Shown here: positions 1 to 32,017 of the stretch, in pieces
How positions within the stretch are numbered: the stretch's first letter is position 1
Layout: the number at the start of each line of letters is the position of its first letter
Origin: Candidatus Diapherotrites archaeon CG10_big_fil_rev_8_21_14_0_10_31_34
GTDB taxonomy: Archaea > Iainarchaeota > Iainarchaeia > Iainarchaeales > 1-14-0-10-31-34
Length of the DNA: 32,017 nt
Assembly: GCA_002763225.1 (NCBI GenBank)
Contig: PFAI01000057.1
Span: forward strand, 10,090-42,106
Reading direction: 5' to 3'
Made by a program: the position numbers and the translations under genes
Notes under the pieces: generated by a model
Told to the model about the DNA's origin: nothing
What the model saw: only the letters and a program-made list of their open reading frames with translations
Databases searched by the model: none

Positions 1-2
1 CA

Positions 3-1514
3 ATGATTGGAACTCTTCCCTCAAAAAAATATATTGGGCCATATGAAATTTCATTGAAATTTAAAGGAGAAAGTACAAGCGAACAACGCGAAACAGTTAC
101 TGATGCATTTGAAAAAGCATTAGCAGTAAGCGTTCAAAAAGGGAATTTTTTTGAAGTGGTTAACTGTGAAAACGGGGATCCGGAAAACTGTGTCGGAACA
201 TTTTATTTAAATTTAAGGATAGGAGAATTAGATGATAAAACATATGAATCTTTTCCTCAGATTAAAATAAAAAATTCCAGAACCCAAAGAATATTACAGG
301 AATCAATTTTTCCTAAAGGAGACATAAAAATTTATATTCCAATCAGATTATTCAAGGCAATGGCTGAAGCAAGAGCTTTAGCATTGGAATTCGGAGAAGA
401 AAAAGGAAATTTATGGAAAACAAATTATGGATTGTTTTCTCCAAGAATCCACAATGAAATAGAAGAAATGAAATTAGGAATATGTGATTCAGGTTATTGT
501 TCTGTAAGAACAAATCCTTATGTTCATCCGGAATTTGAAAACATGGATGGAATTGGCTGTCCAAACACCCAAAATAATATAGGAGCATCACTTGCAACTT
601 TTACTGAAATAATTCCAGTGTATTGCACTCAGGATTTAAAAAACAGAGGCATTTGCAGTAATGTCGGGGCAACAATATTTTATTATAATCCAAGCCGGCA
701 GGCAGATAGTGCAAGCCAATCAAACAGGCTTGCAATGCTTGCAGAATTAAGATTATGTTATTTAGCTGGAGAAAATTACAACACAGGAAATTATTTGGAT
801 CCAATAGTTGATGGATTAAATTTAATTAATAATACTTCAAGCGGATTGCCTTGTGATTTAGGAGGAGGAAAAAGCATTTCTTTTTCAATTAGCGCAACAC
901 CAAGAAATTCAGTTAAAATTGAATCACCTGGAATATCTGGAAATGTTTCATTAGGAAGTTCTACATTAACTGCATATAATGCAAATTATCCTTATTCAGA
1001 GTCTGGCTCAAATTGCCCTCAGATTTCTTCTGCCGGAACAATTTTAATGGGAAATTTTGGAGTAGGAATTGAAGAAATTAATGGAACAGAAAAAATTGTT
1101 CAAAAAACAACAGATGATCCATGTGTTTTTAATGGTTCTAATATGAGTTTTGGTTCAGGGCTTACAACACAATATACAACACAATATACAACACAATATG
1201 CAACATGCAGTGAAGTAACAAGAGTCGCAGTTAATTTAAGTTTTCAGGAAACAAACCAAAATTATATTGTAAATAAAACAAGAGAACCAGTTTATGTAAT
1301 TGAATTAGTTGACAACAAATTTACTCCAGATAAAGAAGAATTAAACTTTCATCAAAAAGAAGATTATAAAATAGACACAACAACTTGTGGTTTTGAAGAA
1401 AACTCTCAATCAAATTCAAATGAATGTGTTGACAGCGAATGGATATGCGAAAGTATTCCAGCAACAGCATCAGGAGGGCCTTCAACATTTACAGGGGGCT
1501 GCAAAGTTAAATAA
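3..1514 (+). CDS. Cysteine-rich secreted/surface protein, C-terminal 503 aa (5' end lies outside the window)
   Basis: The ORF is open from the window edge to TAA at 1512-1514. Its purine-rich coding-strand composition matches the neighbouring genes. It has many Cys residues and N-x-S/T sequons and no hydrophobic core segment. I recognise no family and no obvious similarity to the three giant paralogs downstream. Confidence 0.6.
   Translation: MIGTLPSKKYIGPYEISLKFKGESTSEQRETVTDAFEKALAVSVQKGNFFEVVNCENGDPENCVGTFYLNLRIGELDDKTYESFPQIKIKNSRTQRILQESIFPKGDIKIYIPIRLFKAMAEARALALEFGEEKGNLWKTNYGLFSPRIHNEIEEMKLGICDSGYCSVRTNPYVHPEFENMDGIGCPNTQNNIGASLATFTEIIPVYCTQDLKNRGICSNVGATIFYYNPSRQADSASQSNRLAMLAELRLCYLAGENYNTGNYLDPIVDGLNLINNTSSGLPCDLGGGKSISFSISATPRNSVKIESPGISGNVSLGSSTLTAYNANYPYSESGSNCPQISSAGTILMGNFGVGIEEINGTEKIVQKTTDDPCVFNGSNMSFGSGLTTQYTTQYTTQYATCSEVTRVAVNLSFQETNQNYIVNKTREPVYVIELVDNKFTPDKEELNFHQKEDYKIDTTTCGFEENSQSNSNECVDSEWICESIPATASGGPSTFTGGCKVK
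1164..1199 (+). repeat. Perfect in-frame tandem repeat, 3 x 12 nt (acaacacaatat), encoding TTQY x3
   Basis: Read directly: three identical 12-mers at 1164-1175, 1176-1187 and 1188-1199, in frame with the 3..1514 ORF (TTQYTTQYTTQY, then ATC). Confidence 0.95.
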
Positions 1515-1563
1515 AATTTAATTGAATTCCTGTGAATTTTGCAGTTTAAAAGGAGTAAAACAC

Positions 1564-1586
1564 AAAAATATATAAACAATTAAATA
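1564..1586 (+). promoter_or_regulatory. Candidate archaeal promoter region for giant gene 1: TATA-like aaaatatataaa followed by the 13-mer aaacaattaaata
   Basis: An AT-rich TATA-like box at 1564-1575 lies in the 126-nt intergenic gap. The 13-mer at 1574-1586 recurs exactly at 16029-16041, upstream of giant gene 3. TATA-like strings are common in this AT-rich DNA, so support is weak. Confidence 0.35.
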
Positions 1587-1640
1587 CACAAAAGTAATTA
1601 GTTATACATCATTAAACATAATTTTGAGGGGAAGGTAGTT

Positions 1641-4600
1641 ATGGGCTTAAAAGAGATTTATTCAGCCATTGAAGAAAAGTATTACGGCTTGATGGACGGC
1701 ATAGATAAAACAGGAATCCCAGTATATAAAGTCATAGATTTTTTTGAATCAAAAAACATTCCTTCTTTCCCATTATTTATCATATTTATTCTCCTTATAA
1801 TTGGCGGATCATTTTTCCTTTTAACCGGAGCAGGCGGCTTTCTTGAAACAACAACAGATTTTTCAGTTATAGTTAAATCAGATGGAATAGGAGTAGATGC
1901 AGCAACACTAACTTATGAATTAAAAGGAGAAAAAAAAACTGTTACAACTGATTCAGATGGAAAAGCAAAACTTGAAGTAATAACAGGAAAAGATTTTATT
2001 GTAACTGCAGCAAAAGAAGGATTCAAAGAATCAAAAGCAACATTTAATTCTTCAAAAGACACAACAGGATTAATGGTTTTAATTTCAAGTTTATTACAGC
2101 CAATTAGAGTCCAGTTACTGGGAAAAGGAAATGAATTATTAAGCAAAAATATTACTGTAAATTTTACTTGCACAGAAAACAATGAATGGAATGAAAGAAT
2201 AACTGTTTCAACAGGAAGCGCAGAACTAAGTGATGTTCCGGCTGACTGCGGAACAATTTTAGCTGAACCAGCAGGAATGCAATGCGATGAATGCAATTTT
2301 AGAGCTGACGGTTCATTAATTAAAATTTATTTAGATGAAGTTGAAACAGAAACAGGAACAATTTCTTTTACAATAGAAGATTCAACAGGAAATTTATTGG
2401 ATGGAATTGAAGTATTAGTTATTCCTGCCGGAACCACTATAGCAGAAAACTCCTGCACAACATATAATGGAATGTGCAATGCTGAAGTTCCTTTTGGAGA
2501 ATATTATGTCAGGGCAACAGATTATTCAGGAAAAATGAAGGACTTTGATTCCAAAGGAAAAACAAATAATATTATAATTAATTCAAACAACCAAAATATT
2601 GAATTTAATACTATTACATTAGAAGAAGGAGCAATAGGAGAAATAAAACTAAGAGTAAAAGATTCAGATGGAAAAGCAATAGAAAATGCTTTAGTTAAAT
2701 TATTCAAAGACGGAACAGAAACAAGAGAACAAAGAACTACTTCTTCAGGAGAAGCAGTAATAAAAGTTGCAGAACAAATAAATTACACTATAACAATAAC
2801 TCATCCGGATTATTTGAATTCAGGTTCAAAAACTGTTTCACCTAAAACAGATTTTTATGAAATAATTTTAGAGCAGGCAACAGCATCAAATAAAAGAGCA
2901 ATAAGTGTTTCAGTTGTAGATGAAAAAGGAGAACCAGTTGAAAACACTAAATTGTTTTTGAAGGACGCAGATACACTAAATATTGTTGGAGACGAAAAAA
3001 TAACCGGCTTTGACGGAAAAGCAGTTTTTGACAGAGTAGCTGAAGGAGAATATATTGTCAGAGCAGAAAAAAGAGGGTTTGAAGGAAAAGACTCAAAAAG
3101 AATTGAAGTAAAAGAAAAAGAACCACAAGAAGTTACAATAGCTTTAGATATAGGTGAAGGAACACTTGAAGTAACTGTAGTGGATAAAGAAAGACAGCCA
3201 ATTCAGTCAGCAACAGTTAAAGTAAAAGATTTTTATTCAAACCAAGAGTATGCAGTTTATTCAACTGACCAGGAAGGCAAAAAAAGTTTTACTATTAGGG
3301 CAGACAAAAAAGTTTTTTTGGAAGTAAGCGAATCAAGCCACTCAAATTATATTAGTGCACCAATCCAAATGTTTGACGGAACCGAAGAAAAAACAATTAT
3401 ATTAGAAGACGAAATTAGTGTATTCCAGGTTAAATTAGATTCACTTGAATTAGAAGGACAAGCATTAGAAGATGAAACAGTTAATCAGGGAAAAACATAC
3501 AAAGCAGTATTCAAAGTAATGATTCCAAGAGGAACAGTTTCAACTGAAGCAGGAACCCATATTAGAACAGGAGCAGACACAAAAAACCAAAACAATACAA
3601 TGGAAAAAGATGATCTTTATATTAAAAGTGTCAGCGCAGCAAACGCAAAAATAATTAAAGGAACAACATTTAATCCAAGCACAGGAGAAGGAATAGATAA
3701 TTCTCATTTAACTTCAGGAAACGCTAAATGGGCAAACATAATATTCAATAATGTAAAAGAAGCAGCATATGAAATAATTGCAGTAATTCAAGTAAGAGAA
3801 ACAGTAAGCGGAACAGACATGGAATTAGCTTACAGAGGATGGGTAATTGAAGGAGGATACCAAAGAGACCCGTTTGACTCAGAATTACAGGAAGCAGAAA
3901 ACACTGGAATAAAACAAGGATTATATGCTGAAGCAAGACACGAGCCATTAAGAATTGGGGCATCAAGTTTGTGTTCAGAAAACTTTTGCACAAGTTTTAC
4001 TGCAAGAGATTTAGCTAATGCAACAAGAACAAATATAGTTGATTCATTTCCGGCAGAAATTTCATCTAATTATGAATTAGAATTTAATATAATCAGCATA
4101 AGCGAAAAAGCTTATTCTAACAGCGAATTAGTAATAGAAGGAAAAGGACTGAAATTAAATTCATATGAAATTGAAGGCGACAAAAAAAATGCTTCAGACA
4201 AAATAGTTATTCCGATTGGAAGCATTTCAAAAGGGCAAAAAATGTCAGGCAAAATAAATTTCACCACTAAAAGCGAGGGAACAAACAGAATTGATTTCAG
4301 CTTGTTTGGCGAGAGTTTAAACTTAGGAAAAGAAAAAATATTGTTTAAGCCAATCAGAGCAGAAGTGGCTTTAGCAAAAACAATGAATATAATTACTACT
4401 CCAAAAAATTTGGTTCCTTTTATCCAAAACAATTTACTGGTTAAATTAACTGATGAAGAAGAAAATGATTTAGCTGAAACAACAATAAAAATAGAAAAAG
4501 ACAATGAAACTGTTTCAATTGGAAAAACTGATTCAAAAGGAATTTATGCTTTTAGTTTTGAAGCATTAAACGCAGGAACAGAAATAAAAATTACTGCAGA

Positions 4601-7600
4601 AAAAGCAGGATTTAATCTAGCAGAAAAAATAATTAATATAAGTGAAAACATTGTTTCTTTTGTTCCAACAGAAATCAGTGAAAGCTTTAACGCAAAAAAA
4701 TATTCAGTACCGGTTACAAGAGATATTATAGTCAAAAACATCACTGAAATGCCTTTAACACTTCTTGATGTGGAATTAACTGATTCATTCAAGGGATTAA
4801 TTGAAACAAAAATTGAAAGCTATAATGAAGAACTGCTTGCCGGAGAACAAGGGCAAATATTAATTGATTTAGGTTTAACAGAAAAAGGAAGAAAAGTAAC
4901 TCAGCTTACTTCAGTTACAGGAGAAATAATAATTATATTTGAAGACCCTGAAACAGAAAAACAATGGACTGCAAGTGTTCCACTAAATATTACAATTGGT
5001 TTAGGAGGAGAAGTAGATTACACTGACTGCTTTTCAATTGCTCCAATTGAATGGAACATATTAACCCAAAACAAAACAAAAGAACTCAAATTAGTTTTAA
5101 ATAATTCTTGTACTGTAGACGGAGAAAATATTGCATTAAAAAACATTAAAGCAAAAGTAGTCTGGAAAGAAAATGCAATAGGAGACTTTGACTTAACTTC
5201 AACAATTGAAGGAACAAACTCAATTACCTTAAAAAACACTTACCAGATTTTAGCTGAAGAATTCAATCCAACTTCAGGAGAAGAAGAAAATTTAGGGTTA
5301 GTATTCCTTCCGGATGACATTCCAACAGGAAGCGGAACAGCAACAGTTTACTTGGAAGCAGTTAACCCGACAGAAAACGGAGAACAATTATTAAAACAAA
5401 AAATTGAAGTAAATGTTCAGATAAGCGATTTAACTGAATGCCTGAGAATTACCCCAACAAACAACCAGCTAAGAATTCAAATGAATTATTATAACCAAGG
5501 ATGGGGTTATAACAGCCAGTATTTTGGATATGATCCTACTGCTTCACAAGGAAGCGTTTTCAATAACAGCAATGTTGTTTCAGTTGGAGATTACAGGAGC
5601 CAGCAATGGCCTGCAACCTATAATTACATGGGCCAGTACACTAATCCACAGGCATATAATTCAGCATTAAATTATTCATGGAATTTTAATTCTTCAGGAA
5701 CCGCTTCAATTGAAATACAGAATAACTGCCCTTCACAGGTTCAAATTGAATTAGATCCTGCAGCAGAAATAAGTGTTTCTGACTCAACCATTATGCTGGA
5801 AGAAGGAGGAAGCAAAACAATTGAAGTAACTCCTTCAATGTTTATTGGGCAATATAAATTGGTTATAAAAGCAAAGTACAAGCAGTCAGATGAATCAGCT
5901 TCAGAAGTAGCAAGATACAATGTTTTGGTTGAATCAGAATTCATGAAAAATTACTATGACTGCATTACATTAAGCCCGACAACTTTCACTTTCAATGACA
6001 TTATAGCAAAACCAGTTGAAGGAATAATCTGGAATACCTGTTATGACCAGGGAGTAATATTAAGCCAGAACTCTATTCCATCAAGTTTGGATGGAACAGC
6101 AACATACACAAGCAACCAATATAATACGCTTTCAAATTCAACGCTTTATGCAGGCACCCAGGTTCAGACTGCACAAAACCAGAAAAAACTTGAAAGCTCT
6201 GGAATAATTAAATCAATCCAGATTTATCCAATAAGCAATAAACCTGGTGTAGACGGAAAAATCACTCAGGAACTAAGATTCAGGTTATGGAAAAATCTGG
6301 AGTACACGCCAAAAGACATTAAACTTCCTGATGACACAAATCCATTAGTTGAATTAGCTAATTTAAGGATTAGGTTAAGCGGACTGTATTACAAGGTTGA
6401 AGCAGAAGAAAGGCTTCCAATAACATTTTATAACACATCAGGATTACAGGAAACCCTTCCATTTGACATAATCATTGAAGATTTATGGGCATTAGCAGGA
6501 CAAGATATAATTGACTTTGGAAATGCAAATATTACCCACCAGCAATGCATTATGCAATTAAATTACACTGACAAAGCAAAAGTTGGGGGAACAAACCAAA
6601 GATGCTTTGAAAACGAAATATTCCAAAACGGAATACTGGATGTTGACGCACAAAAAGTAATAAAGAAAAAACAAGAAGCAAACGGGGGAAAAGATTATTG
6701 CGGTGACCCAGACAGAATTGCAGGAATAATTAACAACAGAATTGAATTAGACTCTGGAATAGTATTGCTTTTCAATATATATAACGGAGACAATATTAAA
6801 CTGACAATAGATAAAACTAATGCAACATGCAATCCAAAAAACATTTCAGGAACACTTTATGCAGAGCTTTCAAGAAGCAATCCTGCAACCACTAAAACAG
6901 TTTCAATTCCATACAAGTTATGCATTGACTTAAAAGGACTGCCTTTATGCACTGAAAAACCTTTGACTACTCCTGAAAAAGAATGCAAAGACAAAGCAGA
7001 GGATGAAACAAAAATAATAAGTGAAAGAATAGATGAAATATTAAAAGGAACAAAAGACAGGCAAACAAAAATTGATGAAATAATTGACGTTTTAAAAGAA
7101 GCCTGTTCAGATTTAACTGGAGAAGAACTCAAAAACATTGCAGAAAAAATGGTTGATGAAACTCCAACAACAGAAATAACAACATGCTCTGAAGGAGGAG
7201 TAACAGGAACAGGAGCTTATGAAAAATACTGTTTTAACACAATTAAATTAGACTGGAGCTGGGATTCAATTGGCATAAAAGAATGCGATTCAGAAGAAAC
7301 TTTCTGTGATTCCTCTCAGCTAACAATTGAATTAGCAAAAAAAGCAGCAAAAATAAATGAACTGGGAATAATAGAAATAGACCAGTTATGCAATGGTTAT
7401 TGTGGAGAAGACGTAAAGAATTCAGCGAATTTATTCAGGTTTTTGATAAACCAGACAAGAGTAAAAGATGAAATAACAGGAGCCACACAAGTATTTTTCA
7501 TTGACAATGATTACTCTATTATTGCAGGAACAAAATTCAGTGAAAAAGAATTAACAGAAGAGCTAAGGAAAACCGGATTAATTGCAGGCTGGTTAGAAAG

Positions 7601-9173
7601 CAGTTTAACCGGAAACGCAAAAACAGTAACTGATTTAGTTGATGACATAATAAAAGAAATGGAATCAAACAAAAACATAGACCTGAATTCAGTAGTAGGA
7701 GAAATTGATTTAGACAAAATTGATACAGGAATATTAGGCGCAGGAGAGCTGGAGAAAATGCTTGGAGCAGACAGAATTGAAACAGGAGCAAACAAATATT
7801 TTGTTACATTTAATGAATACAAAGAATTCAGAAACAAGCTAAAAGCATGCATTACAGCAAATCCTAATGCAATAGAATGCCCGATAGAAAAAGTAAAAAA
7901 TAAATCATCAGGAACAACAAATACAATTATAGTTAATCTTGATATGATGAAAGAATTACAGCAAAACATTGAATTCAAAGTAGGAATAAGAAATGTTAAA
8001 GAAATTTCAGAAGAAGATAAAATAACAATTATGCAAAAAGGAAAAGTAAGAGTAAAAGAAAAACTAAAACAATTTGGATATAACACATTACTAGAATTTT
8101 ACAAAGAAAACATTGAATTCACTGCCTACTTAAAAAAAGACGGTTTTGGTTCAGGGTTTAATTCAGACTTCTATAACGCATACTTAAATGAAGCAAAAGC
8201 AGATGAAGGAAAAATACTGGAAGAATTCAAATCAGGAACAGCATGGAAATTCAAAACAAAAAACAACTCAATCGAAACAGGAAGCCACAAAGTATTATTA
8301 GCCTATGACTGGTTTGCTAATAAAAACACTGAAGTGACAATCACATTAGAAGACAAAATGGAAAAACTTCATCCAGAATGCCAAAACAATTATTTATTTA
8401 ACATTCCGTTTGACGGAAAAATAGGATATGAAGACAATAAAAGAGAAGGTTATGGAACAAAATATGGAACAGATAATTCAGTTAACGAAATTTATCTGAA
8501 TACAAAAATTGCATTAAAAGATGATTTAACAAATGGAATTAGCTCTTATAACGCAGAAAAATCAAATAAATTTGGAGACAGCAGAAGCGGAACAATACTG
8601 GAAATCAATGAAGACAAAACATTTAATTTTACTCCATCAAAAGCAATTGGATTAAAAGCAGACCTTTCTTCAAGCGGAAGCAAAGGAGTATTCTATGATT
8701 TAATGCATGGACAAACACAGGTAATTGGAATAAAAGAAGAAACAGGATTAAGCTATTTGTTTAACTGGACTGCAGGACAAGATAATAAACAAAAAGAAAG
8801 CCAGTTAAACAAAGCAGACCAGACATGCACTCAGGAAAGATTTGGAATAATCTTTGAAGCAAATGCAAAAGAAATCCAAAAAGTATTAAGCTTTATTCCA
8901 GTGGAATGGGGCTATAATTTCAAAAGGCAATGCAGTAATGGAATTGATTCAATGACCGGATATGCATTTGATGAAAACGGAAAAGCAGAAAAAACAATCA
9001 TTCCGGCAAACGGAACTTTTACTTCACAAGACATGTATGGGGACACAGCAAAAAACACAAGCCTGCAGAAATGGATTGAAGACATTAAAACAGGAAATGT
9101 TTGTGTTACTACAACCACAAAAGAATTCAAGCTTGAATGGAATAAACAAAAATTAATGGCGGAGCTAAGCTAA
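1641..9173 (+). CDS. Giant membrane-anchored surface protein, paralog 1 (2510 aa): conserved N-terminal leader, one TM anchor, tandem CarboxypepD_reg-like beta-sandwich repeats, Cys-marked central region, conserved C-terminal module
   Basis: An uninterrupted 7.5-kb ORF with ATG at 1641, preceded by gaggggaaggt (1626-1636, SD-like). The N-terminus is MGLKEIYSAIEEKYY...IPSF, followed by a hydrophobic helix (about nt 1764-1835). About six ~80-aa repeats span roughly nt 1857-3410, for example ISVSVVDEKGEPVENTKLFLKD...GKAVFDRVAEGEYIVRAEKRGF, which is typical of carboxypeptidase regulatory-like/Ig-like folds. Landmarks shared with the other two giants include LCSENFC, GGEVD..C and KLDWSW...FCDSSQ. 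N-glycosylation sequons are abundant. Confidence 0.9.
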   Translation: MGLKEIYSAIEEKYYGLMDGIDKTGIPVYKVIDFFESKNIPSFPLFIIFILLIIGGSFFLLTGAGGFLETTTDFSVIVKSDGIGVDAATLTYELKGEKKTVTTDSDGKAKLEVITGKDFIVTAAKEGFKESKATFNSSKDTTGLMVLISSLLQPIRVQLLGKGNELLSKNITVNFTCTENNEWNERITVSTGSAELSDVPADCGTILAEPAGMQCDECNFRADGSLIKIYLDEVETETGTISFTIEDSTGNLLDGIEVLVIPAGTTIAENSCTTYNGMCNAEVPFGEYYVRATDYSGKMKDFDSKGKTNNIIINSNNQNIEFNTITLEEGAIGEIKLRVKDSDGKAIENALVKLFKDGTETREQRTTSSGEAVIKVAEQINYTITITHPDYLNSGSKTVSPKTDFYEIILEQATASNKRAISVSVVDEKGEPVENTKLFLKDADTLNIVGDEKITGFDGKAVFDRVAEGEYIVRAEKRGFEGKDSKRIEVKEKEPQEVTIALDIGEGTLEVTVVDKERQPIQSATVKVKDFYSNQEYAVYSTDQEGKKSFTIRADKKVFLEVSESSHSNYISAPIQMFDGTEEKTIILEDEISVFQVKLDSLELEGQALEDETVNQGKTYKAVFKVMIPRGTVSTEAGTHIRTGADTKNQNNTMEKDDLYIKSVSAANAKIIKGTTFNPSTGEGIDNSHLTSGNAKWANIIFNNVKEAAYEIIAVIQVRETVSGTDMELAYRGWVIEGGYQRDPFDSELQEAENTGIKQGLYAEARHEPLRIGASSLCSENFCTSFTARDLANATRTNIVDSFPAEISSNYELEFNIISISEKAYSNSELVIEGKGLKLNSYEIEGDKKNASDKIVIPIGSISKGQKMSGKINFTTKSEGTNRIDFSLFGESLNLGKEKILFKPIRAEVALAKTMNIITTPKNLVPFIQNNLLVKLTDEEENDLAETTIKIEKDNETVSIGKTDSKGIYAFSFEALNAGTEIKITAEKAGFNLAEKIINISENIVSFVPTEISESFNAKKYSVPVTRDIIVKNITEMPLTLLDVELTDSFKGLIETKIESYNEELLAGEQGQILIDLGLTEKGRKVTQLTSVTGEIIIIFEDPETEKQWTASVPLNITIGLGGEVDYTDCFSIAPIEWNILTQNKTKELKLVLNNSCTVDGENIALKNIKAKVVWKENAIGDFDLTSTIEGTNSITLKNTYQILAEEFNPTSGEEENLGLVFLPDDIPTGSGTATVYLEAVNPTENGEQLLKQKIEVNVQISDLTECLRITPTNNQLRIQMNYYNQGWGYNSQYFGYDPTASQGSVFNNSNVVSVGDYRSQQWPATYNYMGQYTNPQAYNSALNYSWNFNSSGTASIEIQNNCPSQVQIELDPAAEISVSDSTIMLEEGGSKTIEVTPSMFIGQYKLVIKAKYKQSDESASEVARYNVLVESEFMKNYYDCITLSPTTFTFNDIIAKPVEGIIWNTCYDQGVILSQNSIPSSLDGTATYTSNQYNTLSNSTLYAGTQVQTAQNQKKLESSGIIKSIQIYPISNKPGVDGKITQELRFRLWKNLEYTPKDIKLPDDTNPLVELANLRIRLSGLYYKVEAEERLPITFYNTSGLQETLPFDIIIEDLWALAGQDIIDFGNANITHQQCIMQLNYTDKAKVGGTNQRCFENEIFQNGILDVDAQKVIKKKQEANGGKDYCGDPDRIAGIINNRIELDSGIVLLFNIYNGDNIKLTIDKTNATCNPKNISGTLYAELSRSNPATTKTVSIPYKLCIDLKGLPLCTEKPLTTPEKECKDKAEDETKIISERIDEILKGTKDRQTKIDEIIDVLKEACSDLTGEELKNIAEKMVDETPTTEITTCSEGGVTGTGAYEKYCFNTIKLDWSWDSIGIKECDSEETFCDSSQLTIELAKKAAKINELGIIEIDQLCNGYCGEDVKNSANLFRFLINQTRVKDEITGATQVFFIDNDYSIIAGTKFSEKELTEELRKTGLIAGWLESSLTGNAKTVTDLVDDIIKEMESNKNIDLNSVVGEIDLDKIDTGILGAGELEKMLGADRIETGANKYFVTFNEYKEFRNKLKACITANPNAIECPIEKVKNKSSGTTNTIIVNLDMMKELQQNIEFKVGIRNVKEISEEDKITIMQKGKVRVKEKLKQFGYNTLLEFYKENIEFTAYLKKDGFGSGFNSDFYNAYLNEAKADEGKILEEFKSGTAWKFKTKNNSIETGSHKVLLAYDWFANKNTEVTITLEDKMEKLHPECQNNYLFNIPFDGKIGYEDNKREGYGTKYGTDNSVNEIYLNTKIALKDDLTNGISSYNAEKSNKFGDSRSGTILEINEDKTFNFTPSKAIGLKADLSSSGSKGVFYDLMHGQTQVIGIKEETGLSYLFNWTAGQDNKQKESQLNKADQTCTQERFGIIFEANAKEIQKVLSFIPVEWGYNFKRQCSNGIDSMTGYAFDENGKAEKTIIPANGTFTSQDMYGDTAKNTSLQKWIEDIKTGNVCVTTTTKEFKLEWNKQKLMAELS

Positions 9174-9183
9174 AGGTGATTAA

Positions 9184-12100
9184 ATGGGGTTAAAAGATTT
9201 GTATTATGGAATGGAAGACAAATACTATGAAGTAATAGAAAAAATTAGTGAGACAATTCCAATAAACAAATTAATTGACCCGATTGATAAAATAGTTCCT
9301 TCTTTCATGGTTTTTTCTGGCTTAATAATTTTCCTGATTTTGATTGCATTAGCTTTAATGTATTCAGGAAACCTGGGAGAAGAAAAAAATTTGAGTTTTA
9401 AACTGATTGATGAAAATAAAAAAGCAATCGGAAACACTGAAATAAAAGTTTTTTTTAATGACAAAAATATAACAGTTAAAACAGATGCATTTGGGGGAAC
9501 CTCAAAAGACAAAATTGTTGTTCCATTAAATTCAACTGTAAGTTATTCAATTGACGCACAAGGGTTTCTGAAAACAAACGATCAATTCAAGTTCACTGAA
9601 GAAAAAACATATGAAATCACTTTAAAAAAAGAAACAGTTCAGGGAAAAGAAATTGAAAGAACAATCAGATTATATGACAGTTCAAACTCAACTGAATTAA
9701 TTTCAAACAGAACTTATACAATATCTTTTTCCTGCAGTAATTCAGCTGCAACCCCCCCTTCAAATATAACTATTTCAAACGGAAAAGGAACAGTATTTGA
9801 ACCAGCAAACTGCGGAATATTAACTGCAAATATTGAAGGAGACCATTCAGAATCAAAACACATTGCATTAAGCGATTTAATCAATTCAATTTACTTGGAT
9901 TCACTTGTAAGCAATTATAATTTAACAGTAAATGTAGAAAACACAGAAGGAGAAGCATTAGATGACATTAAAATAAAAATTTACAGGGTTTATGATGATA
10001 ACCCTAACCCCGTTTTTGCTGACAGTTTAATTACTTCTTATGGCAGAGCAGAATTTGAATTAGAAGCAGGCGAATATGAAATCAAAGCATTTGATGAAAT
10101 CAATGGATTGTATTACGAAAAAAGCAAAAACTTATATAATTTTTCTTCAAACCAAAGTGTCAGTCTTTCAATGGAAAGAATAGGGCCGTTAGGAGGAAAA
10201 ATTTCAATTACAGCAATAGACAAAGACACTGAATTTGAACTGCCTGAAACAAAAGTAACTTTATATGATTCAGACGGAATAATAGCTGAAGAAAGAACAA
10301 CAGATGAAACAGGAACAGTTGAATTCAATTTAAGAAACAAAGATGGATTATATGAAGCAGTATTAGACAATGAATTATATTTAGTTCAAAGAGTAACAGA
10401 ATTAGAAACAGAAAAAAGTTATACAATTGAATTAACTAAGTTTACGGGACAGAATTCAGGAGCATTAAAAGTCAGGGCAATAACTGTTTCAGGAGAAAAA
10501 GTAAAGCCAGTAAGAAATGCAATGATTGCATTATATTCAGTTGAAGATGAAGAAATATTTTTAACTGGTTTAAGCGAAAAAATAACTGATGAAAACGGCA
10601 GTGCAAAATTCCAGAGAATAGAAAACGGGAAATACAAGATTTTTGCTTACAAAGGAACTTCTTCGGGTTGGAGCGACGAAATACAATATGACAAAAGAAA
10701 TGCAAGTGAAATAGAATTAACTGCAACAATGATTATTCCAGACGGATTTATTGATTTGCAGATAGTTGACCAGGAAAACAATTCAATTCCTTTTGCTACA
10801 GTAACTTTTTTTGAAACAGGTGCAGTAAAAGAATTAAATTCATATAAAACTGATTCAGACGGAAACATTAGTTTTACAACCAAAGCAGACAAAAAAGTTT
10901 TCTTTAAAGTTAGTGCACCGGATTTCATGGATTACTATAGTTTAAGTTATCCGATTTTTGGAAACGAAACAGTTTTTAAAACAATTAAAATGATTCCGGA
11001 AAAAACAATGGACAAACCAGAAATAAATTTAACTGGATTATTTACTGACGGACAAGAATTAAGTGAAGCAAGTTCATTAGAAAGAGGACAAGAATACACT
11101 GCAAAACTTCAGTTAATTATTCCAAAAAACAAGAATTATGATTCAGCTGGAATTCATTTCAGAGTAGGAAACGATGTTTATATGGAAAACGATTTGCTGT
11201 TAATTAAAACAATTAATGCAGCAAACGCAGTAACAGAAAAATACACTATGTTTGATTCAGGCAATTTAAATGACTCAAAAAAAAGCCAGACCCAAGGAGA
11301 CGCAAAATGGTTTAACTCTTACTGGTTTGTTCCAAAACCAGGAGTATATAATATTGAAACAGTAATTTTTGTAAAAGAAAATGCTTTAGTCGGACAAGAA
11401 CTGAATTTAAAGTTCAGGGCATATGGAAAAACAGGCGGAAAATATGACAGAGACCCTGAAGACGTTGAAGTAAGCTATTCAGAAGAATTAAATGCCGCAA
11501 CAAAAACAAAAACTTATACAATTGGAACAAATGTTTTGTGTTCAGAAAACTTTTGTTTTACTGCAAGAATTAAAGACAAAGAAGAAGACTTAATTGAAAG
11601 TGTTACAAACTCATCTTATTCAACAAAGATTTTACGGGAATATGAATTATGGTTTGACATAATGAACAATAATGAAACAAGAAAGCATTATGAAGCAAGA
11701 ATCCAGTTAAGCAATGAAAACGAAATGCTGAATTTTACTAATTATGAAATAAAGAATGCAGATGCTTTAACAAAAAAAGGTTTTGCTGATGCAACAGAAA
11801 CAAAATGGATTGAATTAGGAGACTTTGATCCAAACACTCATGTAACAGGAACAGTTAATTTTATTACACAAAAAGCAGAACCAGGAAGCATTTTAATCCA
11901 GATTGTTTCAAGCCAGGAAATAGTGTTTGAAAAAGACATTTCTTTAGATGTTAAAGCCCCAAAAACTTTTTCAATGGAAATTAAACCAGAAATAATTCCT
12001 GCTATAACACCAAACACAGTTGAATTCAATGTAACTGATGAAGAAACAGGAATTGAAGTAGAAAACGCTGAAATAAAAGTTTTAGACAGATTTAATGACT

Positions 12101-15100
12101 TGATTGCAGGACCAATAATGACAAACAAAACAGGAAAAGCAATACTGGTAATTCCAGGACAGGCTCCAGACACAACACTAACTATTAGAGCATCAAAAAA
12201 AGAGTTTGAAGTATTAGAACAAGAATTACCAGTTAGTGGAAAAATAGTTGAAATTACCCCGGAAAAAATAGGGTTATTATTAAACACCCAAAAAAATCCT
12301 TCAGATATTTTTGGATTAAAAATAAAAAATTTACTGGACTTTGATTTAGAATTAACTTCAATTAAATTCACAGGAAATCCAAGAGGACTGCTTGACTTGG
12401 ATGCAATGGAAGCATGGGCTGAAACAAACCACGGAAACAAAATAATTCCATCAAAATTATTTGAAGAAATTGAAATAAAAGCAATTTTAACTGATTATGC
12501 AATTGAAAGAGGAGAAAGAGATATAGTTGACTTAACATTAGAATTAGAGTTTTCTAACGGAGAAGCAGTTTGGACAGAAGAAATTCCTGCAAGAATTTCA
12601 ATCGGAGTAGGCGGAGAAGTAGATGATCCAAATTGTTTAAGCCTTGAAACAAAAGAATGGAAAACAGGAACAGAAGGACAAAAAGTGCAAGTGGATTTAT
12701 CAATTGAAAACTCTTGTACAATAGACGGAAAACCTGTTGACTTAAAAGATTTGGAAGCAAAAGTTAACTGGAAAACAAATCATGTTGGAAGATATTCTTT
12801 GGCTTTTGAAGACACTGCAATTGAATTAAGGTCAGCTTACTACAGAAAAATGGATTCAACAATAAAAAACGGAATAAGCACTGCAGTACTGTCTTTTGAG
12901 CCAAACGGAGGAGTAAACGGAGAAGCAATAGCAGACATTGAATTAAGGGCAAGAAATGAATTAGAAGGAAAAGACGAATTTATTTCAGATGTAATTTCCA
13001 CTGAAATAAAAATAATTAATTTAGAAGACTGCATTAAAATTTCTCCAACAGAATTAAAAATCAGAAAAGGAGAAACAGCTGCATTTAAAGTTGAAACACT
13101 TGGATGCGGAAGTACAATTGAATTTACTTTAAACCCTGAAGTAAAAGTCAGCCAGGAAAGATTTTCTTTAGGAAGCCAGGCAAGCCAGGAAATAATAGTT
13201 GATTCAGCAGGAGAATACTCCGGAAGATTCTTGATTGGAGTACAGGCAAAAGGAAATGAATTGCAGACAAAAAACGAACTGCTAAATGTGTTTGTAACAA
13301 TATTTGAAGATTCTTGTGTAGAGTTAAGCAGATATGAATTTGATATTTATGATGACCCAAATCAGTTGTATGACGGTTATGATACAGCACAATTATTTAA
13401 CAGATGCCCGGAAAAATTAGTTGACATAACAGTTGACATGCAGGACTGGAGTTTAGCAATGAGAAAAGCATTGCTTCCGACAGTAATTGCTTTTGGGGCA
13501 ACAACGGTTTTTGGCGGAGACGAAGAAAAAAACAATGAGTTATCACAAACTACAGTTAAAATCCCAAAACCAGTTGAAATGAATGACTATGATATGGATT
13601 CTGAAGACCCAATGCAAATAAAATATAATGAAACTCCTGCAGAAGTCAGCAGCCAGCAAAGCCAGCCAATTAACAAAGGAGCATTTGGATGGATCAGAGA
13701 AAATTCCAAAGCACAAAAACAGGAATTAATTATTACTGAAGGAATTAATGACAAACCAACAGTAGCAGAAAATAATGATAATGAACCAATAATTGTAGAA
13801 GAAGTTGGAGAAACTGTTTCTGCAAAAGAATCAATTCCTGCAACAGGAATGTCAATTATTCCGGGGTTAGACGGAATAAATAACCTGCTTGGATTAGGAA
13901 ATTTGCTTCCAAGCATTTTTGGAAATATTAATCCTTTCACTGCATTTGGATTGACTTTTGTCGGAGCAACCTTATACAATTACTTTGAAGCAGACACAAT
14001 AAGCATAACAGGAATTCCAGTTGAAGACATTGTAGTAATGGACTTAAAATTATTAGACGGAATAGCTTATGCTAATGAAAAAATTGAAGTGGAAGAAACA
14101 GGCATTACAATGAATTTAGACGGCCCGTTTTCCTGCTTTGACTCTTTAACAGGAGAAGTAATTGACTGCTGGGACATAACTTTTGTAAACACAACAGGAT
14201 TAATTCAGGAAAATGAAAACACTCCGATAATGAAAATACTTAAAACAGAGTCAATAGAAAAATTCTGGAAAAAAGATTATGACGCAGACTACTTTAATGA
14301 AAACAAAAACTTTTTTGAAAAACTATTGCAGGGAACAGAAATGAATTATGAAAAGCCATTAGAAGAATTAACTGAAAAAAGAAATGAAATCAATCAATAT
14401 AACAGGCTACAGTTTAATTCATGGAAATACACAGACGATATAACCGGAGACCAAGGCTATGGTTCCTGCAGATTAGGAGAGCTAAACGGGGAAACAGGAG
14501 AACAAGCCCTGCCAAAAATTAAATTAGACTGGAGATGGAATAAAATTGATTCAGATCAATGCGACCAGGGAAACTCAGATTACATTTACTGTGATGCAAC
14601 ACAATTCTCAATTGAATTATTAAAGAAAATAAATGAATTAACTGATTTATTGGAACAAGAACAATTGATTTGTTCAGATGACTGCTCTACTTTGAATGTT
14701 TCTTCTTTAATCCAGAAAACAGAAGAAGAAAGAGGGGCAACAGCAAACAAAGAAAAAATAACTGAATTAATTAATTTCAGGTCTTATTTAATCCAAGACG
14801 GTTATTCAACTGACTTCCAAGAAGACTTCCATGATTACGCAGTAAATGAAGCCTTTTTTGAAACTCCAATTTATTATTATTCACCAGAAGAAAATGATAA
14901 ACTAGGAGAATACTTTAAAGACAAAGAATTATTTGACTTTGAATATGACGGAAGCCCTAATGCGCCATTGTCTGCTCCTGGGTTATATAAAGTGTTTATT
15001 GAAATTGAATACAATGATAATTCATGGAAACTATTTAAGGGAAGCAATCCAAATGCAAAAATAATTATTAGATTAGATAAATTAGAAGCAGCAAAACCAA

Positions 15101-16020
15101 CTTCGCCGTTATACTATTTGCCGTTTGACGGAGAAATAGGAATTAACACTAGCAATGGAAGAATTGATTATGGAATAGACTATGTAAACAAAGTCGGGGG
15201 AGAAATAAACATTAATGATACTAAAAGAGCAATAACTACAACTCCAATTCCTGTTGCAGTTCCAATCCAGACACTTGAAACATATTATGAAACAGACTTC
15301 AAAAAAACAAATATAGACCAAAGAGGAAAAATAATGGAATTCCAGAGAAAAGCAAATTCAACTACCTTAATTTACAGTCCCTCAAAGCCAACTCCAGTAT
15401 TGCTTGAAACAAGAAGAACAAATGAAACAGCACAAGAAACAGAATACGTGTTTTATGAAATAACAGTTAACGGACAAGCACAAAATACAGGAAGCAATGG
15501 AATAACCAAATGGACTGGAATAGACCCAAACTGCAGAGACTTTGAAGACAAGAGTTCATTGAAATACCAGGAAACACTAGACATTCATGGATTAAGCAAT
15601 GAAGCAAAAAATGGAGTAATAACAGGAGACAAAGCTTTTGCTTACGGCTGGGTATGGAGTAATCCAATTAAAACAGGAAAATTCTGGCTGGAAACCTTGA
15701 TTTTCAGTCCACTTGATTCAGTTACAAACATGTATTTAGTCAGCTCAAGCAACAAAGTAATATTATATACTCCAATCAATGAAACAACAATTGAAGGAAA
15801 TTCAAACGGAACAAACTTTGTTCCATTAAACGGAGTTCTTTCAACCAAAATAACTTCATTACAAAAAATATTAGACTTAGTTAAAACAGAAGATATTTGT
15901 GTTGGCGGACTGGATAATTCTTCTTACACTTACTTTTTCTGGAATCCAGAAAAAGTTGATGACCCAATAAACGAAAAAAAACAGGGGTTAGATGCAGCAG
16001 AACAATGCATTAAATCTTAA
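9184..16020 (+). CDS. Giant membrane-anchored surface protein, paralog 2 (2278 aa)
   Basis: ATG at 9184 lies 10 nt after the giant 1 stop, with aggtgat (9174-9180) 3 nt upstream, which suggests co-transcription or coupling. It has the same architecture as paralog 1: leader MGLKDLYYGMEDKYY...VPSF, a TM helix, beta-sandwich repeats (about nt 9391-11000), LCSENFC, GGEVDDPNC, KLDWRW...YCDATQ and LPFDGEIG. It also has two weakly hydrophobic internal segments (about 13468-13518 and 13849-13982) that flank an acidic/polar linker. Confidence 0.9.
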   Translation: MGLKDLYYGMEDKYYEVIEKISETIPINKLIDPIDKIVPSFMVFSGLIIFLILIALALMYSGNLGEEKNLSFKLIDENKKAIGNTEIKVFFNDKNITVKTDAFGGTSKDKIVVPLNSTVSYSIDAQGFLKTNDQFKFTEEKTYEITLKKETVQGKEIERTIRLYDSSNSTELISNRTYTISFSCSNSAATPPSNITISNGKGTVFEPANCGILTANIEGDHSESKHIALSDLINSIYLDSLVSNYNLTVNVENTEGEALDDIKIKIYRVYDDNPNPVFADSLITSYGRAEFELEAGEYEIKAFDEINGLYYEKSKNLYNFSSNQSVSLSMERIGPLGGKISITAIDKDTEFELPETKVTLYDSDGIIAEERTTDETGTVEFNLRNKDGLYEAVLDNELYLVQRVTELETEKSYTIELTKFTGQNSGALKVRAITVSGEKVKPVRNAMIALYSVEDEEIFLTGLSEKITDENGSAKFQRIENGKYKIFAYKGTSSGWSDEIQYDKRNASEIELTATMIIPDGFIDLQIVDQENNSIPFATVTFFETGAVKELNSYKTDSDGNISFTTKADKKVFFKVSAPDFMDYYSLSYPIFGNETVFKTIKMIPEKTMDKPEINLTGLFTDGQELSEASSLERGQEYTAKLQLIIPKNKNYDSAGIHFRVGNDVYMENDLLLIKTINAANAVTEKYTMFDSGNLNDSKKSQTQGDAKWFNSYWFVPKPGVYNIETVIFVKENALVGQELNLKFRAYGKTGGKYDRDPEDVEVSYSEELNAATKTKTYTIGTNVLCSENFCFTARIKDKEEDLIESVTNSSYSTKILREYELWFDIMNNNETRKHYEARIQLSNENEMLNFTNYEIKNADALTKKGFADATETKWIELGDFDPNTHVTGTVNFITQKAEPGSILIQIVSSQEIVFEKDISLDVKAPKTFSMEIKPEIIPAITPNTVEFNVTDEETGIEVENAEIKVLDRFNDLIAGPIMTNKTGKAILVIPGQAPDTTLTIRASKKEFEVLEQELPVSGKIVEITPEKIGLLLNTQKNPSDIFGLKIKNLLDFDLELTSIKFTGNPRGLLDLDAMEAWAETNHGNKIIPSKLFEEIEIKAILTDYAIERGERDIVDLTLELEFSNGEAVWTEEIPARISIGVGGEVDDPNCLSLETKEWKTGTEGQKVQVDLSIENSCTIDGKPVDLKDLEAKVNWKTNHVGRYSLAFEDTAIELRSAYYRKMDSTIKNGISTAVLSFEPNGGVNGEAIADIELRARNELEGKDEFISDVISTEIKIINLEDCIKISPTELKIRKGETAAFKVETLGCGSTIEFTLNPEVKVSQERFSLGSQASQEIIVDSAGEYSGRFLIGVQAKGNELQTKNELLNVFVTIFEDSCVELSRYEFDIYDDPNQLYDGYDTAQLFNRCPEKLVDITVDMQDWSLAMRKALLPTVIAFGATTVFGGDEEKNNELSQTTVKIPKPVEMNDYDMDSEDPMQIKYNETPAEVSSQQSQPINKGAFGWIRENSKAQKQELIITEGINDKPTVAENNDNEPIIVEEVGETVSAKESIPATGMSIIPGLDGINNLLGLGNLLPSIFGNINPFTAFGLTFVGATLYNYFEADTISITGIPVEDIVVMDLKLLDGIAYANEKIEVEETGITMNLDGPFSCFDSLTGEVIDCWDITFVNTTGLIQENENTPIMKILKTESIEKFWKKDYDADYFNENKNFFEKLLQGTEMNYEKPLEELTEKRNEINQYNRLQFNSWKYTDDITGDQGYGSCRLGELNGETGEQALPKIKLDWRWNKIDSDQCDQGNSDYIYCDATQFSIELLKKINELTDLLEQEQLICSDDCSTLNVSSLIQKTEEERGATANKEKITELINFRSYLIQDGYSTDFQEDFHDYAVNEAFFETPIYYYSPEENDKLGEYFKDKELFDFEYDGSPNAPLSAPGLYKVFIEIEYNDNSWKLFKGSNPNAKIIIRLDKLEAAKPTSPLYYLPFDGEIGINTSNGRIDYGIDYVNKVGGEININDTKRAITTTPIPVAVPIQTLETYYETDFKKTNIDQRGKIMEFQRKANSTTLIYSPSKPTPVLLETRRTNETAQETEYVFYEITVNGQAQNTGSNGITKWTGIDPNCRDFEDKSSLKYQETLDIHGLSNEAKNGVITGDKAFAYGWVWSNPIKTGKFWLETLIFSPLDSVTNMYLVSSSNKVILYTPINETTIEGNSNGTNFVPLNGVLSTKITSLQKILDLVKTEDICVGGLDNSSYTYFFWNPEKVDDPINEKKQGLDAAEQCIKS

Positions 16021-16028
16021 AGACACAC

Positions 16029-16062
16029 AAACAATTAAATAGGAATAAAAATATATTATTCC
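16029..16062 (+). promoter_or_regulatory. Shared 13-mer aaacaattaaata followed by the palindrome ggaataa-N7-ttattcc with a TATA-like loop; candidate promoter and/or terminator between giant genes 2 and 3
   Basis: Read directly: 16029-16041 equals 1574-1586. The segment 16042-16062, ggaataaaaatatattattcc, has a 7-bp perfect inverted repeat around aaatata. It sits in the 88-nt gap upstream of the giant 3 start. The function is not demonstrable from sequence alone. Confidence 0.3.
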
Positions 16063-16108
16063 TTACTTAAAAGAGAAATTATACATTAAAAATAAGAGGG
16101 GAATTTAA

Positions 16109-19100
16109 TTGGGTTTAAAAGATATTTATAATTCAGCTGAAGACAAATACTATGAAATAATTGACTCAATAGATAAAACCATTCCAATAACAAAAATAAC
16201 TGATGCAATTGATTCAGTTGTTCCTTCTTTTGCTTTATTGCTGGTTTTGATTGTTTTAGTTCTAGGATTTTTATTATGGCCAGTAATTTTTCCTGCAGAA
16301 ACAATTTCATACAAAATAACAGTTGAAGATGAAAACGGAAATTTTTTAGAAGGAATAAACGCAAGCATTACTCCGGCTGAAACAGGAAAAGGAGATTTAA
16401 TGCAGGGAATATTTACAACAAATGAAAAAGGGGAAATAAATTCAACTGCAAGAAAAGGAACAGAAATAATAATTGAAATAAAAAATTCAGGGTATGAAGA
16501 AGAAAAAAGAAATGCAATAATAGAAGAACAAAATCAAAAAATTATTTTTAAATTAAAAAAACTTGTTTCAGAAGAGCCGGCTGAAGCAACACTAAGGTTT
16601 ACTGATTCAGGAGGCCAAAGAATTACAGGAAAAGAAATTACAGTTAAATTAAGCTGTAGAAATTCATCTGTTGTTCCTTCTCCTTCAATTGTACGGGATT
16701 CAGATAAAGACGGAGAAATAATTGTTCCAATTCCAAAAGACTGCGATAAATTAATGGTTGACTCAGTTGAAGTGCTGGGATTTGAAGAATGGAACGGAAT
16801 GGTTAACGGAGCAGTATTATCCATTAAATTAGATTCAATTTCAGAGGAAACAGACAATGAATTAACCGGAGACTTAAGAGTTGTAGTGCAGGATTCAGAT
16901 GGAAATCCATTAGACGGAATAAAAGTAAATTTAATGAAAGGCAATTCAACAATAAAACAAGAATACAGTGATTCAGGAGAAGTGCAGTTTATTGGAGTAT
17001 TAATCGGAGAATATGATTTAGTTTTACAGGATTCAGAAAACAATTATGCAATAAAAAAAGTTTATTCAGTTGAAATCTATAATCAAACTGTAACAAAAGA
17101 AATAGTTGAAATGAAGTTAACCCAAAAAGGAACACTAAAAGTAACAGTAAAAGATATTGATACAGGAACAAGAATAGAAAACGCAGAAGTATTAATTACA
17201 GGTAATGCAGGAGAAATACTTGGAGAAGAAAACACAGGAGAAGACGGGTTAACAGTAGAGTTTGCCTTGTTTTCTGACGAAGAAATAACTATTATTGTAA
17301 GACACGAAGATTACCTGCCTGAAACAACAGTAATAGAAGAGATTTCAAAAGATGGAACAGAAATAACGATTGAACTGGAAAAAATCACTTCAGCTAACAG
17401 CGGAAAACTAAATATAACTTTAGTTGACGAAGAAAACAAAAAAGTAGCTAATGCAAGAGTAATGATTTTAAATGAAGACAAAAGCTTTGCAACACAATAC
17501 CCTGAAAAGTTTTCTGATGCAAAAGGAGATGTAAATTATTCAGGAATAAAAGAAGGAAGTTATATTGTAAGGGCAGAAAAATTTCCTGCTTCAGCTCAAT
17601 CAGATTTATTTGAAATAAATTTAACTGAAATAACTTCAATGACAGTAAAAATGACAATAGGAAATGCAAAAATCCATTTAAAAACAATTGATAATGAAGG
17701 AAATCCAATTCCATTTACCAGAGTAAAAGTTAAAAGTCTGGATAAAGAAAACGAATATCCTTTAGATGAAAAAGGAGAAACAGAATTATTAATTAAAGCA
17801 GACAAAAGAGTTTTCTTTGAATTTTATGACCCAGAAGACAATTATGCAAAATATACTACAAAAGAATATCAGTTGTTTCCAGAAGAAATTAAGCCGGAAG
17901 GATATGAAATTGTCGGAGTAATGAGCGAACAAATTGCAGGACAAGGATTATGGGTTGAACTAAAAGGAGTTTATTCAGATGGAATAAAACAAGATGTTTT
18001 AGTCGGCGGAAGACCTTATATTGCAGTATTTGAATTATTTGTTCCAACAGATGAAAGCTTTGATTCAGCAGGAATTCATGTAAGAGTAGGAGAAGACTCT
18101 CATGTTTTTATGGAAAACGACATTGTTTCAATTAGAAAAATTAATGCACCAGACGCAACAAAAATAAAAGGAAAAACATGGAATCCTGTTAAAGGAGAAG
18201 ACATTGATTTGGATGTAGATAATTCGGCTTCATCTAATGCAGAAGGAAAATGGGCTAATATTGTCTGGGATAAAGTCCAGCCAGGAAGATATCAAGCAGA
18301 AGTTGAAATAAAAATAAATGAACAGGCAACTGATTCAGATGAAATTTCAATTAAATACAGGGCATGGGGAAAAGGACAAGGATATTATTATTTCCCTGCA
18401 GACAATGACCTTGGAGCAACAAAACAAATGCTTTATGCAGAAACACTTGAAACAGTATTTAATGCAGCAGAAGAAATTCCAATCTGCGAAGAAAATAATT
18501 TATGTATGTCAGGACAAATACTACTTGATTTAGAAGAAGAACCTTTTATTACACAAAAAAAACTGCCGTTTAAAACAAAAACATTTGGAACATATGAGTA
18601 TGAATTCAAAATAGCAAACAATTCACTGTCAACTTATGATGAACCAGAAATATGGATTAAATTAATTGACCCAACAGAAAACAACGGGCAGTATGTTGAA
18701 ACAAAAAAAGCAGAAATAGCTTATTATGAAATTAAAAGAGCTGACGGAACAATCATAAAAAACACTGAATTAAATGACACTTCAACTCAGGGAATTGAAC
18801 TAGGAAAATTCATGGACCAGTCAGTAATAGAAGGAACAATTGGAATAAAAACAAAAAATGCCGGAAGCATTTATGCAAATGTTTCAATAATAGAAAAAAC
18901 AAATAAAGGCTCAAATGAAATTTTTAATAATGAACAAAAAACACAAATTAAAATAAGTTCAGAAAAAGAATTAGTTATTACAGCAAAACCAGAGTTTGTT
19001 CCTGCATGGGTTGAAACTCCAATTGAAATCACAGTAAAAGATGATGAAGGAATTGAAGTGGAAAACGCTTTAATTACTTTTAGTGTAATTGAAAGTGAAA

Positions 19101-22100
19101 ACACTGAAACACTAATTGATGCAAAATATTCAAGCAAATTCGGCAAAGCGGAATTTAATATAATGCAATGGGACCCAAAAACAACAATAAAATTTACTGC
19201 AAAAAAGTTTGGCTATGAAACAGGAATAAAAGAAATAATTTTATCAGAAGAAGTATTTGAATTACTTCCTGAAAACATTAATGAAACTTTAAGCAAAAGA
19301 GATAATCCTTTAGTAACAAAAGAAATTACAATAATTAATTTGCTTGAAACAGATTTGAAAATATATGGAATTAATTTAAAAAACGAAGTCGGGTATTTTG
19401 GGGCATTTATTGACACTGAAAGAATGCAGGGAAAATTTGATGGATTTAAAGGGCAGACAGTTGAAGCTTTCCCTCAAGAATTTAATGCAGAAATATTTGA
19501 AGCAAAACTGCAAAATGGATTACAGGATGATTATACTGGAACTGCAAAAGGGATAATGACTGTTTCTTTGATTAACGAAGAATTTGATGCAGTATATGAT
19601 AAAGAAATTGAAGTTAATTTAAGTTTAGGAATAGGAGAAGAAATAGATAATGCTTCTTGCTTGGAAATAGTTTCAGGAGAAACACAGTTTTCAAGACAGA
19701 CAACTTCCCAGCCAGTTCAATTAGCTTATACAATAGAAAATACTTGTTCAGATAATACAGGAAAAGGAATCAGAGTAAATAATTTAAAAGCAAGAGTTGA
19801 ATGGGCTTCATCAAAAAAAGGAGAAGTTTCACTGCAAATGAGTATCCCAAGTAGCGGTCAAAAAACTGCTACGCTAAAAACAACTGAATTCACTGAATTT
19901 TTTTCAAATGTTAACGCAAAAGAAGAATTCCAGGCTTTATTGACTTATACTCCAAACACTGAATTGCTTGGAGAAGAAGGAACAGGAGAATTTACTGTGG
20001 TAATTGAAGCAGAACTTGTTACTGCAGATGGAAAACAAGTAATTCAGACTTCACCTTCTTCAATTCAGGGAAAAATCGGTAATGTTGATTTAATTGAATG
20101 CATTGAATTTGATCCAAAACCAAAAATTGGAACAGTAATTGAATCAGATTCAGATGAAACAGAATTCATTATAACAAATAATTGCGGAATGGAAGTAGAC
20201 TTAAGATTTTGTGACGGAGACAACAGATGCAATGGAGGAACAGAAGAAGGAGGAATAATAGTTACTCCAAAAACAATTACTGACCCATTAACTTTAGGAA
20301 CAGGAAACAATAATGCAGACAAAGTCAAAGTTGAAAAAACAAGCATTCCAGGAATTTATGGAATGAAAATAGAAGCAAAAATTTCAGGAGAATCATGGAG
20401 AGAAATTGCTGTATATGATGTTTTAGTTAAACCAAATGACGGGTATTTTAGTTTAGCAGATTACACTATTGCTGTTCCAGAAACAAATGTAAAAGACATA
20501 ATTGAATTAAAAAATGAAAGATTATATGCTGATGTTAAAGTAACTGCAAGCGACTGTGACTGGGAAACTGCTTCAGACACTTGGGGAAGATGGGATGATG
20601 GAATAAAGGGATTTGGAGCAGGCGGAGCTTCAGCTGCAGGAGCTATTGTTGTTACTGCAATACTATCAAAAGCCGTTGCACTTAGTGCTATGACAGGACC
20701 TGTAGGAATCGCAATAATGGTTGGAGTCGCAGTAATTGGAAGTATTATTTGCATTTTTGCCTGCCCTGACCCCTGCGATAATGAAACAACCACAATCTTG
20801 CAGGACAATATAATCAGATTAAGCACCTACAATGACTCATCAGATTTAAATGGAATCAGCTTATCACTTAAAGGAATTGAAGTAGGATGGAATTTTGAAG
20901 ACGCAGTATTAGACTTTATAAATAACGCGCCTCCGGGAAAAGAAACAATTCCATTATACTTTGAAAAAACAACTTCAGATTATGACAATATTAAACCAGC
21001 TTATGGAATACTGACAATAGATGCAATAGAGCATCCCCACAAAGACACTCTTAAAGTGCCAAGAGGAAATTCAAATTTCGGTCCATTTAACCTGCCTGAA
21101 TATTATTCAGGAAGAAAAGCAGTATGGACAACAAATTCAATAAAGAAAAAATTCCATGTAAGGGCAATAACAAAAAGATTTATTGAAGAAATTCCTCCAA
21201 TAAACACAAGCCTTGACTGTGTAAGACCAACAGGAGAAATAGGAGGAATAGGAGAACAAGCTTTACCAAAAGTAAAATTAGACTGGGAATGGAATTCAAT
21301 TGCTTTCAATGAATGCGAACAATCAAATGAAAACTATGTTTACTGCGATTCAACTCAGTTTGCAATAATGCTGAATAAAAGAATACACAAAATAGATGAA
21401 TTCATGAAAGAAAACAATTATGGTTTTGACTGCCCGGAAAACCCAATAGAAAAAGCAGCTAATTCAAACTGGGAAAAAACAAGAATGCATGATGTTGCTG
21501 AAGGAAAAATAGGGATAAACCAAGTGCAGATTAATACAAACAAAGAAACAAACAAAACAACAATTGATGCAGTAATACTAAACAAAAATATTTCTCCAAT
21601 GGAAGCTAAAGTAACAATGAATTTAACTGTTCCAGAAGGAACTGAATATGCAGGAGAAACAGAATGCATAAAAGAAACCGGAATGCTTGGATTAAATTCA
21701 AGCAAAACAGTTTCCTGTGAATTTGTTTTGCCTAAAACAGAAGAAGCATATAAAATTGAAGTAAGGCATGTGCCTCAAAAAATAATTGAGGATCCAATTG
21801 AAAGAGTTAAATATGATTCATTTGCATTTAACATTAATTTCACTTTATTTGAAGAAAAAGAATGCTGGGCAGGAACTTCAACAATAGATACAGCAGGAGT
21901 CTTTCCATTAAACCTTTACCTGAATAAATTAGACCCTCTCTGGGGGGAATACGTCAAACAAGAAATAATTAAATTCCAGGGCAATAATATTTCTACAGAT
22001 GATACAAAAATAATTAATGTAATTGAAAATGTAAAAGAATTAAGTCATTTTAATGTTTATATGATGAAAGATGGTTTTAGCCAAGACTTTAAAGAAGATT

Positions 22101-23302
22101 TTGCAGACTATTATGAAAACGCGTTTTTGGGTTCAGCAACATGGTTTACAGACGGAGATTCAGATACAACAAACAATGAGTTAGCTGAATACTTTAAACA
22201 AGATGGATTGCTTTCATTTAACAGAAAATATTTAAGAGAAGAAAAATATGAATTACCTGAACCAGGATTATACCGGGTTGATATTCAAATAGATTACACT
22301 GGAGACAAATGGAGTTTATTTGATGTAAGCGAAAAACCAAACGCAGAAATCAGAGTTGAATTCACCAGATTAAACACTCCAAATGTTGATTCAATCTTTT
22401 ATTATATGCCGTTTGATGGAAAAGTAGGAGAAGAAAATTTTGCTTACCATAGAATTGGATATGGAGCAGGCTACACTAACTTAAAAGAAGAAAACTTAAA
22501 TGTAAACAATAACACTGTTCTTTCTTCAAGCAATACTTCTAGTGCACCAATACAAGAAATATTAATAGAAAAAAGCAATTCATTAAATGAAATGAATTCA
22601 GATGAAGAAACAAGAGGAAGCATTTTGAATTTAAATTATGACGGAAGCGACATAAAAATGAAGTTTGCTCCTTCAAAAGCAACTCCAGTTGTATTAAGAA
22701 TGTGGCATGAACAAACAAGCTCAACAAATGAATTCACTTATTATTATGGAATGCAGGAAAGTAATTTGCCTGTTTTAGCAGGAGACAAACTTGCGTTTTG
22801 GAGAGGATTAGGGAGATGCAGAGACTTTGAAGGAAAGTTTTTGCAGAATTATAAAAGATGGGATACTCAAACTGGAAGCGAATCACAGAGTTTATATGAA
22901 GTAGCATGGAATAATGCAGTCAAAGGAGGAGACACTTACTTAAAAACAATTTTATACACTCCAGTTGAAAGAAACATTAACTTAAAAGTAGAAGAAGATG
23001 TTTCAGTTAAAAAATCAGCTTTGTTTACTCCAAACGAAAAAAACTCTAAAATAATAGGATTAAACGGAATAACAGAAATGCAATACAATAATGCAAACCA
23101 GCAAAGCAGCAGTTATTTAAAAAACATTAAAAACGTGTTTGATTTAGTTAAACAAGGAAAATTATGTATTTCGCAAAACGATTCTTCATTAAACGTTTAC
23201 TGGAATGAACAAGAATTATACAGAACAAAAGGAGCAGACACAGGGCAAAGCATAAATGATTTAGAAGAATCATTGGTTGCCGGAGACAACTGCATTGAAT
23301 GA
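16109..23302 (+). CDS. Giant membrane-anchored surface protein, paralog 3 (2397 aa), TTG start
   Basis: The start codon at 16109 is TTG, read directly as ttgggtttaaaa. This start is supported because it reproduces the MGLKD leader of paralogs 1 and 2, and by agaggggaa (16095-16103) upstream. It has the same architecture: leader, TM helix, beta-sandwich repeats (about 16300-17880), GEEIDNASC, KLDWEW...YCDSTQ and MPFDGKVG. It also has a strongly hydrophobic Gly/Ala-rich internal double segment at 20609-20764. Confidence 0.9.
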   Translation: MGLKDIYNSAEDKYYEIIDSIDKTIPITKITDAIDSVVPSFALLLVLIVLVLGFLLWPVIFPAETISYKITVEDENGNFLEGINASITPAETGKGDLMQGIFTTNEKGEINSTARKGTEIIIEIKNSGYEEEKRNAIIEEQNQKIIFKLKKLVSEEPAEATLRFTDSGGQRITGKEITVKLSCRNSSVVPSPSIVRDSDKDGEIIVPIPKDCDKLMVDSVEVLGFEEWNGMVNGAVLSIKLDSISEETDNELTGDLRVVVQDSDGNPLDGIKVNLMKGNSTIKQEYSDSGEVQFIGVLIGEYDLVLQDSENNYAIKKVYSVEIYNQTVTKEIVEMKLTQKGTLKVTVKDIDTGTRIENAEVLITGNAGEILGEENTGEDGLTVEFALFSDEEITIIVRHEDYLPETTVIEEISKDGTEITIELEKITSANSGKLNITLVDEENKKVANARVMILNEDKSFATQYPEKFSDAKGDVNYSGIKEGSYIVRAEKFPASAQSDLFEINLTEITSMTVKMTIGNAKIHLKTIDNEGNPIPFTRVKVKSLDKENEYPLDEKGETELLIKADKRVFFEFYDPEDNYAKYTTKEYQLFPEEIKPEGYEIVGVMSEQIAGQGLWVELKGVYSDGIKQDVLVGGRPYIAVFELFVPTDESFDSAGIHVRVGEDSHVFMENDIVSIRKINAPDATKIKGKTWNPVKGEDIDLDVDNSASSNAEGKWANIVWDKVQPGRYQAEVEIKINEQATDSDEISIKYRAWGKGQGYYYFPADNDLGATKQMLYAETLETVFNAAEEIPICEENNLCMSGQILLDLEEEPFITQKKLPFKTKTFGTYEYEFKIANNSLSTYDEPEIWIKLIDPTENNGQYVETKKAEIAYYEIKRADGTIIKNTELNDTSTQGIELGKFMDQSVIEGTIGIKTKNAGSIYANVSIIEKTNKGSNEIFNNEQKTQIKISSEKELVITAKPEFVPAWVETPIEITVKDDEGIEVENALITFSVIESENTETLIDAKYSSKFGKAEFNIMQWDPKTTIKFTAKKFGYETGIKEIILSEEVFELLPENINETLSKRDNPLVTKEITIINLLETDLKIYGINLKNEVGYFGAFIDTERMQGKFDGFKGQTVEAFPQEFNAEIFEAKLQNGLQDDYTGTAKGIMTVSLINEEFDAVYDKEIEVNLSLGIGEEIDNASCLEIVSGETQFSRQTTSQPVQLAYTIENTCSDNTGKGIRVNNLKARVEWASSKKGEVSLQMSIPSSGQKTATLKTTEFTEFFSNVNAKEEFQALLTYTPNTELLGEEGTGEFTVVIEAELVTADGKQVIQTSPSSIQGKIGNVDLIECIEFDPKPKIGTVIESDSDETEFIITNNCGMEVDLRFCDGDNRCNGGTEEGGIIVTPKTITDPLTLGTGNNNADKVKVEKTSIPGIYGMKIEAKISGESWREIAVYDVLVKPNDGYFSLADYTIAVPETNVKDIIELKNERLYADVKVTASDCDWETASDTWGRWDDGIKGFGAGGASAAGAIVVTAILSKAVALSAMTGPVGIAIMVGVAVIGSIICIFACPDPCDNETTTILQDNIIRLSTYNDSSDLNGISLSLKGIEVGWNFEDAVLDFINNAPPGKETIPLYFEKTTSDYDNIKPAYGILTIDAIEHPHKDTLKVPRGNSNFGPFNLPEYYSGRKAVWTTNSIKKKFHVRAITKRFIEEIPPINTSLDCVRPTGEIGGIGEQALPKVKLDWEWNSIAFNECEQSNENYVYCDSTQFAIMLNKRIHKIDEFMKENNYGFDCPENPIEKAANSNWEKTRMHDVAEGKIGINQVQINTNKETNKTTIDAVILNKNISPMEAKVTMNLTVPEGTEYAGETECIKETGMLGLNSSKTVSCEFVLPKTEEAYKIEVRHVPQKIIEDPIERVKYDSFAFNINFTLFEEKECWAGTSTIDTAGVFPLNLYLNKLDPLWGEYVKQEIIKFQGNNISTDDTKIINVIENVKELSHFNVYMMKDGFSQDFKEDFADYYENAFLGSATWFTDGDSDTTNNELAEYFKQDGLLSFNRKYLREEKYELPEPGLYRVDIQIDYTGDKWSLFDVSEKPNAEIRVEFTRLNTPNVDSIFYYMPFDGKVGEENFAYHRIGYGAGYTNLKEENLNVNNNTVLSSSNTSSAPIQEILIEKSNSLNEMNSDEETRGSILNLNYDGSDIKMKFAPSKATPVVLRMWHEQTSSTNEFTYYYGMQESNLPVLAGDKLAFWRGLGRCRDFEGKFLQNYKRWDTQTGSESQSLYEVAWNNAVKGGDTYLKTILYTPVERNINLKVEEDVSVKKSALFTPNEKNSKIIGLNGITEMQYNNANQQSSSYLKNIKNVFDLVKQGKLCISQNDSSLNVYWNEQELYRTKGADTGQSINDLEESLVAGDNCIE
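20609..20764 (+). other. Internal Gly/Ala-rich double hydrophobic segment (predicted TM hairpin or membrane-insertion element) inside giant protein 3
   Basis: The translation is GFGAGGASAAGAIVVTAILSKAVALSAMTGPVGIAIMVGVAVIGSIICIFAC, followed by PDPC. These are two ~20-aa apolar stretches about 1500 aa from the N-terminal anchor. GC content is locally higher because of Gly/Ala codons. Confidence 0.6.
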
Positions 23303-23370
23303 AACAAAAAAAATAACAACTGGTTTTTCCGGAAATCAAATTATTTATTAAACAAATTTATCAAACCAAA

Positions 23371-23380
23371 TTATTTTAAA
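23371..23380 (+). promoter_or_regulatory. TATA-like box (ttattttaaa) about 28 nt upstream of the 23404 ATG; candidate promoter for a leaderless small-gene operon
   Basis: No SD-like sequence lies between this box and the ATG at 23404. The spacing fits an archaeal TATA-to-TSS distance if the transcript is leaderless. The AT-rich background keeps confidence low. Confidence 0.3.
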
Positions 23381-23403
23381 CTACAAAACACATTAATTTA
23401 TTC

Positions 23404-23751
23404 ATGGAATCAGATTTAATTGCATTTCTTTTTATTACAGATTTTATTGCAGACATGACTTTTGCATTAAAGATTTTTGTGCTTTTAGCAATAATTTCTT
23501 TTATCAAAGGAAATCTTGGAACAGGGCCTTTTGCAGTAATTTTAATGGCTTTAGCTTCATATTTTGTAATCTTTGATCAATGGAAATTATTTGGAGGAAT
23601 ATACATTTTATACGTATTGTTTTTCTTTGGTTTAGGGCATTTGTTAGTAGACTTCTTTTTTGTTGCACAACATGCTCCATCAGATGACCAAATAGCACAG
23701 CAAATGAGCCATATTCCAAGCCAAAATGTTCCAAGGAGAGGGATGCATTAA
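23404..23751 (+). CDS. Small integral membrane protein (115 aa), KGNLG-motif family member 1
   Basis: It has three hydrophobic helices and the motif KGNLGTGP (nt 23506-23529) after the first helix. Its stop overlaps the next start by 1 nt (TAATG at 23749-23753). Confidence 0.7.
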   Translation: MESDLIAFLFITDFIADMTFALKIFVLLAIISFIKGNLGTGPFAVILMALASYFVIFDQWKLFGGIYILYVLFFFGLGHLLVDFFFVAQHAPSDDQIAQQMSHIPSQNVPRRGMH

Positions 23752-24089
23752 TGAATCAGAAAGGAGGGTTAATTTTATTGATTTTTGCTTTATTTATCCT
23801 TGTAGGGCTATTACCATTAGTTTTAATGACTTTGGTCCCTCAGGCAAAGATTTTAGTTCAATTAATATTGGTTTTTACTTTATACACTACTGTCAGAGGC
23901 TATTTGGGTTCAGGGCCGTTAACATTAATAATTACCGGAGTACTAATATATATTTTAGTAATAAAATATCCTGCAGTTTCGTCTGCAGCATATGTTTACA
24001 TTATGATAGTCCAGATAGGAGTTAGTTCAATGCTTATCTGGGGAACAAGTTTTTTCATGACAAAATTTGGAAGAAAACCCGGGGGATAA
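23751..24089 (+). CDS. Small integral membrane protein (112 aa), KGNLG-motif family member 2
   Basis: ATG at 23751 is preceded by aggagaggg (23734-23742). The protein is hydrophobic throughout and has the motif RGYLGSGP (nt 23895-23918) at a position comparable to members 1 and 3. Confidence 0.7.
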   Translation: MNQKGGLILLIFALFILVGLLPLVLMTLVPQAKILVQLILVFTLYTTVRGYLGSGPLTLIITGVLIYILVIKYPAVSSAAYVYIMIVQIGVSSMLIWGTSFFMTKFGRKPGG

Positions 24090-24090
24090 A

Positions 24091-24345
24091 ATGGATGCAA
24101 TGATTTTTTCTTCACTAACATTAGATTTAGAAATAGTTATTTCCTTGTTTCTTTTGGTATGGGTTTATTCCTGGGCAAAAGGAAATCTTGGAAGCCCAAA
24201 ACTGGCAATAATTTTTGCTGCAATAATTGTTTATCTGACAGTATCACAGCACAGAGAACTAATCTGGTTTGGAGTAATTTTATTTTTGTTAGCAACTTTT
24301 GGAAAAGAATTACTGGCAAAATTCATGGTTTACGAGGCGCAGTAA
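24091..24345 (+). CDS. Small integral membrane protein (84 aa), KGNLG-motif family member 3
   Basis: I prefer the ATG at 24091 (MDAMIFSS...) over the TTG at 24067 in the ORF track. The ATG lies 1 nt after the previous stop and 3 nt after gggggat (SD-like). The motif KGNLGSP is at nt 24178-24198, and the 16-nt string aaaggaaatcttggaa is identical to that in member 1. Confidence 0.65.
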   Translation: MDAMIFSSLTLDLEIVISLFLLVWVYSWAKGNLGSPKLAIIFAAIIVYLTVSQHRELIWFGVILFLLATFGKELLAKFMVYEAQ

Positions 24346-24346
24346 A

Positions 24347-24652
24347 ATGGATTTATTTAATTTAATTCTGGCAATAATTTTTTTAATGATGGCCACTCAA
24401 TGGGGGGACACATGGCTGATAGTTTTAATGCTTGCAATATTATTGGTTGCAATGCGTGACATAAAATCAACAATAATTTTAATTGTAGCTGCAGTAGCAA
24501 TGTTTTTAATCAAAGACAATTTACAGGAATATGCTTTGTTTGTAATTATTGGATTAATTTTATTGGCTTTGGTTTTAGGAAAAAAAGCAGATGAACAACA
24601 GCCTGAAATGTTTGCTCCAGGCGGTTTTGGCGGGCTAATGGGAGGAATGTAA
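24347..24652 (+). CDS. Small integral membrane protein (101 aa) with a Gly-rich C-terminus
   Basis: I prefer the ATG at 24347 (MDLFNLILAI...), 1 nt after the previous stop, with gagg 10 nt upstream. The longer track ORF starting at 24299 would overlap the previous gene by 47 nt. The protein has three apolar helices and the tail PGGFGGLMGGM. Confidence 0.65.
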   Translation: MDLFNLILAIIFLMMATQWGDTWLIVLMLAILLVAMRDIKSTIILIVAAVAMFLIKDNLQEYALFVIIGLILLALVLGKKADEQQPEMFAPGGFGGLMGGM

Positions 24653-24653
24653 A

Positions 24654-25142
24654 ATGCCTTTAAAAACAAGGCAATTACTTTCAAGAACAACCCGATTTAA
24701 AAAAAATCTAATTACTTCAAACAGAAGAAATACCAGGAATTCAGCTAAACCAATTTTTGCCAGACAGGTTAAAAGAAAGATTTCCGAAATTAAAGATTTG
24801 GATTTACACAGCAATATGAAAAGACTTGGAATAACAGCAGAAAAAACGCTTTATGATAAAATTTTATTTCTTGAAAAAATCATTAAAAGAAATCTTAAGG
24901 TAAAAAGTAATTCATTACTCGGCTTTGGAAAAAAAAGAAAATATTATTTTGTTAAAGTGTATTCTCCTGGACAAACAACAAAACTTTTGAGGATAATTAA
25001 CACAGAAACTGTCAGCAAACTCATGGGAATTGAAAGAGAAATAACAACAAAAATACAACAACAAAAAGATAAAGAAAAGAAACAAATAATTGAAGGACTT
25101 CAAGGGCATGGGCCCATTGACATATTTCCTTTTAGTGATTAA
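24654..25142 (+). CDS. Highly basic soluble protein (162 aa), function unknown
   Basis: ATG at 24654 lies 1 nt after the previous stop, with ggaggaat (24641-24648) upstream. The protein is Lys/Arg-rich throughout (RRNTRNSAKPIFARQVKRK, GFGKKRKYYFVKV) and has no hydrophobic segment. I recognise no family. Confidence 0.65.
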   Translation: MPLKTRQLLSRTTRFKKNLITSNRRNTRNSAKPIFARQVKRKISEIKDLDLHSNMKRLGITAEKTLYDKILFLEKIIKRNLKVKSNSLLGFGKKRKYYFVKVYSPGQTTKLLRIINTETVSKLMGIEREITTKIQQQKDKEKKQIIEGLQGHGPIDIFPFSD

Positions 25143-25145
25143 ATT

Positions 25146-25652
25146 ATGAAATTAATTTATGTGCTTATTTTATTAGTGTTTTACTTTTATTTTCATTTTA
25201 AGGGCCCTGTGATAGCTGAATGGGTTATTGGAATATTAATTTTGTTAATGGTTTTAGCAAAACTTTTTTCAGGAATACTTGGAATAGGAAAAGCCGGAGC
25301 AAAAGAATTTACGAGAGACATGGAAACAGACATGATGAATGCAAAAGGAAAAGGACCTTCAAAAGAATTCTTGACTGAAGTAGTCAGAGAAACAGGAAGA
25401 AAGTCAGGCGAATTTTTAGGGGCACCAGAAAGCTATGTGTACAAACAAAAAGATTTAATCGGAAACTTAAGCCAGGGGGCAAAAAACTTTTTTGCAGGAA
25501 TAACTGCATTGTTTGGGGGAAAATATGAAAAGCCTTCACACAAAGAAGAACCCAAACATAATAATCCACCAAAAAAACATGTTGAAGAACATCATGCAGA
25601 AAAAGCTTCAGACAGCCATTCACATGAAGGGCATGGGCACGGCCATCATTAA
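25146..25652 (+). CDS. Membrane protein (168 aa) with two N-terminal TM helices and a His-rich C-terminal tail
   Basis: ATG at 25146 lies 3 nt after the previous stop, with gtgat (25135-25139) upstream. The N-terminus MKLIYVLILLVFYFYF...WVIGILILLMVLAKLF is hydrophobic. The tail HVEEHHAEKASDSHSHEGHGHGHH is encoded by nt 25578-25649. Confidence 0.7.
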   Translation: MKLIYVLILLVFYFYFHFKGPVIAEWVIGILILLMVLAKLFSGILGIGKAGAKEFTRDMETDMMNAKGKGPSKEFLTEVVRETGRKSGEFLGAPESYVYKQKDLIGNLSQGAKNFFAGITALFGGKYEKPSHKEEPKHNNPPKKHVEEHHAEKASDSHSHEGHGHGHH

Positions 25653-25653
25653 A

Positions 25654-26232
25654 TTATTTTTTAGTTAAAATTTTTCTGTTTGTTTCAAGGATTTTTTTCA
25701 TTATATCATGCATTGCATTAACTTTTGCATTTGATTCCTTGAAATCTTTTTTTATTTCATTTACATCTTTTTCAATTAAAGAAATTTTTTTTATTAACTG
25801 GGTTAAATCCCCTGAAGCAATCTTTCCATGCAGTGAATCCATTTTGTCATTAATTTCTTCCAGTTTTCCGTCTTGTTCTTCTAATTTCAAGTGAGTTGAC
25901 TGTTCTCTTAAAGAATCAGATGACTCTTTTTCATCTAAATGTTTTTTGATTTTAGCTGAAGTCTTTTTTATAACTGAATCAATATTATAATTATTTGAAT
26001 CAACATTTGTTTCATCATCAATCTCTTGGGTTTCAGTTTCCTTTTCAGGAATTTCAGCTTCAGCAAACTCATCTTCTGGTTCTTCTGTGTTCCCTTTAGC
26101 AGAATCCATTAATTCTTTTGATTCTTCTTCACTTAACCCTAAATCAGATAAAGTAGTTAGTATAACTGAATCATCTATTCCTGAATCAAGCATTTTTTTG
26201 ATTGTTTTAATTACAATTTCTTTGTCAACCAT
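25654..26232 (-). CDS. Acidic coiled-coil protein (192 aa), function unknown
   Basis: The base composition flips here to T-rich on the + strand, as expected for a minus-strand gene. The protein has a small helical N-terminal region, a Glu/Asp-rich linker and a heptad-like C-terminal half. Its stop lies 1 nt from the stop of the convergent 25146..25652 gene. Confidence 0.7.
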   Translation of the reverse strand: MVDKEIVIKTIKKMLDSGIDDSVILTTLSDLGLSEEESKELMDSAKGNTEEPEDEFAEAEIPEKETETQEIDDETNVDSNNYNIDSVIKKTSAKIKKHLDEKESSDSLREQSTHLKLEEQDGKLEEINDKMDSLHGKIASGDLTQLIKKISLIEKDVNEIKKDFKESNAKVNAMHDIMKKILETNRKILTKK

Positions 26233-26346
26233 TTTACCACAAACTATTGTTTTTTATTTAAAAGTGTCTTTATTTTTAAATTATTACTCCATTTATAATA
26301 TGAAGAACTTATTTATATTAGTTTTTAATTTAGTTTAAGTGATACA

Positions 26347-27861
26347 ATGGAATTCAGAGTAAGAAAAGGCCCTTGGGACAAAATTTTTTCAGGAAACCTT
26401 GAAGGGTTTGAAGTCGAAATGTATTCAAATACTGAAGGATTAATTCTTGTTTCAGTTTTAGAAAAAGAAAACGAGGAAATTCAGGGAAGCGTAATAGAAA
26501 TATTTAAAGTGTTTCATGCAGAAGGAAGCGTTGAAGATTTTCTTGAAACACTTCCAAAAGAAGCAACAGCAATATTCAAGCATGAACCAAAAGAAACAAT
26601 TAAATTCCTGCTGTTAAGCTCTTCTCCAAGTTATGTTAAATACGAAGAAAATGTTTTTTGTGATGAAGCAGATAAATTAATGGAAAAATTAATTACTTCT
26701 TCTTCAACAATAAAAGAGTTTTCCAAAGCATATGACTTGCAGTTAATTGAAATAGAAAAATCTCCTGAAAGAATTAGGAGTTCGTTTTTTTCTCATCCTT
26801 TAATTGTTCCATTGCTTAGCCCAAAAGAAATGCCCGGAATAAATAATAACAGAGAAACAAGAAGTTCTTCTCAAGAAATAGTTTCAGGCAAAGGAAGTGT
26901 AATGCTTGGGTTAACTAAAGGAGGAACAATGATTAACGAACCATTAAATTTAATGATGAAAACAACTATTTTTGGTTCAACCCCAAAAGACAGAAAACAT
27001 GTAATTCATTTGATTGCAGAAGGGGCCTTAATGAGTTCAACTCCAGCAGTATTATTTGACTGGGATAAAAGTTTTTTGGGATTAAACAGACCTAACCCTG
27101 AAGCAAAATTACTGAAAGACTATAAAGTGGATTTAGAGCCAATAGGTTTCCCAATAAAACATTTTACCAGAGACCAGGTTCATGTCGATTTAAATTTGAT
27201 TACAGTTAAAGGCTTGCTTGAATTAATTGGATTAAAAGAAGGAGAAGAACAGCAAATAATTTCAAAATTAATCAAAGACAAAAAACCTAATTCAATGGAA
27301 GAATTAATTGCTGCGGCAAAAAAAATTGAGTTAAGGGATGAAGCAAAAATAACAAACAAATACCGTGCAATAAGAATTTTGAGTTTAATTAGCCATAAAT
27401 ACAAAGGATTGTTTGGAGGAAAAAACGAAATAAAAGAAATTTCAAAAGAATGGGGCAAGTCAATTGGGAAAGTAGGAATAATCCATATGGAAGGATTAGA
27501 TGAATTTGCTTCAACTTTATTGATTCATAATTTGCTTAAAGGAATTTCAGTGGAATACAGCAAAACAGGAAAAGGAATAAATTCTTTTGTTTTGCTTCCA
27601 GAAATAAAAGAAGTTTTGGGTTCAAAAGACCAGTCAATTATGACAACAGAAATAATTGATTTACTGAATAAATTAAAATCAGTTGGAGTAGGATTTGCTT
27701 TAAGCTCTGACAGGCCAATTGACTTAAGAAAAGAAGTAATGAAAATCTCTGAAGCAGAAATCTTTTTAATTAACAGAAATGATGTTGGAGTAAAAGTCGC
27801 AAAAAGCAAGCAGTTCAGAATCAAATTAAGACCAGGCTTAAGCGCCTGCGAAGAAAAATAA
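26347..27861 (+). CDS. HerA/FtsK-superfamily-like P-loop protein (504 aa) with a non-canonical Walker A
   Basis: ATG at 26347 lies 3 nt after gtgat (26339-26343). The segment MLGLTKGGTMINEPLNLMMKTTIFGSTPKDRKHVIHLIAEGAL...AVLFDWDKSFLGL follows the HerA/DUF87 pattern around the P-loop (LG..G...v.l.l....h..I.G.TGSGKS.....l.e......vlifD..gEy). The GxxxxGK[ST] signature itself reads GSTPKDRK (nt 26974-27000). The C-terminal FRIKLRPGLS resembles HerA-type C-termini. This assignment is by eye only. Confidence 0.45.
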   Translation: MEFRVRKGPWDKIFSGNLEGFEVEMYSNTEGLILVSVLEKENEEIQGSVIEIFKVFHAEGSVEDFLETLPKEATAIFKHEPKETIKFLLLSSSPSYVKYEENVFCDEADKLMEKLITSSSTIKEFSKAYDLQLIEIEKSPERIRSSFFSHPLIVPLLSPKEMPGINNNRETRSSSQEIVSGKGSVMLGLTKGGTMINEPLNLMMKTTIFGSTPKDRKHVIHLIAEGALMSSTPAVLFDWDKSFLGLNRPNPEAKLLKDYKVDLEPIGFPIKHFTRDQVHVDLNLITVKGLLELIGLKEGEEQQIISKLIKDKKPNSMEELIAAAKKIELRDEAKITNKYRAIRILSLISHKYKGLFGGKNEIKEISKEWGKSIGKVGIIHMEGLDEFASTLLIHNLLKGISVEYSKTGKGINSFVLLPEIKEVLGSKDQSIMTTEIIDLLNKLKSVGVGFALSSDRPIDLRKEVMKISEAEIFLINRNDVGVKVAKSKQFRIKLRPGLSACEEK

Positions 27862-27868
27862 TTATTTA

Positions 27869-27897
27869 ACAAACAAGCCTTCTTTTTCGTTGTTTGT
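27869..27897 (+). terminator. Possible terminator: 8-bp inverted repeat acaaacaa / ttgtttgt around a loop containing T5
   Basis: Read directly, starting 8 nt after the stop at 27861. The arms are at 27869-27876 and 27890-27897, and the loop is gccttctttttcg. Archaeal termination commonly uses oligo-T tracts. The stem is weak and AT-rich. Confidence 0.25.
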
Positions 27898-27961
27898 CGT
27901 TGCATTTACTTTAAATATTCTTTGTTGAAAAAATTATTTCAATGAAAAACTGTTCTTTTGA

Positions 27962-27990
27962 GTGAACAAAATGTTTTTATATGTGAACAA
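27962..27990 (+). promoter_or_regulatory. Direct repeat gtgaacaaa x2, 20 nt apart start to start, overlapping the 5' end of the wHTH-nucleotidyltransferase gene; candidate operator
   Basis: Read directly: identical 9-mers at 27962-27970 and 27982-27990, downstream of a TATA-like tttaaatatt (about 27911-27920). The adjacent gene encodes its own winged-helix domain, so autoregulation is plausible. Confidence 0.3.
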
Positions 27991-28561
27991 ACAATATTAT
28001 TGTATGGATAAAATTGATTTTCTTAACAAGGATTCTTTTGATGTTTTAGAGCTTTTAATTAAAAAAAAACAGTATTTAAGAGAATTAGCAGAAAAATCCG
28101 GTTTAGCACCAAGTTCTGTTCATAAAATAATGAATAAACTTTATTCAAAAAAAATTGTTTTAGCAGAAAAAACAAAGAACCTGAAATTTTTTTCATTAAA
28201 TTATGATTCTCCTTTAACTGCAAGCATTTTAAGAATTATTTTTATCAGCAAAATAACTGACTGCAAAGGATTCAAGAAACTGGTTAAACTAAATCCTTTA
28301 GGAATTTATTTGTTTGGAAGCACTTCAAAAGGAAAAATAATGAAAGACAGTGATATTGATTTAGCGGTTTTTTTCAGAAAAAAACCTGATTCAATCGGTT
28401 TAACAGGCATTAAAAGAGAATTAAGCAGTGAACTGGAAAAAGAAATACAGTTAATTGTGTTAACTGAAAACAAGATTAATTCAATGAAAAAAGAAAAAAC
28501 TTTGTTGTTGGAAGAAATAAAAAACAATTCAGTTGTGTTGTTTGGTGAAGAACTTGAATGA
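27971..28561 (+). CDS. Winged-helix DNA-binding domain fused to a minimal nucleotidyltransferase (MNT-type antitoxin-like)
   Basis: The NTase signature is GIYLFGSTSKGKIMKDSDIDLAVFF (G-S-x9-10-D-x-D). The N-terminal FDVLELLIKKKQYLRELAEKSGLAPSSVHKIMNKLYSKKIV looks like a wHTH. The start is ambiguous: GTG at 27962 (ORF track), ATG at 27971 (preceded by gagtga, chosen here), or ATG at 28004. Confidence 0.8.
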   Translation: MFLYVNKQYYCMDKIDFLNKDSFDVLELLIKKKQYLRELAEKSGLAPSSVHKIMNKLYSKKIVLAEKTKNLKFFSLNYDSPLTASILRIIFISKITDCKGFKKLVKLNPLGIYLFGSTSKGKIMKDSDIDLAVFFRKKPDSIGLTGIKRELSSELEKEIQLIVLTENKINSMKKEKTLLLEEIKNNSVVLFGEELE

Positions 28562-28997
28562 AGTTGAAGATTGCTTTGAAAAAGGATTGCTTAAGAAAAC
28601 TGAAAAAAACAAAAGAATAGCTTTGCAGGATATTTCCCAAGCTGAATTCTTTTTGAATGAAGCCTTTGATTTGATTAACTTAAAGAAAAAAGAAATGGCC
28701 GCAATTGCATTATATAATTCAGTTTTTCATGCCGGAAGAGCCCTGCTTTTTCTTGACGGAATAAAAGAAAAAAGCCATTACTGCATGCAAAAATACTTGG
28801 AAAAAATTTCTGCAGACAAAAAAATCCTTTCCTCTGAAGAGTTATCTTTGTTTGACTTATTAAGAGGAATAAGACAAGAAGTCCAATATAATATAAACAA
28901 AGTAAGCTTTGAAGAAAATTTTAATGAACTTTATAATAAAAGCGAAGATTTCACAGAAAAAATAAAAAAAATTGTTTTGTCAGCAAAAAAACAGTAA
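28533..28997 (+). CDS. HEPN-domain protein (toxin-like partner of the nucleotidyltransferase)
   Basis: It is an all-helical ~150-aa protein immediately downstream of, and overlapping, an MNT gene, which is the classic MNT-HEPN arrangement. Supporting sequence includes ALYNSVFHAGRALLFLDGI and LLRGIRQEVQY at the position of the HEPN R-x4-6-H motif. There is no in-frame ATG near the 5' end. Candidate starts are TTG 28533, TTG 28542, GTG 28545 and TTG 28554; the last lies 5 nt after ggtga (28544-28548) and is probably the true start. Confidence 0.7.
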   Translation: MCCLVKNLNEVEDCFEKGLLKKTEKNKRIALQDISQAEFFLNEAFDLINLKKKEMAAIALYNSVFHAGRALLFLDGIKEKSHYCMQKYLEKISADKKILSSEELSLFDLLRGIRQEVQYNINKVSFEENFNELYNKSEDFTEKIKKIVLSAKKQ

Positions 28998-29008
28998 ATT
29001 ACTGGTTG

Positions 29009-29497
29009 TTATTTTTTCTTTTTTGGTTTTTCTGATTTAGAAACAGTTTTTTGATTTGAAACTAAATCTTTTACCTGATCTAAAGTAACAAACTCTAATG
29101 GATTAATTGCTTCAACAATATATTTTAACTCTTTTAAGTCTTCGAATTTAGCGTATTTTTCATTTAATTTGCTTAAATCAGTTTTAACTTCATTTAACAT
29201 AAACTCATTTTGCCTGACTTTTTCCTGTAATTCATCTAAAGCATCTTTTAATTCCATTGACATTTCTCCTGAAACAGAAGACAAACCAGAAGCAGAAGGC
29301 TTTTTTTGTTCAACTGCTTTAAGTTTTTTATTTAAAATAATAAAATTTCTTCCAAGAATTTTTTCATTTCTAACCAAATAATTCATTTTTTGGCTTAAAA
29401 GGAGTACAGAGCTGTTTAATGCCTTGATATCCCTGATAATATCTTCCATTGAATAGCCTGAAGTAACTGTATCAGATGACCTTCTTCTATGAGGCAT
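29009..29497 (-). CDS. Coiled-coil protein (162 aa) with a Lys-rich C-terminus, function unknown
   Basis: The + strand is T-rich across the ORF. The protein has heptad-like repeats (ELKDALDELQEKVRQNEFMLNEVKTDLSKLNEKYAKFEDLKELK) and the tail KSEKPKKKK. It is convergent with the HEPN gene (11-nt gap) and divergent from polB (63-nt gap). Confidence 0.65.
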   Translation of the reverse strand: MPHRRRSSDTVTSGYSMEDIIRDIKALNSSVLLLSQKMNYLVRNEKILGRNFIILNKKLKAVEQKKPSASGLSSVSGEMSMELKDALDELQEKVRQNEFMLNEVKTDLSKLNEKYAKFEDLKELKYIVEAINPLEFVTLDQVKDLVSNQKTVSKSEKPKKKK

Positions 29498-29560
29498 AAT
29501 GCTAAATATAATGTTTTATGTTTTAATAAACTTTTGTCTTTGATTTAATAAAGAGAAAAA

Positions 29561-31984
29561 ATGAAAATCAAAGGACTTTTATTAGATATAGATTCTATTC
29601 TGGAAAACAATCAAAGCATTATAAGATTATTTGTCAAAACAGAGAAAAAAATAGAAATCTTTAAAGACAAAAACTTTCTGCCTTATTTATTTGTTGAAGT
29701 AAAAGACAAAAAAAAAGCTGAAAAAGAAATTTTAATGCATGAATTCAAAGACAGCGAAAAAAAAGTTAAAGCATTAAAAGTAGAAGAATGGAAAGAATAC
29801 TTAAAAGTTTATTTTAATTCAACAACTGATTTGGTTTTAGCAAGAACAACAATAAAAGAATTAGATGAAGTAACAGAAAAACGGGAATTTGACCTGATTT
29901 TTACTTTAAGGTATTTGATTGACAAAGGATTAGAGCCATTAAATGGAATTGAATTAGAATTAAAAGAAAACACAATAATTTCAGTAAAAAAATTTGAGTT
30001 AGAAAAACTTGATTTAGATTTTCTTGCATTTGACTTGGAAACTTATTCAAAAGGAAACTTCAGCGATGCAAGAAAAGACCCAATTCTTATGTGCGCTGTA
30101 ACCTTTAAACCTTTTGAAAAAAGCTTTACCAAAAACAAAAGGTTAAACAAAAACAGCGAACCACAAACCCAGATTATTACAACAAAAAAAGGTTCAAATG
30201 TTTTGCTTGTAAAAGACGAAAAAGAAATAATTGAAAAACTAAAAGAAAAAATACATGGAAAAGATATATTGATTACTTACAATGGAGATTCATTTGATTT
30301 GCCTTATGTAAAAGAAAGGGCAGGAAAGTTTCACACAAGATTTAATATTGGATTAGATGGAAGCGAACCAGTAATCAGGAGAAAAGGGTTATATAATGCA
30401 ACAAAAATCAAAGGAATACAGCATTTTGATGCATATCAATTAGTAAGAATTTTAGCAAGATTTGGAATAATTAATTCAATTAAATATGATTTAGAAACAG
30501 TTGTTAATTCATTGTATGGAATAAAAAAAGAAAAAATTCAGGCAAAAGAAATAACTGAAATCTGGGAAACAGGAAAAGATTTTGAAAAACTCTTAAAATA
30601 TAATTATGAAGATTCTCTTTACACTTTTAAGATTGCAATAGATTTTCTGCCTTTAATGGTTGAATTAGGAAAAATAACTAAACAAACTTTGTTTGAAGTA
30701 AACCGAAGTTCAGCGAGTGACATGGTTGAAAAGCTTTTGATAAACAAAAGCTTTAAAGAAGGAATTTTGTTTCCAAACAAACCAAACGAAGAAGAAATCA
30801 AAAAAAGAATGATTAAATCCTTTAAAGGCGGGTTTGTAAGAGAGCCGATTGCAGGACTGCATGAAAATTTAGCTGTACTGGATTTTAGAAGCCTTCATCC
30901 AAGCATTATGATTTCACATAATGTTTCTCCTGAAACATTAAACTGCGAATGCTGCAAGAACGGCAAGCATGTTTCTCCTGAAGGAGACTGGTTTTGCGAA
31001 AACAAAAAAGGCTTTCTGCCTTCAGTTCAGCAGGAACTGCTGGAAAAAAGAACTGAATTAAAAAAGCAGTTAAAACAAGAATCAAATGAATTAAAAAAAA
31101 CTGTTTTGAACTCAAGACAGCACGCATTAAAAATTTTGTTAAACAGCTTTTACGGCTATTTAGGTTATGAAAGAAGCAGATGGTATTCTTTTGAATCAGC
31201 TAAAGCAGTTACTGCTTGGAGCAGGTATTATATCAAAGAAATTGCAAGAAAAGCAGAAGAAAACGGTTTTATTGTAATTGGCGGAGACACTGATTCAGCT
31301 TTCATCAAAATTCCTGAAGGAAAAACAAAAAAAGATGTGGTAGAGTTTGTAAAAAAAAGCAATTCAGAACTTCCAGGAGTAATGGAATTAGAATTAGAAG
31401 GATTTTTTAAAAGAGGAATTTTTGTTACAAAAAAAGACGGAGGAAAAGCAGCAAAAAAAAGATATGCGTTAATTGACGAAAAAGATAAAATAAAAATTGT
31501 TGGGTTTGAATATGTTAGAAGAGACTGGAGTGGAATAGCAAAAAAAACCCAGAAAAAAGTTTTGGAATTAATTTTAAAACAAGGAAAACCAAAACAAGCA
31601 ATAGAAGAAGTGAAAAAAGTGATTGAAGAATTAAAAACAGGCAAAACAGGAAAAAAAGATTTGGTTATTTTTTCTCAGATAAAAAAATCAATTACAAGCT
31701 ATGATAATATTGGACCACATGTAAGTGCGGCAAAAAAAGCAATTAAAAAAGGAAAAGCATTAGGAGCAGGAAGCATTATTGGTTATATTATTACTAAAAA
31801 TGGTAAAAGCATTTCAGACAGGGCTGAATTAGAAGAATTTGTTGAAGAAGGAAACTACGACTCAGATTACTACATAACACACCAAGTTATTCCTGCTGTC
31901 ATTAAAATCATTCAGGAATTCGGCTATAACGAAAAAGACTTGATTCACGGAGGAAAACAAAGTAATTTAAGTGCTTTCGGTTAA
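29561..31984 (+). CDS. polB: Archaeal-type family B DNA polymerase (807 aa)
   Basis: All canonical motifs are present. Exo I is FDLET, Exo II is YNGDSFDLPY and Exo III is YNYEDSLYTF. Motif A is DFRSLHPSIMISHN, motif B is KILLNSFYGYLGY and motif C is IGGDTDS. Also present are KKRYALID...VRRDW, N-terminal IRLF...FLPYLFV and RYLIDKGL, and C-terminal YYITHQVIPAV. These are collinear with Pyrococcus/Thermococcus Pol as I remember those sequences. Confidence 0.93.
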   Translation: MKIKGLLLDIDSILENNQSIIRLFVKTEKKIEIFKDKNFLPYLFVEVKDKKKAEKEILMHEFKDSEKKVKALKVEEWKEYLKVYFNSTTDLVLARTTIKELDEVTEKREFDLIFTLRYLIDKGLEPLNGIELELKENTIISVKKFELEKLDLDFLAFDLETYSKGNFSDARKDPILMCAVTFKPFEKSFTKNKRLNKNSEPQTQIITTKKGSNVLLVKDEKEIIEKLKEKIHGKDILITYNGDSFDLPYVKERAGKFHTRFNIGLDGSEPVIRRKGLYNATKIKGIQHFDAYQLVRILARFGIINSIKYDLETVVNSLYGIKKEKIQAKEITEIWETGKDFEKLLKYNYEDSLYTFKIAIDFLPLMVELGKITKQTLFEVNRSSASDMVEKLLINKSFKEGILFPNKPNEEEIKKRMIKSFKGGFVREPIAGLHENLAVLDFRSLHPSIMISHNVSPETLNCECCKNGKHVSPEGDWFCENKKGFLPSVQQELLEKRTELKKQLKQESNELKKTVLNSRQHALKILLNSFYGYLGYERSRWYSFESAKAVTAWSRYYIKEIARKAEENGFIVIGGDTDSAFIKIPEGKTKKDVVEFVKKSNSELPGVMELELEGFFKRGIFVTKKDGGKAAKKRYALIDEKDKIKIVGFEYVRRDWSGIAKKTQKKVLELILKQGKPKQAIEEVKKVIEELKTGKTGKKDLVIFSQIKKSITSYDNIGPHVSAAKKAIKKGKALGAGSIIGYIITKNGKSISDRAELEEFVEEGNYDSDYYITHQVIPAVIKIIQEFGYNEKDLIHGGKQSNLSAFG

Positions 31985-31995
31985 AGTGATATTAA

Positions 31996-32017
31996 TGGAA
32001 AAAGAAGAATTTGAAAA
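31996..32017 (+). CDS. Possible 5' end of a further gene (MEKEEFE...), truncated by the window edge
   Basis: ATG at 31996 lies 4 nt after gtgat (31986-31990), the same SD-to-start geometry seen at several genes here. Only 22 nt are visible. Confidence 0.3.

Follow-up and report, generated by a model that had tools for sequence, protein, structure and literature searches.

What is encoded by three very large genes followed by a packed series of small ones, on one strand of a genome from the Iainarchaeota, an uncultured phylum of tiny archaea? The stretch of DNA analysed (the window) is 32,017 nt long, and all coordinates are positions within it unless stated otherwise. A first-pass annotation had taken three giants and six small genes as a nine-gene unit. 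We propose that the window contains the greater part of a cell-envelope gene cluster specific to the phylum Iainarchaeota (Diapherotrites), with the order G0 (a giant), P618 (pilin-like), G1, G2, G3 (giants), s1, s2, s3, s4, (s5) and s6 over approximately 34 kb, and that it probably encodes a cell-surface structure not previously described. The linkage of giants to small genes was upheld, but the nine genes were not the complete set; the array begins before position 1641, as the ORF at 3-1514 (the end of P618) and a fourth giant (G0), which lies further upstream on the source contig and outside the window, are both cluster members, while a trio of genes (d1, d2 and d5) flanks the other end.

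The giants G1 (2510 aa; 1641-9173), G2 (2278 aa; 9184-16020) and G3 (2397 aa; 16109-23302, with a TTG start giving MGLKD) all lie on the plus strand, G3 being the last giant before the small genes. ORF calls and BLASTP agreed with the earlier description of these as same-strand paralogues with a common leader, transmembrane (TM) helix, Cys landmarks and C-terminal module; pairwise BLASTP gave 26-28% identity (E 1e-82 to 1e-98), the similarity covering ~1300 aa at the N-terminus and ~400 aa at the C-terminus. Each has a leader of ~40 aa (MGLK..Y...EDKYY...D...P.YK..D..), a nearly invariant P-S-F and a single strong TM helix at aa ~41-61, followed by a long stalk of prealbumin/Ig-like beta-sandwich domains and a C-terminal head. 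Conserved Cys pairs were found at ~180/210, 785/791 and 1150/1178, with further conserved cysteines in a Cys-rich module and at the C-terminus. G2 has 45 homologues of 2100-3100 aa in Diapherotrites-type MAGs, G1 orthologues also follow a pilin-like gene in loci L008, L009 and L011, and G3 orthologues are the giant directly upstream of s1 in L009, L013, L014 and L015; this orthology by position across genomes shows G1, G2 and G3 to be ancient paralogues with a conserved order.

Searches of Pfam and NCBIfam identified only CarboxypepD_reg, Big_1, SpaA and MG-type beta-sandwich repeats in the giants, mostly in their N-terminal ~1000 aa, and returned nothing for the small proteins, as expected from the earlier view that no family is recognisable beyond generic repeats. 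Scores for PF13620 (CarboxypepD_reg) were 108.5 bits for G1, 69.1 for G0, 54.8 for G3 and 44.2 for G2 (gathering score 32.3), with the most significant matches in the first ~600 aa and none between ~aa 1025 and 2200; going by these profiles, the giants are PF13620 members at domain level only. The giants also matched NOMO2 (9c7v_B, E=1e-7), and one beta-sandwich domain matched 8qox_B, a 'conserved membrane protein' (E=8e-5) which we take to be Sulfolobus SlaB. The stalk is thus of the same tandem beta-sandwich type as PF13620/transthyretin-like rods and NOMO of the BOS complex, but the similarity is limited to the N-terminal half (most significant in the first ~500-600 aa), and nothing in those proteins corresponds to the leader, the conserved mid-protein region or the C-terminal head. 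Family searches placed the giants in no characterised S-layer or adhesin family; membership of such a family, with homologues that never adjoin the small genes, was what the first-pass annotation had named as counting against its proposal. Assignment to the bacterial alpha-2-macroglobulins was considered and rejected: bMG3 matches were below the gathering score, the lone MG4 match (in G1, 33.9 vs 24.7 bits) had no individually significant stretch, and no thioester motif (C.EQ) was present in G0-G3.

In an AF2 model of G2 aa 1150-2278 (pLDDT 78), tandem beta-sandwiches are followed by a helix, a disordered stretch, more beta-sandwiches and then the head (aa ~1758-2278; 14455-16017, plus strand), which is predicted, with confidence mostly >85, to comprise the Cys-rich module, a helical bundle and a beta-rich terminal domain. 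Outside the repeats, the head is where the giant family is best conserved, with motifs that include C..G...G.TG..ALPKIKL.W.W......CD..N..Y.YCDATQF and FNAYLI.DGYS.DF, and that of G2 gave no Pfam or PDB sequence match. G3 carries an internal Gly/Ala-rich hydrophobic hairpin (aa ~1500-1555; 20606-20773, plus strand; GFGAGGASAAGAIVVTAILSKAVALSAMTGPVGIAIMVGVAVIGSIICIFAC), which is absent from G1 and G2 and whose position corresponds to the region disordered in the G2 model. Hairpin-like segments were observed at aa ~1410-1580 in the giants P0015, P0018, P0020 and P0022-P0026, six of which are best matches to G3, and at aa ~1745 in P0019.

The six small genes follow on the plus strand, with coordinates as called in public assemblies: s1 (115 aa; 23404-23751), s2 (112 aa; 23751-24089), s3 (84 aa; 24091-24345), s4 (101 aa; 24347-24652), s5 (162 aa; 24654-25142) and s6 (168 aa; 25146-25652). 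Their tight packing is as first described, s1 and s2 overlapping by 1 nt and the other spacers measuring 1 to 3 nt, as is the series of four membrane proteins, a basic s5 and a His-tailed s6. The products of s1-s4 and s6 are hydrophobic with multiple TM helices. Those of s1 (a small polytopic protein with orthologues phylum-wide), s2 and s3 are mutually paralogous and bear the loops KGNLGTGP, RGYLGSGP and KGNLGSPK respectively, while s4, also polytopic and with a Gly-rich C-terminal tail, is of a separate family with no detectable relation to that of s1-s3 (hhalign probability 1%). The best-conserved small protein is s3, with 56-63% identity to its orthologues in L009, L013 and L014; an exhaustive search with its family profile returned 146 representative clusters only, among 1.84e9. 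s6 begins with two TM helices and continues into a charged tail, finishing in a His-rich sequence (HSHEGHGHGHH) which is not conserved among its homologues, detected in 22 of 47 loci. None of s1-s6 had a Pfam or NCBIfam match. The basic soluble protein s5 (K+R 38 vs D+E 14), previously counted among the partners of the giants, was seen only in L001-L006, which represent one organism, and was missing from all 47 species-representative loci, L016 included (where d2 is 80% identical); it had no family, PADLOC or phage match. As an insertion restricted to this species, it is not a conserved partner.

The suggestion that giants with the MGLK leader would be found next to small proteins of the KGNLG type in other archaea was borne out. 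A giant was directly upstream of the s1-s4 block in 24 of the 27 species-representative loci with enough sequence, the G3-type giant ending tens to hundreds of nt before s1, and the same adjacency was found in independent metagenome contigs. All cluster families are confined to Iainarchaeota-type MAGs. The proteins s1-s4 and s6 are integral membrane proteins, confined to the phylum and nearly always encoded beside giants. Beyond s6 lie d1 (25654-26232, minus strand), in which a small helical domain at the N-terminus is followed by an acidic linker and a coiled coil, and for which PDB matches were to coiled coils only; the HerA-like d2 (504 aa; 26347-27861, plus strand); and d5 (29009-29497, minus strand), a conserved protein of coiled-coil type that bears the motifs DIKALNSSILVLSQKM.Y.VRNEKILGRN and ELKYVI..INPLEF and had no informative PDB match. 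The s1-s4 block adjoins d1 and d2 in 31 of 33 loci (the block being complete in 29 of the 33), d1 adjoins d2 in 42 of 47, and d5 lies between d2 and polB in 40 of 47. PADLOC gave no meaningful match to defence-system models for d1, d2, d5, s5 or s6. A separate NTase gene at 27962-28561, unrelated to the cluster, matched PDC-M05A in PADLOC.

The d2 family profile aligned to the central ATPase domain of Sulfolobus solfataricus HerA (4d2i, E=2.2e-5, 316 positions), other HerA entries being weak, and PF01935 (DUF87) was matched by two of four d2 members (best E=1e-3). Both the FDxxxE motif and the surroundings of Walker B fall within the alignment. The nucleotide-binding site is degenerate, however: the canonical Walker A GxxGxGK[ST] is absent, the GSGKS of HerA aligning to t-e-k-e-r-k, and the corresponding d2 segment is G[SG][TE].K[DE]R[KN]H, in which R, N or Q stands in place of the lysine. 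The counterpart of the HerA 'QR' motif has been lost as well. Given both changes, d2 is probably not an ATPase. It further differs from HerA in having no NurA, Mre11 or Rad50 partner, being flanked instead by coiled-coil proteins and small membrane proteins.

On these data we tentatively favour, at a little below an even chance, a reading of the cluster as a phylum-specific surface-fibril apparatus with the small proteins as its membrane base. The reading that survives best against it, which we nevertheless consider rather unlikely, is that two unrelated neighbours are involved, the giants and P618 being surface proteins and the small proteins working with d1, d2 and d5 in a separate membrane machine, for example in chromosome or division-site handling or in transport near polB, their link to the giants merely reflecting the generally conserved gene order of the phylum. 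Transcription signals are relevant here. The earlier report of a 10-nt gap between G1 and G2 with a Shine-Dalgarno (SD) sequence was accurate (the spacer contains AGGTGA), as was that of the 101 nt between the end of G3 and the start of s1; s1, however, has no SD sequence, an AT-rich TATA-like box lies ~25-35 nt upstream of it, and a T5 run follows the G3 stop codon. It may therefore be that the small genes are transcribed as a unit of their own, which favours two units; of the single functional unit first envisaged, the adjacency stands, while these signals count against it. Conserved synteny, moreover, runs d1-d2-d5-polB-M24 peptidase in 40 of 47 loci, and since it takes in polB and the M24 peptidase, which surely have nothing to do with the cluster, adjacency by itself is weak evidence of function. 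Proteins of the HerA/FtsK family are also said, after the 2004 classification of Iyer et al., to work often at membranes. In L041, s3-s4-d1-d2 lie downstream of ribosomal protein genes without a giant, at least one locus (L010) has a solitary family member, and in L060-L062 the HMM of the giant C-terminus found nothing upstream of s1. Against two units, L060 and L062, the most divergent loci, still have large secreted proteins and class-III-signal proteins immediately before the s-block, and the close spacing of a G3-type giant and s1 recurs in those 24 of 27 loci. The link between the s-block and the d genes is itself breakable, with insertions parting s6 from d1 in L039 and L040 and d1-d2 kept in L038 and L056 with no s-block or giants nearby; d1, in addition, lies on the opposite strand.

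Archaeal class III signals are marked by a FlaFind-type motif, [KRDE][GA] at -2/-1. Only the C-terminal 503 aa of P618 are encoded in the window (3-1514, plus strand), its start lying upstream; the full gene is at 8018-9874 of the source contig (L012), and the product (618 aa here; 618-622 aa in full) begins MDKKG/FTLFTALVSFVLILL, the slash marking where a prepilin peptidase would cut. Its N-terminus fits a textbook class III signal (MDKKG/FTLFTALVSFVLILLTAMIV), with [KR][GA] at -2/-1 and a hydrophobic stretch of ~20 residues. All 38 members of the family (470-620 aa) are labelled Diapherotrites/Iainarchaeota; the N-terminus [KR][GA]F[TN]LFTALV is invariant, with F6, L8, F9, T10, A11 and L12 unchanged among 36 sequences. 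The AF2 model (pLDDT 86, pTM 0.83) has a 73-residue N-terminal helix (residues 3-75) and then an alpha/beta globule, for which Foldseek found no match in PDB or BFVD at E<=1e-3, pilins included. A G1-type giant is always next after the P618 gene.

These features raise the alternative that P618, and possibly the giants, are cut by a prepilin peptidase (KG/F; PS/F) and built into a pilus-like fibre, with type IV pilus (T4P) machinery encoded elsewhere extracting the subunits from the membrane. The P618 signal and long helix match the signature of archaeal class III signal proteins (type IV pilins, archaellins and bindosome-type proteins; PMC4858521), among which large members have been suggested to serve as tip adhesins or minor pilins at archaeal T4P loci, and T4P genes have been reported in the genomes of Ca. 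Iainarchaeum andersonii and AR10 (PMC8561730). In the giants, the site before the TM helix is [IVF]-P-[SFT]-[FML], P-S-F in most, and abuts a hydrophobic helix that often opens F-x-L-F, as in the FTLF of P618. The giants were nonetheless rejected as class III signal proteins, as P-S-F does not follow the [KRDE][GA] rule at -2/-1 and the conserved 40-aa leader that precedes it would be atypical. No ORF with PilB/FlaI-type motifs was found within 10 kb in ~140 loci, and the T2SSE, T2SSF and A24 peptidase families were absent from the Pfam lists of called genes neighbouring P618 and the cluster, so that assembly ATPase, platform protein and peptidase are all lacking nearby. The P618 globule matched no solved pilin in the Foldseek search, and its constant partners are giants, not small pilins. 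A type IV filament-like fibre is accordingly judged distinctly unlikely.

It is very unlikely, in our estimation, that the cluster encodes a housekeeping envelope scaffold, in which the giants would be an S-layer or wall-substitute canopy and the small proteins anchors, with no cell-cell contact. Archaeal S-layers are often made of Ig-like domains (10.1101/2024.05.28.596244), a giant domain matches 8qox_B, and the cluster occurs phylum-wide at a fixed chromosomal position. This conservation fits a core envelope structure equally well, and does not single out the host attachment or episymbiosis to which the first annotation alluded. The Iainarchaeota S-layer protein predicted in the same preprint is, however, another protein (A0A2G9N319, 1039 aa; 10.1101/2024.05.28.596244). 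The similarity of the giants to S-layer proteins, moreover, extends to a generic beta-sandwich domain only, with no sequence similarity to S-layer protein families, and four to five divergent paralogues of 2200-2900 aa, each with an N-terminal TM anchor, are unlike known lattice-forming S-layer proteins. A conjugation-like or Ced/Ted-like apparatus, with a HerA/VirB4-like d2 driving DNA or protein transfer, the small proteins as channel and the giants as contact device, would accommodate the HerA/FtsK-type fold of d2 and the several small 2-4-TM proteins adjoining it, but is exceedingly improbable given the degenerate d2 site, the lack of a VirB6- or CedA-like large polytopic protein, relaxase or coupling protein, and the failure of the small proteins to match any Pfam family.

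In the surface-fibril apparatus that we favour, the giant leader would be cytoplasmic and the giants would be N-in, membrane-anchored fibrils of some tens of nanometres with their heads at the cell periphery. Different giant paralogues and P618 would combine in one hetero-oligomeric surface structure and not act as redundant adhesins. The s1-s4 and s6 proteins would form a membrane-embedded base, and the TM helices and cytoplasmic leaders of the giants may be what it uses to dock or assemble them; a cytoplasmic location is predicted for the conserved K/R-G-x-L-G-S/T-G/P loop shared by s1-s3. As the weakest step, d1, the HerA-like d2 and d5 may constitute a non-catalytic cytoplasmic ring with a coiled-coil scaffold. 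Contact with, or attachment to, other cells or surfaces is the likely role by inference, 'attachment' resting on analogy with Ig-repeat surface proteins since no binding or enzymatic fold can be recognised in the head or in P618. A more elaborate version, which we hold to be somewhat unlikely, is a three-layer envelope-spanning apparatus that is a signature of the Iainarchaeota, comprising the s1-s4/s6 base, an inactivated HerA-like ring with coiled-coil partners, and four to five giants with the novel-fold P618; this would be a new kind of machine for contact or bridging between cells, with no relation to type IV pili, T4SS or SPEARE, in which the conserved G3 hairpin could insert into the membrane of a partner cell.

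The giants had first been likened to SPEARE proteins of the Nanohaloarchaeota, and as to size the comparison holds. In each case the proteins are very large, anchored in the membrane and mostly extracytoplasmic, and belong to a DPANN lineage with small genomes, where they are present in several copies that sum to a few percent of the genome. It fails on domains and on TM position: SPEARE is defined by serine protease, laminin-G/adhesion and intracellular type III restriction domains, with the TM helix usually near the C-terminus (PMC6642349), whereas none of these domains was found in the giants (Pfam E<=0.01; E<=1 on mid and C-terminal tiles of G1-G3), in which the TM helix is N-terminal and preceded by only ~40 residues, presumed cytoplasmic. 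A pilin-like partner and dedicated small membrane proteins further set the giants apart. Vampirococcus lugosii, an episymbiotic member of the CPR, is likewise a small-genome organism with giant predicted surface proteins (its longest proteins, of 1392-4163 aa, having adhesion-type domains) and has T4P genes (PMC8080830), but it belongs to another domain of life and has no sequence relationship to the cluster, and a conserved operon that includes dedicated small membrane proteins has not been described there.

With contigs of related organisms measuring 1.19-1.24 Mb, the ~34-kb cluster would occupy approximately 3% of the genome. Such an investment in a genome of ~1.2 Mb, together with an order kept phylum-wide and families almost all without relatives elsewhere, makes the cluster the most obvious candidate for the cell-surface or interaction structure of this lineage. 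Concrete targets are offered in the leader-TM segments, the P-S-F site, the s1-s3 loop, the G3 hairpin and the novel-fold P618, which would be useful for metaproteomics, for the interpretation of cryo-ET data and for multimer modelling. More broadly, giant surface proteins of DPANN archaea may be not interchangeable adhesins but subunits that are ancient and non-redundant and have membrane partners dedicated to them.

Three consecutive open reading frames on the plus strand encode the giant proteins G1 (1641-9173, 2510 amino acids), G2 (9184-16020, 2278 amino acids) and G3 (16109-23302, 2397 amino acids, TTG start). The first-pass annotation had read these as paralogues with a common leader, a transmembrane helix and cysteine landmarks, which was confirmed by ORF analysis and BLASTP, and the spacers and Shine-Dalgarno sequences were also as it had described. 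In BLASTP the pairs are 26-28% identical along their N-terminal ~1300 residues, and they align again in a short Cys-rich module and along the last ~400 residues. The shared leader of ~40 residues (MGLK-x-x-Y-x-x-x-E-D-K-Y-Y ... P-x-Y-K-x-x-D) is followed by a nearly invariant P-S-F and then by one strong hydrophobic helix, and the cysteine pairs lie at equivalent positions in all three proteins. The 44.9-kb source contig carries, upstream of G1, a fourth giant (G0, 2464 amino acids) and the 618-amino-acid pilin-like protein P618, of which the ORF at 3-1514 is the truncated C-terminal part. The organism is present in several metagenomes. No Rfam families or tRNAs were found in the window.

As had been proposed, the giants were recognised in Pfam and NCBIfam by generic repeats only (CarboxypepD_reg, Big_1, SpaA and MG-type beta-sandwich repeats), mostly in the first ~1000 residues, while Pfam searches with tiles of the mid-region and C-terminal head gave zero matches. 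An alpha-2-macroglobulin or thioester protein was ruled out because the MG matches were weak and the CxEQ thioester motif was missing. A search of PDB sequences with G1 as a single sequence gave zero matches, and the family profile matched prealbumin-like domains only (NOMO2 and 8qox_B), over the first ~500 positions. AF2 modelling of G2 from residue 1150 to 2278 (pLDDT 78) gave three beta-sandwich domains and one long helix, then ~140 disordered residues, more beta-sandwiches and a small Cys-rich module, and lastly a helical bundle and a beta-rich terminal domain with a final helix. When this C-terminal half was used as one Foldseek query, all matches were to tandem Ig/ASH/PapD-like arrays, which swamped any signal from the head. 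Where G2 is disordered, G3, the last of the giants, has a Gly/Ala-rich hydrophobic hairpin (20606-20773, amino acids ~1500-1555), which G1 and G2 lack; a comparable hairpin occurs in nine homologues, six of them best-matching G3. The hairpin may provide a further membrane anchor, or may insert into a different membrane.

Downstream of G3, public gene calls on identical contigs confirmed the six tightly packed genes of the first-pass annotation, namely s1 (23404-23751), s2 (23751-24089), s3 (24091-24345), s4 (24347-24652), s5 (24654-25142, a basic protein of 162 amino acids) and s6 (25146-25652), neighbours lying 1 to 3 nt apart or overlapping by 1 nt. That the small proteins belong to no known family was borne out by zero matches in Pfam and NCBIfam. 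An exhaustive HMMER search of 1.84 billion proteins with an s1-s3 profile recovered only 146 representative clusters, whose named members were all Diapherotrites or unclassified archaeon MAGs. The possibility that s4 is a fourth paralogue of s1-s3 was ruled out (hhalign probability 1%), and s4 represents a separate family. The s5 gene, which had been counted as part of the unit, is an ORFan confined to this species, where it has been inserted between s4 and s6; none of the 47 loci from species representatives has it.

Homologues of the giants (45, of 2100-3100 amino acids), of the small proteins (88) and of P618 (38) were all from MAGs named as Diapherotrites or Iainarchaeum, or more loosely as 'Micrarchaeota'. 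Using the HerA-like downstream protein d2 as query and one genome per GTDB species, 47 loci were retrieved and mapped with custom HMMs; all were of Iainarchaeota type, Ca. Iainarchaeum andersonii among them. The near-universal order was giant - s1 - s2 - s3 - s4 - (s6) - d1(-) - d2 - d5(-) - polB, where d1 and d5 are conserved coiled-coil proteins. Of the 33 loci whose upstream sequence reached 2.5 kb or more, 31 carried s-genes and 29 the complete s1-s4 set. The giants' C-terminal module lay upstream of s1 in 24 of the 27 loci with enough sequence there, a positive outcome for the expectation that giants and small membrane proteins co-occur in other genomes. The three exceptions are the most divergent loci, and in two of them (L060 and L062) the genes immediately preceding s1 encode a class-III-signal protein and different large secreted proteins. 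A rival reading has the giants and the small genes as two unrelated units linked by simple synteny. The proposal of one functional unit is partly supported, in that the neighbourhood is conserved; its borders differ from those first drawn, and s5 is not a conserved member. Positional orthologues of G1, G2 and G3 in other genomes were far closer than the paralogues within a genome are to each other, and the three giants are therefore ancient, non-redundant paralogues.

Several loci depart from this arrangement in detail. In L008 (9405-9884) and L011 (17377-17850) the G1 and G2 orthologues are separated by an additional polytopic membrane protein (157-159 amino acids), a position occupied in the window by a 10-nt gap. 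Genes for large secreted proteins (613-1407 amino acids) interrupt the s-block in L024 (3928-8148, between s2 and s3) and follow it immediately in L039 (7001-9367) and L040 (7497-9335), where they lie between s6 and d1. A contig deposited as 'Chloroflexi bacterium' (L047, JAFCCG010000009.1) bears the complete giant - s1-s4 - s6 - d1 - d2 - d5 - polB block and is probably mis-binned. A G1-type giant of 3046 amino acids from another Iainarchaeota MAG (L064, 11557-20697) bears a CAP/PR-1 domain (PF00188), so the heads can gain extra modules; the precomputed Pfam list also gave it a faint cupredoxin-like match. Leader-bearing proteins of only ~1650-1800 amino acids were encoded on eight metagenome contigs (L107, L108, L116, L123, L126, L132-L134) with no C-terminal-head match in their own ORF, although L132 and L133 have a separate head-matching ORF downstream. 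Where 10-kb flanks were available (L107, L108, L116 and L123) these proteins were solitary, which suggests a wider family based on the same N-terminal leader. The L010 giant was likewise solitary.

P618 begins with a canonical class III (prepilin-type) signal (MDKKG|FTLFTALVSFVLILL), F-x-L-F-T-A-L is invariant across 36 homologues, and a G1-type giant follows the pilin-like gene in all contexts examined. In the AF2 model (pLDDT 86, pTM 0.83) an N-terminal helix of 73 residues precedes an alpha/beta globule; Foldseek searches of PDB and BFVD with this model gave zero matches at E<=1e-3, and the P618 profile found none among PDB sequences. P618 thus has the N-terminus of type IV pilins without a known pilin globule. 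A type IV filament-like fibre whose assembly machinery lies elsewhere in the genome would agree with this signal and with the T4P genes reported in Iainarchaeum genomes (PMC8561730), but the giants fail the class III signal test and a motif scan for the type IV pilus ATPase found no assembly genes within 10 kb in ~140 loci. The pilin-like gene also contains a 12-nt in-frame tandem repeat (1163-1205, 3.6 copies) encoding TTQY repeats; the source contig L012, near-identical in other respects, has one TTQY, and P0135 has 622 amino acids versus 618. The number of TTQY copies in this surface protein is thus polymorphic.

With NOMO-type rods the giants have only the prealbumin-like repeat in common, and likewise with SlaB-type rods, 8qox_B being, we presume, SlaB. 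The comparison with SPEARE, the giant surface proteins of Nanohaloarchaeota, was not upheld: zero defining domains were found by Pfam, mid-region and C-terminal tiles included, and most SPEARE proteins have their membrane anchor near the C-terminus (PMC6642349), whereas that of the giants is N-terminal. A housekeeping envelope canopy, and with it a role for the giants as S-layer protein, is opposed by a preprint that predicts a different protein as the S-layer protein of the phylum (10.1101/2024.05.28.596244).

In ~40 of the 47 species representatives (25654-31984 in the window, and L013-L062) the order d1(-) - d2 - d5(-) - family B DNA polymerase - M24 peptidase is kept. Since the trio is thus also syntenic with polB and the M24 peptidase in most genomes, its tie to the giants is uncertain; L038 and L056 have the trio without the s-block. 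The family profile of d2 (504 amino acids) matched Sulfolobus HerA (4d2i, E=2.2e-5) in the PDB and two of four family members matched Pfam DUF87/HerA, while d2 as a single sequence gave one insignificant PDB match only (E=0.049). Because its Walker A motif has not been kept and another residue stands in place of the Walker lysine, d2 is a HerA-like protein that is probably not catalytic, and a T4SS/Ced-like translocon is disfavoured by its apparent lack of a functional P-loop. PDB searches with d1 and d5 gave generic, uninformative coiled-coil matches only, and d5, which has two strikingly conserved motifs (VRNEKILGRN and INPLEF), belongs to no known family. A defence system or mobile element was ruled out, with zero PADLOC matches for d1, d2, d5, s5 and s6 and neither a phage nor a Pfam match for s5. 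In this lineage a nucleotidyltransferase/HEPN gene pair (27962-28997; Pfam NTP_transf_2 and HEPN in public calls) lies between d2 and d5, which adjoin in most other loci; its nucleotidyltransferase matched PADLOC PDC-M05A (E=1e-11), and the pair is likely a toxin-antitoxin-type insertion.

The literature searched held no description of this gene cluster. Its products are of a known kind, giant surface proteins with Ig repeats, accompanied by a partner that resembles a pilin. There is a real but lesser chance that the cluster encodes an envelope-spanning contact apparatus of a categorically new sort. The reading best supported is that of a surface apparatus specific to the phylum and made of three types of component: four to five giant fibrils that differ from one another, each with an N-terminal transmembrane anchor and a short conserved leader that is presumably cytoplasmic; the large pilin-like subunit P618; and a membrane base that would be formed by s1-s4 and s6. 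The architecture of these parts and their co-occurrence are established; the apparatus would be exposed at the cell surface and assembled as a hetero-oligomer, with the small proteins in a docking role, and may serve in attachment.

What the first reader, a model, noticed from the sequence alone, without database searches (positions are those of the whole stretch)
1641..1769. The best-conserved part of the giant proteins is a ~41-43 aa N-terminal, presumably cytoplasmic, leader before the TM anchor
Manual alignment of the three N-termini gives this consensus: MGLK[ED][IL]Y-x3-E[ED]KYY-x2-[IM]-x2-I-x2-T-(G)-IP[IV]-x-K-x-[IT]D-x-[IF]-x(2-3)-[IV]PSF. The three leaders are encoded by nt 1641-1769, 9184-9306 and 16109-16231. 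Giants 2 and 3 are identical at about 26 of 41 positions by my count, visibly more than in most of the extracellular regions. The positive-inside rule cannot be applied cleanly here, but a long polar segment before a single anchor suggests an N-in topology. If so, a cytoplasmic peptide is under stronger constraint than thousands of extracellular residues. That would point to a docking or sorting signal for a dedicated export, assembly or anchoring partner. I do not recognise it as a Sec, Tat or class III (pilin) signal.
Basis: partly seen in the sequence, partly recalled or inferred. Interest (0 to 1): 0.65.

Follow-up and report, generated by a model that had tools for sequence, protein, structure and literature searches.

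The report
Conserved cytoplasmic leader on giant archaeal surface proteins
The three giant membrane-anchored proteins in this window start with a real, very strongly conserved 41-43 residue segment that marks hundreds of giant surface proteins in one uncultured archaeal phylum (Iainarchaeota/Diapherotrites), matches no curated family, and most likely stays inside the cell as a docking foot next to the membrane anchor.

Summary
The three N-termini (nt 1641-1769, 9184-9306, 16109-16231) align as described, and G2/G3 share 26 of 41 residues. This is the best-conserved 45-column stretch among the paralogs (0.50 mean identity against 0.26-0.30 overall).

A profile of the leader finds 861 protein clusters in 1.84 billion representatives, essentially always N-terminal and mostly on 1000-3250 aa proteins. 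In species-representative genomes, nearly all of the best 80 of 168 confirmed matches are labelled Iainarchaeum/Diapherotrites (DPANN). Pfam, NCBIfam, PDB sequences and the paper library gave nothing.

Anatomy: an amphipathic helix (residues 3-24), a short helix (28-35), an invariant Pro-Ser-Phe cap, a ~25-residue hydrophobic helix, then beta-sandwich domains. Twelve positions are at least 90% conserved in 242 leaders.

Proxies favour an uncleaved N-in signal anchor. The first paralog carries its own conserved leader variant, and the operon (pilin-like protein, three giants, four small membrane proteins) is syntenic across genomes.

Best reading: a retained cytoplasmic docking or assembly module. 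Its function is untested. The neighbouring HerA-like protein has a degenerate Walker A motif, so it is unlikely to be an export motor.

The parts
1641..1769 (+). Leader of giant 1 (43 aa). This is the G1-type variant, with an extra Gly before IPVY and an ...ESKNIPSFP ending.
   Evidence: The leader HMM scores 71 bits. The variant is conserved in G1-type proteins from 17 other loci.
1770..1844 (+). Hydrophobic signal-anchor helix of giant 1 (aa 44-68, PLFIIFILLIIGGSFFLLTGAGGFL).
9184..9306 (+). Leader of giant 2 (41 aa, canonical type).
   Evidence: HMM score 77 bits. The AF2 model has helices 3-24 and 28-35 with pLDDT 82-88.
9307..9369 (+). Signal-anchor helix of giant 2 (aa 42-62).
   Evidence: The AF2 model has a helix at 40-62.
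16109..16231 (+). Leader of giant 3 (41 aa, canonical type; TTG start with a Shine-Dalgarno-like GAGGGG upstream).
   Evidence: HMM score 79 bits.
16232..16297 (+). Signal-anchor helix of giant 3 (aa 42-63).
1641..9173 (+). Giant 1 (2510 aa): leader, TM helix, beta-sandwich (CarboxypepD_reg/Big_1) stalk, and Cys-containing C-terminal head.
9184..16020 (+). Giant 2 (2278 aa), same architecture.
16109..23302 (+). Giant 3 (2397 aa), same architecture.
3..1514 (+). C-terminal part of the conserved upstream gene. Full-length homologs (~470-580 aa) begin with a pilin-like [KR][GA]F(N/T)LF(T/S)ALV hydrophobic N-terminus.
   Evidence: Homologs lie directly upstream of giant 1 in 17-18 loci. N-termini were read. 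Pfam is silent.
23404..24652 (+). Four small polytopic (~3 TM) membrane proteins, S1-S4: 23404-23751, 23751-24089, 24067/24091-24345 and 24299/24347-24652. They are candidate membrane partners of the anchors.
   Evidence: Synteny directly after giant 3 in L007, L028, L038, L046, L074 and L080, and partly in L035 and L047. TM segments. S1-S3 are distant paralogs.
25146..25652 (+). 168-aa membrane protein with a His-rich tail. It has weak homologs in three of the syntenic loci.
25654..26232 (-). 192-aa acidic coiled-coil-like protein, transcribed divergently from the HerA-like gene.
   Evidence: Conserved in L007, L028, L038 and L046. A gene of similar size (173 and 144 aa) holds the same position in L080 and L078, but its homology was not tested.
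26347..27861 (+). 504-aa HerA-fold protein with a degenerate Walker A motif.
   Evidence: Homologs carry PF01935. Foldseek top hits are HerA, at E 4e-14. The Walker A position reads IFGSTPKDRKH and varies across the family.

Best explanation
The 41-43 aa segment is the cytoplasmic half of a conserved N-terminal anchoring module. The module consists of an amphipathic helix (residues 3-24), a short helix (28-35), an invariant Pro-Ser-Phe helix cap, and an uncleaved signal-anchor helix of about 22-25 residues. It defines a large family of giant, beta-sandwich-rich surface proteins found almost only in Iainarchaeota/Diapherotrites (DPANN archaea).

Proposed mechanism:
1. The hydrophobic helix is inserted by the general SRP/Sec route as a type II (N-in, C-out) anchor, and the ~2300-aa ectodomain is threaded out.
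2. The leader folds on the cytoplasmic face and is retained there.
3. Its near-invariant residues form a specific protein-binding surface. These are the Tyr-Glu-Tyr-Asp ridge at i+4 spacing on helix 1, and the P-[VI]-Y-K-x-x-D-P-I-D-K-x-x-P-S-F segment.
4. That surface holds the anchors in a defined membrane complex. The partners are the other giants (G1-type variant plus canonical G2/G3-type leaders), the small polytopic membrane proteins encoded in the same operon, or both.

What is shown: the conservation, the family-wide distribution, the predicted helical anatomy, the paralog-specific variants and the synteny.

What is inferred: the topology (from proxies only), retention of the leader, and the existence and identity of a binding partner.
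For: - Distribution: 861 clusters match the leader profile, essentially always at the N-terminus (motif start at residue <=15 in about 120 of 150) and mostly on 1000-3250 aa proteins.
- Taxonomy: 168 genomic matches were confirmed, and nearly all of the best 80 (76 loci) are labelled Iainarchaeum/Diapherotrites.
- Residue conservation: in 242 distinct leaders, Y8, E12, Y16, D20, P27, Y29, D33, I35, D36, P40, S41 and F42 are each 0.90-1.00 conserved. The following TM helix is conserved only in hydrophobicity. This pattern fits a specific interface better than a generic topogenic segment.
- Structure: AF2 (mean pLDDT 91.8 over 150 residues) gives helix 3-24, helix 28-35, a TM helix at 40-62 and then a beta-sandwich. 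Helix 1 is amphipathic, with muH 0.40-0.51 against 0.18+-0.09 for shuffles.
- N-in, uncleaved: the uncharged run has a median of 25 aa. The N flank has more K+R than the C flank in 64% of proteins and fewer in 8%. Some members have 40-150 aa K/E-rich extensions before the leader. There is no other anchor in the giants.
- Paralog-specific constraint: G1-type proteins share their own variant (...LDWLDxKGIPVYKVVDAIExxNIPSFP), whereas G2/G3-type proteins keep IDPIDK[IV]VPSF.
- Conserved operon: tandem arrays of 2-3 leader-bearing giants occur in many loci. They are followed by four small polytopic membrane proteins. In 18 other loci a ~160-aa polytopic membrane protein sits between giants 1 and 2.
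- The leader is not needed to export the head module, because head-only proteins carry ordinary signal peptides. This points to anchoring or assembly rather than export itself.
Against: - No partner has been demonstrated, and no complex prediction or co-evolution test was possible.
- Many leader-bearing genes are singletons in other genomic contexts, so any partner would have to act in trans.
- The ~160-aa membrane protein found between giants 1 and 2 elsewhere is absent from this window.
- The TM helix is not sequence-conserved, so helix-helix packing in the membrane is not indicated.
- Topology and non-cleavage rest on proxies, not on a dedicated predictor or on experiment.
- Most leader-bearing proteins are also homologous beyond the leader (80 of 87). 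The leader could therefore simply be the slowest-evolving domain of one family rather than a portable signal.
Confidence: 0.45

Rival explanations
1. The leader is a targeting or translocation-control extension of the signal sequence. This would be functionally like the ESPR extension of giant autotransporters, or like the YSIRK and KxYKxGKxW motifs of large Gram-positive adhesins. On this reading it selects the insertion route or site, or slows insertion so that a very long passenger is exported in order. It acts transiently during biogenesis and is not a permanent docking element.
For: The leader is found only in front of a hydrophobic helix and very long beta-sandwich-rich passengers. A few carriers (7 of 87) share nothing detectable with the window giants apart from Ig-like or PKD domains, which hints at some modularity. 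Shorter relatives of the head module use ordinary signal peptides, so the leader correlates with size and stalk, as ESPR does with long passengers (established knowledge of ESPR).
Against: The hydrophobic segment is of anchor length (median 25 aa) and is the only anchor. The leader is 40+ residues long, net acidic and predicted to be folded, unlike the n-regions of known extended signal peptides. Pfam models of ESPR, YSIRK and KxYKxGKxW do not match. Paralog-specific leader variants conserved across genomes are not expected for a generic routing signal.
Confidence: 0.2
2. The leader is a partner-free interfacial foot and topology determinant. On this reading the amphipathic, Tyr-rich helices lie on the inner membrane face, block N-terminal translocation (forcing N-in/C-out), and stop a single TM helix from being pulled out by a 2300-aa ectodomain.
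For: Helix 1 is significantly amphipathic. Aromatic residues are abundant (Y8, Y/F9, Y/W15, Y16, Y29, F42). The flanks of the TM helix are only weakly basic, so an additional topogenic element would be useful. The PSF motif sits exactly at the predicted start of the TM helix.
Against: Near-invariance of acidic residues (E12 at 0.99, D20 at 0.98, D33 at 0.92, D36 at 0.94) is hard to explain by lipid contact alone. Paralog-specific variants suggest recognition. The mean hydrophobicity of helix 1 is about zero, which is low for an in-plane membrane helix.
Confidence: 0.2
3. The leader is a cleaved propeptide. Either leader plus hydrophobic helix is an unusually long signal peptide removed by signal peptidase, or the leader is cut at the invariant Pro-Ser-Phe junction on the cytoplasmic face by a dedicated peptidase, as prepilin peptidase does for class III signals.
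For: The invariant P-S-F lies exactly at the cytoplasm/membrane boundary, where prepilin peptidases cut. A gene with a pilin-like N-terminus lies directly upstream in 17-18 loci. Small residues often follow the hydrophobic run.
Against: There is no [KR]-[GA] at -2/-1 as in class III signals; the junction reads [KR]-[VI]-[VIF]-P-S-F. The h-region is too long for typical signal peptidase I substrates. Cleavage after the TM helix would leave the giants with no anchor at all. No peptidase gene is conserved in the operon.
Confidence: 0.08
4. The conservation is not selection on the protein. It would instead reflect gene conversion between tandem paralogs, or a nucleic-acid element at the 5' ends of the genes.
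For: The three genes are tandem paralogs in an AT-rich genome, where identical codons are common.
Against: Nucleotide identity of the leaders is only 0.64-0.73, and synonymous differences occur at 7-8 of the identical residues. The same amino-acid motif is kept in hundreds of clusters that are <=50% identical to each other, from different genomes.
Confidence: 0.02

Closest known systems
ESPR (extended signal peptide region, Pfam PF13018) of giant type V-secreted proteins in Proteobacteria
   Same: A conserved N-terminal extension placed before the hydrophobic core of the export signal, restricted to very large surface proteins, and more conserved than the passenger.
   Different: ESPR is about 25 aa, basic, bacterial, and part of a cleaved Sec signal peptide. 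The leader here is 41-43 aa, net acidic, predicted to form two helices, followed by an anchor-length helix, and archaeal. No sequence match was found.
YSIRK-G/S (PF04650) and KxYKxGKxW (PF19258) signal-peptide motifs of large Gram-positive surface proteins
   Same: Lineage-specific conserved motifs in the N-region of the signals of giant adhesins. They direct proteins to a particular secretion site or to an accessory Sec pathway.
   Different: Those motifs are short, lie in cleaved signal peptides, and the proteins are anchored at the C-terminus by sortase. Here the N-terminal helix is the only anchor, and the motif spans a folded 40-aa segment. No Pfam match was found.
Cytoplasmic N-terminal docking peptides of bitopic proteins (PilN INLLP motif binding PilM; FtsN N-terminus binding FtsA)
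   Same: A short, highly conserved cytoplasmic peptide immediately before a single TM helix, more conserved than the extracytoplasmic part, which docks the protein to a partner.
   Different: Those peptides are 10-20 aa, their partners are known actin-like ATPases, and the proteins are small. Here the partner is unknown, the proteins are giant, and there is no sequence similarity. This is a mechanistic analogy recalled from general knowledge, not a tested relationship.
Type II signal-anchor membrane proteins (N-in, C-out, uncleaved)
   Same: A single N-terminal hydrophobic helix of about 22-25 residues, a more positive N flank, a large C-terminal ectodomain and no other anchor.
   Different: This is a generic topology class and does not explain the near-invariant 40-aa cytoplasmic sequence.
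Class III (type IV pilin/archaellin) signal peptides
   Same: A conserved motif abutting the cytoplasmic end of a hydrophobic N-terminal helix. A pilin-like gene is the conserved upstream neighbour.
   Different: Class III leaders are short, basic and end in [KR]-[GA]. This leader is long, acidic and ends in P-S-F.

Membership tests
Sec class I cleavable signal peptide | Short (about 2-10 aa) positively charged n-region | tested here: not met
   The segment before the hydrophobic run has a median of 42 aa and is net acidic (K+R 6.3, D+E 8.2).
Sec class I cleavable signal peptide | h-region of about 7-15 residues followed by a c-region with small residues at -3/-1 | tested here: inconclusive
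   The uncharged run has a median of 25 aa (5th percentile 17), which is anchor length. No cleavage-site predictor was available, and small residues do occur after the run.
Tat signal peptide | Twin-arginine motif (S/T-R-R-x-F-L-K) before the h-region | tested here: not met
   No RR appears in any of the three leaders or in the family logo.
Class III (type IV pilin/archaellin) signal peptide | Short basic leader ending in [KR]-[GA] immediately before the hydrophobic helix | tested here: not met
   The junction is [KR]-[VI]-[VIF]-P-S-F, with P at 1.00, S at 0.96 and F at 0.95. The leader is 41-43 aa.
ESPR / YSIRK / KxYKxGKxW extended signal motifs | Match to the Pfam models PF13018, PF04650 or PF19258 | tested here: not met
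   The Pfam scan of the three giants at E<=0.01 lists only beta-sandwich families. NCBIfam finds nothing on the N-terminal 200 aa.
Type II signal-anchor protein | A single hydrophobic helix of >=19-20 residues as the only membrane segment | tested here: met
   One Kyte-Doolittle peak lies at the N-terminus of each giant. G3 has one further internal hydrophobic patch (aa 1507-1556), and none of the giants has a C-terminal one. AF2 places the TM helix at 40-62.
Type II signal-anchor protein | N-terminal flank more positive than the C-terminal flank (positive-inside) | tested here: met
   The N flank has K+R 1.69 and the C flank 0.92. K+R is higher on the N side in 64% of proteins and lower in 8%. 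Net charge is N>C in 61% and N<C in 19% (n=137).
Type II signal-anchor protein | Experimentally uncleaved, with a cytoplasmic N-terminus | not testable with these tools
   This needs proteomics or reporter fusions. DeepTMHMM and SignalP were not available.
HerA/FtsK-type ATPase (for the 504-aa neighbour proposed as partner) | HerA fold (HAS-barrel plus RecA-like core) | tested here: met
   The Foldseek top 50 hits are almost all HerA structures (e.g. 4d2i_A, E 3.7e-14). Several homologs carry PF01935.
HerA/FtsK-type ATPase (for the 504-aa neighbour proposed as partner) | Intact Walker A motif GxxxxGK[ST] | tested here: not met
   The aligned position reads IFGSTPKDRKH in the window protein and varies (for example VSGGRKEARAH) in all 12 homologs. 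No GK[ST] is present.

The most novel reading that the evidence does not exclude
The leader is a previously unrecognised archaeal sorting and assembly signal. It would be a retained cytoplasmic docking peptide read by a dedicated, lineage-specific machinery: the small polytopic membrane proteins of the operon, possibly together with the ATPase-dead HerA-like ring and its coiled-coil partner. That machinery would assemble three giant paralogs, one with a distinct leader variant, into a heteromeric cell-surface structure (an envelope canopy or attachment organ) of Iainarchaeota.
Probability: 0.2. Interest if true: 0.8.

Novelty: new variant of a known kind. Interest (0 to 1): 0.55.

Why it matters
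Iainarchaeota have no cultured member, and their cell envelope is unknown. A 54-position profile of this leader picks out what look like the main giant surface proteins of the phylum: hundreds of clusters, several loci per genome, and a conserved three-gene operon.

The leader also exposes a conserved gene neighbourhood: a pilin-like protein, three giants, small membrane proteins, and an ATPase-dead HerA-like protein. That neighbourhood can now be studied as one system.

If the leader is a docking or sorting signal, it would be the first archaeal counterpart of the conserved N-terminal motifs known on giant bacterial adhesins. It would also offer a handle for pull-downs and for heterologous display. 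If it is only a structural foot, it remains a useful, uncurated family marker.

Tried and rejected
- Curated libraries. The Pfam scan of the giants and of the neighbours found no model on the leader. NCBIfam found nothing on the N-terminal 200 aa. The PDB sequence search with the leader profile gave only noise, E >= 0.12.
- Fold search. Foldseek with the N-terminal model matched only the beta-sandwich. Catechol dioxygenase hits that include N-terminal helices have TM about 0.49 and are judged coincidental.
- Word-indexed protein search. It returned only short fragments and gave no taxonomy. The exhaustive search was the informative one.
- Viral contigs. The single candidate, L081, scores 4.5 bits with the leader HMM and is not a leader.
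- Literature. Searches for the motif, for giant DPANN or Iainarchaeota surface proteins, and for conserved cytoplasmic N-termini found no description.
- Sequencing runs. Only DNA runs from groundwater and aquifer metagenomes hold the locus, so there is no expression evidence.
- Gene conversion or an RNA-level explanation was rejected.
- The HerA-like protein as an export motor was rejected because of its degenerate Walker A.
- My initial recollection that methanogens carry a similar motif was not borne out. Genomic hits are essentially all Iainarchaeota-labelled.
Full report
**The locus.** The window is AT-rich (31.6% GC) and archaeal; a family B DNA polymerase is encoded at 29561-31984. Three tandem genes encode proteins of 2510, 2278 and 2397 aa. 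Their N-termini read MGLKEIYSAIEEKYYGLMDGIDKTGIPVYKVIDFFESKNIPSF, MGLKDLYYGMEDKYYEVIEKISETIPINKLIDPIDKIVPSF and (TTG start) MGLKDIYNSAEDKYYEIIDSIDKTIPITKITDAIDSVVPSF. Each is followed by a hydrophobic run of 21-25 residues.

**Checking the observation.**
- G2/G3 share 26 of 41 residues, G1/G3 share 23 and G1/G2 share 19.
- In the full-length alignment, the first 45 columns are the top-ranked window, at mean identity 0.50. Overall identities are 0.255-0.304. The runner-up, at 0.44, is a Cys-containing island in the C-terminal part (KLDWxW...YCDxxQF).
- In 24 comparisons of a window giant with its closest full-length relatives from other genomes, the leader is 0.42-0.68 identical. The TM helix is 0.16-0.40 identical and the remainder 0.28-0.33. 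Only 0-248 of about 2300 equally long windows do as well.
- Leader nucleotide identity is 0.64-0.73, with synonymous differences at identical residues. The constraint is therefore on the protein, not on the DNA or through gene conversion.

**Distribution.**
- An eight-sequence profile (52 positions) was searched exhaustively against 1.84 billion cluster representatives. It found 861 proteins at E<=1e-3 and 418 at E<=1e-10.
- In the best 150, the motif starts at residue <=15 in about 120. The proteins are mostly 1000-3250 aa; the short ones come from short contigs or are split genes.
- A scan of one genome per GTDB species gave 168 confirmed matches, of which the best 80 (76 loci) were kept. 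Nearly all of these are labelled Candidatus Iainarchaeum or Diapherotrites, including the complete AR10 genome.
- A few loci are labelled Micrarchaeota, Thaumarchaeota or Falkowbacteria. At least L071 has the same neighbours as Iainarchaeum loci, so a binning or label error is likely.
- Several genomes contribute two or three separate loci.
- No viral contig carries the leader.
- Pfam, NCBIfam and PDB sequences do not recognise it. I found no paper that describes it.

**Anatomy of the leader.**
- In 242 distinct leaders, the following profile positions are 0.90-1.00 conserved: Y8, E12, Y16, D20, P27, Y29, D33, I35, D36, P40, S41 and F42.
- The consensus is (MG)xxDxLKDxYYxLEDK[YW]YxxLDKIDxKIP[VI]YK[IV][IV]DPIDK[VI][VIF]PSF.
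- AlphaFold2 was run on G2 residues 1-150 with a 38-sequence alignment (mean pLDDT 91.8; 82-88 over the leader). It gives a helix at 3-24, a short helix at 28-35, a TM helix at 40-62, and then a carboxypeptidase-regulatory-like beta-sandwich.
- The invariant P-S-F therefore sits at the N-cap of the TM helix.
- Helix 1 is amphipathic, with muH 0.40-0.51 against 0.18+-0.09 for shuffles. The four invariant residues Y, E, Y and D form an i+4 ridge on it.

**Topology.** Dedicated predictors were not available, so I used proxies.
- The uncharged run after PSF has a median of 25 residues (5th percentile 17). That is anchor length, not the length of a cleavable h-region.
- The 15 residues on the N side hold more K+R than the 15 on the C side in 64% of 137 proteins, and fewer in 8%.
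- Six of the 150 representatives carry 40-150 aa K/E-rich extensions before the leader (for example P0118 and P0119). Such extensions are not compatible with a signal-peptide n-region.
- The giants have no C-terminal anchor.
- Everything after the helix is beta-sandwich-type (CarboxypepD_reg, Big_1, SpaA, PKD), which indicates an extracellular location.
- N-in and uncleaved is thus the best-supported topology, but it is not proven.

**Family and context.**
- Of 87 long leader-bearing representatives, 80 share similarity with G1-G3 beyond the leader, and about half do so over the whole body. Of the seven that do not, six were scanned against Pfam: five have beta-sandwich or PKD arrays and one has no hit.
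- Loci from other genomes show the same tandem arrays of two or three leader-bearing giants.
- The first paralog has its own leader variant, conserved in G1-type proteins from 17 other loci (...LDWLDxKGIPVYKVVDAIExxNIPSFP). The second and third paralogs keep the canonical form.
- The truncated ORF at 3-1514 has homologs directly upstream of giant 1 in 17-18 loci. Full-length copies start with [KR][GA]F(N/T)LF(T/S)ALV..., which is a type IV pilin-like N-terminus by eye. Pfam is silent on it.
- Four small ~3-TM proteins (23404-24652) follow giant 3 in every locus where that region is visible. The HerA-like homolog in one of those loci (L080) is only 38% identical to the window's. Three of the four are distant paralogs.
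- Elsewhere, a ~160-aa polytopic membrane protein sits between giants 1 and 2 in 18 loci. It is absent from this window.
- A second kind of locus has one 1200-1800 aa leader protein, a ~580-aa protein and a ~840-aa protein. The last of these has an ordinary signal peptide and aligns with the C-terminal ~500 aa of G2 at 27% identity, E 8e-32. Exporting this head module therefore does not require the leader.

**The proposed HerA-like partner.**
- The 504-aa protein (26347-27861) has a HerA fold (Foldseek, 4d2i_A, E 3.7e-14). Several homologs carry PF01935.
- The Walker A position is degenerate in all 12 aligned homologs.
- In syntenic loci it is paired with a divergently transcribed coiled-coil gene. 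A gene of similar size holds the same position next to its most distant homolog.
- That most distant homolog (26% identity) lies away from any giant, among envelope-biogenesis genes: Band_7, STT3, GT4, a class III signal protein, an exosortase-like protein, SPP and M50.
- It is therefore not an export motor. A scaffolding role remains possible.

**Interpretation.**
- The combination of a near-invariant, acidic, Tyr-rich two-helix segment, paralog-specific variants, a non-conserved TM helix and conserved small membrane-protein neighbours is best explained by a retained cytoplasmic docking or assembly module attached to a type II signal anchor (confidence 0.45).
- Three rivals remain open: a biogenesis-only targeting or timing signal analogous to ESPR or YSIRK (0.2), a partner-free interfacial foot and topology determinant (0.2), and a cleaved propeptide (0.08).
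- A nucleic-acid-level explanation is effectively excluded (0.02).
- The leader is not a member of the Sec class I, Tat, class III, ESPR, YSIRK or KxYKxGKxW families by their defining features.
- It fits the generic type II signal-anchor class. In concept it resembles the cytoplasmic docking peptides of PilN and FtsN. That is an analogy from general knowledge, not a tested relationship.

**Verdict.** The leader is an uncurated, phylum-restricted N-terminal module, and I rate it a new variant of a known kind of feature. Interest is moderate (0.55).

Noticed in passing
window 3-1514 (+); homologs such as L003 535-2265, L011 475-2130, L016 591-2015: The conserved gene directly upstream of giant 1 is truncated by the window edge. 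Full-length homologs start with [KR][GA]F(N/T)LF(T/S)ALVxFxLI, which looks like a type IV pilin-like class III signal on a ~470-580 aa protein. Pfam gives no hit.
   Followed up: partly
window 26347-27861 (+): This 504-aa protein has a HerA fold (Foldseek E 4e-14), but the Walker A motif is degenerate across the whole family (IFGSTPKDRKH; no GK[ST]). It is probably an ATPase-dead HerA-like ring protein. The family comprises only about 23 clusters, and the few with a source name are labelled archaeon or Diapherotrites/Micrarchaeota.
   Followed up: yes
window 25654-26232 (-): This acidic coiled-coil-like protein is transcribed divergently from the HerA-like gene, and homologs keep that position in four syntenic loci. 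A gene of similar size (144 aa, homology untested) occupies the same position in the most distant relative (L078), which sits among envelope-biogenesis genes (Band_7, STT3, GT4, class III signal, exosortase-like, SPP, M50).
   Followed up: partly
window 23404-24652 (+): Four small ~3-TM proteins lie directly after giant 3 and are syntenic in at least six other loci. S1-S3 are distant paralogs sharing a [KR]-x-x-L-G-[ST]-G-P motif. The likely true starts of S3 and S4 are the ATGs at 24091 and 24347.
   Followed up: partly
window 24654-25142 (+): This 162-aa, very basic ORF has no homolog in any syntenic locus. It is either specific to this lineage or not a real gene.
   Followed up: no
L070 16505-19159; also L034, L040, L047, L069, L071: Proteins of ~800-885 aa with an ordinary signal peptide carry only the C-terminal ~500-aa head module of the giants (27% identity to G2 residues 1769-2270, E 8e-32). 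They sit in a second type of locus, together with a 1200-1800 aa leader protein and a ~580-aa protein that has a signal peptide and a C-terminal TM helix.
   Followed up: partly
L004 9307-9792, L009 8558-9067 and 16 further loci: Two families of ~160-aa polytopic membrane proteins lie between giants 1 and 2 in other genomes. No homolog is present in this window, where the two genes are 10 nt apart.
   Followed up: partly
window ~7900-8100, ~14500-14700 and ~21700-21900 (alignment columns ~2100-2160 of the giants): A Cys-containing island (KLDWxW...C...YCDxxQF..EL.K) in the C-terminal head is nearly as conserved as the leader. It is also present in the head-only proteins.
   Followed up: no
window 27962-28997 (+): This is an overlapping gene pair: an HTH plus Polbeta/NTP_transf_2 nucleotidyltransferase (27962-28561) followed by a HEPN-domain protein (28533-28997). 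That is the arrangement of an MNT-HEPN toxin-antitoxin-like module.
   Followed up: partly
L057, L071: These leader-bearing contigs are labelled Falkowbacteria and Thaumarchaeota. L071 has the same neighbour families as Iainarchaeum loci, so these are probably binning or labelling errors rather than spread outside the phylum.
   Followed up: partly

What the first reader, a model, noticed from the sequence alone, without database searches (positions are those of the whole stretch)
20609..20776. Fusion-peptide-like Gly/Ala-rich hydrophobic hairpin about 1500 aa into giant protein 3
The sequence GFGAGGASAAGAIVVTAILSKAVALSAM-TGPVGIAIMVGVAVIGSIICIFAC-PDPC lies between two large polar, Cys-containing, sequon-rich regions that both look extracellular. 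Two adjacent apolar helices could form a hairpin that returns the chain to the same side of the membrane. Such a hairpin could act as a second anchor in the cell's own membrane, or as an element that inserts into another cell's membrane. Its Gly/Ala-rich composition resembles viral class I fusion peptides; this is a compositional analogy only. Paralog 1 has nothing equivalent, so the element is a lineage-specific gain or loss within the family.
Basis: partly seen in the sequence, partly recalled or inferred. Interest (0 to 1): 0.65.

Follow-up and report, generated by a model that had tools for sequence, protein, structure and literature searches.

The report
Conserved membrane hairpin in giant archaeal protein
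A 2,397-residue surface protein of a tiny groundwater (DPANN) archaeon carries, two-thirds of the way along, a conserved pair of greasy Gly/Ala-rich helices closed by a probable disulfide, which most likely dips back into the cell's own membrane as a second anchor rather than acting as a virus-like fusion peptide.

Summary
Window 20609-20776 encodes g3 residues 1501-1556 exactly as quoted, and four independent groundwater assemblies carry it without indels.

It is not a one-off. g3 belongs to an unnamed family of about 2,300-2,600-aa proteins from Iainarchaeota and Micrarchaeota MAGs (757 clusters at 50% identity). About 43 of 98 alignable representatives, mostly one large clade, carry the same element at the same site.

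The element has four conserved features:
- A loop of 45-200 aa sits between two Ig-like domains.
- Two covarying Cys bracket the loop (g3 C1483 and C1556).
- The first helix is marginally hydrophobic and Gly/Ala-rich (g3 dG +1.0). The second is strongly hydrophobic (g3 -0.8; family median -1.55).
- An acidic D-P-C flank follows the second helix.

Both flanks must lie outside the cell. The C-terminal domain is homologous to that of paralogs without any internal hydrophobic segment. Cys counts are even. Some relatives replace the hairpin with a 21-46-aa polar loop.

Best reading (about 0.55): an N-out/C-out helical hairpin in the cell's own membrane. The class I fusion-peptide reading is not supported, because the flanks are beta-sandwiches and helix 2 is too hydrophobic to escape the translocon. 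However, the tip lacks positive charges, so insertion into a partner cell's membrane is not excluded (about 0.17).

The parts
16109..23302 (+). g3, a giant surface protein of 2,397 aa (TTG start). It is the third of three tandem paralogs and the host of the hairpin.
   Evidence: ORF list and translation. CarboxypepD_reg, Big_1 and SpaA Ig-like domains lie in the N-terminal half. Orthologs of 56-57% identity occur in L002, L003 and L018.
16217..16291 (+). N-terminal signal-anchor transmembrane helix of g3 (aa 37-61), preceded by a conserved ~40-aa 'MGLKDIY..EDKYY' head.
   Evidence: KD 3.10 and dG -4.7 kcal/mol. The head and helix are conserved in g1, g2 and g3 and in nearly all full-length relatives.
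20555..20608 (+). Upstream bracket Cys (C1483) and the acidic, Trp-containing polar lead-in 'CDWETASDTWGRWDDGIK' (aa 1483-1500).
   Evidence: C1483 is at least 90% conserved in alignments A3 and A4. It covaries with C1556 across 82 representatives (CC 55, C- 5, -C 5, -- 17; Fisher p = 3e-9).
20612..20692 (+). Helix 1 (aa 1502-1528): Gly/Ala-rich and marginally hydrophobic, with one Lys (K1521).
   Evidence: KD 1.86. dG +1.0 for residues 1502-1525. AF2 helix at residues 1504-1525 with pLDDT 36-51. The family N-helix median dG is +1.4.
20693..20704 (+). Uncharged turn T-G-P-V (aa 1529-1532).
   Evidence: AF2 shows a 5-residue break between the helices. A G-P-x-G or CPxC motif recurs at this point in relatives.
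20699..20764 (+). Helix 2 (aa 1531-1552): strongly hydrophobic and of transmembrane length.
   Evidence: KD 2.79. dG -0.8 for residues 1527-1552. AF2 helix at residues 1531-1551 with pLDDT 51-61. The family C-helix median dG is -1.55 and is below 0 in 36 of 43.
20762..20776 (+). C-P-D-P-C exit motif (aa 1552-1556), which includes the downstream bracket Cys C1556.
   Evidence: C1556 is invariant in A3. The '[DE]DPC[DE]' motif is conserved in most hairpin-type relatives. C-flanks across the family carry 79 acidic versus 11 basic residues.
20777..23299 (+). C-terminal ectodomain (aa 1557-2397). It is the most conserved part of the family (motifs K-L-D-W-x-W and PFDG) and holds 10 Cys and 12 sequons.
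   Evidence: Profile A2 finds 757 representative proteins. AF2 gives pLDDT 86.2 for residues 1690-2397. No whole-domain match was found in PDB or BFVD.
13447..13983 (+). Degenerate, Cys-less counterpart in paralog g2. It comprises a weakly hydrophobic stretch (aa 1422-1444) and a Gly-rich stretch (aa 1555-1600) at the same junction.
   Evidence: Paralog alignment. dG +1.37. It groups with the Cys-less relatives P0004 and P0060.
1641..9173 (+). Paralog g1 (2,510 aa), with no internal hydrophobic element.

Best explanation
The element is an integral-membrane helical hairpin with both ends outside the cell (N-out/C-out). It sits in a disulfide-closed loop between two Ig-like domains of a giant, Sec-exported surface protein of a DPANN archaeon.

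Proposed sequence of events (inferred from established Sec/translocon behaviour):
1. The N-terminal signal-anchor (aa 37-61) starts export of the ~1,420-aa Ig-repeat region.
2. The hairpin reaches the translocon. The strongly hydrophobic helix 2, with its acidic D-P-C-D exit, prefers an N-in/C-out orientation.
3. This preference forces the marginal Gly/Ala-rich helix 1 to act as the stop-transfer partner.
4. The two helices partition into the cell's own membrane as a pair, packed through small-residue faces.
5. Export resumes for the 840-aa C-terminal domain.
6. Outside the cell, C1483 and C1556 probably close the base of the hairpin.

The result is a protein pinned to its own membrane at two points. 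The Ig-repeat half forms a tethered arch, and the conserved C-terminal module is held close to the membrane surface.

Shown: the hairpin's presence, its conservation, its helix asymmetry, the Cys covariation, and the same-side flanks.
Inferred: which membrane it occupies, the disulfide itself, and the insertion order.
For: 1. Length and hydrophobicity fit two membrane spans. The 52-aa stretch carries a single charge. Helix 2 has dG -0.8 and KD 2.79; helix 1 has dG +1.0. AF2 models two helices with a tight turn.

2. The physicochemical pattern is conserved but the sequence is not. Among the 98 representatives alignable across the loop (105 of the 150 listed are full-length), 43 have the hairpin at the same junction. 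Among close orthologs the core is 27-44% identical while the flanks are 49-75% identical.

3. The helix asymmetry is conserved. The C-helix is more hydrophobic than the N-helix in 40 of 43 relatives, with medians of -1.55 and +1.4. Segments with KD up to 3.0 would be retained by a Sec translocon.

4. Several lines place both flanks on the same, non-cytoplasmic side:
- The bracket Cys covary (p = 3e-9).
- Flanks are acidic and the C-flank almost lacks K/R (79 acidic versus 11 basic).
- Inside the hairpin clade some relatives replace the element with polar 21-46-aa Cys-closed loops.
- The C-terminal domain is homologous to that of g1 and other paralogs without an internal TM.
- Cys counts are 10, 4 and 10 in the three segments.
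- The flanking folds are Ig-like, as in adhesins.

5. Each genome keeps one hairpin-type paralog beside hairpin-less ones. Examples are L002 with L023, L003 with L016 and L025, and L018 with L020. This points to a specialised role.
Against: - There is no positive-inside signal at the turn. Across 38 hairpin loops the hydrophobic core holds 25 acidic and only 11 basic residues, and most tips are uncharged.
- Helix 1 is only marginal (dG +1.0).
- Some relatives have uncharged cores of only 27-36 aa, too short for two full spans.
- About ten relatives have a CPxC motif at the tip, which would more naturally be a disulfide in an oxidising compartment.
- AF2 confidence in the hairpin is low (pLDDT 36-61).
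- No dedicated topology predictor was available. The dG scale was re-implemented from memory and checked only against the 3-Leu/16-Ala threshold.
- No experimental data exist.
Confidence: 0.55

Rival explanations
1. Deployable membrane-insertion element. The hairpin is exported and shielded, for example within an oligomer or against the Ig domains. On contact it inserts from outside into a partner or host cell's membrane. It would then act as a fusion-loop-like or toxin-like anchor, so that the ~1,420-aa Ig rod bridges the two cells.
For: - The tip lacks basic residues and more often carries D/E (25 versus 11). That fits a tip that must cross a bilayer from outside better than a cytoplasmic loop does.
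- The probable disulfide at the base resembles disulfide-closed internal fusion loops. This comparison rests on established knowledge and was not tested here.
- Some relatives replace the hairpin with Trp-rich acidic loops that look interfacially active (P0120, P0024, P0063).
- The organisms are DPANN archaea, many of which are episymbionts (PMC6642349).
- The giant proteins evolve faster than their neighbours (56% versus 73-94% identity), as contact proteins often do.
Against: - The C-helix is as hydrophobic as a genuine membrane anchor (dG down to -4.4, KD up to 3.0). The protein has an N-terminal signal-anchor, which implies Sec export, and such a segment would be captured by the producer's own membrane.
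- No heptad-repeat or helical-bundle machinery flanks the hairpin to drive or shield insertion; the flanks are beta-sandwiches.
- No fold match to viral fusion proteins was found. The only hit was a generic Ig-like subdomain match to HAP2 domain 3.
- It is unknown whether Iainarchaeota have hosts.
Confidence: 0.17
2. Not in a lipid bilayer at all. The two Gly/Ala-rich helices are a glycine-zipper-type packing module buried in a protein interface. This could be homo-oligomerisation of the giant protein or docking onto a partner such as the conserved small membrane proteins encoded downstream.
For: - In the long-loop clade the equivalent segments are only ~12-16 aa and very Gly-rich. They bracket a 300-400-aa insert with an even number of Cys and with sequons, so there they cannot be membrane spans.
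- The loops of relatives P0089 and P0002 score on the Pfam Gly-zipper models.
- Core length varies from 27 to 103 aa.
Against: - In g3-type proteins the C-helix is 22-26 aa of Ile/Val/Leu-rich sequence, which is unlikely to be soluble or buried in a beta-rich protein.
- The g3 loop itself has no Gly-zipper Pfam hit.
- AF2 does not pack the hairpin against the flanking domains with any confidence.
Confidence: 0.13
3. Single-span topology. Only helix 2 crosses the membrane as a stop-transfer, helix 1 lies on the outer surface, and the C-terminal 840 aa is cytoplasmic.
For: Helix 1 alone is predicted not to insert (dG +1.0; family median +1.4), while helix 2 is.
Against: - The C-flank of helix 2 is strongly acidic and nearly free of K/R (79 versus 11), the opposite of a cytoplasmic flank.
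- The bracket Cys covary.
- The C-terminal domain is homologous, with conserved Cys, to the domain of paralogs and clade members that have no internal hydrophobic segment and must export it.
- The domain carries 12 sequons and 10 Cys, and its subdomains are Ig/CARDB-like.
Confidence: 0.07

Closest known systems
Glycine-zipper two-helix membrane modules (Pfam Gly-zipper_Omp PF13488, Gly-zipper_YMGG PF13441, Glycine zipper 2TM PF05433; SlyB/Pcp-type bacterial lipoproteins)
   Same: Both have two short adjacent helices rich in Gly/Ala with small-xxx-small spacing and a tight turn. The loops of relatives P0089 and P0002 score on these models, with P0089 above the PF13488 cut-off.
   Different: - The g3 loop itself gives no hit.
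- Helix 2 of g3 is Ile/Val-rich rather than Gly-rich.
- The context is an internal, Cys-bracketed loop of a 2,400-aa archaeal protein, not a small bacterial outer-membrane lipoprotein.
- These Pfam models are largely compositional.
Disulfide-closed internal fusion loops of some class I viral envelope proteins, and class I fusion peptides in general (comparison from established knowledge only)
   Same: Both are Gly/Ala-rich apolar segments lying between extracellular regions. Both have a probable disulfide at the base of the loop.
   Different: - There are no flanking heptad-repeat helices; the flanks are Ig-like beta-sandwiches.
- The element is about twice as long.
- It contains a segment hydrophobic enough to be a stop-transfer anchor.
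- No structural match to viral fusion proteins was found.
Helical hairpins with one marginally hydrophobic helix in polytopic membrane proteins (neighbour-assisted insertion; established translocon biology)
   Same: A weak first helix (dG +1.0) is paired with a strong second helix whose flanking charges fix its orientation. The turn is short.
   Different: Here the hairpin is the only internal membrane element of a very long, otherwise extracellular protein. Its tip lacks the usual basic residues.
Giant surface proteins of other DPANN archaea, e.g. SPEARE proteins of Nanohaloarchaeota (PMC6642349)
   Same: Both are very large, mostly extracytoplasmic, adhesion-domain-rich, membrane-anchored proteins. 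Both take up several per cent of a tiny genome and are proposed to mediate cell-cell contact.
   Different: - There is no sequence or domain relationship. The family has no protease, toxin or restriction-enzyme domains.
- SPEARE proteins have one TM near an end and a cytoplasmic enzymatic tail. This family has an N-terminal anchor plus, in one clade, an internal hairpin and no cytoplasmic domain.
Hydrophobic helical hairpins of pore-forming toxins (colicin pore domain, diphtheria toxin T domain)
   Same: Both have an uncharged hairpin of two ~20-aa helices whose tip is uncharged or acidic. P0002 gave a weak sub-threshold hit to Diphtheria_T (E = 0.57).
   Different: Those hairpins are buried in a bundle of amphipathic helices that keeps the toxin soluble. 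Here the neighbours are beta-sandwich domains.

Membership tests
Pfam glycine-zipper families (PF13488, PF13441, PF05433) | Score at or above the family's gathering threshold. | tested here: not met
   The g3 loop (74 aa) gave no Gly-zipper hit even at E <= 10. Relative P0089 passes PF13488 (29.3 versus 25) and ties PF13441 (28.9). P0002 falls below the cut-off (25.8 versus 28.9).
Pfam glycine-zipper families (PF13488, PF13441, PF05433) | Small bacterial outer-membrane or lipoprotein context. | tested here: not met
   The element is an internal loop of a 2,397-aa archaeal protein with an N-terminal signal-anchor.
Class I viral fusion peptide / internal fusion loop | An apolar Gly/Ala-rich segment followed by heptad-repeat helices that refold into a helical bundle. 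| tested here: not met
   AF2 shows beta-sandwich domains immediately before and after the loop (pLDDT 80-95). Fold hits are Ig-like adhesins, pilins and complement domains.
Class I viral fusion peptide / internal fusion loop | Hydrophobicity low enough for the segment to be exported rather than integrated during biogenesis. | tested here: not met
   Helix 2 has dG -0.8 kcal/mol and KD 2.79. The family C-helix median is -1.55 and is below 0 in 36 of 43. The scale was re-implemented from memory and is approximate.
Class I viral fusion peptide / internal fusion loop | A disulfide closing the base of an internal loop. | tested here: inconclusive
   The two bracketing Cys covary strongly (p = 3e-9).
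Two-span transmembrane helical hairpin (N-out/C-out) | Two hydrophobic helices of about 18 or more residues separated by a short turn. | tested here: met
   Helices at residues 1504-1525 and 1531-1551 with a 5-residue turn. The uncharged core has a family median length of 54 aa.
Two-span transmembrane helical hairpin (N-out/C-out) | Both helices predicted to insert (dG about 0 or lower). | tested here: inconclusive
   Helix 2 meets this (-0.8). Helix 1 is marginal (+1.0) and would need neighbour-assisted insertion.
Two-span transmembrane helical hairpin (N-out/C-out) | Both flanks on the same, extracytoplasmic side. | tested here: met
   - Cys covariation and acidic flanks.
- Short polar loops replace the hairpin within the clade.
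- The C-terminal domain is shared with TM-less paralogs.
- Even Cys counts and sequons on both sides.
Two-span transmembrane helical hairpin (N-out/C-out) | Positive-inside bias at the cytoplasmic turn. | tested here: not met
   Hydrophobic cores of 38 hairpin loops hold 11 K/R versus 25 D/E, and most tips are uncharged. g3 has a single Lys (K1521) about 8 residues before the turn.
Two-span transmembrane helical hairpin (N-out/C-out) | Experimental or dedicated-predictor topology (DeepTMHMM, TOPCONS, reporter fusions). | not testable with these tools
Pore-forming-toxin hydrophobic hairpin (colicin / diphtheria T domain) | A hairpin sheathed by amphipathic helices within an all-alpha domain. 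| tested here: not met
   The flanks are beta-sandwiches. The only related result is a sub-threshold Diphtheria_T hit in a relative (E = 0.57).

The most novel reading that the evidence does not exclude
The disulfide-closed hairpin is the membrane-active tip of a cell-to-cell bridge. Under this reading the N-terminal anchor stays in the DPANN cell and the ~1,420-aa Ig rod spans the gap. The hairpin then inserts into a partner cell's membrane, possibly oligomerising through its small-residue faces into a pore or fusion intermediate. That would give a molecular handle on how DPANN archaea open contact with their hosts.
Probability: 0.15. Interest if true: 0.85.

Novelty: new variant of a known kind. 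Interest (0 to 1): 0.5.

Why it matters
DPANN archaea have tiny genomes, yet this one spends about 21.6 kb of a 32-kb window on three paralogs of one unnamed protein family. The family has 757 clusters at 50% identity, no Pfam model for its conserved half, and no structural relative.

An old, conserved paralog class within the family carries a Cys-bracketed membrane hairpin. This gives the first concrete topological model for these proteins and a short, testable element.

If the hairpin sits in the cell's own membrane, it defines an unusual doubly pinned surface architecture. If it inserts into another cell's membrane, it would be a candidate for the unknown machinery of DPANN-host membrane contact.

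In both cases the ~75-residue segment can be tested directly with standard topology and membrane-insertion assays.

Tried and rejected
- The word-indexed homology search with g3 aa 1400-2397 found only one fragment, P0001. The search with alignment A3 found nothing, probably because Gly/Ala-rich words swamped the candidate list. The exhaustive profile search and the genome scan were used instead.
- Pfam and NCBIfam gave no family for the C-terminal half, the N-terminal head, the small downstream membrane proteins or the 504-aa neighbour.
- Sequence search of the PDB found nothing for the C-terminal profile or the 504-aa neighbour.
- Foldseek returned only generic Ig/FnIII/CARDB subdomain matches for both models against the PDB and for the C-terminal model against BFVD (TM-score normalised to the query at most about 0.17). 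The HAP2 domain-3 hit is a generic beta-sandwich match and was rejected as evidence of a fusogen.
- Literature searches found no description of this family.
It was rebuilt with rows from the representative search.
- I tested whether the hairpin co-occurs strictly with the downstream small-membrane-protein cluster. It does not: the cluster also follows hairpin-less giants in L010 and L022.
- A direct numerical comparison with viral fusion-peptide sequences was not made. The fusion-peptide analogy therefore remains compositional.
- The C1483-C1556 distance in the model could not be measured because coordinates are not exposed.
Full report
**1. What is there**

The window has about 31% GC. It comes from a DPANN-type archaeon:
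- It carries an archaeal family-B DNA polymerase at 29561-31984.
- Its closest relatives among species-representative genomes are MAGs labelled Candidatus Iainarchaeum, Candidatus Micrarchaeota or simply 'archaeon'.
- The same sequence is present in many groundwater and aquifer metagenomes.

Three tandem paralogous genes occupy 1641-23302:
- g1: 2,510 aa
- g2: 2,278 aa
- g3: 2,397 aa, with a TTG start

They share 26-28% identity. Each starts with a conserved ~40-residue head (MGLKDIY..EDKYY) followed by a strong transmembrane helix (dG -3.1 to -4.7). Next come about 1,400 residues with CarboxypepD_reg, Big_1 and SpaA Ig-like domains. Each ends with a conserved, Cys-containing C-terminal region of 500-850 residues that matches no Pfam or NCBIfam model.

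**2. The observation**

- Helix 2 (about 1531-1552) is as hydrophobic as a membrane anchor: KD 2.79 and dG -0.8 kcal/mol.
- Helix 1 (about 1502-1528) is Gly/Ala-rich and marginal: KD 1.86 and dG +1.0.

I re-implemented the dG scale from memory of the public predictor. It reproduces the known threshold of about 3 Leu in 16 Ala, but it should be treated as approximate.

A 48-residue window this hydrophobic arises in 0.02% of shuffles of g3. Four independent metagenome assemblies carry the region with no indel and no substitution.

AF2, run with a 22-sequence alignment, gives two helices (1504-1525 and 1531-1551) joined by a 5-residue turn. These sit between two confidently modelled beta-sandwich domains. 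The helices themselves have low confidence, with pLDDT 36-61.

**3. It is a conserved feature of a large family**

A profile of the C-terminal halves of g1-g3 plus one metagenomic fragment finds 757 representative proteins at 50% clustering, 473 of them below E = 1e-30. Most are 2,300-2,600 aa long.

Of 105 full-length proteins among the best 150, 50 have an internal hydrophobic segment. In most it lies 170-220 residues upstream of the conserved K-[LV]-D-W-x-W motif. Orthologs of 56-57% identity (L002, L003, L018) and a 54%-identity metagenomic ortholog (L001) all carry the hairpin.

I aligned 98 representatives to a profile of the junction region. The element lies in a loop bracketed by two Cys, g3 C1483 and C1556. 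The two Cys covary: both present in 55, only one in 10, neither in 17 (Fisher p = 3e-9). The loop is a hot spot for variation, from 21 to about 490 residues, and falls into four types:

| Loop type | Description |
|---|---|
| (a) Hairpin type | 45-200 aa; 43 representatives |
| (b) Long type | 300-400 aa. Only ~12-16-residue Gly-rich stubs remain at each end. The polar middle has 4-8 Cys in most members and carries sequons. |
| (c) Cys-less or unalignable type | Includes g1 and g2 |
| (d) Short polar or Trp-rich Cys-closed loops | 21-46 aa; scattered inside the hairpin clade |

A neighbour-joining tree of the flanking domains groups the hairpin type into one large clade, the long type mostly into another, and the loop-less type into a third.

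The hairpin therefore marks an old paralog class, with occasional secondary loss. It is not a recent lineage-specific event. Individual genomes hold one hairpin-type gene alongside hairpin-less paralogs at other loci.

**4. Conserved anatomy**

Across the 43 hairpin-type proteins:
- The first helix is marginal (median dG +1.4; below 0 in only 5).
- The second helix is strongly hydrophobic (median -1.55; below 0 in 36).
- The second is the more hydrophobic of the two in 40 of 43.

The remaining figures were computed on a 38-loop subset of these:
- The uncharged core has a median length of 54 residues (range 27-103).
- The lead-in after the first Cys is polar and acidic, typically C-[DEA]-W-x-[ED]-A.
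- The exit is [DE]-D-P-C-[DE].
- C-flanks hold 79 acidic versus 11 basic residues. N-flanks hold 119 versus 77.
- The core itself holds 25 acidic versus 11 basic residues, so there is no positive-inside signal at the tip.
- A Pro (G-P-x-G) or a C-P-x-C motif usually starts helix 2.

Among close orthologs the core is 27-44% identical, against 49-75% for the flanks. This is the pattern expected for lipid-facing helices under a physicochemical constraint rather than a sequence constraint.

**5. Topology**

Five lines of evidence place both flanks outside the cell:
- The C-terminal domain is homologous, with conserved Cys, to that of paralogs with no internal hydrophobic segment, which must export it.
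- Within the hairpin clade the element can be replaced by a short polar Cys-closed loop without other change.
- The bracket Cys covary.
- The flanks are acidic, and the C-flank is nearly free of K/R.
- g3 has 10, 4 and 10 Cys in the N-ectodomain, loop and C-ectodomain, with sequons on both sides.

The flanking folds are Ig-like, as in adhesins, pilins and complement proteins.

**6. Mechanism**

The protein has an N-terminal signal-anchor, so Sec export is implied. Helix 2 is of anchor-grade hydrophobicity. The default expectation from translocon biology is therefore that the hairpin partitions into the producer's own membrane. Helix 2, held N-in/C-out by its acidic exit, would drive insertion of the marginal helix 1. 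Export of the C-terminal domain would then resume, and the Cys pair would close the base outside the cell. I rate this at 0.55.

The main reservation is the tip. It lacks basic residues and more often carries D/E or a CPxC motif. Some relatives also have cores too short for two full spans. These points keep three alternatives alive:
- A deployable element that enters another cell's membrane from outside (0.17).
- A non-bilayer glycine-zipper packing module (0.13). The long-loop clade supports this reading, because there the stubs cannot span a membrane.
- A single-span topology with a cytoplasmic C-terminus (0.07). The evidence in section 5 argues against it.

**7. Comparison with known systems**

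The g3 loop does not match the Pfam glycine-zipper models. Two relatives do, one of them above threshold. These models are compositional, so g3 is not a member, but the helix-packing principle is probably shared.

The class I fusion-peptide analogy fails on two defining features. There are no flanking heptad-repeat helices, and the hydrophobicity is too high for export. The possible basal disulfide is a real but untested parallel to internal fusion loops.

The AF2 model of the C-terminal domain is confident (pLDDT 86.2). It has no whole-domain counterpart in the PDB or BFVD, and the profile search of PDB sequences found nothing.

Other giant DPANN proteins, such as SPEARE (PMC6642349), are analogous in size and presumed role. 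They are unrelated in sequence, domain content and topology.

I found no paper describing this family.

**8. Context**

The giant genes sit at the head of a deeply conserved cluster:

giant gene(s) -> four small, roughly 3-TM proteins -> a 168-aa membrane protein -> a 192-aa coiled-coil-like protein on the opposite strand -> an unannotatable 504-aa protein -> PolB.

The cluster is found in at least 13 loci, at 25-94% identity. It also follows hairpin-less giants (L010, L022), so it is not specific to the hairpin. The giants evolve faster than these neighbours (56% versus 73-94% identity).

**9. Verdict**

- The hairpin and same-side interpretation is supported.
- The fusion-peptide analogy is not supported.
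- The 'lineage-specific' reading is replaced by 'defines an old paralog clade'.

This is a new variant of a known kind: an internal helical membrane hairpin, here Cys-bracketed and set inside a giant archaeal surface protein of an undescribed family. Interest is moderate (0.5). It would be high only if the partner-membrane reading proved true.

Noticed in passing
window 23404-27861 (plus PolB 29561-31984); also L002-L012, L018, L022: A deeply conserved gene cluster follows the giant genes. It consists of four small membrane proteins of about 92-117 aa that appear to be weak paralogs (23404-23751, 23751-24089, 24067-24345, 24299-24652). Then come a 168-aa membrane protein, a 192-aa protein on the minus strand, a 504-aa protein with no Pfam, NCBIfam or PDB match, and PolB. 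The order is kept at 25-94% identity across divergent MAGs. It could be an assembly or partner system for the giant proteins.
   Followed up: partly
L001 1-620: In the 54%-identity metagenomic ortholog the reading frame breaks about 20 codons after the hairpin's CPDPC motif, at a GGAGGAGGG run. The gene caller therefore split it into a 179-aa piece ending just after the hairpin and an 843-aa C-terminal piece. This may be a sequencing error, a pseudogene or a genuinely split gene. I could not tell which.
   Followed up: partly
relatives P0018, P0033, P0008, P0041, P0075, P0087, P0069, P0066, P0091 (loop sequences): About ten hairpin-type relatives carry a C-P-x-C motif (WCPPC, FCPPC, WCPAC, PCPVC and similar) exactly at the turn or the start of helix 2. 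g3 instead has C-x3-C-x3-C at the end of helix 2. A redox-type motif at the hairpin tip is unexplained. It bears on which compartment the tip faces.
   Followed up: no
relatives P0120, P0024, P0063, P0017: Inside the hairpin clade some proteins replace the hairpin with short Cys-closed loops that are Trp-rich and acidic, for example CFWGKDGKLDWWGDIWDDWDC. This composition suggests an interfacial membrane-binding loop rather than a simple deletion.
   Followed up: no
relatives P0032, P0043, P0061, P0072, P0127, P0128, P0015, P0088, P0104: The long-loop clade has a 300-400-aa Ala/Ser/Thr/Gln-rich insert with 4-8 Cys, placed between two short Gly-zipper stubs at the same Cys-bracketed site. This may be a distinct extracellular module of unknown fold.
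   Followed up: partly
window 21176-23299 (g3 aa 1690-2397): The conserved C-terminal domain folds confidently in AF2 (pLDDT 86.2, pTM 0.75). It has no whole-domain match in the PDB or BFVD, where only Ig/CARDB/FnIII-like subdomains match. It is probably a new multi-subdomain arrangement.
   Followed up: partly
window 3-1514: This is the C-terminal 503 aa of a fourth, unrelated Cys- and sequon-rich protein that runs off the window start. It has no Pfam hit and contains a short TTQY x3 repeat.
   Followed up: no
window 27962-28997: An overlapping nucleotidyltransferase (HTH + Polbeta/NTP_transf_2) and HEPN gene pair, a typical toxin-antitoxin-like module. It is absent from the syntenic relatives L002 and L003, where the neighbouring genes are contiguous.
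   Followed up: partly
window 16534-17043, 11838-12440, 7511-8086 (minus strand): Long antisense ORFs lie inside the giant genes. They also appear 'conserved' in relatives. This is most simply a by-product of conservation of the sense-strand coding sequence in AT-rich DNA, not evidence of genes.
   Followed up: no
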